Below, piece after piece: positions 1-55,240 of a stretch of 55,240 bases of DNA. The position numbers and the translations under genes are program-made. The notes under the pieces are model-generated. The model did not search any database and was not told where the DNA came from. It saw nothing but the letters and a program-made list of their open reading frames with translations. Positions within the stretch are counted from its first letter, which is position 1; each line of letters starts with the position of its first letter. The DNA is from an uncultured Candidatus Saccharibacteria bacterium (GTDB lineage Bacteria; Patescibacteriota; Minisyncoccia; Minisyncoccales; CAYPLZ01), in assembly GCA_964555095.1 (NCBI GenBank), contig CAZKRA010000001.1:24964-80203 (forward strand), given 5' to 3'.

Positions 1-2
1 AA

Positions 3-1145
<1,143 letters not shown>

Positions 1146-1167
1146 TATTATATATATAAAAAAGAAG

Positions 1168-1536
1168 ATGAAAAAGAAATTAAAGGAAAAATTAAAGGAA
1201 AAATTAAAAAAAGAAGAAAAAGAGATAAAAAAGACTCTTTCTAAGTTTGCCAAGGAGAATCCAAATTTAGAAGGAGACTGGGAGACTCAATACCCTAATT
1301 TAGGGTTAAATGACATTGATACCGAAGCAGATGAAGTAGAAGAGTTTAGTAACCTACTTCCAATAGAACATACCTTAGAGCTAAAATTAAAAGACATTAA
1401 AAAGGCTTTAAAAAGAATGGAAGAAGATAATTATGGTATTTGTAAAGATTGCAACGAAGAAATAGAAGAGGCAAGGTTAAGAGCTTCACCTGAAGCTCAA
1501 AAATGCATTAAATGCCTTACTAAAAATAATAACTAA
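1168..1536 (+). CDS. DksA/TraR-family C4 zinc-finger protein
   Basis: C-terminal CKDC-x17-CIKC four-Cys motif after a coiled Lys/Glu-rich N-terminus. Size is 122 aa. Confidence 0.7.
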   Translation: MKKKLKEKLKEKLKKEEKEIKKTLSKFAKENPNLEGDWETQYPNLGLNDIDTEADEVEEFSNLLPIEHTLELKLKDIKKALKRMEEDNYGICKDCNEEIEEARLRASPEAQKCIKCLTKNNN

Positions 1537-1541
1537 TTCTT

Positions 1542-2579
1542 ATGATATCATCGCTATTTAGCGTAATTAAAAAAGGAAAATATTTATTCGGTTTTTTAAT
1601 AATTACTCTTTTGATGGGGTATCTCTTTATTCAACCCTATCAACCTATAGAAGATGAAAAAATAGTTAAAAACTTCAAGCCTGTTTTGAAGGCTAGTAGT
1701 AATTTTGGACGTATTGAATCTCCAGAATTAATTTTAGTAAATAACAATAATATTTATCCTGCGACTCCTCCTGTAACAGTTGAGCCTCAAGTTCTTGGCT
1801 CTATTATTGGAGAAACTAATCAAGGAGAATCTAGCCCTTCTCATATAAAGAAGGGGATTAAAGAATATGTTATTAAAGAAGGAGATACTCTTTCTTCTAT
1901 TGCTGAAAAATTTAATATAAGTGTAAATACTATTCTTTGGTCTAATGAAATCAGTAAAAGCTCTACTCTTGCTCCAGAAGAAAAATTAACTATTCTTCCA
2001 GTAGATGGAGTTATGCATCTTGTTAAAAGAGGAGAAACTATTTCAGGAATAGCTGCTAAGTACAATATTGCTTCTGATGAAATATCATCTTTCAATGACT
2101 TAGAAGACGAAAGTGAAATTTATAAAGGAGATATTTTAATTCTTCCAGGGGCAAAACAAATACAGCAAGTTTATTATGCAAGTGCACAAAGAACTAACGA
2201 ATATAACACCTCTTTTATCCCTCCGACTACAGGTACAATTACTCAAACACAGCACGCTTATAATGCAATTGATGTGGCTAATAATTGTGGAACATTAATT
2301 GTCGCAGCAGCAGGAGGAAAAGTAATTGAAGCTAAATATAATAGTTGGCCAGCTGGAAATTATGTAAAAATAGAACACTACAATGGGTTAATAACAATGT
2401 ATGGTCATCTTTCCCGAATTTCAGTAAGTGCAGGAAGTAAAATAGGGCAAGGTGAACCAATTGGTTACATGGGATCTACTGGTTATAGTACTGGCTGTCA
2501 TCTCCATTTTGACTTATTAAGCACTACTGCTGCAAATCCGCTTTCAAAATATAATAAGGGTGATTATGTGAGATGGTAA
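1542..2579 (+). CDS. LysM-repeat / M23 family peptidoglycan metalloendopeptidase
   Basis: N-terminal TM. Two LysM-like segments (YVIKEGDTLSSIAEKFNISVNTILWSN; HLVKRGETISGIAAKYNIASDEI). M23 signature GNYVKIEH...GSTGYSTGCHLHFDL. Confidence 0.85.
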   Translation: MISSLFSVIKKGKYLFGFLIITLLMGYLFIQPYQPIEDEKIVKNFKPVLKASSNFGRIESPELILVNNNNIYPATPPVTVEPQVLGSIIGETNQGESSPSHIKKGIKEYVIKEGDTLSSIAEKFNISVNTILWSNEISKSSTLAPEEKLTILPVDGVMHLVKRGETISGIAAKYNIASDEISSFNDLEDESEIYKGDILILPGAKQIQQVYYASAQRTNEYNTSFIPPTTGTITQTQHAYNAIDVANNCGTLIVAAAGGKVIEAKYNSWPAGNYVKIEHYNGLITMYGHLSRISVSAGSKIGQGEPIGYMGSTGYSTGCHLHFDLLSTTAANPLSKYNKGDYVRW

Positions 2580-2620
2580 TCCAAAAGAATACCCTTTTTT
2601 ATTATTAAATTTAAAGTTTT

Positions 2621-2649
2621 AAAAAGAGGCCTTTTCGCCTCTTTTTTTT
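2621..2649 (+). terminator. Rho-independent terminator after the M23 peptidase gene
   Basis: aaaaagaggc-cttttc-gcctc stem-loop followed by an 8-T run. Confidence 0.6.
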
Positions 2650-2660
2650 CAATAATATTT

Positions 2661-3497
2661 ATGAATCTTTGCTCTAAAAAACAAATTAAAAAAATACTAA
2701 AAGAGTATAATTTAGCTCCAATTAAAAAAATGGGGCAAAATTTTTTAATTAACGAAAATGATCTCCATGTTTTTTTAGATGCTGCTGACCTTAAAAAAGA
2801 AGATGTTGTTTTAGAAATAGGTCCAGGTTTAGGAGTCTTAACTAAAGAACTAGCTAAAAAAGTAAATAAAGTAATTGCCGTTGAAAAAGATAGAAGATTA
2901 ATCCCAATTTTAAAAGATATTTTTTCTTCTTTTAATAATATTTCTTTAATTAATGAAGACATTAGAGATATTAAAATTAAAGAAAAAAAATTTAAAATAG
3001 TTTCGAATTTACCTTTTTATCTTACTGGTTTTATTACAAGAGATCTTTTAGAAAAGGAATTTAAACCTGACTTAATTACTATAATAATACAAAAAGAAAT
3101 GGCTGAAAGAATTTGTGCAAATCCCCCTAATATGAGCCTTGCTTCTTTATCAGTTCAATTTTATGGAGCTCCTAAAAAAATTAAAACTCTTCCTAAAAAT
3201 CATTTTTATCCTCCTCCTAATGTAGCTGCTAATATAGTTAAAATTAGACTAAAAGATTTAAAAGAAGATTATGGTCCTGTTGTTGCTACAAAAGATTTTC
3301 AAAAGAAATTATTTAAAATTGCTCGAATAGGATTTAAGCATAAAAGGAAAAAATTAATTAATAATCTTTCAAACGGATTAAATTTAGATAAAAGAAAAAT
3401 TAAAAAAATTTTTGATCACTCTAACTTAAAAGAGAAACAAAGAGCAGAAACATTAAAAATAAAAAATTGGATTCTTCTTACAAAAGCCTTATTGTAA
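2661..3497 (+). CDS. rsmA: 16S rRNA (adenine1518/1519-N6)-dimethyltransferase
   Basis: GQNFLINEN, SAM-binding EIGPGLGVLT, SNLPFY motif. Size is 278 aa. Confidence 0.9.
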   Translation: MNLCSKKQIKKILKEYNLAPIKKMGQNFLINENDLHVFLDAADLKKEDVVLEIGPGLGVLTKELAKKVNKVIAVEKDRRLIPILKDIFSSFNNISLINEDIRDIKIKEKKFKIVSNLPFYLTGFITRDLLEKEFKPDLITIIIQKEMAERICANPPNMSLASLSVQFYGAPKKIKTLPKNHFYPPPNVAANIVKIRLKDLKEDYGPVVATKDFQKKLFKIARIGFKHKRKKLINNLSNGLNLDKRKIKKIFDHSNLKEKQRAETLKIKNWILLTKALL

Positions 3498-3560
3498 TTG
3501 TTGGAAAGACAAAATTAATCTTTGCCGAGCTAAATATTATTTTATTAAGAAAATTAATTA

Positions 3561-3569
3561 TGGTATAAT
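3561..3569 (+). promoter_or_regulatory. Extended -10 promoter element (TGGTATAAT) for the pilin-fusion operon
   Basis: tggtataat lies 104 nt upstream of the ATG at 3673. The -35 is weak. Prediction from sequence only. Confidence 0.4.
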
Positions 3570-3672
3570 CTGATTAAACACCTTACATTATCTCTGATGC
3601 TGATATAGTCTAAAGATCTTAATCAATTTAATGATTGTTCTGCTAAGAATGATGATTTAATTATTTAACAAT

Positions 3673-6039
3673 ATGAGTTTAATTAATAATAAAAAGAAGC
3701 TTCTTTTTTTAATAGGAATTTTACTAATTATTCCTTTGTTTCTTTTAGCTCAAGAGGTTCCTCTTGAGGTTGCTTACCCTGAATTAGGAGACGGGGTTCA
3801 ACCAGGCGAAGGAGGTGGTTTAATTGCCTATATTAACTATGTTTATAATTTCCTTCTTTTTCTTGGAGGTTTAATTATTTTTGGAGTTTTAATATACGGA
3901 GGATATCTTTATTTTATGTCTGGAGCTAATGCTTCTAAAAAGAAAAAGGCAAAAAAAGTGATTTTTGCTGCTTTTTTAGGAGTAATATTATCTTTTTCAG
4001 CCCATTTAATTTTAAATACTATTAACCCTGAAATAACAAATATAAATGTTAGTCAACTTTCTAATATTCCAGGAGAGGACTTAAAAGATAGTTCTTCTGA
4101 CTTTAAAAAAAGTGATCTAAAAGCTCATGCAATGCCACTTGATTCTGCAATTGAAGAGTTAATTGGAAAAGATGATTTTTTACCACGAGTTAAAAAATTA
4201 ATTACAGAAGATTTAAAAAAACATATTAACGCTACTTTTACTGTAGAGAAAGAGATTGCAGGACAAGAACATAGACATGGAATTGCTAGTTTTGGAGAAT
4301 ACAATCATTATTTAACCACACACTGTTCTTGCCAAAATTTAGAAGGACAATGTGGTCCACCTAGTGCTTCTTCATTATGTGGAGAACCAAAAGAGAAAAA
4401 TTGTAAAGCAGTAGAAGGATTTAAGGGAGACGATGGAGAACCAGATCCCTGCCCAGAAGATATAAGAGAAGAAATAAATAATAAGCTGATTGATTTAGCT
4501 AATTTTGTTAAAAATGAAGGAGCCCCAAATAGCGAAGATTTTACCGAATTTGAAACTGATCTCAAAACTCTATATGGTAGAATAGAGCAAGAAAAAGCAT
4601 TATTGCAGAGAAAGCTATCTGCCTTTGAAACCCTTGAATATAGTCTAACAACAGCTGAATGGCAAAAAAACATTGATACAAGTTCTACCTTTTTAAAGAG
4701 ATTAAATTTAATGTTAAATCCTGAAAAGAAATCAAGTGCAGATAATATAGTTAGCACTTATGAATCTAAAAGACAAATAATTGAAATAGTTCCTTCTATT
4801 CTTTCTGATGTTAAGTTTTCTCCTTTAACTTTTTATGAATTATTTTATGATGAGATAGAACCCCCTTTTCAAAAAAAGTTGCTAGCTGAAACTCTTCCTA
4901 GTCAAATACTCAGAATAGAACATTTTTCTATTTTAAATAAAATTGAAATTGGAGAGTTAATGGATAAGGTACGAGAAAATTCTATTGTTATGCTTGGTAA
5001 AATGGAAAAAATAAGCAATTTAATAGAAGAGATGGAGGGCCAAATAGCTGACATCTCTGAAGGACTTTCCCAATGTAATGATAGTGATTGTGATGTTACT
5101 TGTACTTGTATTCCTAACCCACTTGCTTTCTTTGGAGGTCCTCCTTGTATACAATGTTTAGGTGGCTGTAATGGGCAAGCGTGTTCTGGTGCACAAGCAG
5201 ACTTAATAGAGGTAACAAAAGAATTAGATAAAACAGAAGATCTGTTATTAAAAACTATTAATGACTTTAAAATGGCAGCTGATAAATCTCCTCTTTATTT
5301 AGAAAATACAGAAGATTCTCCTTTTGAAACTTTAAATTTAAAAGATGTTAAAAATAAGACTATTCAATGCCAATCTAAAAAGGGGTGGGATTTAATTAGT
5401 TGCGAAAAGGCTTTAGATAATCCTTTAGTATCAGAAGGAGGAAAAGTAATAACTTCTTGTCATCCTCGAGATTATTTTTGTGCTGAAACTAAAAGAGTGG
5501 TAGATATGGAAAAACCATCATTTTTAAAGCTATATGATCCTGGTTATCTTTCGGACTATTCTACTTCTTCTGAAAATGGTTGTCCTAGTGATTGGGAATG
5601 TAGTCAAGAAATTAAAGACAATCAGCAATATCAAGATGCTTCTGCCCCTTTACAAAGATTCTTAACTTGCTTTAGAGAAAAAATTAATAGAAAAAAAGAA
5701 GAAAATGAAATAGAAGATACTATTATAACCATAATTAATATTTCTGATCCTAATCTTTATAAAGAAGGGGCATCTTGTTCTTGGAAAGATGGGGGAGAAG
5801 ATTGCAGTTATCCTTTTACTCAAGAATTATTCAAAGAAAGAGTCTCTGCTCATTATGGGGGAGAAAGATGTCATTTACATATTAAAAAATCTTATGCTGT
5901 TCAATTTAAATATGATCCTTTTTATATTGATATTTTAATCAAAGCAGCCAATGAATGTTTAGCCCCTGTAAACGTTAATAGTTCTCCTCCTTATTTAGAT
6001 ATTAGTATAGCAGGAGCTTATAGGTGTGGAGTAGAATAA
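3673..6039 (+). CDS. Secreted VirB2/TrbC-like pilin hairpin (first ~125 aa) fused to a ~660-aa Cys-rich extracellular domain
   Basis: Signal peptide LLFLIGILLIIPLFLLAQE. Two-TM hairpin YINYVYNFLLFLGGLIIFGVLIYGGYLYF...KKKKAKKVIFAAFLGVILSFSAHLILNTINPEI. About 26 Cys in clusters (HCSCQNLEGQCG, CNDSDCDVTCTCIP...CIQCLGGCNGQACSG). The N-terminal module is paralogous to the one at 8958. Confidence 0.6.
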   Translation: MSLINNKKKLLFLIGILLIIPLFLLAQEVPLEVAYPELGDGVQPGEGGGLIAYINYVYNFLLFLGGLIIFGVLIYGGYLYFMSGANASKKKKAKKVIFAAFLGVILSFSAHLILNTINPEITNINVSQLSNIPGEDLKDSSSDFKKSDLKAHAMPLDSAIEELIGKDDFLPRVKKLITEDLKKHINATFTVEKEIAGQEHRHGIASFGEYNHYLTTHCSCQNLEGQCGPPSASSLCGEPKEKNCKAVEGFKGDDGEPDPCPEDIREEINNKLIDLANFVKNEGAPNSEDFTEFETDLKTLYGRIEQEKALLQRKLSAFETLEYSLTTAEWQKNIDTSSTFLKRLNLMLNPEKKSSADNIVSTYESKRQIIEIVPSILSDVKFSPLTFYELFYDEIEPPFQKKLLAETLPSQILRIEHFSILNKIEIGELMDKVRENSIVMLGKMEKISNLIEEMEGQIADISEGLSQCNDSDCDVTCTCIPNPLAFFGGPPCIQCLGGCNGQACSGAQADLIEVTKELDKTEDLLLKTINDFKMAADKSPLYLENTEDSPFETLNLKDVKNKTIQCQSKKGWDLISCEKALDNPLVSEGGKVITSCHPRDYFCAETKRVVDMEKPSFLKLYDPGYLSDYSTSSENGCPSDWECSQEIKDNQQYQDASAPLQRFLTCFREKINRKKEENEIEDTIITIINISDPNLYKEGASCSWKDGGEDCSYPFTQELFKERVSAHYGGERCHLHIKKSYAVQFKYDPFYIDILIKAANECLAPVNVNSSPPYLDISIAGAYRCGVE

Positions 6040-6088
6040 TTTTATCTTTATTAATTTTTTAAAATTATGAAAATGAAAAAAAAGAATA

Positions 6089-8950
6089 ATGTGGAGTAAA
6101 ATTTCAAAGAGAAAATTAAATACTTCTTTAATTATTGGAGCAATTCTCTGTGGTCTTTTGCTTGGTTTTAATGCTCATAGTTCAAAAATGCCTAGAAAAA
6201 AATCTGTTCTTATAGAATTATCTTTTATAAGTCAAAATTTAATTAAAATAAATGAAAATTTAAACAATCTGCTTAAAGATTGTAATTGCAGTAATTCTGA
6301 AAGTATTTGTGTGCGAAAAGATAATGCATGTGTTACCGTTGGAAACTACAAGAGCCCATGTGAAAATCCATTAGAAATTGAAATACAAAGAGCAAAATTA
6401 CAAAAAAGCATACACCAACTTGCTCTTTTAACTCGCTTAGCTAAGACTGAAGACTCTTCTCTTTACCAAGAAAGTCAAAAAATATTCAATATTGCTACAA
6501 GCACAATGAAGCAAGTAAAAAAATGTTCTGGGCCTGATGCTTGTAATGGTACCTGTTTTCCTGTTCCTGCAAAAGAACTTTGTGGAAGTCTTGGAGTAAC
6601 TAGAAGACAAGTTCCATTTAAATTAAATTTTGGAGTTGAGCTTAAAATGGAGGATGTTACAATTAGTCCAGTTGAAATTAGCGAAGTAGGGCTAAGACTT
6701 CCTGAAAGTATAGCTACTCCTGATGTTCCTGCTCTTTCCAATATTGAAATTGAAATCCCCGATATAATAATTGATGGATTTGAAGTAAATGCTGGAGCTT
6801 TAGCTCATGCAAAAACCCCTGAATCTGCACTATCAATAGAAGCCAAAGACTATGGATCAAGTCCTATTCTTGATGTTAACTCAATTAGCACTCCTCTTCC
6901 TTCTCTTCCTAGTTTTAATTTAACCTGTGATAATAGTGGTGCAAATAATATTTCCCATTGTTCTGTCCCTTCTGATATGGATACAACAATAGAAGATGAT
7001 GGAATTTCAAAGTTTAATGACGTTTCTCAAAAATGTAAAAATCTTTTTACTACAGAAGAAAATATTTTTTATACTAAATCAAATCCTTCTTATGATTTTA
7101 AAGGAGATCAATTTGGAATAATGGTAAATGCCGAGCTTAGTGGCGATCCTTACTTTGATGATCAAATCTCCTTATCTCTTTTAGAAGAAAAATCTGGAGA
7201 GGTTTGTAAGGGAGATTATGAGGTAAGTAGTTCTGTCTCTCTTTCTGATATTTTAAATAATATTAATCAAGAATTAGATTGTCCAAACTACATTAAAACT
7301 CAAGTAAAAGATAATCAATTTATAGCAGAATCTACAACAGCTCAAGAAGGAATGGTTGAGCTTAAAAATGAAATTACTATTAATGCCTCTGTTTCTAGAG
7401 GAGGACCAACTAGCACCCTTGTTATTGACTCTGAGACGACTAAAATGGTCCCTGGAGGCTGTTTTAATCCTGATCAAGTGTTTGATACTATCTCCAATAG
7501 ATGTAACGACCTTAAGGCAAGTAGTCCCTCTCCTCCTGCTTGCAATCTTAATGAAGACAATTATGATTTTTCAGAAGAACAAAAAATAGAAAATGAAAAT
7601 ATATCTTGTGGAGGAGAAACTATTACTAATAGCCCTAATCAGCCTTGGTGTAATGATTCTATTCCTAGTATCCCTAAGATAGAACTGCCTGATTTCCCTG
7701 GTTATGAAATAGAGCTTCCTGATTTTGTTCTATTTCCTTTAATAGATATACAACTTCCTGATTTTATTATTGAAGAATTAAAGACACCAGATATTGAGCT
7801 TTGTAATTTAAATGAATGTCAAGACATTGCTCCTGATATAACTTTTAATCCTCAATTTCCTAAAATAGCAGCTCCGATAATTGAAATTCCTCAATTTACT
7901 GCTCCTAAAGCTCAAATTCAAGTTCAGCTCCCTGACGTTGAAGGGGGAGGAACAGCTTACATTGATGTTAAAATGCCTGAAGTAAGAACTACTTCTTTTA
8001 AAGCTCCTTCAATTAACTTAGGAAACCTTCAAGCTCCTGGTCTTGATAATCTTTTTTCATTTGCAGAACCAAAGTTAAACGTTCCCCAGATTGATATTCC
8101 AACCCCTCAAATTAATTATTATTTTGAAGGCCCAAGCTTGGAAATTACTCCTGGATTAATTATTGGAACCTTACTTAATGTTTTTAATATTGATCCTACT
8201 CAATATAGCTTTTCGTTCTGCTTAGACATCCCTGGGCTGGGCCTTTTAGATCAGCTTGATCTTCCTTTTATAGAACTTGTTTACGAAGATTATATCTTTA
8301 GTTGGCCTGCCTTCCCTGAAATTCCAGAACTTGATTTTTGTAGCGATATTAATCAATTTTGTGCTACATCTACCCAAAAATTAGAAGGAATGAAAGAAAA
8401 AATAAAAAAGATAGAAGAAACAATAGAAACCCTTGGTCAAGATACCCTGGGAGAAAAACTAGAAGAGCTTTCAGGCGTATTAAGTCAAAAATTAGAAGAA
8501 AAAATAGAAGAAAAAATAGGTCTTCTAGAGGATTCTTTATCTCAAGAAATTATAATTACAGAAGATCAATATGCTAAGCTAGAAACTGAAGGAACTATTA
8601 AGATCCCCAGTCAAAGAATTAATACTCCTAATATCACAATAGATGAACTTAAAATAGAAAAAAATTATCCGGAAGAAATCCCTATCCCATGGGATACAAT
8701 AGATCCAGACTTGCAAAGCATGGTTCTTACTGATCCAATTAAATATGAAATTTCTGATATTCCTTTAAGTATTTTAAGCTGGAAAAAAGATGTGGAAATT
8801 AATCTTCCTTTCTTACAAGAAATAGATGTTGAAGCAAAAATAACAACCGGAGAAAATCAAGGTTGCATACGTCTTGATCCAAGATCAAGCATGGATTGTA
8901 GTCTTAACCAAAAGACTAATGAGTTAAAAAATATACAACAAAACCTTTAA
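6089..8950 (+). CDS. Large (953 aa) N-terminally anchored Cys-rich protein with short x-Pro-Asp/Glu-hydrophobic repeats and a C-terminal coiled coil
   Basis: TM LIIGAILCGLLLGF. About 27 Cys (DCNCSNSESICV, CSGPDACNGTCFPVP). Repeats IELPDFPGYEIELPDFVLFPLIDIQLPDFIIEELKTPDIEL. Coiled coil EGMKEKIKKIEETIETL...EEKIEEKIGLLED. No family recognised. Confidence 0.55.
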   Translation: MWSKISKRKLNTSLIIGAILCGLLLGFNAHSSKMPRKKSVLIELSFISQNLIKINENLNNLLKDCNCSNSESICVRKDNACVTVGNYKSPCENPLEIEIQRAKLQKSIHQLALLTRLAKTEDSSLYQESQKIFNIATSTMKQVKKCSGPDACNGTCFPVPAKELCGSLGVTRRQVPFKLNFGVELKMEDVTISPVEISEVGLRLPESIATPDVPALSNIEIEIPDIIIDGFEVNAGALAHAKTPESALSIEAKDYGSSPILDVNSISTPLPSLPSFNLTCDNSGANNISHCSVPSDMDTTIEDDGISKFNDVSQKCKNLFTTEENIFYTKSNPSYDFKGDQFGIMVNAELSGDPYFDDQISLSLLEEKSGEVCKGDYEVSSSVSLSDILNNINQELDCPNYIKTQVKDNQFIAESTTAQEGMVELKNEITINASVSRGGPTSTLVIDSETTKMVPGGCFNPDQVFDTISNRCNDLKASSPSPPACNLNEDNYDFSEEQKIENENISCGGETITNSPNQPWCNDSIPSIPKIELPDFPGYEIELPDFVLFPLIDIQLPDFIIEELKTPDIELCNLNECQDIAPDITFNPQFPKIAAPIIEIPQFTAPKAQIQVQLPDVEGGGTAYIDVKMPEVRTTSFKAPSINLGNLQAPGLDNLFSFAEPKLNVPQIDIPTPQINYYFEGPSLEITPGLIIGTLLNVFNIDPTQYSFSFCLDIPGLGLLDQLDLPFIELVYEDYIFSWPAFPEIPELDFCSDINQFCATSTQKLEGMKEKIKKIEETIETLGQDTLGEKLEELSGVLSQKLEEKIEEKIGLLEDSLSQEIIITEDQYAKLETEGTIKIPSQRINTPNITIDELKIEKNYPEEIPIPWDTIDPDLQSMVLTDPIKYEISDIPLSILSWKKDVEINLPFLQEIDVEAKITTGENQGCIRLDPRSSMDCSLNQKTNELKNIQQNL

Positions 8951-8957
8951 ACTATAA

Positions 8958-10286
8958 ATGTTTTCTTTTAAAAAAATTAATAAAATAATACTTATATCTT
9001 TTTTTCTATTTTTATTTCTAATTCCATTAACCGTATTAGGAGTTAATGATTTAGAAGTTGATTACCCTAATATAGGAACAGAGGCTCCAGCTGACACTTC
9101 AAATCTTCCTCAATATCTTTCTTATGTTTATAATTTCTCTTTCTATATTATTGGCTTTATTCTTTTAGGATCTACTATTTATTGGGGGGTTATGGTTTTA
9201 GCTGCAATGGAAAGCGCAGATAAAAGATCGGATGCATTAAAAAACTTAAGGACTTCAGCTCTGGGTGCAGTATTGGTTCTTACTTCTTTCCTTGTTTTAA
9301 ATTCTATTAATCCTGACATTCTTAATCCAAACTTAAAGGAAATGAACAAATCAGAACTCGGTTTAAGTTCTGGGATTTATTTTTGTAATTATAAAATAAA
9401 CGATATTGATAAAAATATAAGCAATTATGCTCAAGGATCAAAAGAAGAACGAGATAAAGCAGCACAAGCTCTTAGTGCAAAGTTAAATCCAGGAGATAAA
9501 GATAAAGGTTGTATCCACTTAACCTTTTCGGGAAACATTGCCAAAAAAATTAAATTTTCTGATACTAGACCAGGATTACCAGAGCATACTGTTTTTTCTC
9601 TTCCTTCCCGAAAAATTACAAAAGAAGGAAGTGAGCCTAATTATATTTATGGTGCTCTCTTCCATGAAAAGGAAAACTTTGAAGGAAGAGCAACCCTTTA
9701 TCCTCTTTCTGCAGGAAAAGGTACTAGCAAAGAAAATTATTATAAGCCAGATAGTTATGAGCTCAAAATTAAGAATGAAGGATATGAGACTTTTATTCCT
9801 AGCTCTGTTACCATTTTTAAAAAGATATCCTTGTCTGAGGACGAAAAAATTGACTCTGAAGTAAAAATTTACCCTTATCCTGGCTATAATAGCACCAGTA
9901 CTGGAAATGAATCAATTAGTCCTAACCTTTTAGGTGATTTAAATCACCTTGATAATGATTTTCAAACTACAATTTTTTTAGAAGATTTTAAATATAAGGA
10001 CGAGAAAGGCTATTTTAATAATAATGTTCTATCGATTAAGATTTCTCCTGGAGGCAAATATTTAGTTTTTCTTTTCCCAGAGGATGAAGAAAAAGACGTT
10101 GATAGAAGCTATGAAGACGTTTTGATAACTTCTCTTGGGATCTTCGGAGAAATATTAGGCCCTAAAATAATAAATAATAGTAAAACTGATTTAGCTGAAG
10201 ATTTGTATACAACTATAGACGATAATCGCAACCGTATTCCTGCTATCAATTCAATTTTAATAATTCCAGGGAAAAAACTTAATTAA
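8958..10286 (+). CDS. Second VirB2/TrbC-like pilin hairpin fused to a ~320-aa extracellular domain
   Basis: Signal/TM ILISFFLFLFLIPLTVLG. LEVDYPNIG...YLSYVYNFSFYIIGFILLGSTIYWG...ALGAVLVLTSFLVLNSINPDILNP aligns with residues 30-125 of the 3673 protein. Confidence 0.6.
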   Translation: MFSFKKINKIILISFFLFLFLIPLTVLGVNDLEVDYPNIGTEAPADTSNLPQYLSYVYNFSFYIIGFILLGSTIYWGVMVLAAMESADKRSDALKNLRTSALGAVLVLTSFLVLNSINPDILNPNLKEMNKSELGLSSGIYFCNYKINDIDKNISNYAQGSKEERDKAAQALSAKLNPGDKDKGCIHLTFSGNIAKKIKFSDTRPGLPEHTVFSLPSRKITKEGSEPNYIYGALFHEKENFEGRATLYPLSAGKGTSKENYYKPDSYELKIKNEGYETFIPSSVTIFKKISLSEDEKIDSEVKIYPYPGYNSTSTGNESISPNLLGDLNHLDNDFQTTIFLEDFKYKDEKGYFNNNVLSIKISPGGKYLVFLFPEDEEKDVDRSYEDVLITSLGIFGEILGPKIINNSKTDLAEDLYTTIDDNRNRIPAINSILIIPGKKLN

Positions 10287-10294
10287 ATAAAATA

Positions 10295-12643
10295 ATGTTA
10301 TTTAAAGAAAGATTTAACAGCTTAATATCTCTTATCTCAAACCATATTAAAAAATTTAGCCTCCTACTGCTTTTTGGCTTATTTGTTCCTTTTTTAGCTT
10401 TTGCTGATTGGGGTCTCGAAACCTTATTCAATGGATTAATATTTGCAGTCCTAAGGTTTATTCTTTGGGTTTCAAAAGGAGCAGCTTACCTTTCTATTGC
10501 TTTTTTTAACTATGTAACAAGCCCTGGTTTTATGCCTTTAAGTTATACAAATCCTGCAGGAAACCCTATAATTGAACTTGGATTAGAAATTACTCGTCCT
10601 TTTGCTAATTTAATAATTGTATTTTTTCTTATTATAATTGGTTTAGCTACAGCCCTTAACTACAAAGATTACGCTGCTAAAAAATTACTTCCTTGGTTAG
10701 TAGGAGCTGCTTTATTAATAAATTTTGTTCCCCTTATTTTAGGAGTTATTATGGATGGGGCTAATACTGTTACTTTTTATTTCTTTGAAAATATTGGAGA
10801 AGGAACTACTATTCTTCAAAACAATCTTTTAGATCTGGGGGGAGGATCATTTGAACCCAGTGGTGGAGAAAAGGTAACTCCTTCTCTTCTTTATAGAGCT
10901 GTAGTCGCTATTGCCTTTTATGCTTTTGTTGCTTGGACATTCTTTATTTATGCCTTTATCTTTTTTATCCGTTATATATATATTTGGACCTTAGTTATTT
11001 TATCTCCTTTAACTTTTGTTGCCGGAGTTATCCCTGCCACAAGAAAGTTGTTTACCAAATGGTGGGAAGACTTTATTCACTGGGCTTTTATTGGTATTCC
11101 TGCCGGATTTTTTATTTATATTGGCCTCCAAATGCTTGCTCGAATTCAAGACATACTTCCGAAAATGGCAATAATACAAGCACAAGAATTTGGCAAAGCT
11201 AATGAACTACTTATTAACATCCTTCCTAGTATAGTAGTAATGGTTTTTCTATGGTTGGGAAGTAAAGAGGTAAAAAAGTTAGCATCTGATGGAGCAAGCG
11301 TTGCAATAGGAGCAGCAGGAGCCATAGCTACAGGCGGTGCCTCAGCTGCAGCATCAGCTGGGAATTGGTTTGGAAAGAAAATAAGATCTTCTAAAGTTGG
11401 TCAAGGAGTTGCAAGCAAAGGAGAAAAGTGGGAAACCGTAACAGGGAAGAAAGGTACAAAAACTTTCCATCGCTATGCCACTCGCCCACTTGGTAAAAAA
11501 ATGAAGGATATTGCTTCTGATAAAGATGATTATCATAGCGGAAAAGAAGAAATTAAAGGAGAAGATCTTTCTGATCAGCTTTATTCTATTCTCCAAGCAA
11601 CTGGAACAGACAGAGAGGGTAAAATTGCTCAATTTTTGGAAGAACGAGGAGAGAAGGGAAGAAAAATTTTAGAAAAAAAGATAGAAAAAGAGGATATAGT
11701 AAAAGTACGTGAAAAAGCTGGAAAGATGGAAGATAAATCTGCAACCAAGAAAATAGATCAATCTTTTGCTAAGATACTAGCTAAGGCTGAAGGAAAGGAT
11801 GATGATAGCTTATTTAATAAATTTAAAGACATTCTTCACTCACAAACCTCTGAAGAAGCAAGAATCAAAAAAGATGATATAGAGGCTCTTGGAGATGAGA
11901 TAAAGGATGAAATAGTTAGCGTTAATAATATTACATTGAGTTCGGAAGATATAAAATATGCTGAAAATGCGAAAGAAGACACAGAAGAGGTAAAAAAATC
12001 AATAAAAAATCAGAAGATTCAAAAAGCCTTAAGAGGAGTAACAAAGAAAGAAATGAAAGAAAAAGGTTATAGAAACTACTTAGATAAAGTAGTTGATAAT
12101 GCAAAGAGCGAAGAAGACATTAAAGACCTTAAAGGTACAATAAAAGAAAAGAAGACAATTGAAGCTGTTCATAGATTTTGGACTGGAGACCAAATATCCA
12201 AAGGAGTAAAAGAACTAGGAAAAGACTTTCTTGAAAGCTTTACAAAAGGACTAAAATCAGCTGAATGGTACGTAAAAAAAGACTCTACAGGAAAAATGAG
12301 AAATATACAGCTCCCCTCTTATCTCATAAGTAATGCGAGTCTCCCACTTGGCACTCCTACTATAAGAGATGAGAACGGTAATGAAATTAATAATAAAAAA
12401 GAGTTAAGGGCTATGAGCCAAAACCCAAATACAGGCTCTTCTTCTAGTTCTTCTCAATCTAGTTCTAAGAGTTCTTCTCAATCTAGTGGAGATAATACTT
12501 CTAAGAAAAAAACATCGAAGAGACGACGCGCAGCAGGAACTAAAAAATCTAGTAAAACCTCTCGTTCTAGAGGAGGGTTTGGATCATCAAAAAAGAATAA
12601 ATCAGATGAGAAAGAAGGGGGAAGAGAAAGAGGAACTCTTTGA
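10295..12643 (+). CDS. Polytopic membrane protein, VirB6/TrbL-like by position and topology, with a ~440-aa hydrophilic C-terminal tail
   Basis: About 7-8 TM helices in the first ~340 aa, then a Gly/Ala-rich segment, then a Lys/Glu-rich tail. The tail ends in poly-Ser and a basic stretch (SSSSSSQSSSKSSSQSS...KKKTSKRRRAAGTKKSSK). The assignment is an inference from context. Confidence 0.45.
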   Translation: MLFKERFNSLISLISNHIKKFSLLLLFGLFVPFLAFADWGLETLFNGLIFAVLRFILWVSKGAAYLSIAFFNYVTSPGFMPLSYTNPAGNPIIELGLEITRPFANLIIVFFLIIIGLATALNYKDYAAKKLLPWLVGAALLINFVPLILGVIMDGANTVTFYFFENIGEGTTILQNNLLDLGGGSFEPSGGEKVTPSLLYRAVVAIAFYAFVAWTFFIYAFIFFIRYIYIWTLVILSPLTFVAGVIPATRKLFTKWWEDFIHWAFIGIPAGFFIYIGLQMLARIQDILPKMAIIQAQEFGKANELLINILPSIVVMVFLWLGSKEVKKLASDGASVAIGAAGAIATGGASAAASAGNWFGKKIRSSKVGQGVASKGEKWETVTGKKGTKTFHRYATRPLGKKMKDIASDKDDYHSGKEEIKGEDLSDQLYSILQATGTDREGKIAQFLEERGEKGRKILEKKIEKEDIVKVREKAGKMEDKSATKKIDQSFAKILAKAEGKDDDSLFNKFKDILHSQTSEEARIKKDDIEALGDEIKDEIVSVNNITLSSEDIKYAENAKEDTEEVKKSIKNQKIQKALRGVTKKEMKEKGYRNYLDKVVDNAKSEEDIKDLKGTIKEKKTIEAVHRFWTGDQISKGVKELGKDFLESFTKGLKSAEWYVKKDSTGKMRNIQLPSYLISNASLPLGTPTIRDENGNEINNKKELRAMSQNPNTGSSSSSSQSSSKSSSQSSGDNTSKKKTSKRRRAAGTKKSSKTSRSRGGFGSSKKNKSDEKEGGRERGTL

Positions 12644-12671
12644 TCGTAATTTTGATTGAATCTAAAAAAAG

Positions 12672-12699
12672 AAAAAGAGGGAATTTTCCCTCTTTTTTT
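12672..12699. terminator. Bidirectional rho-independent terminator between convergent genes
   Basis: gagggaa-tt-ttccctc palindrome flanked by an A-run and a T-run. Confidence 0.65.
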
Positions 12700-12700
12700 A

Positions 12701-14077
12701 TTATTTAAGTCCTGCTTTTAGAGCTGCGATAATCCCTGTTAGTCCACTTTCTGCACCTTCAATTTTAATTCTTTCTTCACTTAAGCTGCCTGTTTGAGCA
12801 CTGATATCAAGCTCTCTTAATTCTTTGATGTATTCTGTCATTTTTTCTTGTACTTCTTCATCTTCTCTAATTTGTTCTCTAATTTTTTCTTGTTTTAGTC
12901 CTGTAACTTCTGCGAGCATTGCTATTACTGGCCCAATTAGTTCTCTTGCTTTTTCTAAAGCTTCAAATTGTGCTGCTTCAGAATCTAATTCAGAAGCTTG
13001 CTTCTCTATTCTAGCATTAACTACATCTTCTGGTTCATCATAATCTTCAATACTTACACCTTGTTCTTCAATACTAAACTTATCTAGCTGTTCTTTTACC
13101 TTTTTTGTCTGTTCTAAGAAGTTTTCCTCTTCTTCTGTCAATTCTTTTTTATCTTTAAGGTTCTCTCTTTTTTGAAAAAGGGCAGCTAATAAGTCAGCAA
13201 GTACACTTTCTGCTTCTCTTGTTGTAGATCTTTTTAAAAAACTAGATATTGAGGCTTCTACTATTTGAATAACTTGATCAACACTTCCTGGAGCTCCTCC
13301 TGGTCCCTTATATATTATTTGATAGACAGATTGTCTAACTTTTGCTTCATTTCCAGGGGTAGGTTCACTAAGCCACTTATCCCCACCCTCTATTTGAAAT
13401 CTGAAAAAGGCTTCACTAACAAATGCAGCACCATCTTCAAAATCCATTCTAAGTGGTGCTCCGTCTTTTCCCTCTAGAATTCTTCTTTGATTTTGCCCTA
13501 GAGGTACTTGGTTTTTATTCTCATCACATTTCCCAAGAACCGGTAAGATAAAGGCTATACCCGGTCCTAGAATAGAAACTGGATTTTCAAATACTTCTAC
13601 AACCCATCTTTCTTCTCTTGGAATAGTAGTTAGTCCACTTATCCCAATTAAGGTAAAAATTAATAAGAAGAATATAGAAACTATTGTTTCTCCTAAAATT
13701 AAGAGCACCATTCCAGTTAGTCCACTTGCTCCAATAAAGCTTAGTCCTACTTCATATATAATTCTTTCCGTTCCTCTGAAAATAACTTCTTTGACGTCTT
13801 CATTTTTTATCCTCTGTTCTTTAGTAATCCCTCCCAAACGGGTGCTAATTCTAATTAGAACAAATAACACAATCCAAATGATTCCAAAAAAGATAGCCGC
13901 TCTAATAAACCCTTTTATCAATACATTTGAATTTATCTGGGGGAAGTTCAAATTTAAATCTGGTGTTTGTTTTAATCCTTCTTCAAGGATACCGTTAAAA
14001 GAAGTAGGGCCAAGTAAAAAGTTACCAATTCCTATAGCTAAAACTAAAAAAACTAAAACTGCTATTACTTTCTTCAT
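12701..14077 (-). CDS. Membrane protein with SPFH/band-7-like domain and acidic coiled-coil C-terminus
   Basis: N-terminal TM helices. ERWVVEVFENPVSILGPGIAFILPVLG resembles the start of SPFH domains. The C-terminus is Glu-rich. Confidence 0.45.
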   Translation of the reverse strand: MKKVIAVLVFLVLAIGIGNFLLGPTSFNGILEEGLKQTPDLNLNFPQINSNVLIKGFIRAAIFFGIIWIVLFVLIRISTRLGGITKEQRIKNEDVKEVIFRGTERIIYEVGLSFIGASGLTGMVLLILGETIVSIFFLLIFTLIGISGLTTIPREERWVVEVFENPVSILGPGIAFILPVLGKCDENKNQVPLGQNQRRILEGKDGAPLRMDFEDGAAFVSEAFFRFQIEGGDKWLSEPTPGNEAKVRQSVYQIIYKGPGGAPGSVDQVIQIVEASISSFLKRSTTREAESVLADLLAALFQKRENLKDKKELTEEEENFLEQTKKVKEQLDKFSIEEQGVSIEDYDEPEDVVNARIEKQASELDSEAAQFEALEKARELIGPVIAMLAEVTGLKQEKIREQIREDEEVQEKMTEYIKELRELDISAQTGSLSEERIKIEGAESGLTGIIAALKAGLK

Positions 14078-14149
14078 TTCTGCTCCTCCTTTCCCTTATT
14101 TTATTTGAGTGTTCTACCTTTTTATACCACAAAAATAAGTTTATGTCAA

Positions 14150-14181
14150 TAAAAAAGCCCCACACTTTTTTTGTATGGAGC
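14150..14181 (-). terminator. Rho-independent terminator of the 14185..14517 gene
   Basis: Minus-strand RNA GCUCCAUAC-AAAAAAA-GUGUGGGGC-UUUUUU. The 9-bp stem closes completely only on the minus strand, because two pairs are G-U. Confidence 0.6.
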
Positions 14182-14184
14182 TGT

Positions 14185-14517
14185 TTATTTGCTAGCAAAA
14201 TATCCTACAATTAATCCTACTAGAAGAATAATTTCAAAGAAGATATCTCGAATATATTTTAAAGAGCCAGAAACGTTAAGCTCTCTTCCTAAATTTGCAT
14301 AAAGTCTGCTCATTGTTATATCAATCTGATGAATAAATAGCCCTAATCTTATCCTTAATTCATAACTTTTAAAAGAAGCAATTACAATAATGTAAGCAAC
14401 CAGAAAAAAGATAAGCATCTTTATAAATGAAGTAAAAGATCTTTCTTCATCTTTAAGATAATTTTTTATCCCTATCCAAATAATTAGTAAAGCAATAACG
14501 ATTCCTACATAAATCAT
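14185..14517 (-). CDS. Small membrane protein (about 3 TM), unknown function
   Basis: Hydrophobic segments MIYVGIVIALLIIWIG, MLIFFLVAYIIVIASF, IFFEIILLVGLIVGYF. Followed by its own terminator. Confidence 0.5.
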   Translation of the reverse strand: MIYVGIVIALLIIWIGIKNYLKDEERSFTSFIKMLIFFLVAYIIVIASFKSYELRIRLGLFIHQIDITMSRLYANLGRELNVSGSLKYIRDIFFEIILLVGLIVGYFASK

Positions 14518-14617
14518 TCTATTTCTCTCCTTTCCTTTTTTGATTTTAATTAACTAAGTTAAAGTATACTATAAAATTAGTTTTTGTCAAGAATTTATTG
14601 TTTGCTTTTATTTAGAA

Positions 14618-14625
14618 TGTATAAT
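14618..14625 (+). promoter_or_regulatory. Extended -10 promoter (TGTATAAT) ahead of 14672
   Basis: tgtataat lies 46 nt upstream of the ATG. A strong AAGGAGG Shine-Dalgarno sits at about 14658-14664. Confidence 0.45.
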
Positions 14626-14671
14626 ATTTATAAAATAGTACATAAAACTAATAAAAAAGGAGGCGAAGTAT

Positions 14672-15085
14672 ATGTTTACAGTTTGGCTTAAAGAAGATGT
14701 TAATTTAGAAGAAGTCAAAGAAAATATTGTAACAAAGTTAGAAATAGAAAAAGATGATTTAACTAATAAGAAAAAAATTATTATTGACAAAGATCCCCTT
14801 GCTCTTCCTTTCAATTTGCCAATTCCTAAAAGATTTGTTGATTGCATAGTTTTTGAAGCTAAAATACCACTTCACGAGAGTTTTCACGAAGAAGTTGCAG
14901 GCACCTATAAAAGAGAGAAAGATGGAACACTAGCTAAAATAGAACCTAAAGAAGTAGATGTAAGAAAACGAAAGATTTCCATACAGGCATCTACTATTAA
15001 AGGCATTGCTGAAACATATTCCTATTTTCTTGGAAATAATTATAGCCTTTTTCATTCAAAATGGACTCGTATTGAAAAACTTTAA
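14672..15085 (+). CDS. Hypothetical protein (137 aa), monocistronic
   Basis: Good Shine-Dalgarno, its own promoter-like element and its own terminator. No motif recognised. Confidence 0.5.
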   Translation: MFTVWLKEDVNLEEVKENIVTKLEIEKDDLTNKKKIIIDKDPLALPFNLPIPKRFVDCIVFEAKIPLHESFHEEVAGTYKREKDGTLAKIEPKEVDVRKRKISIQASTIKGIAETYSYFLGNNYSLFHSKWTRIEKL

Positions 15086-15090
15086 ACTAA

Positions 15091-15125
15091 AAAAGCACAC
15101 ACTTAATTTAATGTGTGCTTTTTAT
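15091..15125 (+). terminator. Rho-independent terminator
   Basis: agcacaca-cttaatttaa-tgtgtgct followed by ttttt. Confidence 0.65.
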
Positions 15126-15192
15126 CCTTTTAATAAATTATTAAATATAGTATAATTGTTTAAAGAGAGTCTTCATTTAATTAACTTATTAT

Positions 15193-15597
15193 ATGACAGA
15201 AGAATATACTCAAGAGGAATATTGGGCACTTTTTGATAATCTTCCTGAAGAACTAAAAGAAGCCGTTGTTTCCCCCCAAACTGCTAAGGCAATTAGTAAT
15301 ATTTGTGATAAAAATAACATAGACAATGTTCGAATTGTTGCAGAAATTATAGGAGAAGTTCTTTTAGGGGTTTTATCTCCAGAAGATAATCTTGTTATTG
15401 AATTAGAAAAAAGATTAGATATAACTACTAAAAAAGCAAAACAAATAAAAAAAGAGGCTATTATGTTTATCCTTCACCCTGTTAAAAAGAGCTTAGAGGC
15501 TTTGTATGAAATTAAAATTGAATCTCCTTCTTTAGAAGCTAAAAATAAAATTAAAAAAGGTTTTTCCCGCGATGAATATAGAGAACCAATTGAATAA
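15193..15597 (+). CDS. Hypothetical soluble protein (134 aa), first gene of the PrgI/VirB4 unit
   Basis: TATAAT at 15151-15156 upstream. It lies 6 nt from the next ORF. No motif recognised. Confidence 0.5.
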   Translation: MTEEYTQEEYWALFDNLPEELKEAVVSPQTAKAISNICDKNNIDNVRIVAEIIGEVLLGVLSPEDNLVIELEKRLDITTKKAKQIKKEAIMFILHPVKKSLEALYEIKIESPSLEAKNKIKKGFSRDEYREPIE

Positions 15598-15603
15598 ATT
15601 TTT

Positions 15604-16020
15604 ATGCAATACAACGTTCCACAATTTATTGAAAGAGAATCTAAAATTAATCGTTTTTTAACATTTAAACAATTTATTTATATTATAGTAGCTGTTCTTA
15701 TCTCTTTGGCTTTTTATAAGACTTTTTCTTCTTTTGGAATAGGAATTTTTGTCTTTTTAATCACTGGAAGCATAGCTCTTGCTCTTGCTTTTGGAAAAAT
15801 AGAAGGTCTACCCTTAACACAGGTAGTAGTCAATTTTTTTAAATTTAAATCTAATTCTAATGTCTATCTTTGGAAAAAGAAAGAGGTTCCATTTAGAGCT
15901 TTTAAAAAAATGGAGGAGGTTAAACCAAAAGAACCAGAAGAAAAAGAAGATGAAACTGGCCTCAAGGTTGCAGGGAAAAGCAAGCTTAGCAGATTAAAAA
16001 CTAATATTGAAGTAAAATAA
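15604..16020 (+). CDS. PrgI-family (VirB3-like) small membrane protein
   Basis: The N-terminus MQYNVPQFIERESKINRFLTFKQFIYIIVAVL matches the characteristic PrgI start (Y-VPxFI-E-KI-G-LT-xQF). Two TM helices. Located upstream of VirB4. Confidence 0.6.
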   Translation: MQYNVPQFIERESKINRFLTFKQFIYIIVAVLISLAFYKTFSSFGIGIFVFLITGSIALALAFGKIEGLPLTQVVVNFFKFKSNSNVYLWKKKEVPFRAFKKMEEVKPKEPEEKEDETGLKVAGKSKLSRLKTNIEVK

Positions 16021-16104
16021 GAACCTGCTTACAAAAATACCAAATAGAACTGCATTCCTTATCTCACTCAAAAGCAAGAATTAATTTAAGCAAATTAAAT
16101 TTTT

Positions 16105-16707
16105 ATGCCAAAATCTTCAGCACAATCCTTTTTAGAAATAGAGCAAATTAAAGAAGGTTTTTTAATTTTAAAAAATAAATCTTTAAGAGGAGTTATAATG
16201 ACCTCTTCCGTTAATTTTGCTCTTCTTTCACAGCAAAGACAAAAGGCTATTATTAGTCAATTTCAAGAATTTTTAAATTCTTTGGATTTTACTGTTCAAA
16301 TAGTAATTCAATCTCGTAAATTAAACCTAACTGGTTATCTTGAAAAATTAGAAGAATTTCAAAGAAATGCAGATCAAGAATTATTAAAAGTCCAAATTGC
16401 AGAATATAGAAAATTTATAAATACTCTAATTGAAGAACAAACAATAATGACAAAAAACTTTTTAGTTTTAGTTCCTTTTGATCTGCATGGAATTCCAGGA
16501 AAAGAGATAAAAAAAGAGCAATTTGAAAGAGCAAGAACTCAATTATGGCAAAGAATGGAATTTGTAGTATTAGGGTTAAGAAGATGTAGTTTAGATTGTA
16601 GTCCTCTTCAAACACCAGAATTAATAGAATTATTTTGGACATTACACCACCAAAAGAAAGCTGAAGTTGGTTATTTCCCCGCAATTCCTTCTGAATTAAT
16701 AACTTAA
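16105..16707 (+). CDS. Stand-alone homologue of the N-terminal domain of Gram-positive-type VirB4 ATPases
   Basis: FLEIEQIKEGFLILKNKSLRGVIMTSSVNFALLSQQRQKAIISQFQEFLNSLDFTVQIVIQS resembles the N-terminal ~200 aa of Tn916 ORF16/TcpF-type VirB4 proteins as I remember them. It ends 11 nt before the ATPase ORF, in a different frame. Confidence 0.45.
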   Translation: MPKSSAQSFLEIEQIKEGFLILKNKSLRGVIMTSSVNFALLSQQRQKAIISQFQEFLNSLDFTVQIVIQSRKLNLTGYLEKLEEFQRNADQELLKVQIAEYRKFINTLIEEQTIMTKNFLVLVPFDLHGIPGKEIKKEQFERARTQLWQRMEFVVLGLRRCSLDCSPLQTPELIELFWTLHHQKKAEVGYFPAIPSELIT

Positions 16708-16718
16708 ATTTTAAACAA

Positions 16719-18503
16719 ATGGACATTCCTTTTTTAGATAAAATTTTAAATAAAAAAGAAAAAGAAAGGCTAACTACAAAAGCTGTAAATCTTAAAGATA
16801 TTATTGCCCCTTCTTCTATTTCAATAGGGTCAGACCATCTTGAAGTAGGAGAAAAAACAGCGAAATCTTTCTTTGTTTTCTCTTACCCTAAATATATTAA
16901 CACCGGATGGACTTCTCCTTTAATTAATCTTAATCACCCAATGGATATTTCCTTTTTTATCCATCCTATTAATACAGCTGTTATTTTAAAACAATTAAGA
17001 AAAAAATTAACACAGATTAAAGCAGAAATAACTGAAAGAAGAGAAAAGGGTTTAATTGAAGACCCCTCTTTAACCTCTGCTCATACAGACATTAAAGAGC
17101 TTAGAAGCAAATTACAAACTGCAAGAGAAAGAATGTTTAGATTAAGTATTTATCTTACTGTATATGGTAAAGATACAGCTGAAATAGATAATGTAGAAAA
17201 TACTTTACGTTCTATTCTTGAATCAAGAATGATTTATGTTAAGCCAGCTCTTTTTCAACAAGAAAAAGGATTTAAGTCTACCTCTCCTTACGGACTAGAT
17301 CAATTAGGTATACACACTCCAATGAATACTGCTCCTTTGTCTAGTGTTTTCCCTTTTATGTCTTTTGATTTAAGCTCTAACGAAGGAATATTATATGGAG
17401 TAAATCAACACAATAATTCCCTTATTCTTTTTGATAGGTTTAGTTTGCCTAATGCAAATATGACTATTTTTGCTACTAGTGGTGCTGGTAAAAGTTATTT
17501 TGTTAAGCTTGAAATCCTTCGTTATTTAATGGCAGGAGTAGATAGCATTATTGTTGATCCAGAAAATGAATATAGATTTTTATCTGATGCCGTAGGAGGT
17601 TCCTTTTTAAATATTTCTTTATCTTCTCCTCAACATATTAATCCTTTTGATTTACCTAAACCAAGAGAAGATGAGGACCCTCAAGATGTTCTTCGCTCTA
17701 ATATTATTAATTTAGTAGGACTATTTAGAATAATGCTTGGAGGATTATCTCCAGAAGAAGACTCAATCATCGATAGAGCTTTAACTGAAACTTATGCAGC
17801 AAAAGATATTACTGCTGATACTGATCCTGATCTCTGGGATAAACGAGTTCCCTTATTAGAAGACTTTGAAACTGTCTTGGAGGGGATGGTAGGAACAGAA
17901 AGCTTACTTAGAAGATTAAGAAAATATACTCAAGGTAGTTATGCAGAATTTTTTAATAACTATACAAATATTTCAACAGATAAGCCTCTTGTAGTTTTTG
18001 GAATAAGAGATATGGAAGATGAGCTTCGTCCTATGGCAATGTTTATTATAATGCGCTATATTTGGAATAAAGTTCGCTCAGAGCTTAAAAAAAGAATCTT
18101 AGTAGTAGATGAGGCCTGGTGGGTAATGAAAAATGAAAATGGTGCTTCTTTCCTTTTTGGGATGGTAAAAAGAGGAAGAAAATACTGGCTTGGTGTAAGC
18201 ACTATTACTCAAGACGTTGGAGACTTTATGAAGTCAGATTACGGCCAACCAATTATTACAAATTCTTCCCTGCAGCTTTTATTAAAACAAAGCTCAGCCA
18301 CCATTGACCAAGTTCAAAACGTTTTTAACCTTACTGAAAATGAGGTTCATAGACTCTTAGAAGCAGAAGTAGGTGAGGGCCTATTTTTTGCTGGCAAAAA
18401 GCATGTTGCTATTAAAGTAGAAGCTTCTTACACAGAAGATCAAATTATTACTACTTCGCCTGAACAAATTAAAAAAATTAAAAGAGAAAAAAATACTATT
18501 TAG
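16719..18503 (+). CDS. virB4: VirB4/TrbE-type type IV secretion ATPase (middle and C-terminal domains)
   Basis: Walker A FATSGAGKSYF, Walker B ILVVDEAWW, then GRKYWLGVSTITQ. The N-terminal part IAPSSISIG...FFVFSYPKYINTGW...DISFFIHP is typical of the family. Confidence 0.85.
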   Translation: MDIPFLDKILNKKEKERLTTKAVNLKDIIAPSSISIGSDHLEVGEKTAKSFFVFSYPKYINTGWTSPLINLNHPMDISFFIHPINTAVILKQLRKKLTQIKAEITERREKGLIEDPSLTSAHTDIKELRSKLQTARERMFRLSIYLTVYGKDTAEIDNVENTLRSILESRMIYVKPALFQQEKGFKSTSPYGLDQLGIHTPMNTAPLSSVFPFMSFDLSSNEGILYGVNQHNNSLILFDRFSLPNANMTIFATSGAGKSYFVKLEILRYLMAGVDSIIVDPENEYRFLSDAVGGSFLNISLSSPQHINPFDLPKPREDEDPQDVLRSNIINLVGLFRIMLGGLSPEEDSIIDRALTETYAAKDITADTDPDLWDKRVPLLEDFETVLEGMVGTESLLRRLRKYTQGSYAEFFNNYTNISTDKPLVVFGIRDMEDELRPMAMFIIMRYIWNKVRSELKKRILVVDEAWWVMKNENGASFLFGMVKRGRKYWLGVSTITQDVGDFMKSDYGQPIITNSSLQLLLKQSSATIDQVQNVFNLTENEVHRLLEAEVGEGLFFAGKKHVAIKVEASYTEDQIITTSPEQIKKIKREKNTI

Positions 18504-18964
18504 CTCGGTTTAATTACAACTCTTCTTTTGGGTTCTCTTCCACTGCTTTCTGTTTTAACATCTTCTCTATCAGCTAACTCTATATGAATAATTCTTCTTT
18601 CATCAGCTGGCATCGGAGACAACTTTATACTTTCCCTGCTTAAAGATACATCATTAGCCGTTTCGACGGCTTTTTCTCTTAGGTATTTGATTTTATTTTT
18701 TCTATAATTATTTATGTCTAAATTAATATAAAAGCGCTTTTGGAGATCAAAATTTTTTCTTATTAACAATTTCAATAGATGCCTAATTTTTTTTAAATTT
18801 TGACCATTTTTACCTATTAATGGTTTTGGCTCTTCAGCTTTTATTTTAATAGGAAGATTGATGCTATCTTCTTCTTCTTTGGGAGTCTCTATTTCAACAT
18901 CTGTTTCAAACCCAGTTTGGTCAAAAAATTTTTTCGTTATATTTTTAATTTTTCCTAGATTCAT
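18500..18964 (-). CDS. jag: Jag/KhpB-like RNA-binding protein (KH + R3H)
   Basis: C-terminal R3H-like LSPMPADERRIIHIELADREDVKTESSG. Located downstream of yidC. Confidence 0.75.
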   Translation of the reverse strand: MNLGKIKNITKKFFDQTGFETDVEIETPKEEEDSINLPIKIKAEEPKPLIGKNGQNLKKIRHLLKLLIRKNFDLQKRFYINLDINNYRKNKIKYLREKAVETANDVSLSRESIKLSPMPADERRIIHIELADREDVKTESSGREPKRRVVIKPS

Positions 18965-19766
18965 TTTTTTTATTTTTATCCTTATTACTTTCTTTCTTAT
19001 CTTCTTTTTCTTCAGATTCTTCTTCTCCTTTTACTTTCTTATCTTCTTTTTCTAGTTTATTACTCTTATCTTTGGAAATCAAATATTGTTGCCCTACAGA
19101 AAACAATATACTCGTTAACCAGTATATTCCAATTGCTGCTGGTAATTTTGTAAGAATAACAAAAGTAAAAATAGGAAATAAAAAGATCATTTGTTTTTTA
19201 AATATTGCAGCAAACCCATTCCCATCATCTCCTTTTTGTTTTTTCCCCATCATCATTTTAGTTTGAGCAAATTGTGATACAGCAGCTATTCCTGCAATTA
19301 TCATATTTGGATTAGATAAATTAAGCCAATTTAAAAACATTGGGTCAATTTGTCCTGGATTAGGAATAAAGTTATAGAGCAAGCTTAATTGTTCGGGTTG
19401 AAAGCCATGCCAAAACACCCTATATAAAGCAATTAAAATTGGTAACTGTATTAATAAAGGAAGGCATCCACCAAAAGGATTAACTTCTCTTTTTTTATAA
19501 AGTTCCATTATCTTTTCCATCTGCTTTTCTTTGTTGTCTTTATATTTTTTTTGTATTTTCTTTACCTTCGGTTGTATTTTATTTAATGCTTTTTGTGACT
19601 TTAAAGATTTTTTTGTAATAGGATAAAATAATGATCTTAAACTAAAAGTTAAAATTATTATTGCTAATCCAAAATCATGACCAGGGATATACTCATAAAT
19701 TAAAATTAATAAATTAAATAACGGTCGATATAATGCTTGCGTGAAAAAATTAGTAATAAATTCCAT
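18945..19766 (-). CDS. yidC: Membrane protein insertase YidC (short form) with Lys/Glu-rich tail
   Basis: LRSLFYPITKKSLKSQKALNKIQPKVKKIQKKYKDN...GGCLPLLIQLPILIALY. Synteny with yidD and rnpA. Confidence 0.9.
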   Translation of the reverse strand: MEFITNFFTQALYRPLFNLLILIYEYIPGHDFGLAIIILTFSLRSLFYPITKKSLKSQKALNKIQPKVKKIQKKYKDNKEKQMEKIMELYKKREVNPFGGCLPLLIQLPILIALYRVFWHGFQPEQLSLLYNFIPNPGQIDPMFLNWLNLSNPNMIIAGIAAVSQFAQTKMMMGKKQKGDDGNGFAAIFKKQMIFLFPIFTFVILTKLPAAIGIYWLTSILFSVGQQYLISKDKSNKLEKEDKKVKGEEESEEKEDKKESNKDKNKKNESRKN

Positions 19767-19794
19767 AAATTTTAATAAAATAATTTAATTAATT

Positions 19795-20001
19795 TTAAGG
19801 TAAATCAACGCCTCCTTCATGCCACGGATGACATCGGCTAATTCTTTTTATTCCTTTCCAGCTCCCTTTTAAAATACCATATTTTTCAATGGAAAGATAG
19901 CAATATTTTGAACAACTAGGATAGTATCTACAATGTCTTTTCCATAACCTTTTGCTTAAAAAACTATATCCTTTTAATATTTTTAACAAAATTCTTTTCA
20001 T
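19795..20001 (-). CDS. yidD: Membrane protein insertion efficiency factor YidD
   Basis: CRYYPSCSKYCYLSIEKYGILKG...RCHPWHEGGVD. Confidence 0.9.
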   Translation of the reverse strand: MKRILLKILKGYSFLSKRLWKRHCRYYPSCSKYCYLSIEKYGILKGSWKGIKRISRCHPWHEGGVDLP

Positions 20002-20024
20002 TTGTCTTTTTTTTACAAAGAAAG

Positions 20025-20384
20025 TTATTTTCTAGTAGAGCTAGAGAATGTTTCTATTTTTTTAAACAAGTTTTCCACAACCTTTTCAGTCTCTTTAAAA
20101 TTTTTATTTCTAGCTTCTGGCAAAACAATAAATATACAATCTATCTTTTTGTTTTTTAACTTCTTTATTTTTTCTTTAACAATTTCTCTTAATCTTCTTT
20201 TTATTTTATTTCTAACCACACTTCTCTTAGATACCTTTTTACTTACTACAATTCCAATTCTAGGAAAATTTAACTTATTTTCATCAATTTTAACAATTAA
20301 AAATTTATTTTTAAAGCTTTCTCCTTGTTTAAAAATTTTTTCAAAATCTTTTTTATTTTTTAATCTGTTCTTTTTCTTTAACAT
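20025..20384 (-). CDS. rnpA: Ribonuclease P protein component
   Basis: LKKKNRLKNKKDFEKIFKQG...VVSKKVSKRSVVRNKIKRRLRE. Position next to yidD. Confidence 0.85.
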   Translation of the reverse strand: MLKKKNRLKNKKDFEKIFKQGESFKNKFLIVKIDENKLNFPRIGIVVSKKVSKRSVVRNKIKRRLREIVKEKIKKLKNKKIDCIFIVLPEARNKNFKETEKVVENLFKKIETFSSSTRK

Positions 20385-20422
20385 AATATTGTATTAATTG
20401 TAAGTTATTAATATTATAAGTC

Positions 20423-20484
20423 AATTCCACACTTTTTCCACAACTTTTCCAAGTTTTCCACTGTTTTTATAGGGTTGTGAAAAA
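20423..20484. promoter_or_regulatory. DnaA-box cluster (oriC core / dnaA autoregulatory region)
   Basis: AATTCCACA 20423-31, TTTTCCACA 20434-42, degenerate TTTTCCAAG 20445-53, TTTTCCACT 20454-62, and inverted TGTGAAAAA 20476-84. All are close to the TTWTNCACA consensus. Confidence 0.7.
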
Positions 20485-20503
20485 CTAATTAAATTGCTAT
20501 AAT
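20475..20503 (+). promoter_or_regulatory. dnaA promoter: -35 TTGTGA, 17-nt spacer, -10 TATAAT
   Basis: TTGTGA 20475-80, TATAAT 20498-503. The -35 overlaps the inverted DnaA box. Confidence 0.5.
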
Positions 20504-20634
20504 TAAAAGTGAAATAGAAACTCGCTTTTGATTAATTATTATCCTGCTAAGAATGATGATGTAATTTTTGAAGAAAGTAAATAGAGCCTCGCTTTTGATA
20601 CTCGAAGAAAACAATATTAATCCCCTAATTAATA

Positions 20635-21990
20635 ATGGACAAAAAAGAACTCTGGCAAAAAGTTTTAGCCCAAATACAAAATAAAATTTCTTCTACTAAT
20701 TTTGCTACTTGGTTTAAAAAAACTAAAATAATTTCAAAAAAAGATAAGTGTATAACCATTGCTGTGCCTAACTCTTTCGCTAAAGAGTGGTTAAAGAACA
20801 AATATAATGATGATATTAAAAAAATATTAGAGGAGCTTGAAACTAATATTGAAACTATAAATTATACTATTTCAAATAATGCTAATAAAAAAAATAGTAA
20901 AAATAAAAAAGACAAAAAAGCAGATTTAATTGGCCAATTAGGGTTTCAAGAGTTTAAAAAAGATAAAGACACTAATTTAAATTTTAAATATAATTTTGAT
21001 AATTTTGTTGTAGGACCTTTTAATGAGCTCTCTCATGCTGCCGCTTCTGCAGTTAGTGAAAATCCAGGAACTGTCTATAATCCTCTTTTTATTTATGGAG
21101 GAGTGGGGTTAGGAAAAACTCATTTACTCCAAGCAATAGGAAATAAAATACATAAAAGTTTTCCTAGGAAAAAAATAAAATATATTTCTTCAGAAAAGTT
21201 TACATCTGAAGTAGTTTCTTCTATAAGAAACCAAAAAATGGAGAATTTAAAGATTAAGTATAGGAAAATTGATGTCCTAATTTTAGATGATGTTCAATTC
21301 CTAGCTGGTAAAGAAAAAACTCAAGAAGAATTCTTTCATATTTTTAATACGCTTTATGAAAAAAATAAACAAATTATTATCTCTTCTGATAGGTCTCCTA
21401 AATCTATTTCTGCCCTTACAGAAAGACTTCGTTCTCGTTTTGAAGGAGGAATGATTGCTGATATTAGTTATCCAGATTATGAAACTAGAATTGCTATTTT
21501 AAAAACAAAAAGTAAAGAAAAAGATTTATCTTTTTCTAGTGAAATTTTAGATTATATAGCTACAAATATTAAGAAGAATATCAGAGAATTAGAAGGTGCT
21601 TTAAATAAACTATCTGTTTACCAAAAATTAAATAATGAAGAAATAAATCTTAAAAAAGTTAAATCATTGCTTCAAAATTTTATGCAATCATCTAGAAAAA
21701 AAGCTACCCCTCAAGAAGTAATAGATGCTGTTATTGATTTTTATGACGTTAATAAAAATAGTCTTTTGTCTTCTTGTCGCAGACAAGAAATAGTAAAACC
21801 AAGACAAGTTGCAATGTATCTTCTTAAGAATGAATTAAAATTATCTTATCCTTCAATAGGAAAAAAATTAGGAGGGAAAGACCATACTACAGCAATTTAT
21901 GCTTATAAGAAAATTTCAAAAAAATTAGAAGATGATGACAATTTAGAAGGTGAAATTACTTTATTAAAACAAAAATTAGCTAGTGCATAA
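20635..21990 (+). CDS. dnaA: Chromosomal replication initiator DnaA
   Basis: AAA+ Walker A GGVGLGKTHLLQAIGN, LILDDVQFL, C-terminal DNA-binding domain RQVAMYLLK...GGKDHTTAIYAYKKI. Confidence 0.97.
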   Translation: MDKKELWQKVLAQIQNKISSTNFATWFKKTKIISKKDKCITIAVPNSFAKEWLKNKYNDDIKKILEELETNIETINYTISNNANKKNSKNKKDKKADLIGQLGFQEFKKDKDTNLNFKYNFDNFVVGPFNELSHAAASAVSENPGTVYNPLFIYGGVGLGKTHLLQAIGNKIHKSFPRKKIKYISSEKFTSEVVSSIRNQKMENLKIKYRKIDVLILDDVQFLAGKEKTQEEFFHIFNTLYEKNKQIIISSDRSPKSISALTERLRSRFEGGMIADISYPDYETRIAILKTKSKEKDLSFSSEILDYIATNIKKNIRELEGALNKLSVYQKLNNEEINLKKVKSLLQNFMQSSRKKATPQEVIDAVIDFYDVNKNSLLSSCRRQEIVKPRQVAMYLLKNELKLSYPSIGKKLGGKDHTTAIYAYKKISKKLEDDDNLEGEITLLKQKLASA

Positions 21991-22199
21991 GTTATTAAAA
22001 ACTTCTTAAAAAAACTATGGAAAATTATAGTATAATATGTTAATAAAATTAGAATAAAACTTATTAACATGTTTGACACTTTTTTTTAAACATAATTATT
22101 AACAAGTTTCTAAAAGAATATTTTAACCTTAATATAATTTTAATTAACAATAGTAATAACAATAATAACTTTTTAAATAAATTTAACTAATAATATAAT
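21991..22199. other. Very AT-rich dnaA-dnaN spacer, candidate DNA-unwinding part of a bipartite origin
   Basis: 209 nt with very few G/C. Perfect 10-bp inverted repeat ATGTTAATAA (22037-46) / TTATTAACAT (22061-70). TTATTAACA-like words recur. Confidence 0.35.
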
Positions 22200-23324
22200 A
22201 TGAAATTAAAAATTGTTAAAAACAAATTAGAAGATGGATTAAATACTGTAAAAAGAATTACTACAAAATCTTCAACTTTACCTATCTTAAATAATATTTT
22301 AATTAAAACCGAAGATAATTTTTTAAATCTTTCGGCTACTGACTTAGAAGTAGGAGTTAGGTGGTGGTCTCTTGCTGAAATAAATAAAGAAGAAGAAATA
22401 GTTGTTCCCACTAAAGTTTTATCTAATTTTGTAAATTATCTTCCAGAAGAAACAGTTTCTATTGAGAGAGAAGACATGAATTTAAAAATTGAATGTGAAA
22501 ATTATAAAACTCAAATTAAAGGTTTAGATTCAGAAGATTTTCCAATTATCCCAGAAGTAGAAAATGGAAAATATATTTCACTTAATAGTGAAGTTTTTTG
22601 TGAAGCATTGGATCAAGTAGTTAATATTGCAATGCCTTCTTCAGTAAAACCAGAGATATCTGGTGTTTATTTTTCTTGTAAAGGAGATTCTTTAAAGGTT
22701 GTAGCGACGGATAGTTTTAGATTAGGAGAGAAAACAATTTCTTTAGATAAAAAAATAGATAAAGATTTTTCTTTTATACTTCCTCAAAAAGCAGCTAAAG
22801 AAATAGTTAATATTTTTAAAGGAAAAGAAAAAGAAATTAGATTATATAATTCTCCTAATCAAGTTCTTTTTGAAAGCCAAATGGAAGAAACAGATCATCC
22901 AGAAATTCAACTTGTATCAAGGTTAATTGAAGGAGAATATCCTGATTATGAAGAAATTATTCCTAATAAGACAAAAACTACAATTACTTTAGATCTTTCA
23001 GAATTTAAAAAACAAATTAAAACTGCTAGTATTTTTACTTCAGAGAATAAAGAGGTAAAAATCAAAGTAGATCCTAAAAAAAATAAACTTGAATTTACAA
23101 GTCAAAATGCAGATTTAGGTGAACATTATTCCTTTATTAAAACAGAAGATATTAAAGGAAAACCAGTAGAGATATCTTTTAATTGTAGATTCTTATTAGA
23201 TGGATTAAACAATATTAGCACTAACAGAGCAGTGCTTAAGTTAAATGGTGAGTCAAACCCTGCCCTCATCAAATCAACAGAAGAGACAAGCTATATTTAC
23301 GTAGTAATGCCTATTAAGGCATAG
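22200..23324 (+). CDS. dnaN: DNA polymerase III beta sliding clamp
   Basis: MKLKIVKNKLEDGLNTVKRITTKSSTLPILNNILIKTEDNFLNLSATDLEVG. Size is 374 aa. Follows dnaA. Confidence 0.95.
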   Translation: MKLKIVKNKLEDGLNTVKRITTKSSTLPILNNILIKTEDNFLNLSATDLEVGVRWWSLAEINKEEEIVVPTKVLSNFVNYLPEETVSIEREDMNLKIECENYKTQIKGLDSEDFPIIPEVENGKYISLNSEVFCEALDQVVNIAMPSSVKPEISGVYFSCKGDSLKVVATDSFRLGEKTISLDKKIDKDFSFILPQKAAKEIVNIFKGKEKEIRLYNSPNQVLFESQMEETDHPEIQLVSRLIEGEYPDYEEIIPNKTKTTITLDLSEFKKQIKTASIFTSENKEVKIKVDPKKNKLEFTSQNADLGEHYSFIKTEDIKGKPVEISFNCRFLLDGLNNISTNRAVLKLNGESNPALIKSTEETSYIYVVMPIKA

Positions 23325-23395
23325 AGTACATAATGATCTTGTCAAAGATTATCTATTTATGTAGGAATGCCTATCAAGATATAAGCACATAATGA
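23289..23395 (+). repeat. Degenerate tandem duplication (about 60-nt period) of the dnaN 3' end
   Basis: agc tat att tac gta gta atg cct att aag gca tag (SYIYVVMPIKA*) is echoed at 23351-23383 as tct att tat gta gga atg cct atc aag ata taa. acataatga follows both copies. Confidence 0.75.
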
Positions 23396-23405
23396 AATTA
23401 TTTTT

Positions 23406-24449
23406 ATGAAAAAATTTTATATTTTATTTATTAGTGGAATAATTGTTTTAATTATTTCTTTTTTATATTTATTTTTTACTTCTCCTCAAATAATAAAAAT
23501 TTCTCCTATAAACAATCAAAATAAAGTTGATTTAAATTCAAAAATTGAAATTGAGTTTAATAGACCAATAAAAAGAAGAGAGATTAAAATAGAAACCTCA
23601 CCTAATCTTTACGGAGAGATTTCTTTTAAAAAACCTCTTGTTAAGGATCATCTTTATCGAAAAGTAATTTTTAATCCTGTTTTAGATTTAAAAAATAATG
23701 AAAAATATATTGTTAATGTAAAAAATATTAAGGGATTTATTTCTAATAATTCTTCTGATTTTTCTTTTTCTTTTAAGACCGATAAAATCCAAAATGAAAC
23801 GCTTAATCAAAAAGAAGAAGATAAAATCCAAAATGAAACGCTTAATCAAAAAGAAGAAGATAAAATCCAAAATAAAATACTTAATATTGAATTAGACTGG
23901 CAAGATTATTCTTTATCTTGTGAAGCTGCTTCCTTAAAAATGGCTTTAAGGTATAAAGGGTTTAATGTTACTGAAAATCAAATAATGAATAAAATAGGAA
24001 TTGATCCTACTCCTAAAAAAAATGGAATCTGGGGAGATCCTTATTCATATTTTGTAGGAGATATAGATGGAAAAATATGCTCTACTGGTTTTGGTGTATT
24101 TAAGGAACCGGTAGAAAGGGCAGCAAAAGTATGGACAGAAGCAAAAAGTTTCTCAAAAAAGGACATTGATTTTTTAATTGAAGAAATATATAAAGGTAAT
24201 CCAGTTATAGTATGGGGAGTTCTTCCTGGAAAAAAACTAAGTTATTGTTCTTGGAAAACTAAAACAGGAAAAGATATTAAAGTTTTTAAACAAACCCATG
24301 TTAGACTTCTTATTGGTTTTATTGGAGATAAGAATAATCCTAAACAAGTTGTTTTAAACGATCCATTATCAGGTCGTATTTATTGGTCAACTTCGTATTT
24401 TTTAGAAAATTGGGGAAAATATAATAGAAGTGGAGTTATTGTAAAATAA
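23406..24449 (+). CDS. Membrane-anchored protein: Ig-like domain, 13-aa tandem repeat, C-terminal C39-like (papain-fold) peptidase domain
   Basis: N-terminal TM. The Ig-like reading of the segment after the TM is only a guess. DKIQNETLNQKEE occurs x2.4. YSLSCEAASLKMALRYKG resembles the catalytic-Cys region of C39-like peptidases. Confidence 0.55.
   Translation: MKKFYILFISGIIVLIISFLYLFFTSPQIIKISPINNQNKVDLNSKIEIEFNRPIKRREIKIETSPNLYGEISFKKPLVKDHLYRKVIFNPVLDLKNNEKYIVNVKNIKGFISNNSSDFSFSFKTDKIQNETLNQKEEDKIQNETLNQKEEDKIQNKILNIELDWQDYSLSCEAASLKMALRYKGFNVTENQIMNKIGIDPTPKKNGIWGDPYSYFVGDIDGKICSTGFGVFKEPVERAAKVWTEAKSFSKKDIDFLIEEIYKGNPVIVWGVLPGKKLSYCSWKTKTGKDIKVFKQTHVRLLIGFIGDKNNPKQVVLNDPLSGRIYWSTSYFLENWGKYNRSGVIVK
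23781..23873 (+). repeat. 39-nt tandem repeat, 2.4 copies, in frame
   Basis: gataaaatccaaaatgaaacgcttaatcaaaaagaagaa at 23781-23819 and, identical, at 23820-23858. A partial third copy runs to 23873. Confidence 0.95.
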
Positions 24450-24460
24450 AAAAGATTAAT

Positions 24461-26368
24461 TTATTTGAGGGGAGTAAATTGTCCGGGGGTAATGTAATTT
24501 GAAAAGGCTTCTTTCATAACTCCATTCCATATTGGAGTAGAAAACATAATACCTGGTTTAGGCTTCATTTCTTGATTATTATTATTTCCTACCCAAACTC
24601 CGGTAACTAAGTTAGGATTATATCCTATTGTCCAAGCATCTTTATAATCATTTGTAGTCCCCGTTTTAGCTGCTGTATCAAATTCTTCAATATGAAGATC
24701 AGAATTTTCTCCAAACATAGGAGCTCGAGCTTCATTATCAGAAAGAACGCTATTTATTTTAATAGCGGTTTCTTTTTTTAATACTCTTCTTGAAGTTGGA
24801 GTATTTTCTTCTAAAATTTCTCCGGTATCTGTAACTATTTTAGATATTGGAGTAGGAGAAACTTTTTTTCCTTCGGTTGCAAAAACCCCAAATGCCGAAG
24901 TAATATCTATTAATCTTACTTCGGCCGAACCGAGCGCTAGAGAAAGACCATAATGTTTTGGATCTTTATCTAAAGTTGTAATTCCTATTTTCTTTGCAGT
25001 TTCAATTGTATCTTCAATTCCTGCCATTTTATCTAAAACTTTTACAGCAGGGATGTTAATAGATTGAGCTAAAGCATTTCTTAGGCTGATTTCTCCTCTA
25101 AATTTTCCATCATAATTCCCAGGTATATATGGTTTTCCTCCATAAATTCCAAAATTAGTTTCTTCATCTATTACAGTCTCACTAGGAGAGTGTCCTTTTG
25201 AAAAAGCAGTAGCATAAACAAAAGGTTTAAAAGCAGAACCAGTTTGTCTTCCTGGATATTTAGTAACTATATTAACCTGAGGATCAAATAGACAATTTGA
25301 AAAACAACCTTCAGGGTAAGAATCTTTAAAGAAACCTTTTGAGCCTACCATTGCTAATATTTCTCCGTTATTTGGATTAATACTAACTAAAGCTGCATTA
25401 TATGCTCCAAGATTTTCGTTTTTCTTACTTTGTTCTTCAACGATTTTTTGTGCTTTTTCTTGAAGTTCATAATCTAAAGTAGTGTGAACTTCTAAACCTT
25501 TTTTTCTAATAAAAGTTTTTCCATATTTTGATTCAAGATAATCTTTTACATAAAGAACAAAATGAGGAGCACTTATTTTGTTTATTAGAGGCTTAATGGC
25601 TAATTCTTTTGATTTAGCTTCTTCTGCTTCTTCTTTGGTAATAAAATGTTCTTGATATATTCTATCTATAACATAATCTCTTCTAATCTTAAGAGCCTCT
25701 TTATTATTAGAATAATAGCTTGGAGCTTTGATCATAGCTGCTAAAGTTGCAGCTTCTTTAATATCTAAATCTGAAGCAGATTTATTAAAATAATTTTGAC
25801 TTGCTGTTTCAACACCATATAAATTAGAACCCAAAGGAATTTGATTTAAATACCATTCTAAAATTTGTTCTTTAGAATGACGTCTGTCTAACTCTAGAGT
25901 TAATATTATTTCTTTCACTTTCCTTTCTATAGTTTTTTCAGTAGAAAAGAAAACAGTTCTTATTAATTGTTGAGGAATAGTAGATCCTCCATATAACAAT
26001 CTTCTTTGTTCAATATTTTTAATTATTGCTCTTGTAATCCCTTCAATATCTATTCCTTGGTGATTATAGAAATTACTATCTTCAGTAGCAATTACAGCAT
26101 TTTTCATATTATCTGATACTTCAGACAAAGGAATAATTGTTCTTTCTTCTTTACCAGCTATCTCGTAGAGTAATTTACCATTTCTATCAAATATTTTAGT
26201 AGATTGATCAAAAGTTTGCTCTGTAAATTTTTCGGGACGGGGAAGGTCTTTTGCATAATAAACAAATAGAGAAAAGAAAAATAGAACTCCCAACAAAAAT
26301 AGAATTATTCCTGTTTTAAAAAGGAAAAGAAAGATTGTCTTAAGTTTTGATAAAAATTTTATTAACAT
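24461..26368 (-). CDS. Bifunctional class A penicillin-binding protein (glycosyltransferase GT51 + transpeptidase)
   Basis: EDSNFYNHQGID and GGSTIPQQL (GT51). SAFKPF (SxxK) and KTGTT (transpeptidase). Confidence 0.9.
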   Translation of the reverse strand: MLIKFLSKLKTIFLFLFKTGIILFLLGVLFFFSLFVYYAKDLPRPEKFTEQTFDQSTKIFDRNGKLLYEIAGKEERTIIPLSEVSDNMKNAVIATEDSNFYNHQGIDIEGITRAIIKNIEQRRLLYGGSTIPQQLIRTVFFSTEKTIERKVKEIILTLELDRRHSKEQILEWYLNQIPLGSNLYGVETASQNYFNKSASDLDIKEAATLAAMIKAPSYYSNNKEALKIRRDYVIDRIYQEHFITKEEAEEAKSKELAIKPLINKISAPHFVLYVKDYLESKYGKTFIRKKGLEVHTTLDYELQEKAQKIVEEQSKKNENLGAYNAALVSINPNNGEILAMVGSKGFFKDSYPEGCFSNCLFDPQVNIVTKYPGRQTGSAFKPFVYATAFSKGHSPSETVIDEETNFGIYGGKPYIPGNYDGKFRGEISLRNALAQSINIPAVKVLDKMAGIEDTIETAKKIGITTLDKDPKHYGLSLALGSAEVRLIDITSAFGVFATEGKKVSPTPISKIVTDTGEILEENTPTSRRVLKKETAIKINSVLSDNEARAPMFGENSDLHIEEFDTAAKTGTTNDYKDAWTIGYNPNLVTGVWVGNNNNQEMKPKPGIMFSTPIWNGVMKEAFSNYITPGQFTPLK

Positions 26369-26482
26369 TTGTTATTTTTACTTTACCTTTTTTTACTTCT
26401 TTGTCAAAGCAATATTTTACTTTTGTGATAAAAAAATCTAATATTAAATAAATATTAGTTAAGCTAACTTTTAACCTAAAAT

Positions 26483-27709
26483 ATGAAAAAAGATAAAGAA
26501 AAACAAATAGAAGAGTTACTTGAAAGAGGAACAGAAAGAGTTATTGAAAAAGATAATTTAAAAGAAAAATTACTTTCTGAAGAAAAATTAAGAGTAAAAC
26601 TAGGAATAGACCCAACTGGAACTAAAATTCATTTAGGAAGAGCTACTGCTTTATGGAAACTTAGAAAATTTCAAGACTTAGGACATCAAGCAGTTTTAAT
26701 TATCGGAGACTTTACTGCTCAAATTGGTGATGCTTCTGATAAAAAAGAGATGAGAACAGGACTCTCAAAAAAGGAGATAAAGAAGAATATGGAAAATTAT
26801 TTAGATCAAATAGGAAAAATTATAGATTTAGATAAGGCTGAGGTACACTATAATTCAGAATGGTTAGGAAAATTATCTGCAGGAAAATTATTAAGTATAG
26901 CTAAGAAATTTACTGCTCAACAAATGATTCAAAGAAGAAATTTTAAAGAGAGATGGGAAAAAAGTAAACCAATTGGACTTCATGAAATAAATTATCCTTT
27001 ATTACAAGGTTATGATTCAGTTCAAATAAAAGCAGACCTTGAATTAGGAGGATATGATCAATTATTTAATTTAAAAATAGGGAGAGAGCTTCAAAAAATA
27101 TTTAATCAAGAGCCACAAGATATGATGACTATGGAAATGCTATATGGCTTAGATGGTAGAAAGATGTCTACTAGCTGGGGGAATGTAATTAATATTATTG
27201 ATGATCCAAAAGAAATGTATGGAAAAATTATGTCAATGAAAGATGAGTTAATCTATGATTACTTTAGATTATGTACAGATGTTGATTTAAAAGAAATAGA
27301 AGAAATTAAAGAAAAAATAGAAGGGGGGAATTTCAATCCTAAAAAAGCTAAAGAAAAGTTAGGAAGAGAAATTGTAGAAAGATACTATAATAAAAAGAAG
27401 GCTAAAAAAACAGCTAAAGAATTCAATAGAGTTTTTAAAGATAAAGAACTTCCAGAAGACATAAAGGAGTTTAATCCATTTAAAGAGATAGAAGAAGAGA
27501 TTAAAGATGGAAAATTAGACATAATCACCCTTACTTGTGCCTCTGGTATGGCTTCTTCAAACAATGAAGTAAAAAGATTAGTAGAACAAGGAGGAGTAAA
27601 AATAGATGGAGAGAAAATAGAAAAATGGAATAAAGAGATTAACTTAGATAAAGAATTTGTATTACAAGTAGGGAAAAAGAAATTCAGGAAAATAGTTCCT
27701 GAAAAATAG
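26483..27709 (+). CDS. tyrS: Tyrosine--tRNA ligase
   Basis: HLGR (HIGH-like), LIIGDFTAQIGDASDK, KMSTS (KMSKS), C-terminal S4-like domain NNEVKRLVEQGGVKIDGEKI. Confidence 0.85.
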   Translation: MKKDKEKQIEELLERGTERVIEKDNLKEKLLSEEKLRVKLGIDPTGTKIHLGRATALWKLRKFQDLGHQAVLIIGDFTAQIGDASDKKEMRTGLSKKEIKKNMENYLDQIGKIIDLDKAEVHYNSEWLGKLSAGKLLSIAKKFTAQQMIQRRNFKERWEKSKPIGLHEINYPLLQGYDSVQIKADLELGGYDQLFNLKIGRELQKIFNQEPQDMMTMEMLYGLDGRKMSTSWGNVINIIDDPKEMYGKIMSMKDELIYDYFRLCTDVDLKEIEEIKEKIEGGNFNPKKAKEKLGREIVERYYNKKKAKKTAKEFNRVFKDKELPEDIKEFNPFKEIEEEIKDGKLDIITLTCASGMASSNNEVKRLVEQGGVKIDGEKIEKWNKEINLDKEFVLQVGKKKFRKIVPEK

Positions 27710-27727
27710 AAGAACATGGAAAATAGA

Positions 27728-27758
27728 AAAAGCGGAGAGAGCTCCGCTTTTTGTTTTT
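27728..27758. terminator. Bidirectional terminator between tyrS and ruvC
   Basis: gcggag-agag-ctccgc stem with an A-run before and a T-run after. Confidence 0.65.
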
Positions 27759-27769
27759 GGTAATAGAAT

Positions 27770-28339
27770 TTATTTTGACTTCTTCTTCTTCTTCTTCTTG
27801 TCTTTCTCTACCTCTTCAAAGCTTTTAAGGAAAGAAGTCATAGCAAGAGCTAAAGCATCAGCAGCATCATTTGGAGTAGGTTTCTTGTCTAAAGATAATA
27901 ACTTTTGCATATCCTTTTGAACCTTCTTTTTCTTAGCTCTTCCATAACCAGTAACGGTCTTTTTTACTTGGAGGGGAGTATATGTTTCTAAAGGAAGATC
28001 AGCTTCTGCTATTGCTTGGAAAATAACACCTTGAGCTTGACCAACTGATATTACAGTTTTTGCATTTCTAAAAAAATAGAGGCTTTCAACACAAACTAAA
28101 TTAGGTTTTTGGTCTTTGATTACGTCTTTAACTTCATTATTTATTTTATAGAGTCTTTTCTCTTTTTTTTCTCCAGCCTTTGTTCTAATTGTTCCAAACG
28201 TAAGACAAGTAAAGGTTTTCTTCCAAATTTTCTTATCTTTATCAAAATCACAGGCTTTAAGTATTTTTTTAGGCTTTTTAATGTCAATTACGCCATATCC
28301 TGTAGTCGCTGTACCGGGATCGATACCAAGTATTCTCAT
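27770..28339 (-). CDS. ruvC: Holliday junction resolvase RuvC
   Basis: MRILGIDPGTATTGYGVI...ESLYFFRNAKT...PNDAADALALA. Poly-Lys C-terminal tail. Confidence 0.85.
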   Translation of the reverse strand: MRILGIDPGTATTGYGVIDIKKPKKILKACDFDKDKKIWKKTFTCLTFGTIRTKAGEKKEKRLYKINNEVKDVIKDQKPNLVCVESLYFFRNAKTVISVGQAQGVIFQAIAEADLPLETYTPLQVKKTVTGYGRAKKKKVQKDMQKLLSLDKKPTPNDAADALALAMTSFLKSFEEVEKDKKKKKKKSK

Positions 28340-28354
28340 AAAATTTAATAAAAT

Positions 28355-29080
28355 TTATTTAATATTTGAATAGACCTCTTGTACTGCCATATTCTCTTTA
28401 AGGGCTTCTACAAGTTCTTCATATTTTTCTTTTTCCTCTTCTTTTAATTCTATCTTATTCTGAGAAACCCAAATTAAAGAAGAGGTATCTACCTCGAAGC
28501 CTTTTTCTTCTAATCTTGTTCTTACCTCTCCTAGTTCTTTAGGAGCAGTTATTACTTTTACATCTTCTTCATCTTCCCATTCGAGATCTTCGGCTCCTGC
28601 ATCTATTATAGCAAGTTCTACTTCATCTTTCGAATTATCGTTTTCTTCTAAATCTAAAATAATTTCTCCCTTCCTTTTAAAGCTCCATTTAACAGATCCT
28701 TCTGAAGTAAGTTGTGCATCAAAATCTTTTAAAGTTTTTTTAATTTTAGTTAAAGTTCTGTTTTTATTATCTGTTTCAGTCTCTACTATTAAAAAAATAC
28801 GACTAAAACCCTCAATTTCAAGATCTACCCGTTGAATTTTTCCATCTTTTAAATTTCCTTTACCTTTTTTAATTGCTTTTTTAATATTATTTTTAGGCAT
28901 ATCTGCTTCCCTTGCTTTTTCAATAGCATTTTTTAACTTCACATTTGTTTTAGGATCATCTCCTCCTTCTCTAACAGCACGAATAATCTTCCGAGACAAT
29001 TTTGAAAATTTTTTTCCCCGTTTTTGATCTTTTGCTTCTTTTTTTCTCTTTATATTGCTGTAATGACTGTGTCCACTCAT
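28355..29080 (-). CDS. yebC: YebC/PmpR-family transcriptional regulator
   Basis: MSGHSHYSNIKRKKEAKDQKRGKKFSKLSRKI. Confidence 0.9.
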   Translation of the reverse strand: MSGHSHYSNIKRKKEAKDQKRGKKFSKLSRKIIRAVREGGDDPKTNVKLKNAIEKAREADMPKNNIKKAIKKGKGNLKDGKIQRVDLEIEGFSRIFLIVETETDNKNRTLTKIKKTLKDFDAQLTSEGSVKWSFKRKGEIILDLEENDNSKDEVELAIIDAGAEDLEWEDEEDVKVITAPKELGEVRTRLEEKGFEVDTSSLIWVSQNKIELKEEEKEKYEELVEALKENMAVQEVYSNIK

Positions 29081-29736
29081 AGTATATTTATTTTTTTATC
29101 TATTAATAAAACTATTATTGCAGAGATAAAAGCAGTGATTAAAGAAATTAGTAAAACTAAACCAAAATTTCTATATCTAATTGATTTACTACTAGCTAAA
29201 GTAAGGTCAATATACTTTTCTTTTTTCTCAGTATACCCCTCACTGTTTTCTTTTTTAGGAGTTCCTCCAATTTTACTGCTAGTTTGCCATTTGCCATTTC
29301 TTTTTTCCATAGTTCTTTTGCTTGTATTTTCTCCTTTATACCATCCTTCTCTGCAATCTATTTCATCAATAATATTTTTATTTCTGTTGATTAATGTTAA
29401 TTTTTCTCCACTGTTTTGTAAAGATCCAGAATAAATCTGATTTGCTTTAATTTCAGGAAGAGCATTATCATCTGTTCTTTCTAAAAGATAGAAAGAACCT
29501 GGTTTTAGATCCCCTCTTAAAGCAATTTCTTTATCTCCTAATTTTAAAACCCAACCATCGAGAGAAAGAGTAGTGCTAGAGTTATTATATAGTTCCAGCC
29601 ATTCATTATAAGTGCTTTCTTTTGTTCCCATCCAAGCTATTTCATTAATAAAAACCCCTGTTGAGGCTTGCATTAGAACAGGAAACAAAAGCAAGAACAG
29701 AAATAAAAAAGAGGTTAAAATTCTTGACAAAAGCAT
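29077..29736 (-). CDS. Secreted lamin-tail-domain (LTD) protein with C-terminal TM anchor
   Basis: Signal peptide, then FINEIAWMGTKESTYNEWLELYNNSSTTLSLDGWVL (LTD signature). C-terminal LVLLISLITAFISAIIVLLI. Confidence 0.7.
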   Translation of the reverse strand: MLLSRILTSFLFLFLLLFPVLMQASTGVFINEIAWMGTKESTYNEWLELYNNSSTTLSLDGWVLKLGDKEIALRGDLKPGSFYLLERTDDNALPEIKANQIYSGSLQNSGEKLTLINRNKNIIDEIDCREGWYKGENTSKRTMEKRNGKWQTSSKIGGTPKKENSEGYTEKKEKYIDLTLASSKSIRYRNFGLVLLISLITAFISAIIVLLIDKKINIL

Positions 29737-29850
29737 AGATGTATATTATAATTCAAAACAGAATGATTCCTAGTTTGAATTAATAATCATTATTTTCTTT
29801 GGAAATAATGATTTAGATCTATTTTAATTTAACTTAGAAAATTCAAAAAA

Positions 29851-29985
29851 TGGCTCTCGTACCGGGGACTTTGTGGATCTTTCCGCCTAGAAGGATAACT
29901 TGGCTTTTGCGAAGTTACCCCTCGGGAAAAGTCTACCTTTGCGTGTCAGCAATAAGGCTTAAGTCCCCGATACGGGAGCTATTTT
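29851..29985 (+). ncRNA. Structured GC-rich small RNA candidate, class unknown (strand tentative)
   Basis: About 51% GC by hand count versus about 30% around it. A 20-position closing helix pairs 29852-29871 with 29961-29980. An internal hairpin spans 29893-29920 with a UUUU loop. G-U pairs favour the plus strand. U-runs flank it on both strands. Confidence 0.5.
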
Positions 29986-29995
29986 GTTTTAAATT

Positions 29996-31315
29996 TTAAT
30001 TTTTTGTAACCCTTTCAACCTCTTCTAAGGTTGTTTTTTTATTTAATACTTTAATTATTCCATCTTGATACATTGTAAGTAATCCTCTTTCTAATGCTTT
30101 TGACCGTAAAGCTGAAATAGAAGGGTTTGTTAGTATGAAGTCTTCCATTTTATCGTCTATTGTAATAGCTTCAAAAATACCAAGTCTTCCTTTATATCCT
30201 GTAAAATTACAATGCTTACAGCCCTCACCTTCTTTTAATTTCATATCTTTTGAAACTTTAGGAATATCAATATCTTTATTAATATTTTTCCTTGCTTCTT
30301 TTAATTTTTTATATTCTTCTTCTGTAATTTTTCTTTCTTTGGCGCATTTATCACAAATAGTTCTTACTAATCTTTGAGCGATAACTAGATTAATAGCAGG
30401 AGCGATATTAGATAATTTTGCTCCTAGAGTATCTAAACGTGCTACTGTTCCGGCAGCATCATTAGTGTGAACGGTACTAAAAACTAAATGACCAGTTAAT
30501 GCTGCTTGTAACGCAATTTGAACTGTTTCTTTGTCTCTTATTTCACCAACTAATATTGTATCAGGGTCTTGTCTTACAACAGAGCGAAGTCCTTTTGCGA
30601 AAGTATAGCCCTTTTCTTTTTTAACCTGGGTTTGTACAATTCCGGGAAGATGATATTCAACAGGGTCTTCAAGTGTAATAATTTTAACTTCTGGTTCATT
30701 AATTTTTTTAAGAAAACTATATAAAGTAGTAGTTTTACCAGATCCAGTAGGCCCAGTAACAATAATCATTCCATTAGGTTGGTTAATTTGATCTAAGAAA
30801 AGTTTATAAAGATCTTTTCTTAGCCCTAAATCTTCAATGCTAATTAATTTTTCTGGGTTTAATAATCTAATAACAATAGACTCCCCATATTCGCCGGGGA
30901 GTGTAGATGCACGAGTTTCAATTTCGGTAGATTTTAATTTTATTGAAAATCTGCCATCTTGAGGCCGATCTTCAACGTTTAGCTTAAGGCCTGAAAGTAA
31001 TTTTATTCTAGAAAGTAGCCTGTTATATAGTTTTTTATTAATATATAAAACATCATGGAGAATCCCATCAATTCTAAGTCTTAATTTTACTCTTTCTTCT
31101 TCTACTTCAATATGAATATCAGAAGAATCTAAAACAATAGCACCAGCTGTAATTTCCTTAACTATTTTAGTTAATTCTTCATCTGCTTTCTCTTCTATCC
31201 TTTTTTTGAGATCAACAACTCCGTTAACTGTTTTTCTTATTTCATCTAAATCTTTTTTTGTTATTGTAATCTCTCCTTCTATCTTTTTAGATCTTCTATT
31301 TGTTTGATTGATCAT
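29996..31315 (-). CDS. GspE/PilB-family secretion/pilus assembly ATPase
   Basis: Walker A GPTGSGKTTTLYS, VGEIRDKET, LTGHLVFSTVHTN, tetra-Cys CDKC...CKHC. Confidence 0.85.
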   Translation of the reverse strand: MINQTNRRSKKIEGEITITKKDLDEIRKTVNGVVDLKKRIEEKADEELTKIVKEITAGAIVLDSSDIHIEVEEERVKLRLRIDGILHDVLYINKKLYNRLLSRIKLLSGLKLNVEDRPQDGRFSIKLKSTEIETRASTLPGEYGESIVIRLLNPEKLISIEDLGLRKDLYKLFLDQINQPNGMIIVTGPTGSGKTTTLYSFLKKINEPEVKIITLEDPVEYHLPGIVQTQVKKEKGYTFAKGLRSVVRQDPDTILVGEIRDKETVQIALQAALTGHLVFSTVHTNDAAGTVARLDTLGAKLSNIAPAINLVIAQRLVRTICDKCAKERKITEEEYKKLKEARKNINKDIDIPKVSKDMKLKEGEGCKHCNFTGYKGRLGIFEAITIDDKMEDFILTNPSISALRSKALERGLLTMYQDGIIKVLNKKTTLEEVERVTKN

Positions 31316-31398
31316 AAAAGGTTAAAATATATAAATAAATTGAGTCGTTGGTGAGATTGTTTAAACTTATCTAACTTCATTAAAAAAGTCAATAGCTA

Positions 31399-31899
31399 AT
31401 GAATCTAAAAGGATTATTTAAAGATAAAAAAATAAAATATCTTAGCAATAGTACTAAAGAAACTAAAAAACTTGCTCAGGAGCTTGCCAAAGAATTAGTT
31501 AGAAGAAAAAGTAAAGAAAAAAGAGAAGGAGCTTTGATTATTGGTCTAAAAGGAGAGTTAGGTGGAGGAAAAACCACTTTTTTACAGGGATTTGCTAATG
31601 GATTAGGAATTGAGGATAAAGTGTTGAGTCCTACTTTTGTATTAATGAAGAAATATAAAATAACAGATAAAAAGTCTATTTTTAATGCCTTTTATCATTT
31701 AGATTGTTATAGGATTAAAAACTCTTCAGAAGTAACTGTTTTAAACTTTGATGAATTAATAGAAAATCCAAAAAATATTCTAGCTATTGAATGGGCGGAA
31801 AGAGTTAAAGAGAAAATTAAGGACGAAAAAGATAGAATAGAAATTAATTTTAAGTTTATTGATAAAAAAGAAAGAGAAATTAAGATTTCACTTAAATAA
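31399..31899 (+). CDS. tsaE: tRNA t6A biosynthesis ATPase TsaE
   Basis: GLKGELGGGKTTFLQGFANGLGI...SPTFVLMKKY...HLDCYR. Confidence 0.85.
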   Translation: MNLKGLFKDKKIKYLSNSTKETKKLAQELAKELVRRKSKEKREGALIIGLKGELGGGKTTFLQGFANGLGIEDKVLSPTFVLMKKYKITDKKSIFNAFYHLDCYRIKNSSEVTVLNFDELIENPKNILAIEWAERVKEKIKDEKDRIEINFKFIDKKEREIKISLK

Positions 31900-31968
31900 T
31901 GTTATAATTTAAGATTACTTAATCAAATTAATTTTTATTTCTAATAATAATACAATTGGAAGAATAGA

Positions 31969-32889
31969 ATGGACTCAAAAGAAAAAGATAAAATTTTAAT
32001 AGTAGATGCTAATTCTCTTTTCCATAGAGCTTATCATGCTCTTCCTTCTCTTAAAACTGAAAAAGGAGAAGCAACTGGAGCAGTTTACGGATTCTTACTT
32101 GCCTTTATTAAACAAATTAATGATATAAAGCCTAAATATGTAGCTATTTGTCTTGATTTTCCTGCTCCTACTTTTAGGCACAAGGAGTTTAAAAATTATA
32201 AAGCTGGAAGACCACCTACAGATGATGAATTAAAAAATCAATTTCCAAAATTAAAAAATTCACTCAAAGCTTTTGAGGTACCTTTTTTTGAAAAAAAAGG
32301 ATATGAAGCAGATGATTTAGCTGGAACAATTTCTAAAAAAGCTTTAGAAAAAAAGAAAAATTTAGAAGCTGTTATTATTTCTGGAGACAGAGACTTATTA
32401 CAATTAGTAGATAAAAATGTAAAAGTAGGACTTTTAAAAACAGGAGTAAAGAATTTTACCTTATATGATAAACAAAAAATTAAAGATAAATTTGGAGTTT
32501 TGCCTGAAAGAATAAACGATTTAAAAGCTCTTAAAGGAGATTCTTCAGATAATATCCCTGGGGCAAAAGGAATTGGAAAGGTAACTGCTTCTAAACTATT
32601 AAATAAATTTAAAGATATAGAGGAATTATATGATAAACTAGAGAAAGAAGAAGTGAAAGAGCTAACTAAAAGGACTCAATCCTTATTAAAAAAGAATAAA
32701 GATAAAGTTTTTTTAAGTAAAAAATTAGTAACTATAAAGAAAGACATTGATTTAAATTTTAATCTTGAAGAAGCAAAGCTAGATTATAATAAAGAGAAAG
32801 TTCTAGAAATGTTTAAAAAATATAACTTTAAAAATCTTATAAAAAGATTTAACAAAAAAGAACAAAAGAAAACTTTAAAAATGTTTTAA
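31969..32889 (+). CDS. Stand-alone 5'-3' exonuclease (Pol I N-terminal/FEN-like domain)
   Basis: ILIVDANSLFHRAYHALP...GYEADDLAGT...ISGDRDLLQLV...GDSSDNIPGAKGIG. Confidence 0.85.
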   Translation: MDSKEKDKILIVDANSLFHRAYHALPSLKTEKGEATGAVYGFLLAFIKQINDIKPKYVAICLDFPAPTFRHKEFKNYKAGRPPTDDELKNQFPKLKNSLKAFEVPFFEKKGYEADDLAGTISKKALEKKKNLEAVIISGDRDLLQLVDKNVKVGLLKTGVKNFTLYDKQKIKDKFGVLPERINDLKALKGDSSDNIPGAKGIGKVTASKLLNKFKDIEELYDKLEKEEVKELTKRTQSLLKKNKDKVFLSKKLVTIKKDIDLNFNLEEAKLDYNKEKVLEMFKKYNFKNLIKRFNKKEQKKTLKMF

Positions 32890-32891
32890 AG

Positions 32892-34202
32892 ATGAAAATT
32901 TTAATAGCTTATTATTCTCGCACAGGAGTAATAAAAAAATTAAAAGAAAAGATTAAGAAAAACTTAGAAGGAGATGATCAAATTGACGTAGAAGAGATAA
33001 AAACTAAAAAAAAGCATACTTTTATAGTATGGGTATTTAAGAAAATATTTAAACAAAAGTGCAGAATAGAGGAATTAAAAATTAAGAATATTTCAGAATA
33101 TGATCTTATTTATATAGGATCCCCAAGTTGGCTTGGAGTGCCTTTACCTATTAGAAATTATATTCAAAAAATAGAAGGAATGGAGAATAAAAATATTATT
33201 CTTTTTGGAGGTAGTTATTTCCCACTTTTATTAGAAAAAATATTAGGTTTCACCTTTCTTTTAAAGCAAGGAATTGATAATCTTATTGACAATAAAGGAG
33301 GGAAGGTATTAGACAATATTATTATTTCAGGATTTTTATATAAAAACGGGTGGCTTGAAGAAAGAGTAGGAAACAAAATCGAAGGATTTTTAGGAAGAGT
33401 TAAAATAGATATCTCTTCTATTAAAGAATATTATTTTAAAAAAAGAGAAACTAAAACTGCTTATTTAGTTTTAGGTTTTATTTCTTTTTTGCTTTCCTTT
33501 TTCTTTGTTTTTCAAATAATAGCAATATTTTTAGGATGGGACTTTTTAACTTGGGAACAATTTTCTCCTATATTTATTTATTCCTTCTTCCTTTTCCTTA
33601 TAATGATAGCTACAATAAAAATAAAGGAAGCCTTGCCTTTAATTAAATATATTGCTAGTTGGACTTTAGTTTCTATGACAGCTATTATATTAATCTTTTT
33701 AGACATTAGCACCCCTAAAAGTTTTTTAATATTTCCTTTTCTTTTTATTTTATTAATTATGGCTTTCTTTAAAGCCCATGGAACAATTATCTTTACAGGA
33801 ATACTTTCTGTAGTTTTTTATTTAGCACTTGCTTTTTATTCTTATGAAATTAGTTTTATTACAAATATTATAGGAATAAGTTCTATTGCCTTAACTACTA
33901 TAATTTTAATTGCATTTATTAAAAGAGAAAACCAGAAATTTAAAAATATTATTAAAATCACAGAAGGATTAAAGCAGGAAAAAGATATCCTATCAATAAA
34001 AGTTAAAGCTAGAACAAGACAATTAAAAGAACAAGCAGAAAGACTAGAAGCAGAGAATAAAAAGAAGACGGAAAAACTTAAAGAAAAATTAGATGAGATG
34101 AAGAGATTTCAAAGATTAACTATTGGAAGAGAATTAAAAATGAAAGAACTTAAAGAAAAAATAGAAAAATTAAAGAAAAAATTAAAAGAATATGAATCTT
34201 AA
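32892..34202 (+). CDS. Flavodoxin-like N-terminal domain + about 6 TM + C-terminal coiled coil
   Basis: MKILIAYYSRTGVIKKL...YIGSPSWLG (flavodoxin-fold-like). Hydrophobic core at residues about 190-340. Coiled coil ARTRQLKEQAERLEAENKK...IGRELKMKELKEKIEKL. Confidence 0.45.
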   Translation: MKILIAYYSRTGVIKKLKEKIKKNLEGDDQIDVEEIKTKKKHTFIVWVFKKIFKQKCRIEELKIKNISEYDLIYIGSPSWLGVPLPIRNYIQKIEGMENKNIILFGGSYFPLLLEKILGFTFLLKQGIDNLIDNKGGKVLDNIIISGFLYKNGWLEERVGNKIEGFLGRVKIDISSIKEYYFKKRETKTAYLVLGFISFLLSFFFVFQIIAIFLGWDFLTWEQFSPIFIYSFFLFLIMIATIKIKEALPLIKYIASWTLVSMTAIILIFLDISTPKSFLIFPFLFILLIMAFFKAHGTIIFTGILSVVFYLALAFYSYEISFITNIIGISSIALTTIILIAFIKRENQKFKNIIKITEGLKQEKDILSIKVKARTRQLKEQAERLEAENKKKTEKLKEKLDEMKRFQRLTIGRELKMKELKEKIEKLKKKLKEYES

Positions 34203-34788
34203 AGAAGAAATTAAAAAAATAAATAAATTAGAAGGGAAAACTAAAGGAATAGAAATAAAAAATAATTTTAAGTGCATTGAAAGCTTAGAAGGGAAAAAGG
34301 CAAGAAAAAAAGTAGAAAAAAAGTTAGATGATTTAGGGGTACTTCCGGATTATAAAAATTATAAGGATTTTAATTGGTATTCAGTCAAAAAAGATGTAAT
34401 TACATTATTAGTGGCAAAAGAGGTTCTAGGATGGAAAGGAGAAGAGCTAAAAGAACACGGAAGATGTCTAGTAAAACTTTCTTTTTTACAAAAGATCTTT
34501 GTAAAATATTTTGTTTCTTTAGAAAAAATGTTAAGTGGCATAAAAAAAATATGGAAAAGATATTTTAATTTTGGAGAAATAGAGTTAAAAGAAATTAATA
34601 AAAAAGAAAAAATGGTTAGGATTCAAATTAAAGACTTTGATTTGCATCCTATCTATTGCAAGGTGGTTTTAGGTTATTTTGAAAAATCATTGGCATTTGT
34701 TTTGGATACTAAAGAAATAGAAGGAATGGAAACAAAATGTACATTTAGAGGAGATAAATTACATGAGTTTATAGTTAAATATGAATAA
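34192..34788 (+). CDS. Small soluble protein, possibly V4R/DUF2378-like ligand-binding fold
   Basis: The C-terminus CKVVLGYFEKSLAFVL...METKCTFRGDKLHEFIVKY loosely follows the V4R C-terminal pattern. It overlaps both neighbours (11 and 8 nt). Confidence 0.35.
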   Translation: MNLKEEIKKINKLEGKTKGIEIKNNFKCIESLEGKKARKKVEKKLDDLGVLPDYKNYKDFNWYSVKKDVITLLVAKEVLGWKGEELKEHGRCLVKLSFLQKIFVKYFVSLEKMLSGIKKIWKRYFNFGEIELKEINKKEKMVRIQIKDFDLHPIYCKVVLGYFEKSLAFVLDTKEIEGMETKCTFRGDKLHEFIVKYE

Positions 34789-36367
34789 AGAAAAAACTCA
34801 ACAAGAATTAAAAGAAGCAAGAAGGGATCTAGAAGATTTAAAAAATTATATTACCCAAATTACTTCTTTTCTTCCAGTTGCAATCTGTACTACTAGTGCA
34901 GCGGGGAAAATAATGGAGATTAATGATGCTTTTAAAAAATTATCAGGGTATAAAGAATTAGAAATTGTTGGAAATTCAGTTAGGGAGATATTTCAAGAAA
35001 AAGAAAAAATTAGAGGAATAATTGAAAAACAAGAAGCTAAGGAAAAAGTAGAAAACACTGAAGTTACGCTTTTAACAAAAAGAGGAGGGAAAGTCCCGAT
35101 TAAATTGTCTTATCGGACAAGAAAAGATACCAATGAGGAGACAATTGGTTATTTTCTTTCTTTAATTGATATAACTGAAAAAGTTGAAGCGGAAAAAAAG
35201 TTAAAAGAAAAAGTTGAAACTCGAACAACAGAACTAAGGCATAAGATAAATGAACTTGAAAAGACTAGAGAAGCACTAATGAATATGCTTGAGGATTTTG
35301 AGGAAGAAAGGAGAAAAGTAGAAGAAGAAAAGAAAAAAACTGAAGCTATAATTACTAATTTTGCAGATGGTGTTTTAATGGTTAATAATCAAAATAAAAT
35401 TGCTTTAATTAATCCTAAAGCAGAAGAGCTTTTAGGAGTTGAAACAAAAGAAGTTAAGAATAAAAAAATTAAAAAAGTTAACGAAGTTCCATATTTTGAA
35501 AAAATATTTGCCGAATTAGGGAAAGAGATTAAGGCAGTCTTTAGAAAAGAAATTACTATGAACGAAGATTTAATTCTTGAAGTAAGCGCAGTTCCTGTAG
35601 TTAAAGAAGAGAAACAACTAGGAATTTTAGTAACCTTACATGACATTACCAGGGAGAAGCGTATACAAAAAATGAAAACTGAATTTGTATCAGTAGCAGC
35701 TCATCAACTTAGAACCCCATTATCTGCGATAAAGTGGACCCTAGAAATGTTACTAGAGGGGGACGTAGGTAGTCTTACTGAAGAACAGAAAAAATTTGTG
35801 ATAAAAACATTTAAGAGTAACGAAAGAATGATTAGCTTAATCAATGACCTTCTTAATGTAAGTAGGATTGAAGAAGGAAGATATCTTTATGAAAGAAAGA
35901 CAATAGATGTTAAAAAAATTATTAAAAATTTAATAGAGAATCATAAAGAAGATTTAAAAAGAAAAGATATTAATCTTATTTATAAGAAACCAAAAAGAAA
36001 GACTAATATCATTGGAGACAAAGAAAAGATAAGATTAGCTATTCAAAACTTAATAGATAATGCAGTTAAATATACTTTAGAGGGGGGAGAAATAATAATA
36101 GAGCTTGAAGAAGAAGAAAAAAATATTAAATTTTCTATTCAAGATGATGGAATAGGAATTTCTGAAAAACAACATCCTAGGATATTTAGTAAATTTTTTA
36201 GAAGCAAAACAGCAGTAAGAAGAGAAACTGAAGGATCAGGATTAGGCTTATTTATTGCTAAAAATATTATTGAAGCGCATGGGGGAGAAATTTGGTTTGA
36301 CTCTAAAGAAGGAGAAGGAAGTACATTTTATTTTAAGCTTCCTTTAGGTGAAAAAGAGGATAATTAA
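34781..36367 (+). CDS. Cytoplasmic PAS-PAS sensor histidine kinase
   Basis: No TM. H-box SVAAHQLRTPLSAIKW, N-box IQNLIDNAVKYT, G-boxes DDGIGI and GSGLGLFIAKNIIEAHGGEIW. Confidence 0.85.
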   Translation: MNKEKTQQELKEARRDLEDLKNYITQITSFLPVAICTTSAAGKIMEINDAFKKLSGYKELEIVGNSVREIFQEKEKIRGIIEKQEAKEKVENTEVTLLTKRGGKVPIKLSYRTRKDTNEETIGYFLSLIDITEKVEAEKKLKEKVETRTTELRHKINELEKTREALMNMLEDFEEERRKVEEEKKKTEAIITNFADGVLMVNNQNKIALINPKAEELLGVETKEVKNKKIKKVNEVPYFEKIFAELGKEIKAVFRKEITMNEDLILEVSAVPVVKEEKQLGILVTLHDITREKRIQKMKTEFVSVAAHQLRTPLSAIKWTLEMLLEGDVGSLTEEQKKFVIKTFKSNERMISLINDLLNVSRIEEGRYLYERKTIDVKKIIKNLIENHKEDLKRKDINLIYKKPKRKTNIIGDKEKIRLAIQNLIDNAVKYTLEGGEIIIELEEEEKNIKFSIQDDGIGISEKQHPRIFSKFFRSKTAVRRETEGSGLGLFIAKNIIEAHGGEIWFDSKEGEGSTFYFKLPLGEKEDN

Positions 36368-36407
36368 ATTTGTTTAAAAAATATAGATATAGTATTATTA
36401 GAGTACT

Positions 36408-36668
36408 ATGGATATTTTACTAATATTAGTTGCCTTATTTATAGTAGTTAATATTATTCAAACGATTGTAATTCTTAATTACAGACTACTTTTAAAAGGA
36501 ATCATAATGATTGTTGGGATAGAAGCTTTAGAAATTCCTCTTATTGTTTATTTAATTGTAAATGGAGAAGTGAAAACTTTTATTACGATAGTAATGGTAG
36601 AGATTATCCAATGGCTAACAATTGCCTTTCTTTCAATTCAAGTAGGCGATTTCCAAAAAGATAAATAA
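36408..36668 (+). CDS. Small membrane protein (86 aa, about 3 TM)
   Basis: Hydrophobic throughout. Within the signalling operon. Confidence 0.45.
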   Translation: MDILLILVALFIVVNIIQTIVILNYRLLLKGIIMIVGIEALEIPLIVYLIVNGEVKTFITIVMVEIIQWLTIAFLSIQVGDFQKDK

Positions 36669-36670
36669 AG

Positions 36671-37096
36671 ATGAATTTAAAGAATAAAGAAAAACTATTA
36701 TATTTATCTGTTGTTCCAGTTAATAGTGAAAATTTAATTCTCGGAATAAAAAATTTTATGATTGATAGCTTTATGGGGCTTTCTTTGGAAGGATTAAAGT
36801 GGCCTCTATTTCTGTCTTTAATTTTTTCAATATTTTCATTTGCAATAGCTAGTTATTTTATTGTTCGTTATACTAAAGAATTTTATGCAAAAGGGACAAT
36901 TCCTTCTTCTTGGCAATTTATACTCTGGGGAATAATAGCAATGGCAATTGCAGAAATAGGAGATTTATTAATTTTTTATGAATGGCCTAGAATAGGATTT
37001 ATCGAAACTAACTTTTTATTAATAATTCCTCACACTATAGGAGGAATTTTAATAGGATACGGAACTTATCTTTTATACAAAGAAATTAAAGATTAA
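36671..37096 (+). CDS. Small membrane protein (141 aa), paralogue of 37100..37447
   Basis: RYTKEFYAKGTIPSSWQFILWGIIAMAIAEIGDLLIFYEWP versus KYLRKYYGERPIPDEWRYFWLAMLWGTLHQLIEVPIIYQWA in the next ORF. Confidence 0.5.
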   Translation: MNLKNKEKLLYLSVVPVNSENLILGIKNFMIDSFMGLSLEGLKWPLFLSLIFSIFSFAIASYFIVRYTKEFYAKGTIPSSWQFILWGIIAMAIAEIGDLLIFYEWPRIGFIETNFLLIIPHTIGGILIGYGTYLLYKEIKD

Positions 37097-37099
37097 ATT

Positions 37100-37447
37100 A
37101 TGCCTTTTTTAGAATTACATCTTACAAACCCATTAGAATTTGGAAGTCTTTTTTTTAGTCTTTTTTTAGCGATGATGCATATCCCTATTATAATTGGCTT
37201 TGGAACAAGTACTTTTTTAATAATAAAATATCTTAGAAAATATTATGGCGAAAGACCAATTCCGGATGAATGGAGATATTTTTGGTTAGCTATGTTATGG
37301 GGAACACTTCATCAATTAATTGAGGTTCCTATTATTTATCAATGGGCAGTTGGAAAAGCATTAATTATTGCCTTTATTTTTATTCAAATTGTAGGAGGCA
37401 TTTATTTAATTAAAGGAAGCTATCTTTTATCTAAAAAATATCAATAA
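37100..37447 (+). CDS. Small membrane protein (115 aa), paralogue of 36671..37096
   Basis: See the shared motif above. Both end in GG-I-L/Y-x-G-x-YLL-x-K. Confidence 0.5.
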   Translation: MPFLELHLTNPLEFGSLFFSLFLAMMHIPIIIGFGTSTFLIIKYLRKYYGERPIPDEWRYFWLAMLWGTLHQLIEVPIIYQWAVGKALIIAFIFIQIVGGIYLIKGSYLLSKKYQ

Positions 37448-37482
37448 TGTATTTATTAATTAAAAATTAAATATTTGAAACA

Positions 37483-38028
37483 ATGGAAGAATTAATGAAA
37501 AATTTAGAAAAAGATGTTCAAAAAATAATTAGAGGGGAAGAATTAGCTCCAATTAGAAAAGAAATGGGAGATAAAGTAGACATAAGACTAATAAGAATGA
37601 TTATTTTTTCTCTTCAAGAAGCATCAACAGGATATAAGTCAGCTTTAAGATTTGCTGGTATGAAATTGGGAAAAAGAATGGGAACAAATTCTAGTAAGTC
37701 AGAAATTTCTTTAACCTTAGAAGAGATTAAAACAATTATAGAAGCTTTTAAAGGAGGGAAAGTAGAGGTTGGAATTTCTGATACTAAAAAACAAGCAACT
37801 TTAAAGATTTCTTCTTGTTATTTAGGACATAATACTCCTAATACAGATCAATCTTTATGTTATTTCGAAGAAGGATTTATAGAAGGATATATTGAGGGGG
37901 CTATTAAAAAGATAGGAACTTTAGCAGTTGCAGAAAAAGAGAATGGTGTTACTAATGTAAACGTTAATGAGGTAAAATGCTGTGGAAAAGGAGATGAGAT
38001 ATGTGAATTTGAAATTAATTTTAAGTAA
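37483..38028 (+). CDS. V4R (4-vinyl reductase)-like small-molecule-binding domain protein
   Basis: CYFEEGFIEGYIEGAIKKIG...VNEVKCCGKGDEICEFEINF matches the V4R C-terminal Cys pattern (C-F-x-G-x3-G ... E-x-C-x3-GD-x2-C-x-F). Confidence 0.55.
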   Translation: MEELMKNLEKDVQKIIRGEELAPIRKEMGDKVDIRLIRMIIFSLQEASTGYKSALRFAGMKLGKRMGTNSSKSEISLTLEEIKTIIEAFKGGKVEVGISDTKKQATLKISSCYLGHNTPNTDQSLCYFEEGFIEGYIEGAIKKIGTLAVAEKENGVTNVNVNEVKCCGKGDEICEFEINFK

Positions 38029-38052
38029 TAAAAGTTAAAATAATAAAGAATA

Positions 38053-38418
38053 ATGGATAAAAAAATATTAATAGTTGAAGATGAGAAAGTATTATTGAGC
38101 TTACTAAAAGATAGACTTAAAAAGGAAGGATATATAGTTTCCACTGCTGAAAATGGAGAAGTGGGATTAGAAAAAATTAGAAAAGAGCATCCAGACTTAA
38201 TTCTACTCGATATTATTATGCCAAAAATGAATGGAATACAACTCTTAGAACGAAAAAAAAGGGAAGGAAAGATCAAGGATATTCCTGTAATAATTATTTC
38301 TAATTCTGGCCAACCAGCTGAAATAAACAAGGTCAAAAAGTTGGGAGCTAATAATTGGTTAATTAAAACAGAGTTTAATCCTCAAGAAGTAATTAGAAAA
38401 GTTGAAGAAATAATATAA
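38053..38418 (+). CDS. Single-domain response regulator (receiver only)
   Basis: ILIVEDEKVLL...DLILLDIIMPKMNG...IPVIIISN...WLIKT. Confidence 0.85.
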   Translation: MDKKILIVEDEKVLLSLLKDRLKKEGYIVSTAENGEVGLEKIRKEHPDLILLDIIMPKMNGIQLLERKKREGKIKDIPVIIISNSGQPAEINKVKKLGANNWLIKTEFNPQEVIRKVEEII

Positions 38419-38509
38419 TTGCAAAGGAAGGGTTTCTATTGTAAAATGGTAGAAACAAGGGAATATATATCTCTTTTAAATAATAAAATAAATTGGCTAT
38501 CTAAGAAAA

Positions 38510-38917
38510 ATGGACAAAAAAATATTAATAGTTGAAGACGACCGTTTTTTAAGAGAACTCATATCTAAGAAGTTAAACGCAGAAGAAGAATATAATATTG
38601 TTCAAGCTGTAGATGGTGAATCAGCGATTGAAAAAATTAAAGAAGAACAGCCAGACTTAGTTTTACTTGATTTAATTCTTCCGGGAATTGATGGATTTGA
38701 GGTATTAAGTAAAGTTAAAAATGATCCTGAATTAATGAAAACTCCTGTGGTAATTCTATCTAATCTTGGGCAAAAAGAAGAAGTTAATAAAGGGTTAGAA
38801 CTAGGAGCAATTGATTTTTTAGTAAAAGCTCATTTTACTCCTGGGGAAATAATTAAAAAAGTAAAAAAATTTTTGAAAGAGAATATTAATGAAAAAGATA
38901 AAAAAACTGAAGGATAA
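38510..38917 (+). CDS. Single-domain response regulator (receiver only)
   Basis: ILIVEDDRFLR...DLVLLDLILPGIDG...TPVVILSNLG...FLVKA. Confidence 0.85.
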   Translation: MDKKILIVEDDRFLRELISKKLNAEEEYNIVQAVDGESAIEKIKEEQPDLVLLDLILPGIDGFEVLSKVKNDPELMKTPVVILSNLGQKEEVNKGLELGAIDFLVKAHFTPGEIIKKVKKFLKENINEKDKKTEG

Positions 38918-38945
38918 AGTAAAAAGAACAAAAAATAGAGCTTCA

Positions 38946-38986
38946 AAAAAGGTACATAACTAATAAAGTGTGTACCTTTTATTTTT
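38946..38986 (+). terminator. Rho-independent terminator ending the signalling operon
   Basis: ggtaca-taactaataaagtg-tgtacc followed by ttttattttt. Confidence 0.55.
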
Positions 38987-39105
38987 AAAAATTAATTAAA
39001 ATAATTACAAATAATCTAAAATTTATCTTTCCAGCAAATTGTTGGGGAGAATAATTCTTAATAAAAATTAAGAAAGTAAATAAATTTAATTTGTAAAATA
39101 AATTT

Positions 39106-39972
39106 ATGCCTGAATTGCCTGAAGTTGAAACAATTGTAAATTATTTAGGAGACAAAATAATTAATTTAAAGATTAAGAAATTTTGGACTGATGCTAAAAA
39201 ACTAATTCGTCATCCTGATTTTAATACTTTTGAAAAAGAAATAATAGGTAAAAAAATTAAAAAAGTTAGAAGAAAGGCTAAATATATTTTAATTGATCTA
39301 AGTGAAGAAAAAACTTTATTAGTTCATCAAAAATTAACTGGGCATCTTCTACTTGGGCACTGGATTTTAGAAAATAGTAAGCCAATTCCAAAAGAAGACA
39401 AATTAAAAGATAAAGACAATCAGTACATTCATATTTTATGGTGGTTTGATAATGGCTTAATGATGGGGTTATCGAATTTAAGAAAGTTTGCAGAAGTAGA
39501 ATTGTGGGATACTAAAAAATTGGAAGGCTTAAAAAAGCTTAAAAAATTAGGACCAGAACCCTTAACTAGTGAATTTACCTTTTCTCTTTTTAAAAAACAA
39601 TTAAAAGGAAGAAAGAAAAATATTAAAAAATGCTTATTGGACCAAGAAATTGTTTCTGGGATAGGGAACATTTATTCTGATGAGATACTATGGGATGCCA
39701 AAATTAATCCTTTTAGAGGGATAAGAGATTTAAAAGAAAGAGAACTAAAAATAATTTTTAAATCTATTGAAAAAATACTTAAAAAAGCAATTGAACTTAA
39801 AGGAGAGAGTTTTAGTGATTATAGAATGCCAGATGGAGGGAAAGGAAATTATGATAAGTATAGAAAAGTTTATAAAAAGGAAGGAGAAAAATGTCCCAGA
39901 GGAGGCGGGATAATTAAAAGAAAGAAAACAGGAGGAAGGTCGGCTCATTATTGCCCCAAATGTCAAAAATAA
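39106..39972 (+). CDS. mutM: Formamidopyrimidine-DNA glycosylase (Fpg/Nei family)
   Basis: MPELPEVETI, H2TH region, C-terminal zinc finger CPRGGG...YCPKCQ. Confidence 0.85.
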   Translation: MPELPEVETIVNYLGDKIINLKIKKFWTDAKKLIRHPDFNTFEKEIIGKKIKKVRRKAKYILIDLSEEKTLLVHQKLTGHLLLGHWILENSKPIPKEDKLKDKDNQYIHILWWFDNGLMMGLSNLRKFAEVELWDTKKLEGLKKLKKLGPEPLTSEFTFSLFKKQLKGRKKNIKKCLLDQEIVSGIGNIYSDEILWDAKINPFRGIRDLKERELKIIFKSIEKILKKAIELKGESFSDYRMPDGGKGNYDKYRKVYKKEGEKCPRGGGIIKRKKTGGRSAHYCPKCQK

Positions 39973-39973
39973 T

Positions 39974-40918
39974 ATGATACTTTTTCTTTATGGAGAAGAT
40001 ACTTATCGCTCCAAGCAAAAATTAGAAGAGGTAGTAACTGGATATAAAAAAACCCATGGAAGTGGGCTTAATTTTGAAATAGTTGATTTAAAAAATAGTA
40101 GTTATGAAAAATTTAGAAGTAATTGTTCTTCTGTATCAATGTTTGAAGAAAAAAAACTTATTATCCTTAAAAATTCTTTTGAGAATAAAACATTTCAGGA
40201 AAATTTTTTAAAAGAAAAAGAGAGATATCTAGACTCAGAAAATATTATAGTTTTTTATTCAAAAAAGAAGGGGGATAAAAGGAAGAAATTTTTTAAATTT
40301 CTTAATAACAAAACTAAAAAACAGGAATTTAAATTACTTAAAGGAAAGAAACTTAATAGGTGGATTAAGCAAAAAATAGAAGAGAAAGGAAGCGAGATAA
40401 CATCAGATGCTTTAGAAAAACTTGTTGAATATGTTCAAAATGATCTTTGGCGGGCAAGTAATGAAATTGAAAAAATAGTTAATTATAAAAATAAAGGGAA
40501 GATAAAAAAAGAAGATATATTACTTTTAGTTAAACCAAAAATAAAAACTGATATTTTTAAAACTATTGATGCTATTGCTAATCAAAATAAAAAGAAAGCC
40601 TTCAAATTAATACATAAACATTTAGAAGATGGTGATTCTCCTTTATATCTTTTATCTATGATTAATTACCAATTCAGAAATTTAATTATAATCAAAGACT
40701 TAAAAGAGAGAGAAGTTGCTTATCCTAGATTTAAAAAAGAAACAGGACTTCACCCTTATGTTATAAAAAAAAGTACTTCTCAAATAAAAAAATTTAATCT
40801 TAAAGAGCTAAAAAAAATCTACAATCGAATATTGATTGTAGACCGTAAAGTTAAAACAGGAAAGATAAATTCAGAAACAGGATTAGATCTTTTAATTGAA
40901 GAAATTATTAACTATTAA
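39974..40918 (+). CDS. holA: DNA polymerase III delta subunit
   Basis: MILFLYGEDTYRSKQKLEEVV. 314 aa. LWRASNEIEKI and FKTIDAIANQNKKKAFKL are typical of delta. Confidence 0.7.
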   Translation: MILFLYGEDTYRSKQKLEEVVTGYKKTHGSGLNFEIVDLKNSSYEKFRSNCSSVSMFEEKKLIILKNSFENKTFQENFLKEKERYLDSENIIVFYSKKKGDKRKKFFKFLNNKTKKQEFKLLKGKKLNRWIKQKIEEKGSEITSDALEKLVEYVQNDLWRASNEIEKIVNYKNKGKIKKEDILLLVKPKIKTDIFKTIDAIANQNKKKAFKLIHKHLEDGDSPLYLLSMINYQFRNLIIIKDLKEREVAYPRFKKETGLHPYVIKKSTSQIKKFNLKELKKIYNRILIVDRKVKTGKINSETGLDLLIEEIINY

Positions 40919-41165
40919 TCTTTTTAGCTAGTTGGGATTTTTTTCTAGAGGCTTTGTTTTTAGAAATTACATTCTTTTTAGCGGCCTTGTCTATTACTTT
41001 ATAAACTTGAGGAAGTTCTTTTTTAGCCTCTTTTATTTCCCCATCCTTAACTAAGGATTTAAAGTTTTTAATCTTTCTTTTTATTTTATTCTTAATATTG
41101 AGATTTCTTTCTCTCCTTTTTTTATTTTGTCGTAATGCTTTTTTAGCTGCGTTTGTAATTGGCAT
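40908..41165 (-). CDS. rpsT: 30S ribosomal protein S20
   Basis: MPITNAAKKALRQNKKRRERNLNIKNKIK. Confidence 0.9.
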   Translation of the reverse strand: MPITNAAKKALRQNKKRRERNLNIKNKIKRKIKNFKSLVKDGEIKEAKKELPQVYKVIDKAAKKNVISKNKASRKKSQLAKKINS

Positions 41166-41267
41166 TTTAATTTAGATTACTTATAATTTATTCTAAAATT
41201 TTGTATTTTAACCATAGCAATAATTTAATACTTCGTCAATAATTATTATTTAATACTATAAAATAAT

Positions 41268-42563
41268 GTGATAAGGTTAGAAAAGATGAAAAAAATAATT
41301 AAAAAAATAATCCCAGAAACTTTTATTAATTGGTATCATTTTTGTGAAACTCTAATTGGTGCTATTTTATATGGTTTTCCAGGATATAATAAAAAAATAA
41401 AAATTATAGGGGTTACAGGAACAAATGGAAAAAGCACTACAGTTTATCTAATTTCAAAAATTTTAGAAGAAACTGGATTTAAAGTTGCTTCTTTTTCTTC
41501 AGTTAAATCAAAGATTGGGGAAAAAGAGGAAGTTAATATGCTTAAAATGACAATGCCGGGACGGTTTATTTTGCAGGAGTTTATTAAAAAAAGCATTAAA
41601 GAGAACTGTAATTATATTATTTTAGAAGTAACCTCAGAAGGGATTAAACAATTTAGACATTCTTTTATTAAGTTTGATGGAGCAGTATTTACAAATTTAA
41701 CTCCTGAGCACATAGAATCACATGGATCTTTTGAAAATTATAAGAAAGCCAAAGGAAAATTATTTGCAATTTCTTCTTTGAATATTATTAATTTAGATGA
41801 TAAGAATGCTAACTTTTTTATAAATCAATCTCCAAAAAAAGTGATAGGATATACTCTTCAAAAAGACTCTAAAAAGGATTTTCCTGTAATTTCAGGGGGA
41901 AAAGAAAAAGTAGATAGCAATAGAATTAGATTTAAAGTTAAAGGCGTAGAAATAGAAGTTCCAATACTAGGAGAATTTAATATAATGAATTCTTTAGCTG
42001 CAATAACCTTTGCCTTTTCTCAAAAAATAGGGGTTGAAAAATGTAAAAAAGCTTTAAAAAATATTAAAGGAATCCCAGGAAGAATGGAATTAATTAAGAG
42101 AGAACCCTTCCCAGTTATTGTAGATTATGCTCACACTCCTGATTCTCTAGAAAAAGTATATCAATCAACTGATAAGCTTTATAACAAGAAGAAAATTTGC
42201 GTTTTAGGTTCTTGTGGAGGAGGAAGAGATAAATGGAAAAGAGATAAGTTAGGTAAGATAGCTAATAATTATTGTGAAAAAGTAATTATTACCAACGAAG
42301 ATCCTTATGATGAAAAGCCAATTCAGATTATTAATGACGTAGCAAAAGGAGTAGAAAAAGAAAAACTATTAAAGATAGAAAATAGAAAAGAAGCTATAGC
42401 TAAAGCAATAAGAATGGCAAATTCTAATAATGTAGTAATAATTACAGGGAAAGGAGCAGAGCCTTTAATGTGTGTGGCTAATGGCAAAAAAATTGAATGG
42501 GATGATAGAGAAATAGTCAAAAATAGCTTTAAAAAATTAAAGATTAAAAACCATTATGACTAA
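41268..42563 (+). CDS. murE: Mur ligase, MurE-like (short N-terminus)
   Basis: GVTGTNGKSTT, TSEGI, VIVDYAHTPDSLE. GTG start at 41268, or ATG at 41286. Confidence 0.75.
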   Translation: MIRLEKMKKIIKKIIPETFINWYHFCETLIGAILYGFPGYNKKIKIIGVTGTNGKSTTVYLISKILEETGFKVASFSSVKSKIGEKEEVNMLKMTMPGRFILQEFIKKSIKENCNYIILEVTSEGIKQFRHSFIKFDGAVFTNLTPEHIESHGSFENYKKAKGKLFAISSLNIINLDDKNANFFINQSPKKVIGYTLQKDSKKDFPVISGGKEKVDSNRIRFKVKGVEIEVPILGEFNIMNSLAAITFAFSQKIGVEKCKKALKNIKGIPGRMELIKREPFPVIVDYAHTPDSLEKVYQSTDKLYNKKKICVLGSCGGGRDKWKRDKLGKIANNYCEKVIITNEDPYDEKPIQIINDVAKGVEKEKLLKIENRKEAIAKAIRMANSNNVVIITGKGAEPLMCVANGKKIEWDDREIVKNSFKKLKIKNHYD

Positions 42564-42644
42564 GAAATTTATTTCTTAGCAAGTTGAAGACAAGCAATTA
42601 ACATAGTATTAAAAGAAAAATTAAAGATTAAAAACCATTATGAC
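42532..42644 (+). repeat. Perfect 29-nt direct repeat: the murE 3' end is duplicated as the RBS/start region of the next gene
   Basis: aaaaattaaagattaaaaaccattatgac occurs at 42532-42560 and 42616-42644. The 55-nt spacer contains the palindrome taagaaat-tt-atttctta. Confidence 0.95.
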
Positions 42645-43584
42645 AATCAAACAAATTTACAAATTAGCAATAGAAAAAGGAATAGAGGCAGATTTTAGAG
42701 GAGAAAAAGAGATAAAAGAAAAGATTGAAAGAGCACAAGATAGATATGAAAAAATGGAAGATAAAGAAAAAGAAAAATTTGACAAGGAAAAGCTAGAAAA
42801 TCCTTATTCTGACACTAGAATTCATTATGGAGAGAAAGATAAGAAAGTAAAGAAAGTTTTAGTTGGGATTGATATTAAAGGGAGCGAATTGCTTTTAGCA
42901 GATAAAATGGGAGACATCGATCTTGTAATTTCTCATCACCCATTAGGAAGTGCTTTAGCAGGCCTAGATGATGTAATGGATTTACAAATTGATGTTTTAA
43001 AACAATATGGAGTTCCAGTTAACATAGCAGAAAAACTTATTGAAAAAAGAATGTCAGAAGTGGCTAGGGGGGTTTCTTCTGCTAATCATAATAGAGTAGT
43101 AGATATAGCAAGATTGCTAGGGATACCTTTAGTTAATATTCATACTCCTTGTGATAATCTAGTAGCTAAGTTTGTAAGAGATAAAATTGAAGAGGGGAAA
43201 CCAAAATTCATAAAAGACTTAATGGATATCCTTTATAAAATTCCTGAATACAAGAAAGCAACTCAAACTAATGCTGGTCCCGAAATATTTGTTGGTAATA
43301 AAAAAAGTAGAACTGGGAAAATAGTTCTTACTGAAATTACAGGAGGAACAGAAGGATCTCCAGAAATTTATGAAAAACTTGCCCAAGCAAAAGCAGGAAC
43401 AGTAGTAGGAATGCATATGTCAGAAAAGCATAGAAAAAAAGCTAAAGAAGCTCATATTAATGTAGTTATTGCTGGGCATATTTCTTCAGACTCAATTGGA
43501 GTTAATCTACTACTTGATCAATTAGAAAACAAAGGAGTAGAAGTAGTTCCTTGCGGAGGACTAATTAGGGTTTCTAGAAATTAA
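42640..43584 (+). CDS. NIF3-family (GTP cyclohydrolase 1 type 2-like) dinuclear-metal protein
   Basis: DLVISHHPLG and the later GHISSD are consistent with the NIF3 family. Confidence 0.55.
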   Translation: MTIKQIYKLAIEKGIEADFRGEKEIKEKIERAQDRYEKMEDKEKEKFDKEKLENPYSDTRIHYGEKDKKVKKVLVGIDIKGSELLLADKMGDIDLVISHHPLGSALAGLDDVMDLQIDVLKQYGVPVNIAEKLIEKRMSEVARGVSSANHNRVVDIARLLGIPLVNIHTPCDNLVAKFVRDKIEEGKPKFIKDLMDILYKIPEYKKATQTNAGPEIFVGNKKSRTGKIVLTEITGGTEGSPEIYEKLAQAKAGTVVGMHMSEKHRKKAKEAHINVVIAGHISSDSIGVNLLLDQLENKGVEVVPCGGLIRVSRN

Positions 43585-43587
43585 ACC

Positions 43588-44436
43588 ATGGAAGGTAAAG
43601 AAAAGAAATTTAATCTCCAGACTTTATTTTTTGAAAGTCTTTTGTACTTCTTAACTTTAGGTATTGGCATATATTCTACTTTTAAAGTAAGAAAAATTTT
43701 TGAAGAGGAAAAATTTGTAATGCAAGAACCTTCTCTATGGAGGGTTCTTGTTAGCTTTGGGATAATTACCTTAATAATTGTTGCAATATCTTATTTTAAA
43801 AAGATGAAAAAAAGTAGGAAAGTAGTTTTTAAAGGAGCTTTTATAATAGCTATTTTTTGGGGGTCTTTATTTTTGTTTAGCTTATATTTGCCTCTTTGGC
43901 CTCTTTTAACCTTAGTAGGAGGATTGATTGGATTATGGTTAATAAGTCCAAAAATTTGGCTCCATGATTTACTTATTATATTTGGTTTAGCAGGAGCAGG
44001 AACCGCAATGGGGGTTAGTTTTTCTCCTTTAAGTATTGTTATTTTACTTTTAATTTTTTCTGTCTATGATGTTATTGCAGTTTATAAAACAAAACATATG
44101 GTAAAGATGGCAAAAGAAATGATTGGAGCTAATGCAATTATTGGCTTTGTTGTTCCTAAAAGACTAAAAGGATTTAAAGAGGATCTTAAAAAAGTAAAAC
44201 CAGGAGGGCAATTTATGATTATTGGAGGAGGAGATATTGTTTTTCCTTTAGTTTTTTGTGCTTCTCTGACTAATGTAGGATTAACTGAGACTCTTATTGT
44301 TTTAATTTTTTCCTATTTTGGGCTTCTTGTAAGCTATATTACTTTTACTTCTCAAAAAATAAAGAAAGCTATTCCAGCCCTTCCTCCTATAGCATTACTT
44401 TCTATTTTGGGATATCTTCTAACTTTATTTATTTAA
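43588..44436 (+). CDS. Presenilin / signal-peptide-peptidase-type (A22) intramembrane aspartyl protease homologue
   Basis: All three family motifs appear in TM context and in the right order: FSVYDVIAVYKTKHM (YD), IIGGGDIVFP (GxGD), IPALPPIA (PAL). About 8-9 TM. Confidence 0.8.
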   Translation: MEGKEKKFNLQTLFFESLLYFLTLGIGIYSTFKVRKIFEEEKFVMQEPSLWRVLVSFGIITLIIVAISYFKKMKKSRKVVFKGAFIIAIFWGSLFLFSLYLPLWPLLTLVGGLIGLWLISPKIWLHDLLIIFGLAGAGTAMGVSFSPLSIVILLLIFSVYDVIAVYKTKHMVKMAKEMIGANAIIGFVVPKRLKGFKEDLKKVKPGGQFMIIGGGDIVFPLVFCASLTNVGLTETLIVLIFSYFGLLVSYITFTSQKIKKAIPALPPIALLSILGYLLTLFI

Positions 44437-45060
44437 ATGAATTTAGTTTATCTTTTTATTTTTATAGTCACCTCCTTTGCACTTAATCAGGTTTGGAGGT
44501 CTATTTTATCAAATAGGTTTTATTATTTTTTAATAGTGCCAGGAATGATAGTGCATGAGTTGTCTCATATTCTAGGCTGTTTTTTAGTTGGGGCTAAAGT
44601 AAAAGAAGTTAAGCTTTTTTCAAAGAAAGGAGGCTATATTGTCCATAAAAAACCGAAGCTTCCCTTATTAGGGAAAATTATAATTGCTTTAGCCCCGATT
44701 ATTGTTGGAAGTATTATATCTCTAATGATTTCTAAAAATTTGGGATTAAGTATAACTAATTTTGAAATAGAGAAACTAGTTACTATTAAATTTTGGGTAT
44801 TTTTTATTATAGTGACCTCTATTCTAATTGAAATGATACCTTCTAAAGCAGATCTTAAAAATGCAATTGGAGGCTTTGTTCTAATTACAGGAATAGGAGG
44901 ACTACTTTATTGGTTGGGATGGAGCAATCTGTTTTCTTCCTTTATTTCAAATCCTGGAATAGAAAAATTTCTTTTTCTAATGGTTTCTTTAGAGTCTTTT
45001 CTCTTAATTTTAAGCTTACCCTTTTACTTAATTAGAGCTATTTTTTCCCACTGTAAATAA
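44437..45060 (+). CDS. Polytopic membrane protein with HExxH motif (putative intramembrane zinc metalloprotease)
   Basis: PGMIVHELSHILGCFLVG at a TM boundary. The ATG directly abuts the TAA of the presenilin-like gene. Confidence 0.45.
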   Translation: MNLVYLFIFIVTSFALNQVWRSILSNRFYYFLIVPGMIVHELSHILGCFLVGAKVKEVKLFSKKGGYIVHKKPKLPLLGKIIIALAPIIVGSIISLMISKNLGLSITNFEIEKLVTIKFWVFFIIVTSILIEMIPSKADLKNAIGGFVLITGIGGLLYWLGWSNLFSSFISNPGIEKFLFLMVSLESFLLILSLPFYLIRAIFSHCK

Positions 45061-45738
45061 GTTACTTTGATTGCTATTAGGACGGGAAATTTTTCCTAAT
45101 TTTTCTATAGTAAAGTTTGCTTCTTTAAATAAATTTCTTAGTTCTCTTTTTGAAAAAATATGATAATATCTTTGGATTGTTTTTTCTCCTCTTTTCCAAG
45201 GATAGTAGATATCTTTAAACCCTAATTTAGTTTTTCCAATTAATCTCAAAAGAGTATATTTCAAAAGTAACTTCTTACCCTTTTTAGTTTCTAAAAGATT
45301 CCATACTGTTACTACTAAATTACCATTTGGCTTTAAAACTCTTTTTACTTCTTTCAAAAATTGCAACCTTAATTCTTTAGAAGGGAAGTGGTGAAAAACT
45401 GCAAAAGAATAAATTGTATCAAAAATATTATCTTTAAAGGAAAGACTTAAAGCATTTTCTACTTTAAAATTAGCTTTAGGATATTTTTCTTTAGCTATTT
45501 TAATTAAATTTTCTGAAGCGTCTACGCCGGTATAGTCAATAGTATTATCAAAAGCTTCAAAAAAACGACCATTTCCACAGCCAAGATCTAAAACTTTATC
45601 ATTTTCTTTAGTATATTTTTGAATAAGAAAATGCATCTCTTCCCAAATAGAGTATCTTGTTCTTGAAAAATCTTTTGCAATATCGTTATAATCTTTATAA
45701 ACTTTGTCTAGTAGTTGTTTTGCGTAATTTTTATTCAT
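45028..45738 (-). CDS. Class I SAM-dependent methyltransferase
   Basis: VLDLGCGNGRF (motif I), DTIYSFAVFHHF, LKPNGNLVV. Confidence 0.8.
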   Translation of the reverse strand: MNKNYAKQLLDKVYKDYNDIAKDFSRTRYSIWEEMHFLIQKYTKENDKVLDLGCGNGRFFEAFDNTIDYTGVDASENLIKIAKEKYPKANFKVENALSLSFKDNIFDTIYSFAVFHHFPSKELRLQFLKEVKRVLKPNGNLVVTVWNLLETKKGKKLLLKYTLLRLIGKTKLGFKDIYYPWKRGEKTIQRYYHIFSKRELRNLFKEANFTIEKLGKISRPNSNQSNLFTVGKNSSN

Positions 45739-45749
45739 AAAATAAATAA

Positions 45750-47333
45750 ATGGTTAAAAAAGAAAACAAATTAATAATAGAAGAAATAATTAAAAGTGAA
45801 GTTGGTTCTTCAAAAGAGTTAGAAATGGCTAAGAAAAGAATTGCTAAGGATTATGAAATGTCTTTGCCGAGTAATATGAAGCTACTTAAAACTTATCACG
45901 AAATGGTGGAAAATAAAAGGATTAAAAAAATGGAATGGATAGAAGATCTTTTACGGTCTAGACCAGTAAGATCTTTATCTGGGATTGTAAATGTTTCTGT
46001 TTTAACCAAACCTTATCCTTGTCCTGGAAATTGTATATTTTGTCCTTCTCAAGAAGGTATCCCAAAAAGCTACTTAGATTCTGAACCTGCAGTAATGAGA
46101 GCAGTAATTAATAAGTTTGATCCTTACAATCAAACTAAGAATAGACTAAAAGCGTTAAAAGAAATGGGACATCCTATTGATAAAATTGAACTTCGAATAA
46201 TTGGCGCAACCTGGACAGCTTATCCTGAAAAATATAAAAAAGAATTTATTAAAAGATGTTTTGACGCGGCCAATAAAGAGAAGAGCGATAATTTAAAAGA
46301 GGCAATGAAAAAAAATGAAGATACAAAAAGAAGAATTATTGGGATTCATGTAGAAACAAGACCAGACCTGATAGATGAAAAAGAGATAAAAAAGATGAGA
46401 GAATTAGGAATAACAGGATGTGAGCTTGGAATCCAAAGTATTTATAATGATGTTTTAGAAAAAAATAAAAGAGGGCATGGAATAGAAGAAACAATTAAAG
46501 CAACTAAACTTTTAAAAGATGCTGGTTTTAAAATTAGCTATCAGGTTATGCCTAATTTATTAGGAAGCAGCAAAGAAAAAGACTGGAAAATGTTTAAAGA
46601 AATATTTTCTAATTCTACTTTCCAGCCAGACATGATTAAAATTTATCCTTGTATGGTTTTGAAAGGAACAGAACTATATAAAAAATGGAAAGAAGTTAAA
46701 TTTAAACCTTATTCTAAAAAAGAACTTAAATCTCTTCTTAAAGAAATTAAAAAAGAAATTCCTTATTATGTCAGAGTGCAAAGAATTATTAGAGATATTC
46801 CAGTTAAAGAAATAGAAGCAGGTTGTAAGGTTTCTAATTTGAGACAAATAATTCATCAAGAGATGGAAAAAGAAGATTGGAATTGTAAATGTATAAGATG
46901 CAGAGAAATTAGAGAAAAATTTGAAAGAGATAAAGAGATTAAACTTTTTAGAATAGATTATGATGCTTCAGAGGGAAAAGAAATTTTCTTAAGCTTTGAA
47001 GATAAGGAAAGAGAAAATATTTTTAGCTTATTAAGACTAAGAATTCCTTCCTCTGTAATTAAAAAAGAAGAGCATTATTTTCCAGCTTTAAGTAATTCAG
47101 CTATTGTCAGGCAGATTCATACGTATGGCAGGATGGCTTCAATTAATAAAGACAAAAAAAGCTCTCCTCAACACAAAGGTATGGGTAAAAAATTAATGAA
47201 AAAAGCAGAAGAGATAGCCAAAGAAGAATTTAATTTAGATAAGATAGCTGTAATTTCTGGAATAGGAGTAAGGGGATATTACAAAAAATTAAACTACAAA
47301 CTAGAAGATACTTACATGATTAAAGAGTTATAG
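45750..47333 (+). CDS. elp3: Elp3-like radical SAM + GNAT tRNA-modification enzyme
   Basis: CPGNCIFCPSQ (CxxxCxxC) after RSRPVRSLSGIVNVSVLTKPYPC. C-terminal GNAT QHKGMGKKLMKKAEEIA. Confidence 0.85.
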   Translation: MVKKENKLIIEEIIKSEVGSSKELEMAKKRIAKDYEMSLPSNMKLLKTYHEMVENKRIKKMEWIEDLLRSRPVRSLSGIVNVSVLTKPYPCPGNCIFCPSQEGIPKSYLDSEPAVMRAVINKFDPYNQTKNRLKALKEMGHPIDKIELRIIGATWTAYPEKYKKEFIKRCFDAANKEKSDNLKEAMKKNEDTKRRIIGIHVETRPDLIDEKEIKKMRELGITGCELGIQSIYNDVLEKNKRGHGIEETIKATKLLKDAGFKISYQVMPNLLGSSKEKDWKMFKEIFSNSTFQPDMIKIYPCMVLKGTELYKKWKEVKFKPYSKKELKSLLKEIKKEIPYYVRVQRIIRDIPVKEIEAGCKVSNLRQIIHQEMEKEDWNCKCIRCREIREKFERDKEIKLFRIDYDASEGKEIFLSFEDKERENIFSLLRLRIPSSVIKKEEHYFPALSNSAIVRQIHTYGRMASINKDKKSSPQHKGMGKKLMKKAEEIAKEEFNLDKIAVISGIGVRGYYKKLNYKLEDTYMIKEL

Positions 47334-47408
47334 TATGAAAAAATAAACTTCTTGTGTTAAACTAAATTAAGAAAAAGGTCCTAATAAATTATTAAATTTA
47401 ATTTAAAA

Positions 47409-47669
47409 ATGGCAGAAGAAGGGAAACTAATAGGAGAAGTTACTCATTACTTTGATAATATTAGTGTTGCAGTTTTAGCTTTAAATAAAGGAACTCTTAA
47501 AGTAGGTGATGAAATAAGAATTGCTGGTGGAGAAGACACTGATTTTACTCAAAAAGTAAAATCAATGGAGATTGACCATGACTCTGTTGATAAAGCCAAG
47601 AAAGGAGATGAAGTAGCTATTAAAGTTGAAGAAAAAGTAAGAAGTAATTACAAGGTCTATAAGTTATAA
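47409..47669 (+). CDS. Small EF-Tu domain-2-like beta-barrel protein
   Basis: GEVTHYFDNISVAVLALNKGTLKVGDEIRIAGG...KKGDEVAIKV. Confidence 0.5.
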   Translation: MAEEGKLIGEVTHYFDNISVAVLALNKGTLKVGDEIRIAGGEDTDFTQKVKSMEIDHDSVDKAKKGDEVAIKVEEKVRSNYKVYKL

Positions 47670-47739
47670 ATTTGAATTATTTAAAGAGTAGTATAAAAGA
47701 AGCCTGATTTACAGGTTAAGTGTATTTATTGATTAAATT

Positions 47740-48879
47740 ATGTGGAGTAAAAATTCTTTTTTAGCTTTATTTACATTTGTTGGAGCAATAGTAGGAGCTG
47801 GAGTTTTCGGCTTGCCTTTTGTTGTGGCTAAGGCAGGGATTATTCCTAGTATTTTTTATATAATTATTCTTTCCTCAGTTGCTCTACTCCTTCAGTTGTT
47901 ATTTGGAGAAATAAATTTAAGAACTAGAGAAAGTCATCGTCTTCCAGGATTTGCTAAAAGATATCTTGGAGAAAGACACAAAAGAATAGTTTCCGTAGCT
48001 ACAATTACTGGAGCTATGGGTTCTTTGTTGGCTTATATCATTGCTAGTGGTGATTTTCTTCGCATTATCATTTCAACTTTTTCAAGTTTTAATATTTCAG
48101 CTACGGCATTAAGTTTCTTTTTTGCATTTTTTCTTTCCATCTTTATTTATAAGGGGATTGAAAGTATTTCTGCAATAGAAACCTTTATTAATATTGGTTT
48201 CTTTATTATTGTTATCTTATTATTTGGATCTAATTTTTCAGAGATTCAGTTAAGCAACTTTCAATTAGTTAATTTAGATAATATCTTTTTACCTTATGGA
48301 GTTATACTTTTTGCTTTTATGGGTTGGAGTGCTATACCTGCTATAAGTTCTATTCTTAAAAGTACAGAAGAAAAGAAAAGACTTAAAACAGTAATGATGG
48401 CTGGGATTGGAGTAATAATGATTCTCTATCTTCTTTTCACTATATCAATAGTTGGAGTTACTGGAACTAATACTACAGAAGAAGCTTTAAGAGGGTTAGT
48501 AGGAAGAGTAGATCCTCAAGTTATAGCTTTAGGAGCTTTATTTGGTATATTTGCTTTTGCTAGTTCCTTTTTAATTTTAGGAAATTATTTAAAAAATATA
48601 TTAATTTATGATTTTAGTATTCCACATTTTTTGTCTTTCTTAATAGCATGTGGAATCCCTATCTTTTTATTTGCAATCGGATTTAGAAGATTTATTAATG
48701 TAGTGGGAATAGTAGGAACGGTACTAGGAGTTGTGGAAGGAGCTACAATTATTTTTATATTCAAAAACGCAAAAGAATTAGGAAACAGAGAACCAGAATA
48801 TAATATTAGCGTCCCTGATTTTATTCTCCATTTAATTATTGTTATTTTTGTAATAGGATTGATTGTTCAAATTTTGTAG
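47740..48879 (+). CDS. Amino acid permease-like transporter (about 11 TM)
   Basis: FTFVGAIVGAGVFGLPFVVAKAG is typical of the Trp/Tyr-permease/AAAP-type N-terminus. Confidence 0.55.
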   Translation: MWSKNSFLALFTFVGAIVGAGVFGLPFVVAKAGIIPSIFYIIILSSVALLLQLLFGEINLRTRESHRLPGFAKRYLGERHKRIVSVATITGAMGSLLAYIIASGDFLRIIISTFSSFNISATALSFFFAFFLSIFIYKGIESISAIETFINIGFFIIVILLFGSNFSEIQLSNFQLVNLDNIFLPYGVILFAFMGWSAIPAISSILKSTEEKKRLKTVMMAGIGVIMILYLLFTISIVGVTGTNTTEEALRGLVGRVDPQVIALGALFGIFAFASSFLILGNYLKNILIYDFSIPHFLSFLIACGIPIFLFAIGFRRFINVVGIVGTVLGVVEGATIIFIFKNAKELGNREPEYNISVPDFILHLIIVIFVIGLIVQIL

Positions 48880-48954
48880 GGGTAATCAAAAAATATTCTT
48901 TCTAATGATATTGTGTTTATTATAGGAACAATAAGTTAATTTTTAATTAAAAAA

Positions 48955-49236
48955 ATGAGTGCTAAAAAAAGAGTAAAACTTTTAATTTCTGGTAGGGTTC
49001 AAGGAGTTGGTTTTAGGTTTAATACTAAAAGGAAAGCAAAAAAACTGAGAGTAAAAGGGTGGGTTAAAAATCTTGATAATGGGAAAATGAAAGCTGTAGT
49101 TGAAGGGGAAGAAAAAGATTTAGAGAAATTAATTGAATGGGCTAAAAAGGGACCTTTTACGGCGAAGGTAACAGATACTGATATTGAATTTGAAGATTAC
49201 AAAGGAGAGTTTAATAAGTTTAAAATAGAACGTTAA
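48955..49236 (+). CDS. acyP: Acylphosphatase
   Basis: ISGRVQGVGFRFNTKRKAKKLRVKGWVKNLDNGKMKAVVEG. Confidence 0.85.
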   Translation: MSAKKRVKLLISGRVQGVGFRFNTKRKAKKLRVKGWVKNLDNGKMKAVVEGEEKDLEKLIEWAKKGPFTAKVTDTDIEFEDYKGEFNKFKIER

Positions 49237-49258
49237 GAAATTAATTTTTAAAACTATT

Positions 49259-49600
49259 ATGATTCAAGATTATTCATTTGGGAAAATTAAAATTGGTGGG
49301 GAAAGCTATGAAAAGGATGTGGAAGTTAGATGGAATGGGGAAATTTTAGATTGGTGGAGAGAAGAAGGACATAAAGTTAATTTATCTGACATAGAGAGAG
49401 CCCTTCAAAAAGAACCAGACTTTATTGTAATTGGTACTGGTAGCTTAGGGAAAATAAAAATAAAAAACGAGCCTAAAAAGGCCGTCTTAAAAGAAGATAT
49501 TAAATTAGTAATTGATAAAACTTCTCAAGCAGTAAAAGCTTATAACAAACTAAAAAAAGTTGATAAAAAAGTTATTGGTCTTTTTCATTTAACTTGTTAA
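49259..49600 (+). CDS. Mth938-domain (DUF498-like) protein
   Basis: FGKIKIGGESYEKDVEV...DFIVIGTGSLG pattern. Confidence 0.5.
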   Translation: MIQDYSFGKIKIGGESYEKDVEVRWNGEILDWWREEGHKVNLSDIERALQKEPDFIVIGTGSLGKIKIKNEPKKAVLKEDIKLVIDKTSQAVKAYNKLKKVDKKVIGLFHLTC

Positions 49601-50659
49601 GTTTTTTTCTTTAACTTTTTGTTTTATTTTTTCTTTTAAAATTTGAATAGTTCTCTCTTTTTTAATTTTTTGAACGACTTTACCATTTTTCATAATTATA
49701 TTCTTTTCTTTAGCTCCAACTACAGCTAAATCTACAGTTTTCCCTTCTCCTAAACCATTAACTACGCACCCCATAATTGCTATTTTTAAAGGAGTTTTTA
49801 TATCTGAGGTAAACTCTCTTATTTTTTTAGAAATTTTTATAACATCTAAATCAGCTCTAGCACAAGTAGGGCAACTTATGATACTAACTCCATGCTCTCT
49901 TAATTCAAGGCTTTTTAATATTTCATAAGCAACCTTAATTTCTTTTATAGGATCAGTGCTTAAAGAGATTCTAATTGTATCTCCAATGCCTTGATAAAGC
50001 AGAGCCCCTACCCCAAGAGAAGATTTAATTGAACCAGCAAATTCTCCTCCAGCTTCAGTTACTCCTAAGTGAAGAGGATAGTCTGTTTTTTGAGAAAGAA
50101 TTTTATTAGCTTTAATTGTTCTTTTTACATCAGTAGCTTTCAAAGAAACTACTATTTGGTCAAACCCAAATTGTTCTACCCTTTTAATGTTTGAAAGGGC
50201 AGACTCAGCCATTGTTTCTGCGTCTACTCCTTCATGTTTTTTCTCTAATTCTTCTTCAATAGATCCACTATTAATTCCAATCCGAATTGGAATATTTTTT
50301 TCTTTAGCTAAAGTTACTACTTTTTTTAATTTATCCTTTGGAAAATTACCAGGATTAATTCTAATCTTATCTATTCCTTGTTTAATTGAATCAATAGCTA
50401 GTTCTGCTGAAAAATGAATATCTGCTATTAAAGGAATATTAATTTTTTCTTTGATTTCTTTTAGTTTTTGAGCTGCCTTCTTGTTTGGGACACCAACCCT
50501 TATAATCTCGCATCCTGCTTTTTCTAGTTTTTTAATTTGAGCTACAGTTTTTTCTATATTACTTGTTGGAACATTTGTCATTGATTGGACTAGGATTGGA
50601 TTATTTCCACCAATTTTTTTATCTCCTATTTTTATAACTTTTGTTTTCTTTCTTTTCAT
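49589..50659 (-). CDS. ispG: 4-hydroxy-3-methylbut-2-en-1-yl diphosphate synthase
   Basis: IGGNNPILVQSMTN...RVGVP...IPLIADIHF...RINPGN...SCPTCAR...MGCVVNGLGE. Confidence 0.92.
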   Translation of the reverse strand: MKRKKTKVIKIGDKKIGGNNPILVQSMTNVPTSNIEKTVAQIKKLEKAGCEIIRVGVPNKKAAQKLKEIKEKINIPLIADIHFSAELAIDSIKQGIDKIRINPGNFPKDKLKKVVTLAKEKNIPIRIGINSGSIEEELEKKHEGVDAETMAESALSNIKRVEQFGFDQIVVSLKATDVKRTIKANKILSQKTDYPLHLGVTEAGGEFAGSIKSSLGVGALLYQGIGDTIRISLSTDPIKEIKVAYEILKSLELREHGVSIISCPTCARADLDVIKISKKIREFTSDIKTPLKIAIMGCVVNGLGEGKTVDLAVVGAKEKNIIMKNGKVVQKIKKERTIQILKEKIKQKVKEKNLTS

Positions 50660-50692
50660 TTTTTTTAAATTAATATCAATTAAGCTTAGATA

Positions 50693-51553
50693 TTATTTAC
50701 TTATTTTTTTATAATCTTCAAAGTTTTCTTTAAGATATTTTTTAATTTTTTCAACTTCACAGTCAGGGGATGAAGTTCCAGAGACTACACCTAAAGTTTC
50801 TATATTTCCAAAACCCTCCTCTCCCAACGCTTCAACAAGTTCTTGTTTAATATTTATCCACCAGATCTTTTTATTCTTATCTTTGGCCATCTGAATTAAT
50901 CTACTAGTGTTAGCTGATTTTTTGGATCCGATTACTAAAATTCCTTCTGCCTTTTCAAAAATTTTTTCTAATTCTTTTTGGCGGGAGACTACTTCTGGGC
51001 AAATTGTGTCCTCCCATTTAAAATCATCTATTTTTTCTTTTAATATTCCTATTATTTTTTCAGCTTTTTGGTGGTCTTTTGTGGTTTGGATTAAAGCAGC
51101 AGCTTTTTTAGGGGGATCTAATTTTTTTGCTTTTTCAATATCTGAAATTATAATTGAACTATTTTCAGTATAGCCATCAATTCCTTTTACTTCAGAATGT
51201 TCTTTGTCTCCAATAATTATTACTTGGTAGCCTTCTTTATAAAATTTTTGAGCTGTTTTTTGAACTTTTTCTACCAGAGGGCAAGTAGTATCTCTTAATT
51301 TAATATTCTCTGGAGTTTTAGTAGGAGGGAGTCCATGAGCTCTTATAATAACAGTACCTTCTTCTGCTTTATCAAAGCTAGAAATTGTCTTTCCTCCCTT
51401 TTTATTAACCTCACTTATTACTAATTCATTATGGACTATTTCACCTAAAAACTGGACTGGTTTAGGATCATTCTTTAAGGAGTTCATAGCTATTTTAATG
51501 GCTCTTCTTACTCCAGAACAGAAGCCCATATGTTTTGCAAATAGTATTTTCAT
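50693..51553 (-). CDS. ispH: 4-hydroxy-3-methylbut-2-enyl diphosphate reductase
   Basis: MGFCSGVRRAI...GEIVHN...TCPLV...HSEV...ICPEV...SANTSRL. Confidence 0.92.
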   Translation of the reverse strand: MKILFAKHMGFCSGVRRAIKIAMNSLKNDPKPVQFLGEIVHNELVISEVNKKGGKTISSFDKAEEGTVIIRAHGLPPTKTPENIKLRDTTCPLVEKVQKTAQKFYKEGYQVIIIGDKEHSEVKGIDGYTENSSIIISDIEKAKKLDPPKKAAALIQTTKDHQKAEKIIGILKEKIDDFKWEDTICPEVVSRQKELEKIFEKAEGILVIGSKKSANTSRLIQMAKDKNKKIWWINIKQELVEALGEEGFGNIETLGVVSGTSSPDCEVEKIKKYLKENFEDYKKISK

Positions 51554-51626
51554 AGTTAAATTATTTCAACAAGTTGAGAGATTGTCAAATTGAACCTTTT
51601 ATCTTTTTGTTATATTATACAAAAAC

Positions 51627-52928
51627 ATGACTCAAGATGAAGCTTTGACAATTTTGAAAATGGGATACAATGTTTTTCTAACTGGACCTCCGGGTAGTGG
51701 GAAGACACACCTCTTAAACCGCTATATCTCTTATTTAAAGAGGGAAGGAGTTAAAATGGGTATTACTGCCTCAACTGGGATTGCAGCTACCCATTTGGAC
51801 GGTATTACAATTCATTCTTGGTCCGGATTAGGAATAAAAGAAGAATTATCGGAAAGGGATTTAGAGAAAATGGCAAAGACCCCTTATCTTAAAAAAAGAA
51901 TTAGAAATACTGATGTTTTAATTATTGATGAAGTTTCAATGCTTCATGATTATCAATTTGATTTTATTAATAAGATATGTAGGGCTCTTCGCAATGATCC
52001 TCGTCCTTTTGGTGGTCTTCAAATAGTTTGTGCAGGAGATTTTTTTCAACTACCTCCTGTTACTAAAAAAAGAAAAAATCCTAGATTTGTTACTCTTTCT
52101 CAAATTTGGAATGAAATGGATATTAAAATTTGTTATTTAACAGAACAGCATAGACACCAAGAAGCAGAACTTAGTAAAATTTTAGGGGAGATTAGAACAA
52201 ACAATGTTACAAAAAGTTCAATTAAAACTCTTTTAAAGCAAAAAAAGAAAGAATTTGATTTAAATATTAATCCTACAAAACTGTATACCCACAATAGAGG
52301 GGTGGATATGATAAATAGTAAAAAATTAAACCTAATAAAAGAAAAAAGTCATTCCTATACTTATCAAAAAAAAGGACAAAAACGGTTTGCTAATTTTTTA
52401 ATTAATAATAGTATTGTTCCTAAAAAACTTGTTTTAAAAGAAGGAGCTGTAGTTATGTTTATTAAAAATAATTTTGAGAGAGGTTATGTTAATGGAACCT
52501 TAGGAAAAGTAGTTGGATTTGAGAGGGGTAACCCAGTGGTTAAAACGACTTCTAATAGGAAAATTTTTGTTGAAAGAGAAGAATGGAGAGTAATAGAAGA
52601 AGGAAAAGAGAAAGCAAAGATAATACAATTTCCTTTAAGGCTAGCTTGGGCAATTACTATTCATAAAAGTCAAGGGATGAGTTTAGATGCGGCTGAAATT
52701 AATTTATCCAAGGCTTTTACTCCGGGCATGGGGTATGTTGCTCTTTCTAGGGTAAAAAGCTTAACTGGTTTAAAACTAGTAGGATTAAATAAAACAGCGC
52801 TTCAAGTAAAACCTGAAGTAATAGAATTGGATAAAAAATTCAAGAAAAAATCAAAAACAATTCAGAACTATATTAATAATAGCTCTTCTCAAGAGATAGA
52901 AGAAAAAATCAAAAAACAATTTTCTTGA
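51627..52928 (+). CDS. PIF1/RecD-like superfamily 1 DNA helicase
   Basis: GPPGSGKTHLL, LIIDEVSML, GDFFQLPPV, C-terminal AITIHKSQGMSLD...YVALSRV. Confidence 0.8.
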   Translation: MTQDEALTILKMGYNVFLTGPPGSGKTHLLNRYISYLKREGVKMGITASTGIAATHLDGITIHSWSGLGIKEELSERDLEKMAKTPYLKKRIRNTDVLIIDEVSMLHDYQFDFINKICRALRNDPRPFGGLQIVCAGDFFQLPPVTKKRKNPRFVTLSQIWNEMDIKICYLTEQHRHQEAELSKILGEIRTNNVTKSSIKTLLKQKKKEFDLNINPTKLYTHNRGVDMINSKKLNLIKEKSHSYTYQKKGQKRFANFLINNSIVPKKLVLKEGAVVMFIKNNFERGYVNGTLGKVVGFERGNPVVKTTSNRKIFVEREEWRVIEEGKEKAKIIQFPLRLAWAITIHKSQGMSLDAAEINLSKAFTPGMGYVALSRVKSLTGLKLVGLNKTALQVKPEVIELDKKFKKKSKTIQNYINNSSSQEIEEKIKKQFS

Positions 52929-52952
52929 CAAAAGTGATTTTTGGAATAGAAT
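52925..52952 (+). promoter_or_regulatory. Near-consensus sigma70-type promoter: TTGACA, 16-nt spacer, TAGAAT
   Basis: TTGACA 52925-30 overlaps the helicase stop codon. TAGAAT is at 52947-52. This implies a ~200-nt greA leader. Confidence 0.45.
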
Positions 52953-53043
52953 AAAAGTAGAAAATAGCTTATAGTGTTATTTAAGTATGAATTATAATTC
53001 TCTTCAACTTAATTGGAGGAAAAAAGAAAAGTCGTTGCTCTTT

Positions 53044-53076
53044 ACTTTACCAACGCTAACCACTGGTAAAGTTTTG
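53044..53076 (+). terminator. Terminator-like hairpin inside the greA leader
   Basis: actttacca-(11 nt)-tggtaaagt, a 9-bp stem followed by ttttgtgtg. The stem is AT-rich, so a weak terminator at best. Confidence 0.3.
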
Positions 53077-53157
53077 TGTGGGGGATAGCCTAAAAAAGGT
53101 TTTAATTATATTTTTTCAAAAATCCCCTTTAAATAAAGGAGATTTTTAATTTAAATT

Positions 53158-53634
53158 ATGAAAAAAGAAAGAGTATACTATTTAACTGAAAAAGGATATA
53201 AGAAACTAAAGGAGGAATTTGAACAATTAAAAAAATTAAAACTTGCTAAAACAAAGGAAGGATCACCTGAGGTTTGGCACTCAGAGGATATTAATCCAGA
53301 CTTTATTGCGTATAAAGAAGATCTTGACTTTTTAGATAAAAGACTTTCTGAATTAGAAGAAGTTTTAAAAAATGTAGAAATTATTAAAGCACCTCCTAAG
53401 AAAGAGAGAGATATTATTAAATTAGGTGCTACTGTAAAAGTTCAAGCTAATAGCAATGAAGACGAATTTAAATTAGTTGGAACGCTAGAAGCAGATCCTA
53501 CACTTGGTAAAATTAGTAATGAATCCCCAGTAGGTAGAAATTTATTAGGACATAAAGTAGGAGATAAGGTGATAGTAAATTCTGCTACTGAAACTATTTA
53601 TAAAATCAAAGGTATTAAATACAATTTAGATTAG
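53158..53634 (+). CDS. greA: Transcription elongation factor GreA
   Basis: N-terminal coiled coil YLTEKGYKKLKEEFEQLK. C-terminal ISNESPVGRNLLGHKVGDKV. Confidence 0.85.
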   Translation: MKKERVYYLTEKGYKKLKEEFEQLKKLKLAKTKEGSPEVWHSEDINPDFIAYKEDLDFLDKRLSELEEVLKNVEIIKAPPKKERDIIKLGATVKVQANSNEDEFKLVGTLEADPTLGKISNESPVGRNLLGHKVGDKVIVNSATETIYKIKGIKYNLD

Positions 53635-53635
53635 C

Positions 53636-54937
53636 ATGGAAAAACAAGATTTAGAGGCTCTAATAAATTTTTCCACTCAAATTGGAAAGCTAAAAAGAAA
53701 GCAGAGAAAAGGGTGGGTGGTTTGGCACGATATTGATAATTCTGAATCAACCTCCTCCCACATTTTTAGAACTACACTTTTAGCTTGGGGTTTAGGTCAG
53801 GAGCAAGAGGATTTAGATACTGATAAAATAATCAAAATGGCTCTGGTTCATGACCTTTGCGAAGTTTATGCAGAGGATGAAACTCCTTATGCAGTTTTAT
53901 TACCTGAGGATAAGGATTCAGAGAAGATGAAAGAAATTTTAAAAAAACATCCTCGGATTCAATCTTCTTTAAAAGATAGAAAGAAGCAAAAAAAGAAAAA
54001 ATTTAAAAATGAACTTGAGGGGATTGAAAATTTAATTTCTGATTTACCTCAAGACTTAAAAAAAGAAGTAAAAAATATTTGGCTTGAGTATGAAAAGAAG
54101 CTAAGTAAAGAAGGACGATTTGTTAAACAAATTGATAAGCTAGAGAATCTTCTTCAAGGTTTAGAGTACTGGAAAGAGCAAGGGCAAATTCAGAAAAATC
54201 TCTGGATTATGGATGCTAAAGAAAGAATTGAAGATGAAAAACTCCAATTGTTTTTAAATGAGATTGATAATGAGTTTTCTAATAAAGAACCTGAAAATGA
54301 AAAGTATAGAACTTTTGTTAAATTTTTTATTAATTGTGGGATATTAAAAAGAAAAAAAAGAAGAGGGTGGACAGTTTTACATGACCTTAAAGATTCTGAA
54401 ATTACAGCAGATCACGTTTTTAGAGCTACAGTTTTAGCTTGGATATTCGGTAGGAAAGAAGAAGATTTAAACTTAGAAGAAGTGATTAAAATGGCTCTGG
54501 TTCATGATCTTTGCGAAGTTTATGCTAAAGACGAAATACCTTATGAGGGGTTAGTAGACGAAGATACCAGTAAAGAAGAGAAAGAAAAAATTAGAAAGAA
54601 AAGATCTAGAACCCAATATACAAAGGAAGAAAGAAAGAAAAGATTAGAAGAAAAAACAAGAAAAGAAAAAGAAGCTCTAGATAAACTTTTAAAAGATTTA
54701 CCAAAAGATTTTAAAATTAAAGCGAAGCATCTCTGGCAAAATTATGAAAACAAAAGAACGAAAGAAGCAAGATTTGTAAAACAGATTGATAGATTAGAAA
54801 GCCTAATTCAAGCTTTAGAATATTGGAAAGAGCAAGGGCAAATAGAAAAAGATTTATGGCTTTCCGCCTCTAGCGAATGGGCTACTAATAAAAATTTAAT
54901 CAAGGCAATTGATATTTTAAGAAAAAAATATAATTAA
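53636..54937 (+). CDS. Tandem-duplicated HD-domain phosphohydrolase (two YfbR-like 5'-nucleotidase-type halves)
   Basis: KRKQRKGWVVWHD...SHIFRTTLLAW...MALVHDLCEVYAEDETPY...FVKQIDKLENLLQGLEYWKEQGQI is repeated as KRKKRRGWTVLHD...DHVFRATVLAW...MALVHDLCEVYAKDEIPY...FVKQIDRLESLIQALEYWKEQGQI. Confidence 0.75.
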   Translation: MEKQDLEALINFSTQIGKLKRKQRKGWVVWHDIDNSESTSSHIFRTTLLAWGLGQEQEDLDTDKIIKMALVHDLCEVYAEDETPYAVLLPEDKDSEKMKEILKKHPRIQSSLKDRKKQKKKKFKNELEGIENLISDLPQDLKKEVKNIWLEYEKKLSKEGRFVKQIDKLENLLQGLEYWKEQGQIQKNLWIMDAKERIEDEKLQLFLNEIDNEFSNKEPENEKYRTFVKFFINCGILKRKKRRGWTVLHDLKDSEITADHVFRATVLAWIFGRKEEDLNLEEVIKMALVHDLCEVYAKDEIPYEGLVDEDTSKEEKEKIRKKRSRTQYTKEERKKRLEEKTRKEKEALDKLLKDLPKDFKIKAKHLWQNYENKRTKEARFVKQIDRLESLIQALEYWKEQGQIEKDLWLSASSEWATNKNLIKAIDILRKKYN

Positions 54938-54992
54938 AAGGAATTTCTAATTGAAGCTATTCCGATTGGGAGCAACAAAAATTTTAGCTTAG

Positions 54993-55021
54993 AGCCTCTC
55001 TTTTAAAGAGAGGGTTTTTTT
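54993..55021 (+). terminator. Rho-independent terminator
   Basis: cctctctt-ttaa-agagagg followed by a 7-T run. Confidence 0.65.
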
Positions 55022-55091
55022 ATAAAACTTTAAAAGGATTTTTATGAGTGGTATAATATAGTTAAGAAAACAATTAATAATAAAAAATAAT

Positions 55092-55240
55092 ATGTACAAA
55101 AAATTAGCCTTATTTTCAATAATTACCTGTTTAATTTTCTCTTTTGCAGGACCTGTTAATGCTCAATTTGGATGGCTACCAAAAGCTGGGATAGGCCCAG
55201 ATAGTAGTTTCTATTTTATGGATCAATTAGGAGAAAAAAT
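55092..55240 (+). CDS. Partial (3' end off-window) secreted protein, DUF5667-like N-terminus
   Basis: MYKKLALFSIITCLIFSFAGPVNA signal peptide, then GIGPDSSFYFMDQLGEK. This resembles the PDSPFYFLK motif common in CPR secreted proteins. Confidence 0.5.
   Translation, partial: MYKKLALFSIITCLIFSFAGPVNAQFGWLPKAGIGPDSSFYFMDQLGEK

Follow-up and report, generated by a model that had tools for sequence, protein, structure and literature searches.

Does a type IV secretion system (T4SS) encoded beside a bacterial replication origin, with no relaxase, belong to a conjugative element or to the cell itself, and what would it do there? The question is raised by positions 3673-18503 of the 55,240-nucleotide stretch of DNA analysed here (the window), which comes from an uncultured Candidatus Saccharibacteria bacterium (Table 1). 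This region holds a monoderm-type (MPF_FATA-like) T4SS core, and the locus is an origin-proximal, relaxase-less T4SS that is core and vertically inherited in ultrasmall Patescibacteria. It encodes a minimal cytoplasmic-membrane translocon, namely a VirB4 ATPase, its N-domain set apart as TrsD, a PrgI/VirB3 protein and an extended, polytopic VirB6-like protein, together with a conserved cytoplasmic protein (the YRE-tail protein) and two N-terminal VirB2-like pilin modules, at a fixed site beside oriC and amid core genes. Such systems were already described in 2023-2025, and the same papers report both the lack of a relaxase and the dnaA/ksgA/rnpA surroundings (Wang 2023 Cell, PMC10633639; Quiñonero-Coronel 2025 Microb Genom, PMC12102498), and their cellular, vertically inherited and non-conjugative reading is also published (PMC10633639, PMC12102498, review PMC12857230); the finding is therefore correct but not new. 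Two details of the locus may nevertheless deserve to be pursued.

Table 1. Features of the T4SS block and its flanks, in positions of the window
Feature	Coordinates	Strand	Description
M23/LysM gene	1542..2579	+	LysM + M23 peptidoglycan endopeptidase, upstream of rsmA
ORF 3673	3673..6039	+	788-aa surface protein; signal peptide; VirB2-like hairpin ~aa 22-137
ORF 6089	6089..8950	+	953-aa secreted/N-terminally anchored Cys-rich protein, 27 Cys, no pilin module
ORF 8958	8958..10286	+	442 aa; VirB2-like pilin module ~aa 23-136; 300-aa ectodomain, not Cys-rich
virB6-like	10295..12643	+	VirB6/TrbL-like polytopic membrane protein, 'extended VirB6'
Terminator-like hairpin	12670..12699		Bidirectional, between convergent virB6-like and SPFH genes
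SPFH gene	12701..14077	-	458-aa membrane-anchored SPFH/Band-7-like protein; Band_7 E 2e-4, sub-threshold
Small ORF	14185..14517	-	110 aa, three hydrophobic segments; upstream of SPFH gene, shared minus-strand unit
Orphan ORF	14672..15085	+	137 aa; own AGGAGG RBS; TATAAT 14620-14625; hairpin terminator 15095-15123
YRE-tail gene	15193..15597	+	134-aa cytoplasmic protein; first gene of prgI-trsD-virB4 operon
prgI	15604..16020	+	PrgI/VirB3-like small membrane protein; PF12666
trsD	16105..16707	+	TrsD-like, VirB4 N-terminal domain as own gene; NCBIfam TrsD 1.6e-6
virB4	16719..18503	+	VirB4 ATPase, monoderm CD1110 (MPF_FATA) type
Putative oriC	20424..20485		Cluster of DnaA-box-like TTTTCCACA variants upstream of dnaA

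All the ORFs that an earlier note on this DNA had listed in the block are present where it placed them, and its call of a VirB4 ATPase was confirmed by the GAGKSY and VVDEAW motifs and by matches to NCBIfam conju_CD1110 (6e-111, 372 bits, cut-off 325) and Pfam P-loop_TraG (1.5e-28). The top PDB relative is the monoderm VirB4 4ag5 (1e-43), TrwK reaching only 6.5e-6, and virB4 was found in all 81 loci. On the CD1110 model, the TrsD-like ORF covers positions 9-171 and virB4 positions 178-734. Relatives encode TrsD as an ORF of its own in 79 of 80 cases, which rules out a frameshift as the source of this split. The trsD gene had not been listed in the earlier note. The PrgI/VirB3-like assignment also holds (PF12666 at 2.5e-8 and 34.8 bits, where the gathering cut-off is 27), and PrgI occurs in 74-76 of the 80 loci.

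The VirB6-like protein has ~6-7 hydrophobic segments (aa 17-324), then a 440-aa hydrophilic extension that closes with a Ser/Lys/Arg-rich tail. TrbL models gave no match to the protein of the window alone; the proposed VirB6/TrbL-like identity stands through its positional orthologues, found in 56 loci, 15 of 54 of which matched PF04610 TrbL (best 6e-9), and through the family profile, whose sole PDB match is TrwI/VirB6 (7o3v_F, E 4.5e-5). It should be noted that the window's own VirB6-like and pilin-module proteins lie at or below Pfam thresholds, a point against the explanation that we prefer.

The two VirB2-like hairpins proposed earlier are supported by the paralogy of the N-termini of ORFs 3673 and 8958 (36% identity, E 4e-17) and by a clade-specific pilin HMM (1.3e-31 and 1.7e-29, respectively), but the PF18895 scores are just short of the cut-off for ORF 3673 (26.3 against 26.6 bits) and weak for ORF 8958 (E 0.013), which also matches the NCBIfam Mbov_0395 pilin-like model at 3e-6. 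The description of this part of the block as giant Cys-rich proteins is right for ORF 3673, in which the hairpin precedes a 650-aa ectodomain with 26 Cys, and for ORF 6089, but not for ORF 8958, which has 2 Cys. No homologue of aa 141-788 of ORF 3673 was found in the 80 loci or in PDB. ORF 6089 had no Pfam or PDB match and is lineage-specific, its sole homologue (56% identity) being in the closest relative.

Beyond the published picture, we observed that in this clade the pilin module mostly anchors large, often Cys-rich, fast-evolving ectodomains. Among pilin-module proteins in a survey of ORFs of at least 70 aa, 124 of 144 have at least 300 aa, Cys content reaches 8.3%, and short pilins of classical size (<130 aa) are few, 8 of 144. 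The VirB2 homologues described in print, in contrast, are small pilins, often in arrays; here and in the 80 relatives the module is mostly an N-terminal anchor of proteins of 300-1,749 aa. Pilin-module ORFs are carried by 70 of 81 loci, adjoining the core, either upstream or downstream of it. No homologues of the ectodomains were found beyond the closest relative, the ectodomain genes turning over quickly, and one relative's pilin-module protein bears InlB B-repeat, SpaA, Ig and fn3 domains. A canonical helical VirB2 pilus would not accommodate a 650-aa ectodomain on each subunit, which, like the scarcity of short pilins, counts against the explanation that we prefer. The large fusions may therefore serve as tip or minor subunits; alternatively, they may be mere membrane-anchored proteins without a tie to VirB4 activity. 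In Patescibacteria parasitising methanogenic archaea, genes for proteins with T4SS-pilin domains rank among the unknown genes of highest expression (PMC10936435).

Of the four ORFs that had been left without an assignable role, two belong to families that recur in relatives. The YRE-tail protein is a conserved, unannotated component of the locus, in which a disordered linker joins a six-helix domain to an invariant C-terminal D-x-Y-R-E-P-I-E. It is added here as a large family without annotation, of 4,633 representative clusters (the tail being retained in 138 of the 154 top representatives), whose constant place is between virB6 and prgI: the gene is present in 52-54 of 54 loci with sufficient upstream DNA, and the order virB6–YRE–prgI in 51 of 52. 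Searches of Pfam, PDB and Foldseek gave no match. PrgF and PrgG were compared and rejected as counterparts. The SPFH protein, which recurs on the opposite strand of the locus and is likewise added here, aligned by hhalign with a 20-locus family (98% probability, E 8e-14), one member of which scores 54 bits on Band_7. SPFH-type genes lie between virB6 and prgI in 25 of 28 cases, always on the minus strand; the protein recurs in the locus without being universal. In the parts of PMC12102498 and PMC10633639 that were consulted, there is no mention of the YRE-tail family or of the SPFH gene.

The three co-directional transcription units recognised earlier are seen on the plus strand, but a fourth, formed by the SPFH gene and the small ORF on the minus strand, had been missed. 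It has a promoter-like site at 14590-14563 (11/12 matches) and a terminator-like hairpin at 14182-14156, and the hairpin that separates it from the virB6-like gene has stems of 13 and 11 pairs, with a T-run on either strand. As for the claim that each unit has its own signals, intergenic -10 elements, RBS and hairpins are visible by eye, but promoter-like matches across the region are no more numerous than chance would give (67 against an expected 58±10). The sole homologue of the small ORF is in the closest relative (40% identity). The orphan ORF has no Pfam match, lacks a homologue throughout the 80 loci and is probably outside the machine.

To place the locus among its relatives, we compared 80 species-level genomes (Nealsonbacteria, Staskawiczbacteria and other Paceibacteria). 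The cluster sits at rsmA–[T4SS]–jag–yidC–rnpA–dnaA–dnaN, and the synteny check bore out that it is embedded amid core genes, recurring across the 80 relatives in essentially all long loci. The recurrent order is dksA–M23/LysM–rsmA–[pilin-module genes]–virB6–(YRE-tail gene)–prgI–trsD–virB4, followed by jag–yidC–rnpA–dnaA–dnaN–PBP1. Of all the proteins encoded in this neighbourhood VirB4 is the best conserved, with a median identity of 67% across relatives, compared to 59% for DnaA and 50% for DnaN and YidC. The same placement in 80 relatives and a VirB4 more conserved than DnaA indicate a vertically inherited machine, not an ICE. Identity to the closest relative falls from VirB4 (92%), TrsD (86%) and PrgI (71%) to the YRE-tail protein (59%), VirB6 (51%) and ORF 8958 (42%). 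A DnaA-box-like cluster lies 1.9 kb past the end of virB4, as reported earlier, and the cumulative GC-skew minimum is at ~20-22 kb; the strict E. coli DnaA-box consensus is not enriched across the window. In 35 relatives, a ~142-aa membrane protein absent from the window is encoded 3' of virB4.

The reported lack of mobility genes was also borne out. Pfam scans of the other ORFs of at least 90 aa, which leave aside a few short ones, revealed no relaxase, T4CP or integrase; the window has no tRNA, and its only direct repeats are AT-rich chance matches, none att-like. VirB11 is missing as well: the sole T2SSE-fold ATPase (29996-31315) was rejected as a candidate, being of GspE/PilB type. By tblastn, PcfG relaxase and PcfC T4CP of pCF10 found nothing within ±10 kb in any of the 80 relatives, and the block itself yielded no homologue of VirB1 and no VirB8-like protein. 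VirD4-like T4CP homologues are reported at other sites in most Patescibacteria genomes (PMC12102498); what is missing from 55 kb may therefore still be present in the genome, and a T4CP could be encoded elsewhere. Synteny, VirB4 conservation and the lack of mobility genes in the window thus support the earlier preference for a vertical cellular machine over a conjugative element.

The locus resembles the Patescibacteria-clade T4SS as described (PMC12102498; Southlakia epibionticum SEML1_0006-0019, PMC10633639) in its MPF_FATA VirB4, separate TrsD, PrgI/VirB3, VirB6 and PF18895 pilins, in having neither relaxase nor T4CP nearby, and, as published for Paceibacteria, in its chromosomal position near dnaA, dnaN, ksgA(rsmA), rnpA and rpmH. 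With the MPF_FATA systems of Gram-positives (pGO1/pSK41 TrsC-TrsD-TrsE; pCF10 PrgH-PrgI-PrgJ) it shares a CD1110-family VirB4 (24% identical to PrgJ of pCF10), the PrgI family (pCF10), the split of VirB4 into TrsD and ATPase (pGO1) and the virB6–virB3–virB4 order, which is that of prgH-prgI-prgJ. However, it lacks a T4CP (PcfC), relaxase (PcfG), PrgK-type hydrolase, PrgL/VirB8-like protein and LPXTG adhesin, its VirB6 family is nearer TrwI/TrbL than PrgH, it has VirB2-type pilin modules that those systems do not, and it is chromosomal and core, whereas they reside on mobile elements.

The conservation gradient, the unique ectodomains, the large pilin-module proteins and the adhesin-type domains suggest a surface or host-contact role, and host contact or surface display, rather than conjugation, is most likely. 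A VirB4/TrsD hexamer would dock on PrgI and VirB6 and, using ATP, would pull VirB2-type hairpins from the membrane, as in other T4SSs, for assembly or presentation outside the cell. Most pilin modules of the clade are fused to large ectodomains that evolve fast and are often rich in Cys or contain adhesin domains. What the machine builds would then be an organelle for contact with the host, either a pilus or adhesins anchored by pilin modules, perhaps also offering a conduit for exchange with that host; conjugative DNA export would not be its task. More speculatively, the YRE-tail protein might bind the ATPase by its invariant C-terminal end and act there as an adaptor or regulator. In Southlakia, the homologous cluster, pilin genes included, is essential to growth as an epibiont, and it is described as having no recognisable T4CP or relaxase (PMC10633639). 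That the block is a chromosomal, vertically inherited Patescibacteria-clade T4SS, an MPF_FATA-derived monoderm system that has lost the DNA-processing module, and that it works by this host-contact mechanism, is as a whole probable. The earlier note regarded possible functions as pure inference, a caution that remains accurate.

A decayed or domesticated ICE, inserted by chance near oriC in one genome, would account for the homology of VirB4, TrsD and PrgI to conjugation proteins of Gram-positive plasmids and ICEs, and the ancestor of the system was probably acquired horizontally from monoderms (PMC12102498). Nevertheless, the identical insertion site and gene order in 80 species-level genomes, the conservation of VirB4 above DnaA, the absence of integrase, att repeat, tRNA, relaxase and T4CP from the window, and a G+C of 0.28-0.35 without clear compositional break from the flanks make this extremely improbable. 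We consider it unlikely, to a lesser degree, that the VirB4/PrgI/VirB6 channel exports or imports soluble effectors or nutrients across the epibiont-host interface, the giant proteins being functionally unlinked, Sec-exported and merely co-located. The variable position of the pilin-module genes and the quick turnover of ectodomain genes fit such a translocator, Wang 2023 suggested that proteins are exported 'or an alternative capacity' is served (PMC10633639), and a FEMS review speculates on an uptake conduit from the host (PMC12857230); yet pilin-module ORFs adjoin the core in most loci, the Southlakia pilin genes are essential (PMC10633639), and neither a candidate effector nor a T4CP is encoded close to the cluster.

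Import of host DNA by VirB4 and the polytopic protein, for nucleotides or transformation, appears more doubtful still. Archaeal Ced and H. pylori ComB are likewise VirB4-centred, free of relaxase and coupling protein and repurposed from conjugation; moreover, Patescibacteria cannot make nucleotides de novo (PMC10633639), and the locus co-occurs with comF, recG and radA in the ABY1 class (PMC12102498). However, VirB4 similarity to CedB and CedD is marginal (NCBIfam 5.8e-15 and 9e-5; 55 and 21 bits, far under the cut-offs of 700 and 600), its best model being the conjugative CD1110 and not CedB (372 against 55 bits), the block contains no competence genes, and neither CedA-like proteins nor ComB-type outer-membrane parts are present. 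In Southlakia, deletion of comEC is reported to end competence, which is dispensable for viability, while the T4SS is essential independently of it (PMC12857230); uptake for transformation therefore does not explain this essentiality.

Returning to the flank of the putative host-contact machine, the product of the M23/LysM gene (M23 2.9e-27, LysM 5.6e-20 in Pfam) is a possible, if tentative, VirB1-like wall-remodelling partner. A homologue adjoins rsmA in 35 relatives, and virB4-associated VirB1 candidates with M23/LysM are reported in Paceibacteria (PMC12102498).

The block at 3561-18503, which holds 11 substantial ORFs, is a further example of the recently described type IV secretion system (T4SS) of Patescibacteria and no new kind of system. 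A survey of 3,035 genomes (Quiñonero-Coronel et al. 2025, PMC12102498) describes the VirB4 proteins of Patescibacteria as a monophyletic clade within the MPF_FATA class, with TrsD, PrgI, VirB6 and VirB2 (PF18895) encoded near virB4, almost no relaxases, homologues of the coupling protein (T4CP) mostly far from virB4 and, in Paceibacteria, a virB4 cluster close to dnaA, dnaN, rnpA, ksgA and rpmH. A 2025 FEMS review repeats this picture and presents the system as the earliest reported case of a T4SS that the carrier bacterium cannot grow without (PMC12857230). Moreover, the homologous Southlakia cluster SEML1_0006-0019 is described by Wang et al. 2023 (PMC10633639) as essential for epibiotic growth, pilin genes included, and as resembling Gram-positive conjugative T4SSs without recognisable coupling and relaxase proteins. 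Since the system has already been described, the interpretation of the earlier note, a vertically inherited T4SS-like machine rather than a conjugative element, was right, yet it is a rediscovery of published work.

Features of the block and its flanks
Feature	Position	Strand	Length or remark
Upstream core genes: dksA-like gene, LysM+M23 endopeptidase, rsmA			
ORF with pilin module	3673-6039	+	788 aa
ORF	6089-8950	+	953 aa; lineage-specific
ORF with pilin module	8958-10286	+	442 aa
VirB6-like ORF	10295-12643	+	782 aa
Bidirectional terminator-like hairpin	12670-12699		3' of 10295-12643
SPFH ORF	12701-14077	-	458 aa
Terminator-like hairpin	14182-14156		belongs to minus-strand pair
ORF	14185-14517	-	110 aa
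Strong promoter-like site	14590-14563		serves minus-strand pair 12701-14077 and 14185-14517
Monocistronic orphan ORF	14672-15085	+	137 aa; own good RBS and -10 element
Hairpin terminator of orphan ORF	15095-15123		
YRE-tail ORF	15193-15597	+	tightly packed operon
PrgI/VirB3 ORF	15604-16020	+	same operon
TrsD-like ORF	16105-16707	+	same operon
virB4	16719-18503	+	same operon
Downstream core genes: jag, yidC, rnpA		-	
Downstream core genes, continued: dnaA, dnaN, class A PBP			
TTTTCCACA-type DnaA-box variants, clustered upstream of dnaA	20424-20485		1.9 kb from virB4 end

The plus-strand genes are arranged as the earlier note had described, in three co-directional units, but a minus-strand unit was found in the middle of the block. 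The flanks consist entirely of core genes, and the cumulative GC skew reaches its minimum at the cluster of DnaA-box variants. Boxes of the E. coli consensus, from which the local variants differ in type, show no enrichment across the window, and sigma-70-like promoter counts do not exceed the shuffled expectation.

By profile score, the assignment of the last gene of the operon as virB4 is unambiguous. Its product reaches 372 bits against the NCBIfam CD1110 model (cut-off 325), matches P-loop_TraG at 1.5e-28 and carries the Walker motifs quoted in the earlier note. Among solved structures, the monoderm VirB4 4ag5 comes closest (1e-43), the Gram-negative TrwK being well behind (6.5e-6). Among the best 120 of 8,000 scored matches, identity is 70-91% and the named ones belong to Pacebacteria, Nealsonbacteria or Paceibacterota, so that profile score and identity ranking indicate an MPF_FATA/CD1110-type VirB4 with patescibacterial nearest relatives. 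The PrgI/VirB3 reading of ORF 15604 also held (PF12666, 34.8 bits, cut-off 27). What had been missed in an otherwise confirmed core is the gene adjoining virB4, whose product is TrsD-like (NCBIfam TrsD, 1.6e-6). Because this product covers positions 9-171 of the CD1110 model and VirB4 covers 178-734, the VirB4 N-domain is encoded separately, as in pGO1; since 79 of 80 relatives likewise have the TrsD-like gene as an ORF of its own, the split is the ancestral state and not a frameshift.

These relatives were obtained by a VirB4 scan with one genome per species, giving 80 loci from Nealsonbacteria, Staskawiczbacteria, Minisyncoccales and other Paceibacteria MAGs, with VirB4 proteins 62-92% identical to that of the window. 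Virtually all long loci share the gene order dksA–M23/LysM–rsmA–[variable surface-protein genes]–virB6–…–prgI–trsD–virB4–[variable surface-protein genes]–jag–yidC–rnpA–dnaA–dnaN–PBP1. VirB4 is the most conserved protein of the neighbourhood, with a median identity over the 80 loci of 67%, compared to 59% for DnaA, 54% for TrsD, 50% for DnaN and YidC and 43% for RsmA. Identity to the closest relative, L001, falls steeply from cytoplasmic to exposed parts: VirB4 92%, TrsD 86%, PrgI 71%, YRE-tail protein 59%, ORF 6089 56%, VirB6 51%, ORF 8958 42% and SPFH protein 23%. These values fit a motor that is under strong constraint, is inherited vertically and serves fast-evolving surface parts; they do not fit a mobile element. 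The fixed position in 80 relatives, together with a VirB4 more conserved than DnaA, favours the vertical inheritance originally proposed.

The reading of ORF 10295 as VirB6/TrbL-like stood at the family level only. TrbL PF04610 is matched by 15 of 54 positional orthologues, at 6e-9 in the best case, and TrwI/VirB6 is the sole PDB match of the family profile (E 4.5e-5); the window protein on its own gives no TrbL match. Word-indexed homologue searches returned 2 matches for VirB6 and 6 for the YRE-tail protein, and the families were built from the 80 genomic loci instead. The comparison of the VirB6 family with a single pCF10 PrgH sequence was not significant (E 0.025), and the AF2 model of the N-terminal domain, built with only two usable database homologues, was unusable (pLDDT 39). 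A TrbC/VirB2 match inside the protein (aa 64-141, E 1e-3) was set aside as chance, being present in 1 of the 54 orthologues. The C-terminal 440 aa (11330-12643) form a long hydrophilic Lys/Glu-rich extension, then a Ser-rich part, then a Lys/Arg-rich tail; since orthologues range from 458 to 1,263 aa, this extension is highly variable ('extended VirB6').

The two proposed VirB2/TrbC-like pilin hairpins, at the N-termini of ORFs 3673 and 8958, are borderline by Pfam (PF18895/PF04956; 26.3 and 16 bits, respectively, against a cut-off of 26.6), but the two N-termini are paralogous (E 4e-17) and both match the clade HMM at 1e-29 to 1e-31, indicating VirB2-like pilin genes near virB4. In both proteins the predicted order is signal peptide, TM1, Lys-rich loop, TM2 and ectodomain; this topology predicts that the ectodomains lie outside the cell, with which their many cysteines are consistent. 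Across 70 loci we counted 144 ORFs with a pilin module, 124 of them at least 300 aa long; the VirB2 module in this clade is therefore mainly the membrane anchor of large ectodomains. At least 600 aa are reached by 42, the maximum is 1,749 aa, Cys content rises to 8.3%, and one such ORF of a relative bears InlB B-repeat, SpaA, Ig and fn3 domains. Genes for T4SS-pilin-domain proteins also rank with the most strongly expressed unknown genes of Patescibacteria parasitising methanogenic archaea (PMC10936435). Neither giant ectodomain, that of ORF 3673 or that of ORF 6089, has a PDB sequence match or a homologue beyond the closest relative, and the two show no mutual similarity; the 650-aa ectodomain of ORF 3673 has a homologue in none of the loci. 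The description of the large proteins as Cys-rich is true of two of the three only. By eye, ORF 6089 contains many copies of short degenerate (I/L)-E-(L/I)-P-D-(F/I) repeats at about aa 215-650 of 953. In a Cys-rich secreted family of ~840 aa (L003:351-2894, L071:565-3099, L012:3341-5887), the pilin-like hairpin is C-terminal and not N-terminal.

Among the four ORFs left without an assignable role in the earlier note, two could be placed. The product of ORF 15193, called here the YRE-tail protein, belongs to a cytoplasmic family of ~130-220 aa whose C-terminal D-x-Y-R-E-P-I-E is invariant in the alignment. Of the 54 loci whose sequence reaches far enough upstream, 52-54 contain its gene, and the order virB6–YRE–prgI is found in 51 of 52. 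In a library of 1.84 billion proteins the family amounts to 4,633 representative clusters (E≤1e-3), and the tail is retained in 138 of the 154 top representatives. The protein has no Pfam, NCBIfam or PDB-sequence match; its AF2 model (six helices and a disordered tail, pLDDT 73) gave nothing at E≤1e-3 in Foldseek against the PDB. By hhalign it showed no relationship to pCF10 PrgF or PrgG, and it is therefore not the 'PrgF' of the 2025 survey. The 458-aa minus-strand protein of ORF 12701 is related to SPFH/Band-7 proteins: hhalign aligns it at 98% with a family one member of which scores 54 bits on Band_7. Of the 54 loci that extend far enough upstream, 25 carry a gene of this kind, invariably on the opposite strand; 28 such genes are known altogether, and 25 of these are situated between virB6 and prgI. 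For ORF 14672 none of the 80 related loci, not even L001, has a homologue, and it remains an orphan.

No DNA-processing genes lie near the block. No relaxase, T4CP or integrase turned up when the remaining window ORFs of at least 90 aa, bar a few short ones, were scanned with Pfam; tblastn with pCF10 PcfG (relaxase) and PcfC (T4CP) had no match in the window, nor in the 10 kb on either side of virB4 in the 80 relatives; and the window encodes no FtsK/VirD4/TraG-type protein besides VirB4. Neither a tRNA nor any Rfam match was found in the window, and no att-like direct repeats flank the block. The sole ATPase of T2SSE fold (29996-31315) was rejected as VirB11, scoring 439 bits as GspE/PilB-like against 62 bits for VirB11. 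The list of missing parts drawn up earlier (relaxase, T4CP, VirB11, integrase, tRNA, direct repeats) thus survived the Pfam, tblastn, repeat and Rfam searches. The absence of relaxase and T4CP from the cluster and its location near dnaA, ksgA and rnpA reproduce the Paceibacteria pattern in the window and the 80 loci. The apparatus is of a conjugative class by its VirB4, and an ICE remnant would be one way to read it; the scanned ORFs of the window include no MOB relaxase, VirD4/TcpA-type T4CP or integrase, the window has no att repeats or tRNA target, the position is fixed in the 80 relatives, and we give this origin almost no probability. A DNA-import machine is very improbable; the Ced components score far below their cut-offs here (CedB 54.9 bits against 700, CedD 21 against 600), and the membrane ORFs of the block have no CedA-type NCBIfam match.

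In established T4SSs, pilin extraction and pilus assembly are powered by hexamers of VirB4 docked on VirB3 and VirB6. The present system, we infer, most likely assembles or presents a structure for host contact, perhaps accompanied by a conduit. A more specific proposal is that it would be a VirB4-driven membrane extraction and display machine and not a soluble-cargo channel: its substrates would be the giant, fast-diversifying ectodomain proteins on VirB2-type hairpins, acting as host-specificity adhesins, and the YRE-tail protein would dock on VirB4/TrsD via D-x-Y-R-E-P-I-E as an adaptor replacing the missing coupling protein. We hold this scheme to be quite unlikely in its entirety; the docking of the peptide on the ATPase is speculation. 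If true, the scheme would bring a new accessory component and a new T4SS output mode. That the apparatus translocates soluble cargo, the pilin fusions being unrelated to it, seems unlikely as well.

The substrate and mechanism of the Patescibacteria T4SS are a key question for epibiotic ultrasmall bacteria. To this the locus adds three handles testable in the few cultivated Patescibacteria: an unannotated, very widespread cytoplasmic protein with an invariant C-terminal peptide, encoded between virB6 and prgI; Paceibacteria 'pilins' that are mostly anchors of large hypervariable ectodomains; and a constraint on VirB4 stronger than that on DnaA.

Several further observations concern the surroundings. 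Directly 3' of virB4, 35 of 81 loci encode a conserved membrane protein of ~142 aa with no Pfam match (L002:2126-2590, L006:6384-6851, L008:11849-12370 and 32 others); in the window virB4 and jag are adjacent and this protein is missing. The LysM+M23 endopeptidase gene adjoining rsmA (1542-2579) lies on the + strand in the window and on the - strand in relatives (L008, L012, L015 and others), and four relatives have a PrgK-like CHAP segment in this area. Directly after dnaN, a Big_5 and Peptidase_C39_2 protein is encoded (23406-24449, +); a homologue was found in only 1 of 80 related loci, a distribution that marks its gene as a lineage-specific insert at the otherwise conserved junction of dnaN and PBP1. 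The GspE/PilB-type ATPase (439 aa) adjoins a Lamin-tail-domain protein (region 29077-31315, -) and probably belongs to a type IV pilus or T2SS apparatus, not to the T4SS. A helicase at 51627-52928 (+), 33 kb from the T4SS, weakly matches the TraA relaxase helicase core in its C-terminal part; it was rejected as a relaxase, being PIF1/RecD2-like SF1B with a helicase core only and no relaxase domain. At 34781-38917 (+), genes for a PAS-PAS histidine kinase, a V4R-domain protein and two stand-alone receiver-domain proteins follow in a row, and the 33-43 kb stretch has an unusually strong positive GC skew (0.26-0.38).

Follow-up and report, generated by a model that had tools for sequence, protein, structure and literature searches.

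Pilin-type hairpins joined to large predicted ectodomains in a T4SS locus of a Candidatus Saccharibacteria bacterium

The operon and its surroundings

The DNA analysed here (the window) is a 55,240-nt stretch of contig CAZKRA010000001.1 (assembly GCA_964555095.1, positions 24,964–80,203) from an uncultured, ultrasmall (Patescibacteria-type) Candidatus Saccharibacteria bacterium. Four consecutive genes on the (+) strand, named p788, p953, p442 and p782 by the length of their products in amino acids, form one operon inside a T4SS locus. The intergenic gaps are 49, 7 and 8 nt, and a promoter-like site lies within the 175-nt gap on the 5′ side. The two ORFs that drew attention to the locus, p788 and p442, are present where the original prediction placed them. 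The main features are as follows.

1542–2579 (+): LysM + M23 peptidase adjoining the operon, a candidate wall-opening (VirB1-like) enzyme from its domain matches
3582–3609 (+): promoter-like site, CTTACA-16-TATAGT with TG; weak evidence, from a consensus scan only
3673–6039 (+): p788, ORF of 788 aa; signal peptide, hairpin and 663-aa Cys-rich predicted ectodomain
6089–8950 (+): p953, ORF of 953 aa; conserved partner gene, product Cys-rich and predicted to be membrane-anchored
8958–10286 (+): p442, ORF of 442 aa; signal peptide (residues 1–28), hairpin (29–125) and 317-aa Cys-poor predicted ectodomain
10295–12643 (+): p782, last operon gene; VirB6/TrbL_3-like membrane protein, polytopic and ending in a long hydrophilic tail
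12670–12699 (no strand): bidirectional terminator-like hairpin at the operon end after p782, a 13-pair stem followed by a T run
12701–14077 (−): Band_7/SPFH membrane protein, a convergent neighbour whose position is kept in the related loci L025, L026 and L029
15604–16020 (+): PrgI/VirB3-like protein (PF12666, 34.8 bits against a cutoff of 27)
16105–16707 (+): TrsD-like / VirB4 N-terminal-domain protein (NF041427 and NF045975, both sub-threshold)
16719–18503 (+): VirB4 ATPase of the CD1110 (monoderm MPF-FATA type) family (NF045971, 372 bits against a cutoff of 325; PF19044)

The p782 product contains at least six TM segments, and its orthologues (E 1e-49 to 4e-54) match PF19590 TrbL_3. The VirB6-like, PrgI, TrsD-like and VirB4 genes lie on the same strand as p788 and p442 and no more than 8.5 kb away, with yidC and dnaA located 3′ of the VirB3, TrsD and VirB4 genes. 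The LysM + M23 peptidase gene is also a conserved neighbour in L025/L026; M23 and LysM occur in VirB1-type proteins (PMC12102498). A small pilin of 226 aa is encoded ~9.5 kb upstream, and a small pilin gene (144 aa) also accompanies the locus in L025.

p788 and p442 share an N-terminal hairpin

The p788 and p442 proteins are paralogous at their N-termini, as had been proposed. Residues 31–130 of p788 align with residues 32–130 of p442 (BLASTP; 36% identity, 59% positives, E 4e-17), and no significant alignment was found outside the N-terminal ~100 residues. A family HMM built without p442 matches p442 residues 7–135 (E 5.7e-30), and a hairpin HMM recovers both proteins (E 2.9e-33 for p788, E 3.4e-23 for p442). 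Each begins with a signal-like segment followed by two hydrophobic helices, in agreement with the signal peptide and two-helix hairpin originally described. By hydropathy the helices span residues 51–82 and 96–117 of p788 and 55–84 and 99–118 of p442; the AF2 model of p788 places them at 50–82 and 87–117.

3673–3750 (+): p788 signal peptide, residues 1–26, from hydropathy and charge; cleavage presumed
3751–4047 (+): p788 pilin-type hairpin, residues 27–125, from alignment, hydropathy, AF2 and charge

The p788 signal peptide consists of an n-region with three Lys residues and an h-region, and ends …LLA↓QE. The hairpin that follows is composed of an LEVAYPELG tail, TM1 (51–82), the loop SGANASKKKKAKK, TM2 (96–117) and the exit motif LILNTINPEI; the loop is Lys-rich in both proteins. 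Topology was judged from charge and hydropathy. There are no Lys or Arg and five Asp or Glu residues before TM1, six Lys residues in the loop and an acidic segment after TM2, and all 26 Cys residues of p788 are distal to the hairpin. From these features the Lys-rich loop is placed on the cytoplasmic side of the membrane and the two ends on the outer side, and the charge distribution together with the conserved Cys residues predicts an extracellular location for the C-terminal domains, as first suggested.

Both the extracellular LExxYPEIxG tail and the TINP exit motif are kept across hairpins that carry unrelated cargo, and the hairpin is therefore likely to be more than an anchor. The near-invariance of (L)ILxTINP(Q/E)(I/L) at the end of TM2 would also fit a processing scheme in which the hairpin is an export and assembly leader and the ectodomain is cut off at or near the Asn-Pro exit motif, to be released or passed on to the apparatus, leaving a mature hairpin pilin. 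Residues 125–147 of p788, directly after this motif, are predicted by AF2 with low confidence and probably form a flexible linker. Maturation of RP4 TrbC includes C-terminal trimming, which the scheme resembles. However, the operon encodes no protease, and a short member of the hairpin family (L017, 145 aa) that ends ~25 residues after the exit motif keeps it. Because the motif is present in short members as well, a role in pilin packing or as a helix cap is more likely, and we regard processing of this kind as improbable.

Relationship to T4SS pilin families

The original prediction assigned the hairpins to the T4SS pilins. This assignment stands for a PF18895-type hairpin within a T4SS operon, but not for homology to canonical VirB2/TrbC, where hhalign gave a probability of 5%. 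The p788 protein aligns with model positions 9–71 of 71 of PF18895 (T4SS_pilin) over residues 54–117, scoring 26.3 bits against a gathering score of 26.6 (E 8e-6); p442 scores 16.0 bits (E 0.013), under the gathering score. Their orthologues and relatives reach 27–42 bits, and the model is matched by 89 of 99 (~90%) and by 23 of 32 related proteins. Through clear homology to proteins that pass the model, the hairpin can be placed in PF18895, the T4SS_pilin family of Patescibacteria.

The Mycoplasma ICE pilin-like model NF045849 is matched at E ≤0.01 by 31 of 32 hairpins (best E 1.7e-9). All scores, among them 26.8 bits for p442 and 21.4 bits for the p788 hairpin, stay under the equivalog cutoff of 40 bits; by this measure the hairpins are related to the NF045849 protein, yet represent a different equivalog. 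The consistency of the match suggests that monoderm T4SS may have had the hairpin ancestrally, as opposed to borrowing it from diderm VirB2. PF04956 (VirB2/TrbC) has no match to p788 or p442 at E ≤0.1, and its matches among relatives are sporadic and weak (E ~1e-3). Comparison of the hairpin alignment with a genuine VirB2/TrbC alignment placed TM1 on TM1 and TM2 on TM2 at a probability of 5.1% (score 19.9), which is not significant.

A hairpin profile search of PDB sequences found no solved pilins, and the Foldseek match between the hairpin and the Aeropyrum conjugation pilin (8dfu; TM 0.63, probability 0.60) is not significant. A type IV pilin (T4P) identity was rejected, since the N-termini MSLINNKKKLLFLIG... 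and MFSFKKINKIILIS... are without the prepilin peptidase site G↓F/M-T-L-x-E.

The C-terminal domains and p953

The large C-terminal parts are as predicted: 663 residues follow the hairpin in p788 and 317 in p442. The p788 protein, for which about 26 Cys residues had been claimed, contains exactly 26, between residues 218 and 785. There are 27 in p953 and only two in p442; the other proteins of the window mostly have 0–4, with a maximum of 10. No Dsb/VKOR oxidoreductase was seen within the window.

4324–4452 (+): Cys module 1 of p788 (C218, C220, C227, C236, C244, C260), also in p953
5074–5184 (+): Cys module 2 of p788 (C468...C504), a predicted β-hairpin knot between two long helices
5350–6036 (+): C-terminal α/β head of p788, residues 560–788, 12 Cys, AF2 pLDDT ~85–96
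6245–6493 (+): p953 residues 53–135, CxC..C..C..PC module common to the p788 family, from HMM, BLASTP and phmmer

Modules 1 and 2 are the two Cys clusters quoted at the outset, located at residues 218–260 and 468–504. Five of the six Cys residues in module 1 are conserved in at least 27 of 32 homologues. The related p953 module matches positions 200–284 of the p788-family HMM (E 1.4e-6, four-sequence search), and is linked to L029_820 by BLASTP (E 3e-4) and to P0067 by phmmer (E 1e-5). The membrane anchor of p953 is a single signal-anchor helix at residues 10–28.

The AF2 model of p788 (pLDDT 78.1, pTM 0.71) contains helices of 34–44 residues and a compact head, which is its best-predicted part. 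The C-terminal domains had been described as unrecognisable, and indeed have no Pfam, NCBIfam, PHROG, PDB-sequence or Foldseek match; the p788 model corresponds to no known fold in Foldseek. A VirB5-type tip protein was considered for p788 and rejected, as the Foldseek PDB matches of the whole chain (E ≤10) include no VirB5/TraC structure and Pfam gave no match. The motif SxHYGG...SYAVD...HxHIS prompted the idea that the head is a LAS/peptidase M15 zinc hydrolase. This found no Pfam, PDB-profile or Foldseek support, and the metal triad is not intact in p788, which has Gln744 in place of the candidate Asp and Asp776 in place of the candidate His.

Conservation of the cassette and spread of the design

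An exhaustive search for full-length homologues of p788 returned ~30 proteins with ~31% identity (34 matches at E ≤1e-30). Of the 26 Cys residues, 24 are conserved in at least 25 of 32 sequences, a pattern indicating that the predicted ectodomain is a real, constrained family. An identical 788-aa ORF recurs in independent assemblies (ENA, JGI and Logan; 13 contigs). This finding and the full-length orthologues, which keep the same architecture at ~31% identity, refute the notion that assembly or gene calling produced the long ORFs by joining a small pilin gene to one downstream of it; we found no point in its support and give it virtually no credence.

The order of the four genes (p788-like, ~1000-aa Cys-rich, p442-like, TrbL_3) is the same in L025/L026 and L029, at 28–37% identity. 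Orthologues of p953 occupy the same position in L029 (982 aa, E 5e-46) and L025 (1012 aa, E 2e-30), and those of p442 have 445 aa in L029 and 421 aa in L025. Full-length homologues of p442 are P0144, P0104, P0077, P0139 and P0127.

Hairpin proteins number in the thousands in an exhaustive search, many with other C-terminal domains, and at least 100 residues follow the hairpin in 136 of 147. Elsewhere the same hairpin is joined to enzymes, wall hydrolases among them. In a set of 99 related hairpin proteins, the domains found C-terminally include β/γ-crystallin (5), NlpC/P60 (4), SLT (3), Peptidase_C39_2 (3), M15_4 (1) and LTD (1). Some chains carry 2–4 fused hairpins. As judged from these comparisons, a pilin hairpin with a large ectodomain is a widespread design, present here in a conserved cassette, and is no one-off.

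This variety of cargo fits equally well with a pilin-derived hairpin that serves as a generic tether for assorted exoproteins. The p788 and p442 proteins would then act independently of the T4SS, their operon position reflecting co-regulation only. The p788 homologue in L027/L028, which adjoins ribosomal genes on a short contig where no T4SS gene is visible, is consistent with such a tether. Against it, the four-gene cassette with VirB6 is kept at ~30% identity, and conservation of the tail and TINP far exceeds the needs of an anchor, for which a single signal-anchor helix such as that of p953 would suffice. Wall hydrolases are, moreover, themselves T4SS accessory functions (VirB1). We therefore consider a generic tether unlikely, though the most plausible of the competing explanations.

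A possible role in host contact

We favour, with moderate confidence, the view that p788 and p442 are modular T4SS pilin-like hairpin proteins whose ectodomains face the host and have a role in host contact. The proteins would be inserted via Sec/YidC and lose their signal peptides, leaving the two helices in the membrane in the orientation suggested by the sequence features, while the large C-terminal ectodomains fold outside the cell. About 13 disulfides each may stabilise the ectodomains of p788 and p953. The genes share an operon with the VirB6/TrbL_3-like channel protein, beside VirB3, TrsD and VirB4, in a cassette that is conserved across distant relatives, and the hairpins, like pilins, may dock on the VirB6/VirB4 machinery or be handled by it. 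Docking of this kind would put the ectodomains at the end of the apparatus that is distal and faces the host. There p788 and p442 could be minor subunits, tip subunits, a stalk or a cap, and their ectodomains could contact the host cell, filling the adhesin role missing from surveys of Patescibacteria T4SS. Because the layout is both conserved and widespread, the two proteins may be host-touching parts of the T4SS.

A bulk role is unlikely for these proteins. If p788 and/or p442 were the major subunits, each would decorate the filament with a domain of 35–75 kDa. Pilin termini face outward in solved conjugative pili (F-pilus, T-pilus), and a C-terminal fusion therefore need not block the lumen. 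However, a tightly packed helical pilus would be sterically crowded if each of its subunits bore a 660-residue domain, and a small pilin gene accompanies the locus both here and in L025. The conservation of two different large pilins together with p953 suggests a defined complex and not a homopolymer. The arrangement as major subunits is thus very improbable, and the 226-aa pilin is a better candidate for the bulk filament subunit.

More tentatively, p788 and p442 could be the first modular VirB2-type pilins, with VirB4/VirB6 lifting the hairpins into a stalk or filament, p788, p442 and p953 forming a host-contact complex that brings large disulfide-knotted ectodomains to the host surface, and the hairpin being used in general to display hydrolases and binding domains in a T4SS-coupled manner. 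This possibility, which we rate below the host-contact role itself, would supply the missing adhesin or contact complex of a T4SS essential for epibiotic growth. Few machines have been shown to be indispensable to the host-dependent life of Patescibacteria, and the T4SS is among them (PMC10633639, PMC11665869, PMC12857230). Published surveys have listed PF18895 proteins under ‘VirB2-like pilins’ without finding an adhesin. Most ‘pilins’ of the hairpin subtype sampled here are large and modular, and in one lineage two modular pilin-like proteins, a Cys-rich partner and VirB6 are kept together as a fixed cassette. These observations change the reading of Patescibacteria pilin arrays, name concrete candidates for a host-contact module and offer a new protein fold family and, possibly, a principle of surface display.

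Comparison with known systems

The closest counterparts are the VirB2-like pilin arrays of Patescibacteria (PF18895; Southlakia epibionticum SEML1), which belong to the same hairpin family. S. epibionticum cannot do without these arrays, and dnaA is found close to the T4SS (PMC10633639, PMC12102498, PMC12857230). The locus described here has the same monoderm-type set (VirB3, TrsD, VirB4, VirB6) at the same site beside dnaA, and likewise shows no relaxase or coupling-protein domain among the window proteins scanned. In the accounts consulted (among them Wang 2023, PMC10633639, and Quinonero-Coronel 2025, PMC12102498) these pilins are described as small, with no mention of large C-terminal domains, whereas the hairpin here makes up ~15–25% of the protein, the remainder being conserved, predicted ectodomain, and the conserved cassette combines the two pilin-like genes with VirB6 and the gene for a Cys-rich partner. 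We found no report of a T4SS pilus of Patescibacteria in the accounts consulted, and a PrgB-type adhesin is reported to be absent from this group (PMC12102498).

The Mycoplasma ICE proteins Mbov_0395 and MMCAP2_0565 (NF045849) come from another monoderm, MPF-FATA-type system. Their 80-position model is matched over nearly its whole length, but is without the large ectodomain of the window proteins. Canonical VirB2/TrbC/TraA pilins share the signal peptide, the two hydrophobic helices, the basic connecting loop and the siting next to VirB3/VirB4/VirB6-type genes; they consist of little beyond the hairpin (about 70–120 aa when mature) and are often cyclised or trimmed, whereas 317–663 further residues are present here.

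Two further likenesses concern design and proposed function. Modular type IV pilins (Streptococcus sanguinis PilB/PilC) combine a polymerisation or anchor module with a large adhesive module and are of low abundance. The design logic is the same, but the machine differs, as does the pilin fold (a single N-terminal helix with a class III signal peptide). With VirB5 of diderms and the enterococcal PrgB the likeness lies in the proposed distal, target-contacting T4SS role and in the predicted shape of p788, an elongated helical stalk with a globular head. Neither structure is among the Foldseek matches of p788, and there is no Pfam match.

Two large proteins share an N-terminal pilin-type hairpin

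The original prediction described two large proteins that carry a pilin-type hairpin at the N-terminus, and both open reading frames are present where it placed them:

3673–6039: p788, hairpin protein of 788 aa
8958–10286: p442, hairpin protein of 442 aa

At the start of each protein, an n-region containing Lys leads into a hydrophobic, signal-like segment, and two further hydrophobic helices follow (residues 51–82 and 96–117 in p788), in agreement with the predicted signal peptide plus two-helix architecture. The helices of p788 are connected by a short loop, SGANASKKKKAKK. The hairpins are paralogous, with 36% identity between residues 31–130 of p788 and 32–130 of p442 (BLASTP, E = 4e-17); beyond the N-terminal ~100 residues BLASTP finds no other aligning segment. 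The larger protein, expected to contain about 26 cysteines, has exactly 26, all within residues 218–785 and clustered as first described. p442 has two.

The hairpin genes form an operon with VirB6

p788 and p442 are encoded in one operon with a VirB6-like protein, beside genes for VirB3 and VirB4. The remaining features of this region are as follows:

6089–8950: p953, Cys-rich partner encoded between p788 and p442
10295–12643 (+): p782, polytopic membrane protein, VirB6/TrbL_3-like
12670–12699: strong terminator-like hairpin
12701–14077 (–): Band_7/SPFH membrane protein
16105–16707: TrsD-like protein of 200 aa
16719–18503 (+): ATPase of 594 aa

The intergenic gaps from p788 through p953 and p442 to p782 are 49, 7 and 8 nt. 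Upstream of p788 is a promoter-like site, and the terminator-like hairpin follows p782. We assign p782 as VirB6-like because its orthologues carry PF19590 (TrbL_3). Its C-terminal tail of ~420 residues is hydrophilic and Lys/Ser-rich (‘extended VirB6’), and residues 64–141 give a weak TrbC/VirB2 Pfam match (E = 0.0012). The Band_7/SPFH gene is convergent to the operon, and distant relatives have it in the same place.

Downstream of the operon are genes for PrgI/VirB3, the TrsD-like protein and a CD1110-family VirB4 (372 bits; cutoff 325), and beyond VirB4 lie khpB/jag, yidC, dnaA and dnaN. VirB4 is seemingly split: models of VirB4 match the TrsD-like protein with their N-terminal part, and the ATPase follows it. 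TrsD homologues and an origin-proximal, monoderm-type T4SS have been described in Patescibacteria (Quinonero-Coronel et al. 2025, PMC12102498), and the T4SS was shown to be essential in Southlakia epibionticum (Wang et al. 2023, PMC10633639). The locus described here is the origin-proximal monoderm-type system of the former study. The accessible text and supplements of the two papers contain no mention of large C-terminal domains on pilins.

Beside rpsO, near the locus, lies the gene for a small pilin of another subtype, which has a GLVPCG...C.FCH motif before the hairpin. In the longer contig containing this locus (L001:458–1138) it has 226 aa and a Cys-rich acidic tail and lies ~9.5 kb upstream of p788, outside the window; in a relative (L025:441–875) it has 144 aa. 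This protein is a candidate major subunit. Positions 1–1145 (+) of the window encode the 3' part of a 785-aa protein (L001:5116–7473) with Thr/Pro/Gly/Glu-rich repeats and a weak PARP-repeat Pfam match; minus-strand GS/RL-repeat ORFs at 3–292 are mirror images of this repeat protein. Rfam returned no matches and no rRNA in the window, and DnaA boxes are not enriched.

Predicted structure of the ectodomains

A p788 AlphaFold model from a 2-sequence alignment was unusable (pLDDT 35.9), and a 32-sequence family alignment gave a usable one (pLDDT 78.1, pTM 0.71).

Segments of the p788 model
Hairpin: helices 50–82 and 87–117
Linker: 125–147, low confidence
Helical region: long helices 297–330, 426–469 and 505–542, with interspersed Cys-rich β-hairpins
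Head: ~560–788, compact α/β, highest confidence

Neither C-terminal domain had been recognized from sequence, and database searches bear this out. Both ectodomains lack matches in Pfam, NCBIfam, PHROGs (hence no phage relation) and PDB sequence and profile searches, and the whole-chain p788 model has no Foldseek match in PDB or BFVD at E ≤ 0.001. Against PDB sequences, phmmer with p788 and the p788-family profile found nothing meaningful, and p442 gave only noise (E ≥ 0.15). Foldseek matches of p788 to an α-pore-forming toxin, IpaD and EspB were weak, of low probability, and were set aside. By eye, a motif in the head suggested a LAS/M15 peptidase; this assignment was dropped, as no test supports it and two of three candidate ligands are absent.

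Topology and cysteines

Topology was judged from charge and hydropathy. In both proteins, Lys and Arg are absent between the signal peptide and the first helix, where five residues are acidic, and the inter-helix loop is basic (six Lys in p788). After the second helix, p788 is acidic (12 K/R, 17 D/E); the corresponding region of p442 is near-neutral (15 K/R, 12 D/E). By the positive-inside rule, this distribution would place the loop in the cytoplasm and both ends outside. p788 and p953 contain 26 and 27 cysteines; other proteins in the window mostly have 0–4, with a maximum of 10. In p788, 24 of the 26 are kept in at least 25 of 32 homologues. This high, conserved count agrees with ectodomains outside the cell, and we infer that the cysteines of p788 form disulfides. 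Charge, hydropathy and cysteine content thus indicate the outward-facing topology originally proposed.

Searches for CxxC motifs, and Pfam searches of membrane and secreted ORFs, found no Dsb/VKOR oxidoreductase in the 55-kb window. A presenilin-type signal-peptide peptidase adjoins an M50B-like intramembrane protease (43588–44436 and 44437–45060, +). Such enzymes could process membrane hairpins; nothing links them to the operon.

A conserved cassette

A word-indexed search with p788 returned two clusters, p788 itself and one 68%-identical fragment; p442 and the p788-family alignment also gave two each. Exhaustive HMMER search of 1.84 billion cluster representatives yielded 9074 proteins at E ≤ 1e-3; tightening the threshold to 1e-10 left 830, and to 1e-30 left 34. 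About 30 are full-length p788 homologues (750–1045 aa), whose ~31% identity extends from the hairpin to the final residues; full-length homologues of p442 span 395–471 aa. These homologues and independent assemblies refute an assembly artefact, to which we attach virtually no weight.

Six apparently hairpin-less p788 ectodomains (P0017, P0023, P0029, P0032, P0058 and P0060) were rejected as truncated gene calls, and with these set aside no p788 cargo lacking a hairpin was found among the homologues. Three proteins of 960–1045 aa (P0010, P0021 and P0031) have an extra ~240-residue Cys-containing domain between signal peptide and hairpin, so ectodomains can occupy both hairpin ends.

The cassette order p788–p953–p442–p782 is kept in two distant relatives, L025/L026 and L029, with rsmA upstream and dnaN/dnaA downstream in L025/L026.

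Cassette genes in the relatives (L025/L026; L029)
p788-like: 816 aa; 820 aa
Cys-rich, ~1000 aa: E = 2e-30; 5e-46 to p953
p442-like: 421 aa; 445 aa
End of cassette: TrbL_3, then convergent Band_7 gene, in both

The cassette is conserved, and the p788 ectodomain family is constrained. p953, which matches no known family, has one module in common with p788 and its homologues: the first CxC..C..C..PC cluster and the helix that follows. Residues about 200–700 of p953 contain many short repeats of P-D-I or E-L-P-D-F type (e.g. IELPDFPGYEIELPDFVLFPLIDIQLPDFII), and its C-terminal half (459–953) is best conserved among orthologues.

Hairpins with diverse ectodomains

Breadth of the design was assessed in the best 150 HMMER representatives, a sample biased to p788-like hairpins rather than covering all PF18895 proteins. 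The hairpin is present in 147, followed by at least 100 residues in 136 and at least 200 in 120; the median cysteine count of the extension is 14. Fifteen of the 147 contain two to four tandem hairpins (P0040, P0042, P0044, P0033, P0038, P0069, P0153 and others). These chains resemble concatenated pilin arrays, and some then have a large C-terminal domain. The same pattern recurs in GTDB relatives labelled Jorgensenbacteria or "Saccharibacteria" (145–517 aa, often 13–20 Cys).

Recognizable extensions include NlpC/P60, SLT, Peptidase_C39_2, β/γ-crystallin, M15_4 and lamin-tail domains. The window itself encodes a stand-alone secreted Peptidase_C39_2 plus Big_5 protein (23406–24449, +) and a lamin-tail-domain protein (29077–29736, –). 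The occurrence of these two domains free here and hairpin-fused in other organisms suggests domain shuffling between free and anchored forms. P0004 (339 aa, Logan assembly) ends in an S-K-H-L-S-G-D-A-F-D ... W-H motif that looks VanY/M15-like by eye; this part has no Pfam match, and the Peptidase_M15_4 match is in another hairpin protein.

Proposed role at the secretion apparatus

We lean towards a reading in which the hairpins engage the VirB6/VirB4 machinery the way pilins do. The apparatus would then carry the ectodomains on its host-facing end, where, as a cap or as minor or tip subunits, they may mediate contact. The main alternative, that the hairpin is a plain membrane anchor, appears rather doubtful. 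A single signal-anchor helix, as in p953, would be sufficient for tethering. Two findings make us prefer engagement of the apparatus: conservation of the cassette includes VirB6, and hairpins that carry unrelated cargo share a strongly conserved extracellular tail, LExxYPEIxG, and exit motif, TINP. Cleavage at the Asn-Pro motif is improbable, and a fully decorated homopolymer more improbable still.

Relationship to known pilins

The hairpins had been called VirB2-like. PF18895 (T4SS_pilin) scores 26.3 bits with p788 (gathering score 26.6) and 16 bits with p442; relatives clear the model, with matches in 89 of 99 and 23 of 32 related proteins. NF045849 (NCBIfam "Mbov_0395 family pilin-like conjugal transfer protein") matches 31 of 32 hairpin segments, that of p788 included, over nearly the whole model (best E = 1.7e-9), all under the 40-bit cutoff. 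PF04956 (VirB2/TrbC) matches neither protein, and hhalign of the hairpin alignment with eight genuine plasmid VirB2/TrbC genes gives a probability of 5.1%, with each helix in register on its counterpart. The hairpin profile finds generic membrane hairpins and no solved pilin among PDB sequences. In Foldseek the model hairpin aligns with the Aeropyrum pernix conjugation pilin 8dfu (TM 0.63, probability 0.60, not significant).

The pilin assignment thus stands, as membership of the Patescibacteria pilin-like family, and homology to canonical VirB2/TrbC is not supported by these comparisons. Given the PF18895 and NF045849 matches, the hairpin is, as judged by these profiles, T4SS pilin-like; its closest named relative is the pilin-like protein of a Mycoplasma ICE, a monoderm element, rather than proteobacterial VirB2. 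Pilin-like arrays are already known from Patescibacteria T4SS. New in the searchable literature are large, conserved, Cys-rich proteins of unmatched fold in which the pilin module is the smaller portion, and their fixed cassette with VirB6 inside a wider family of hairpins with diverse ectodomains.
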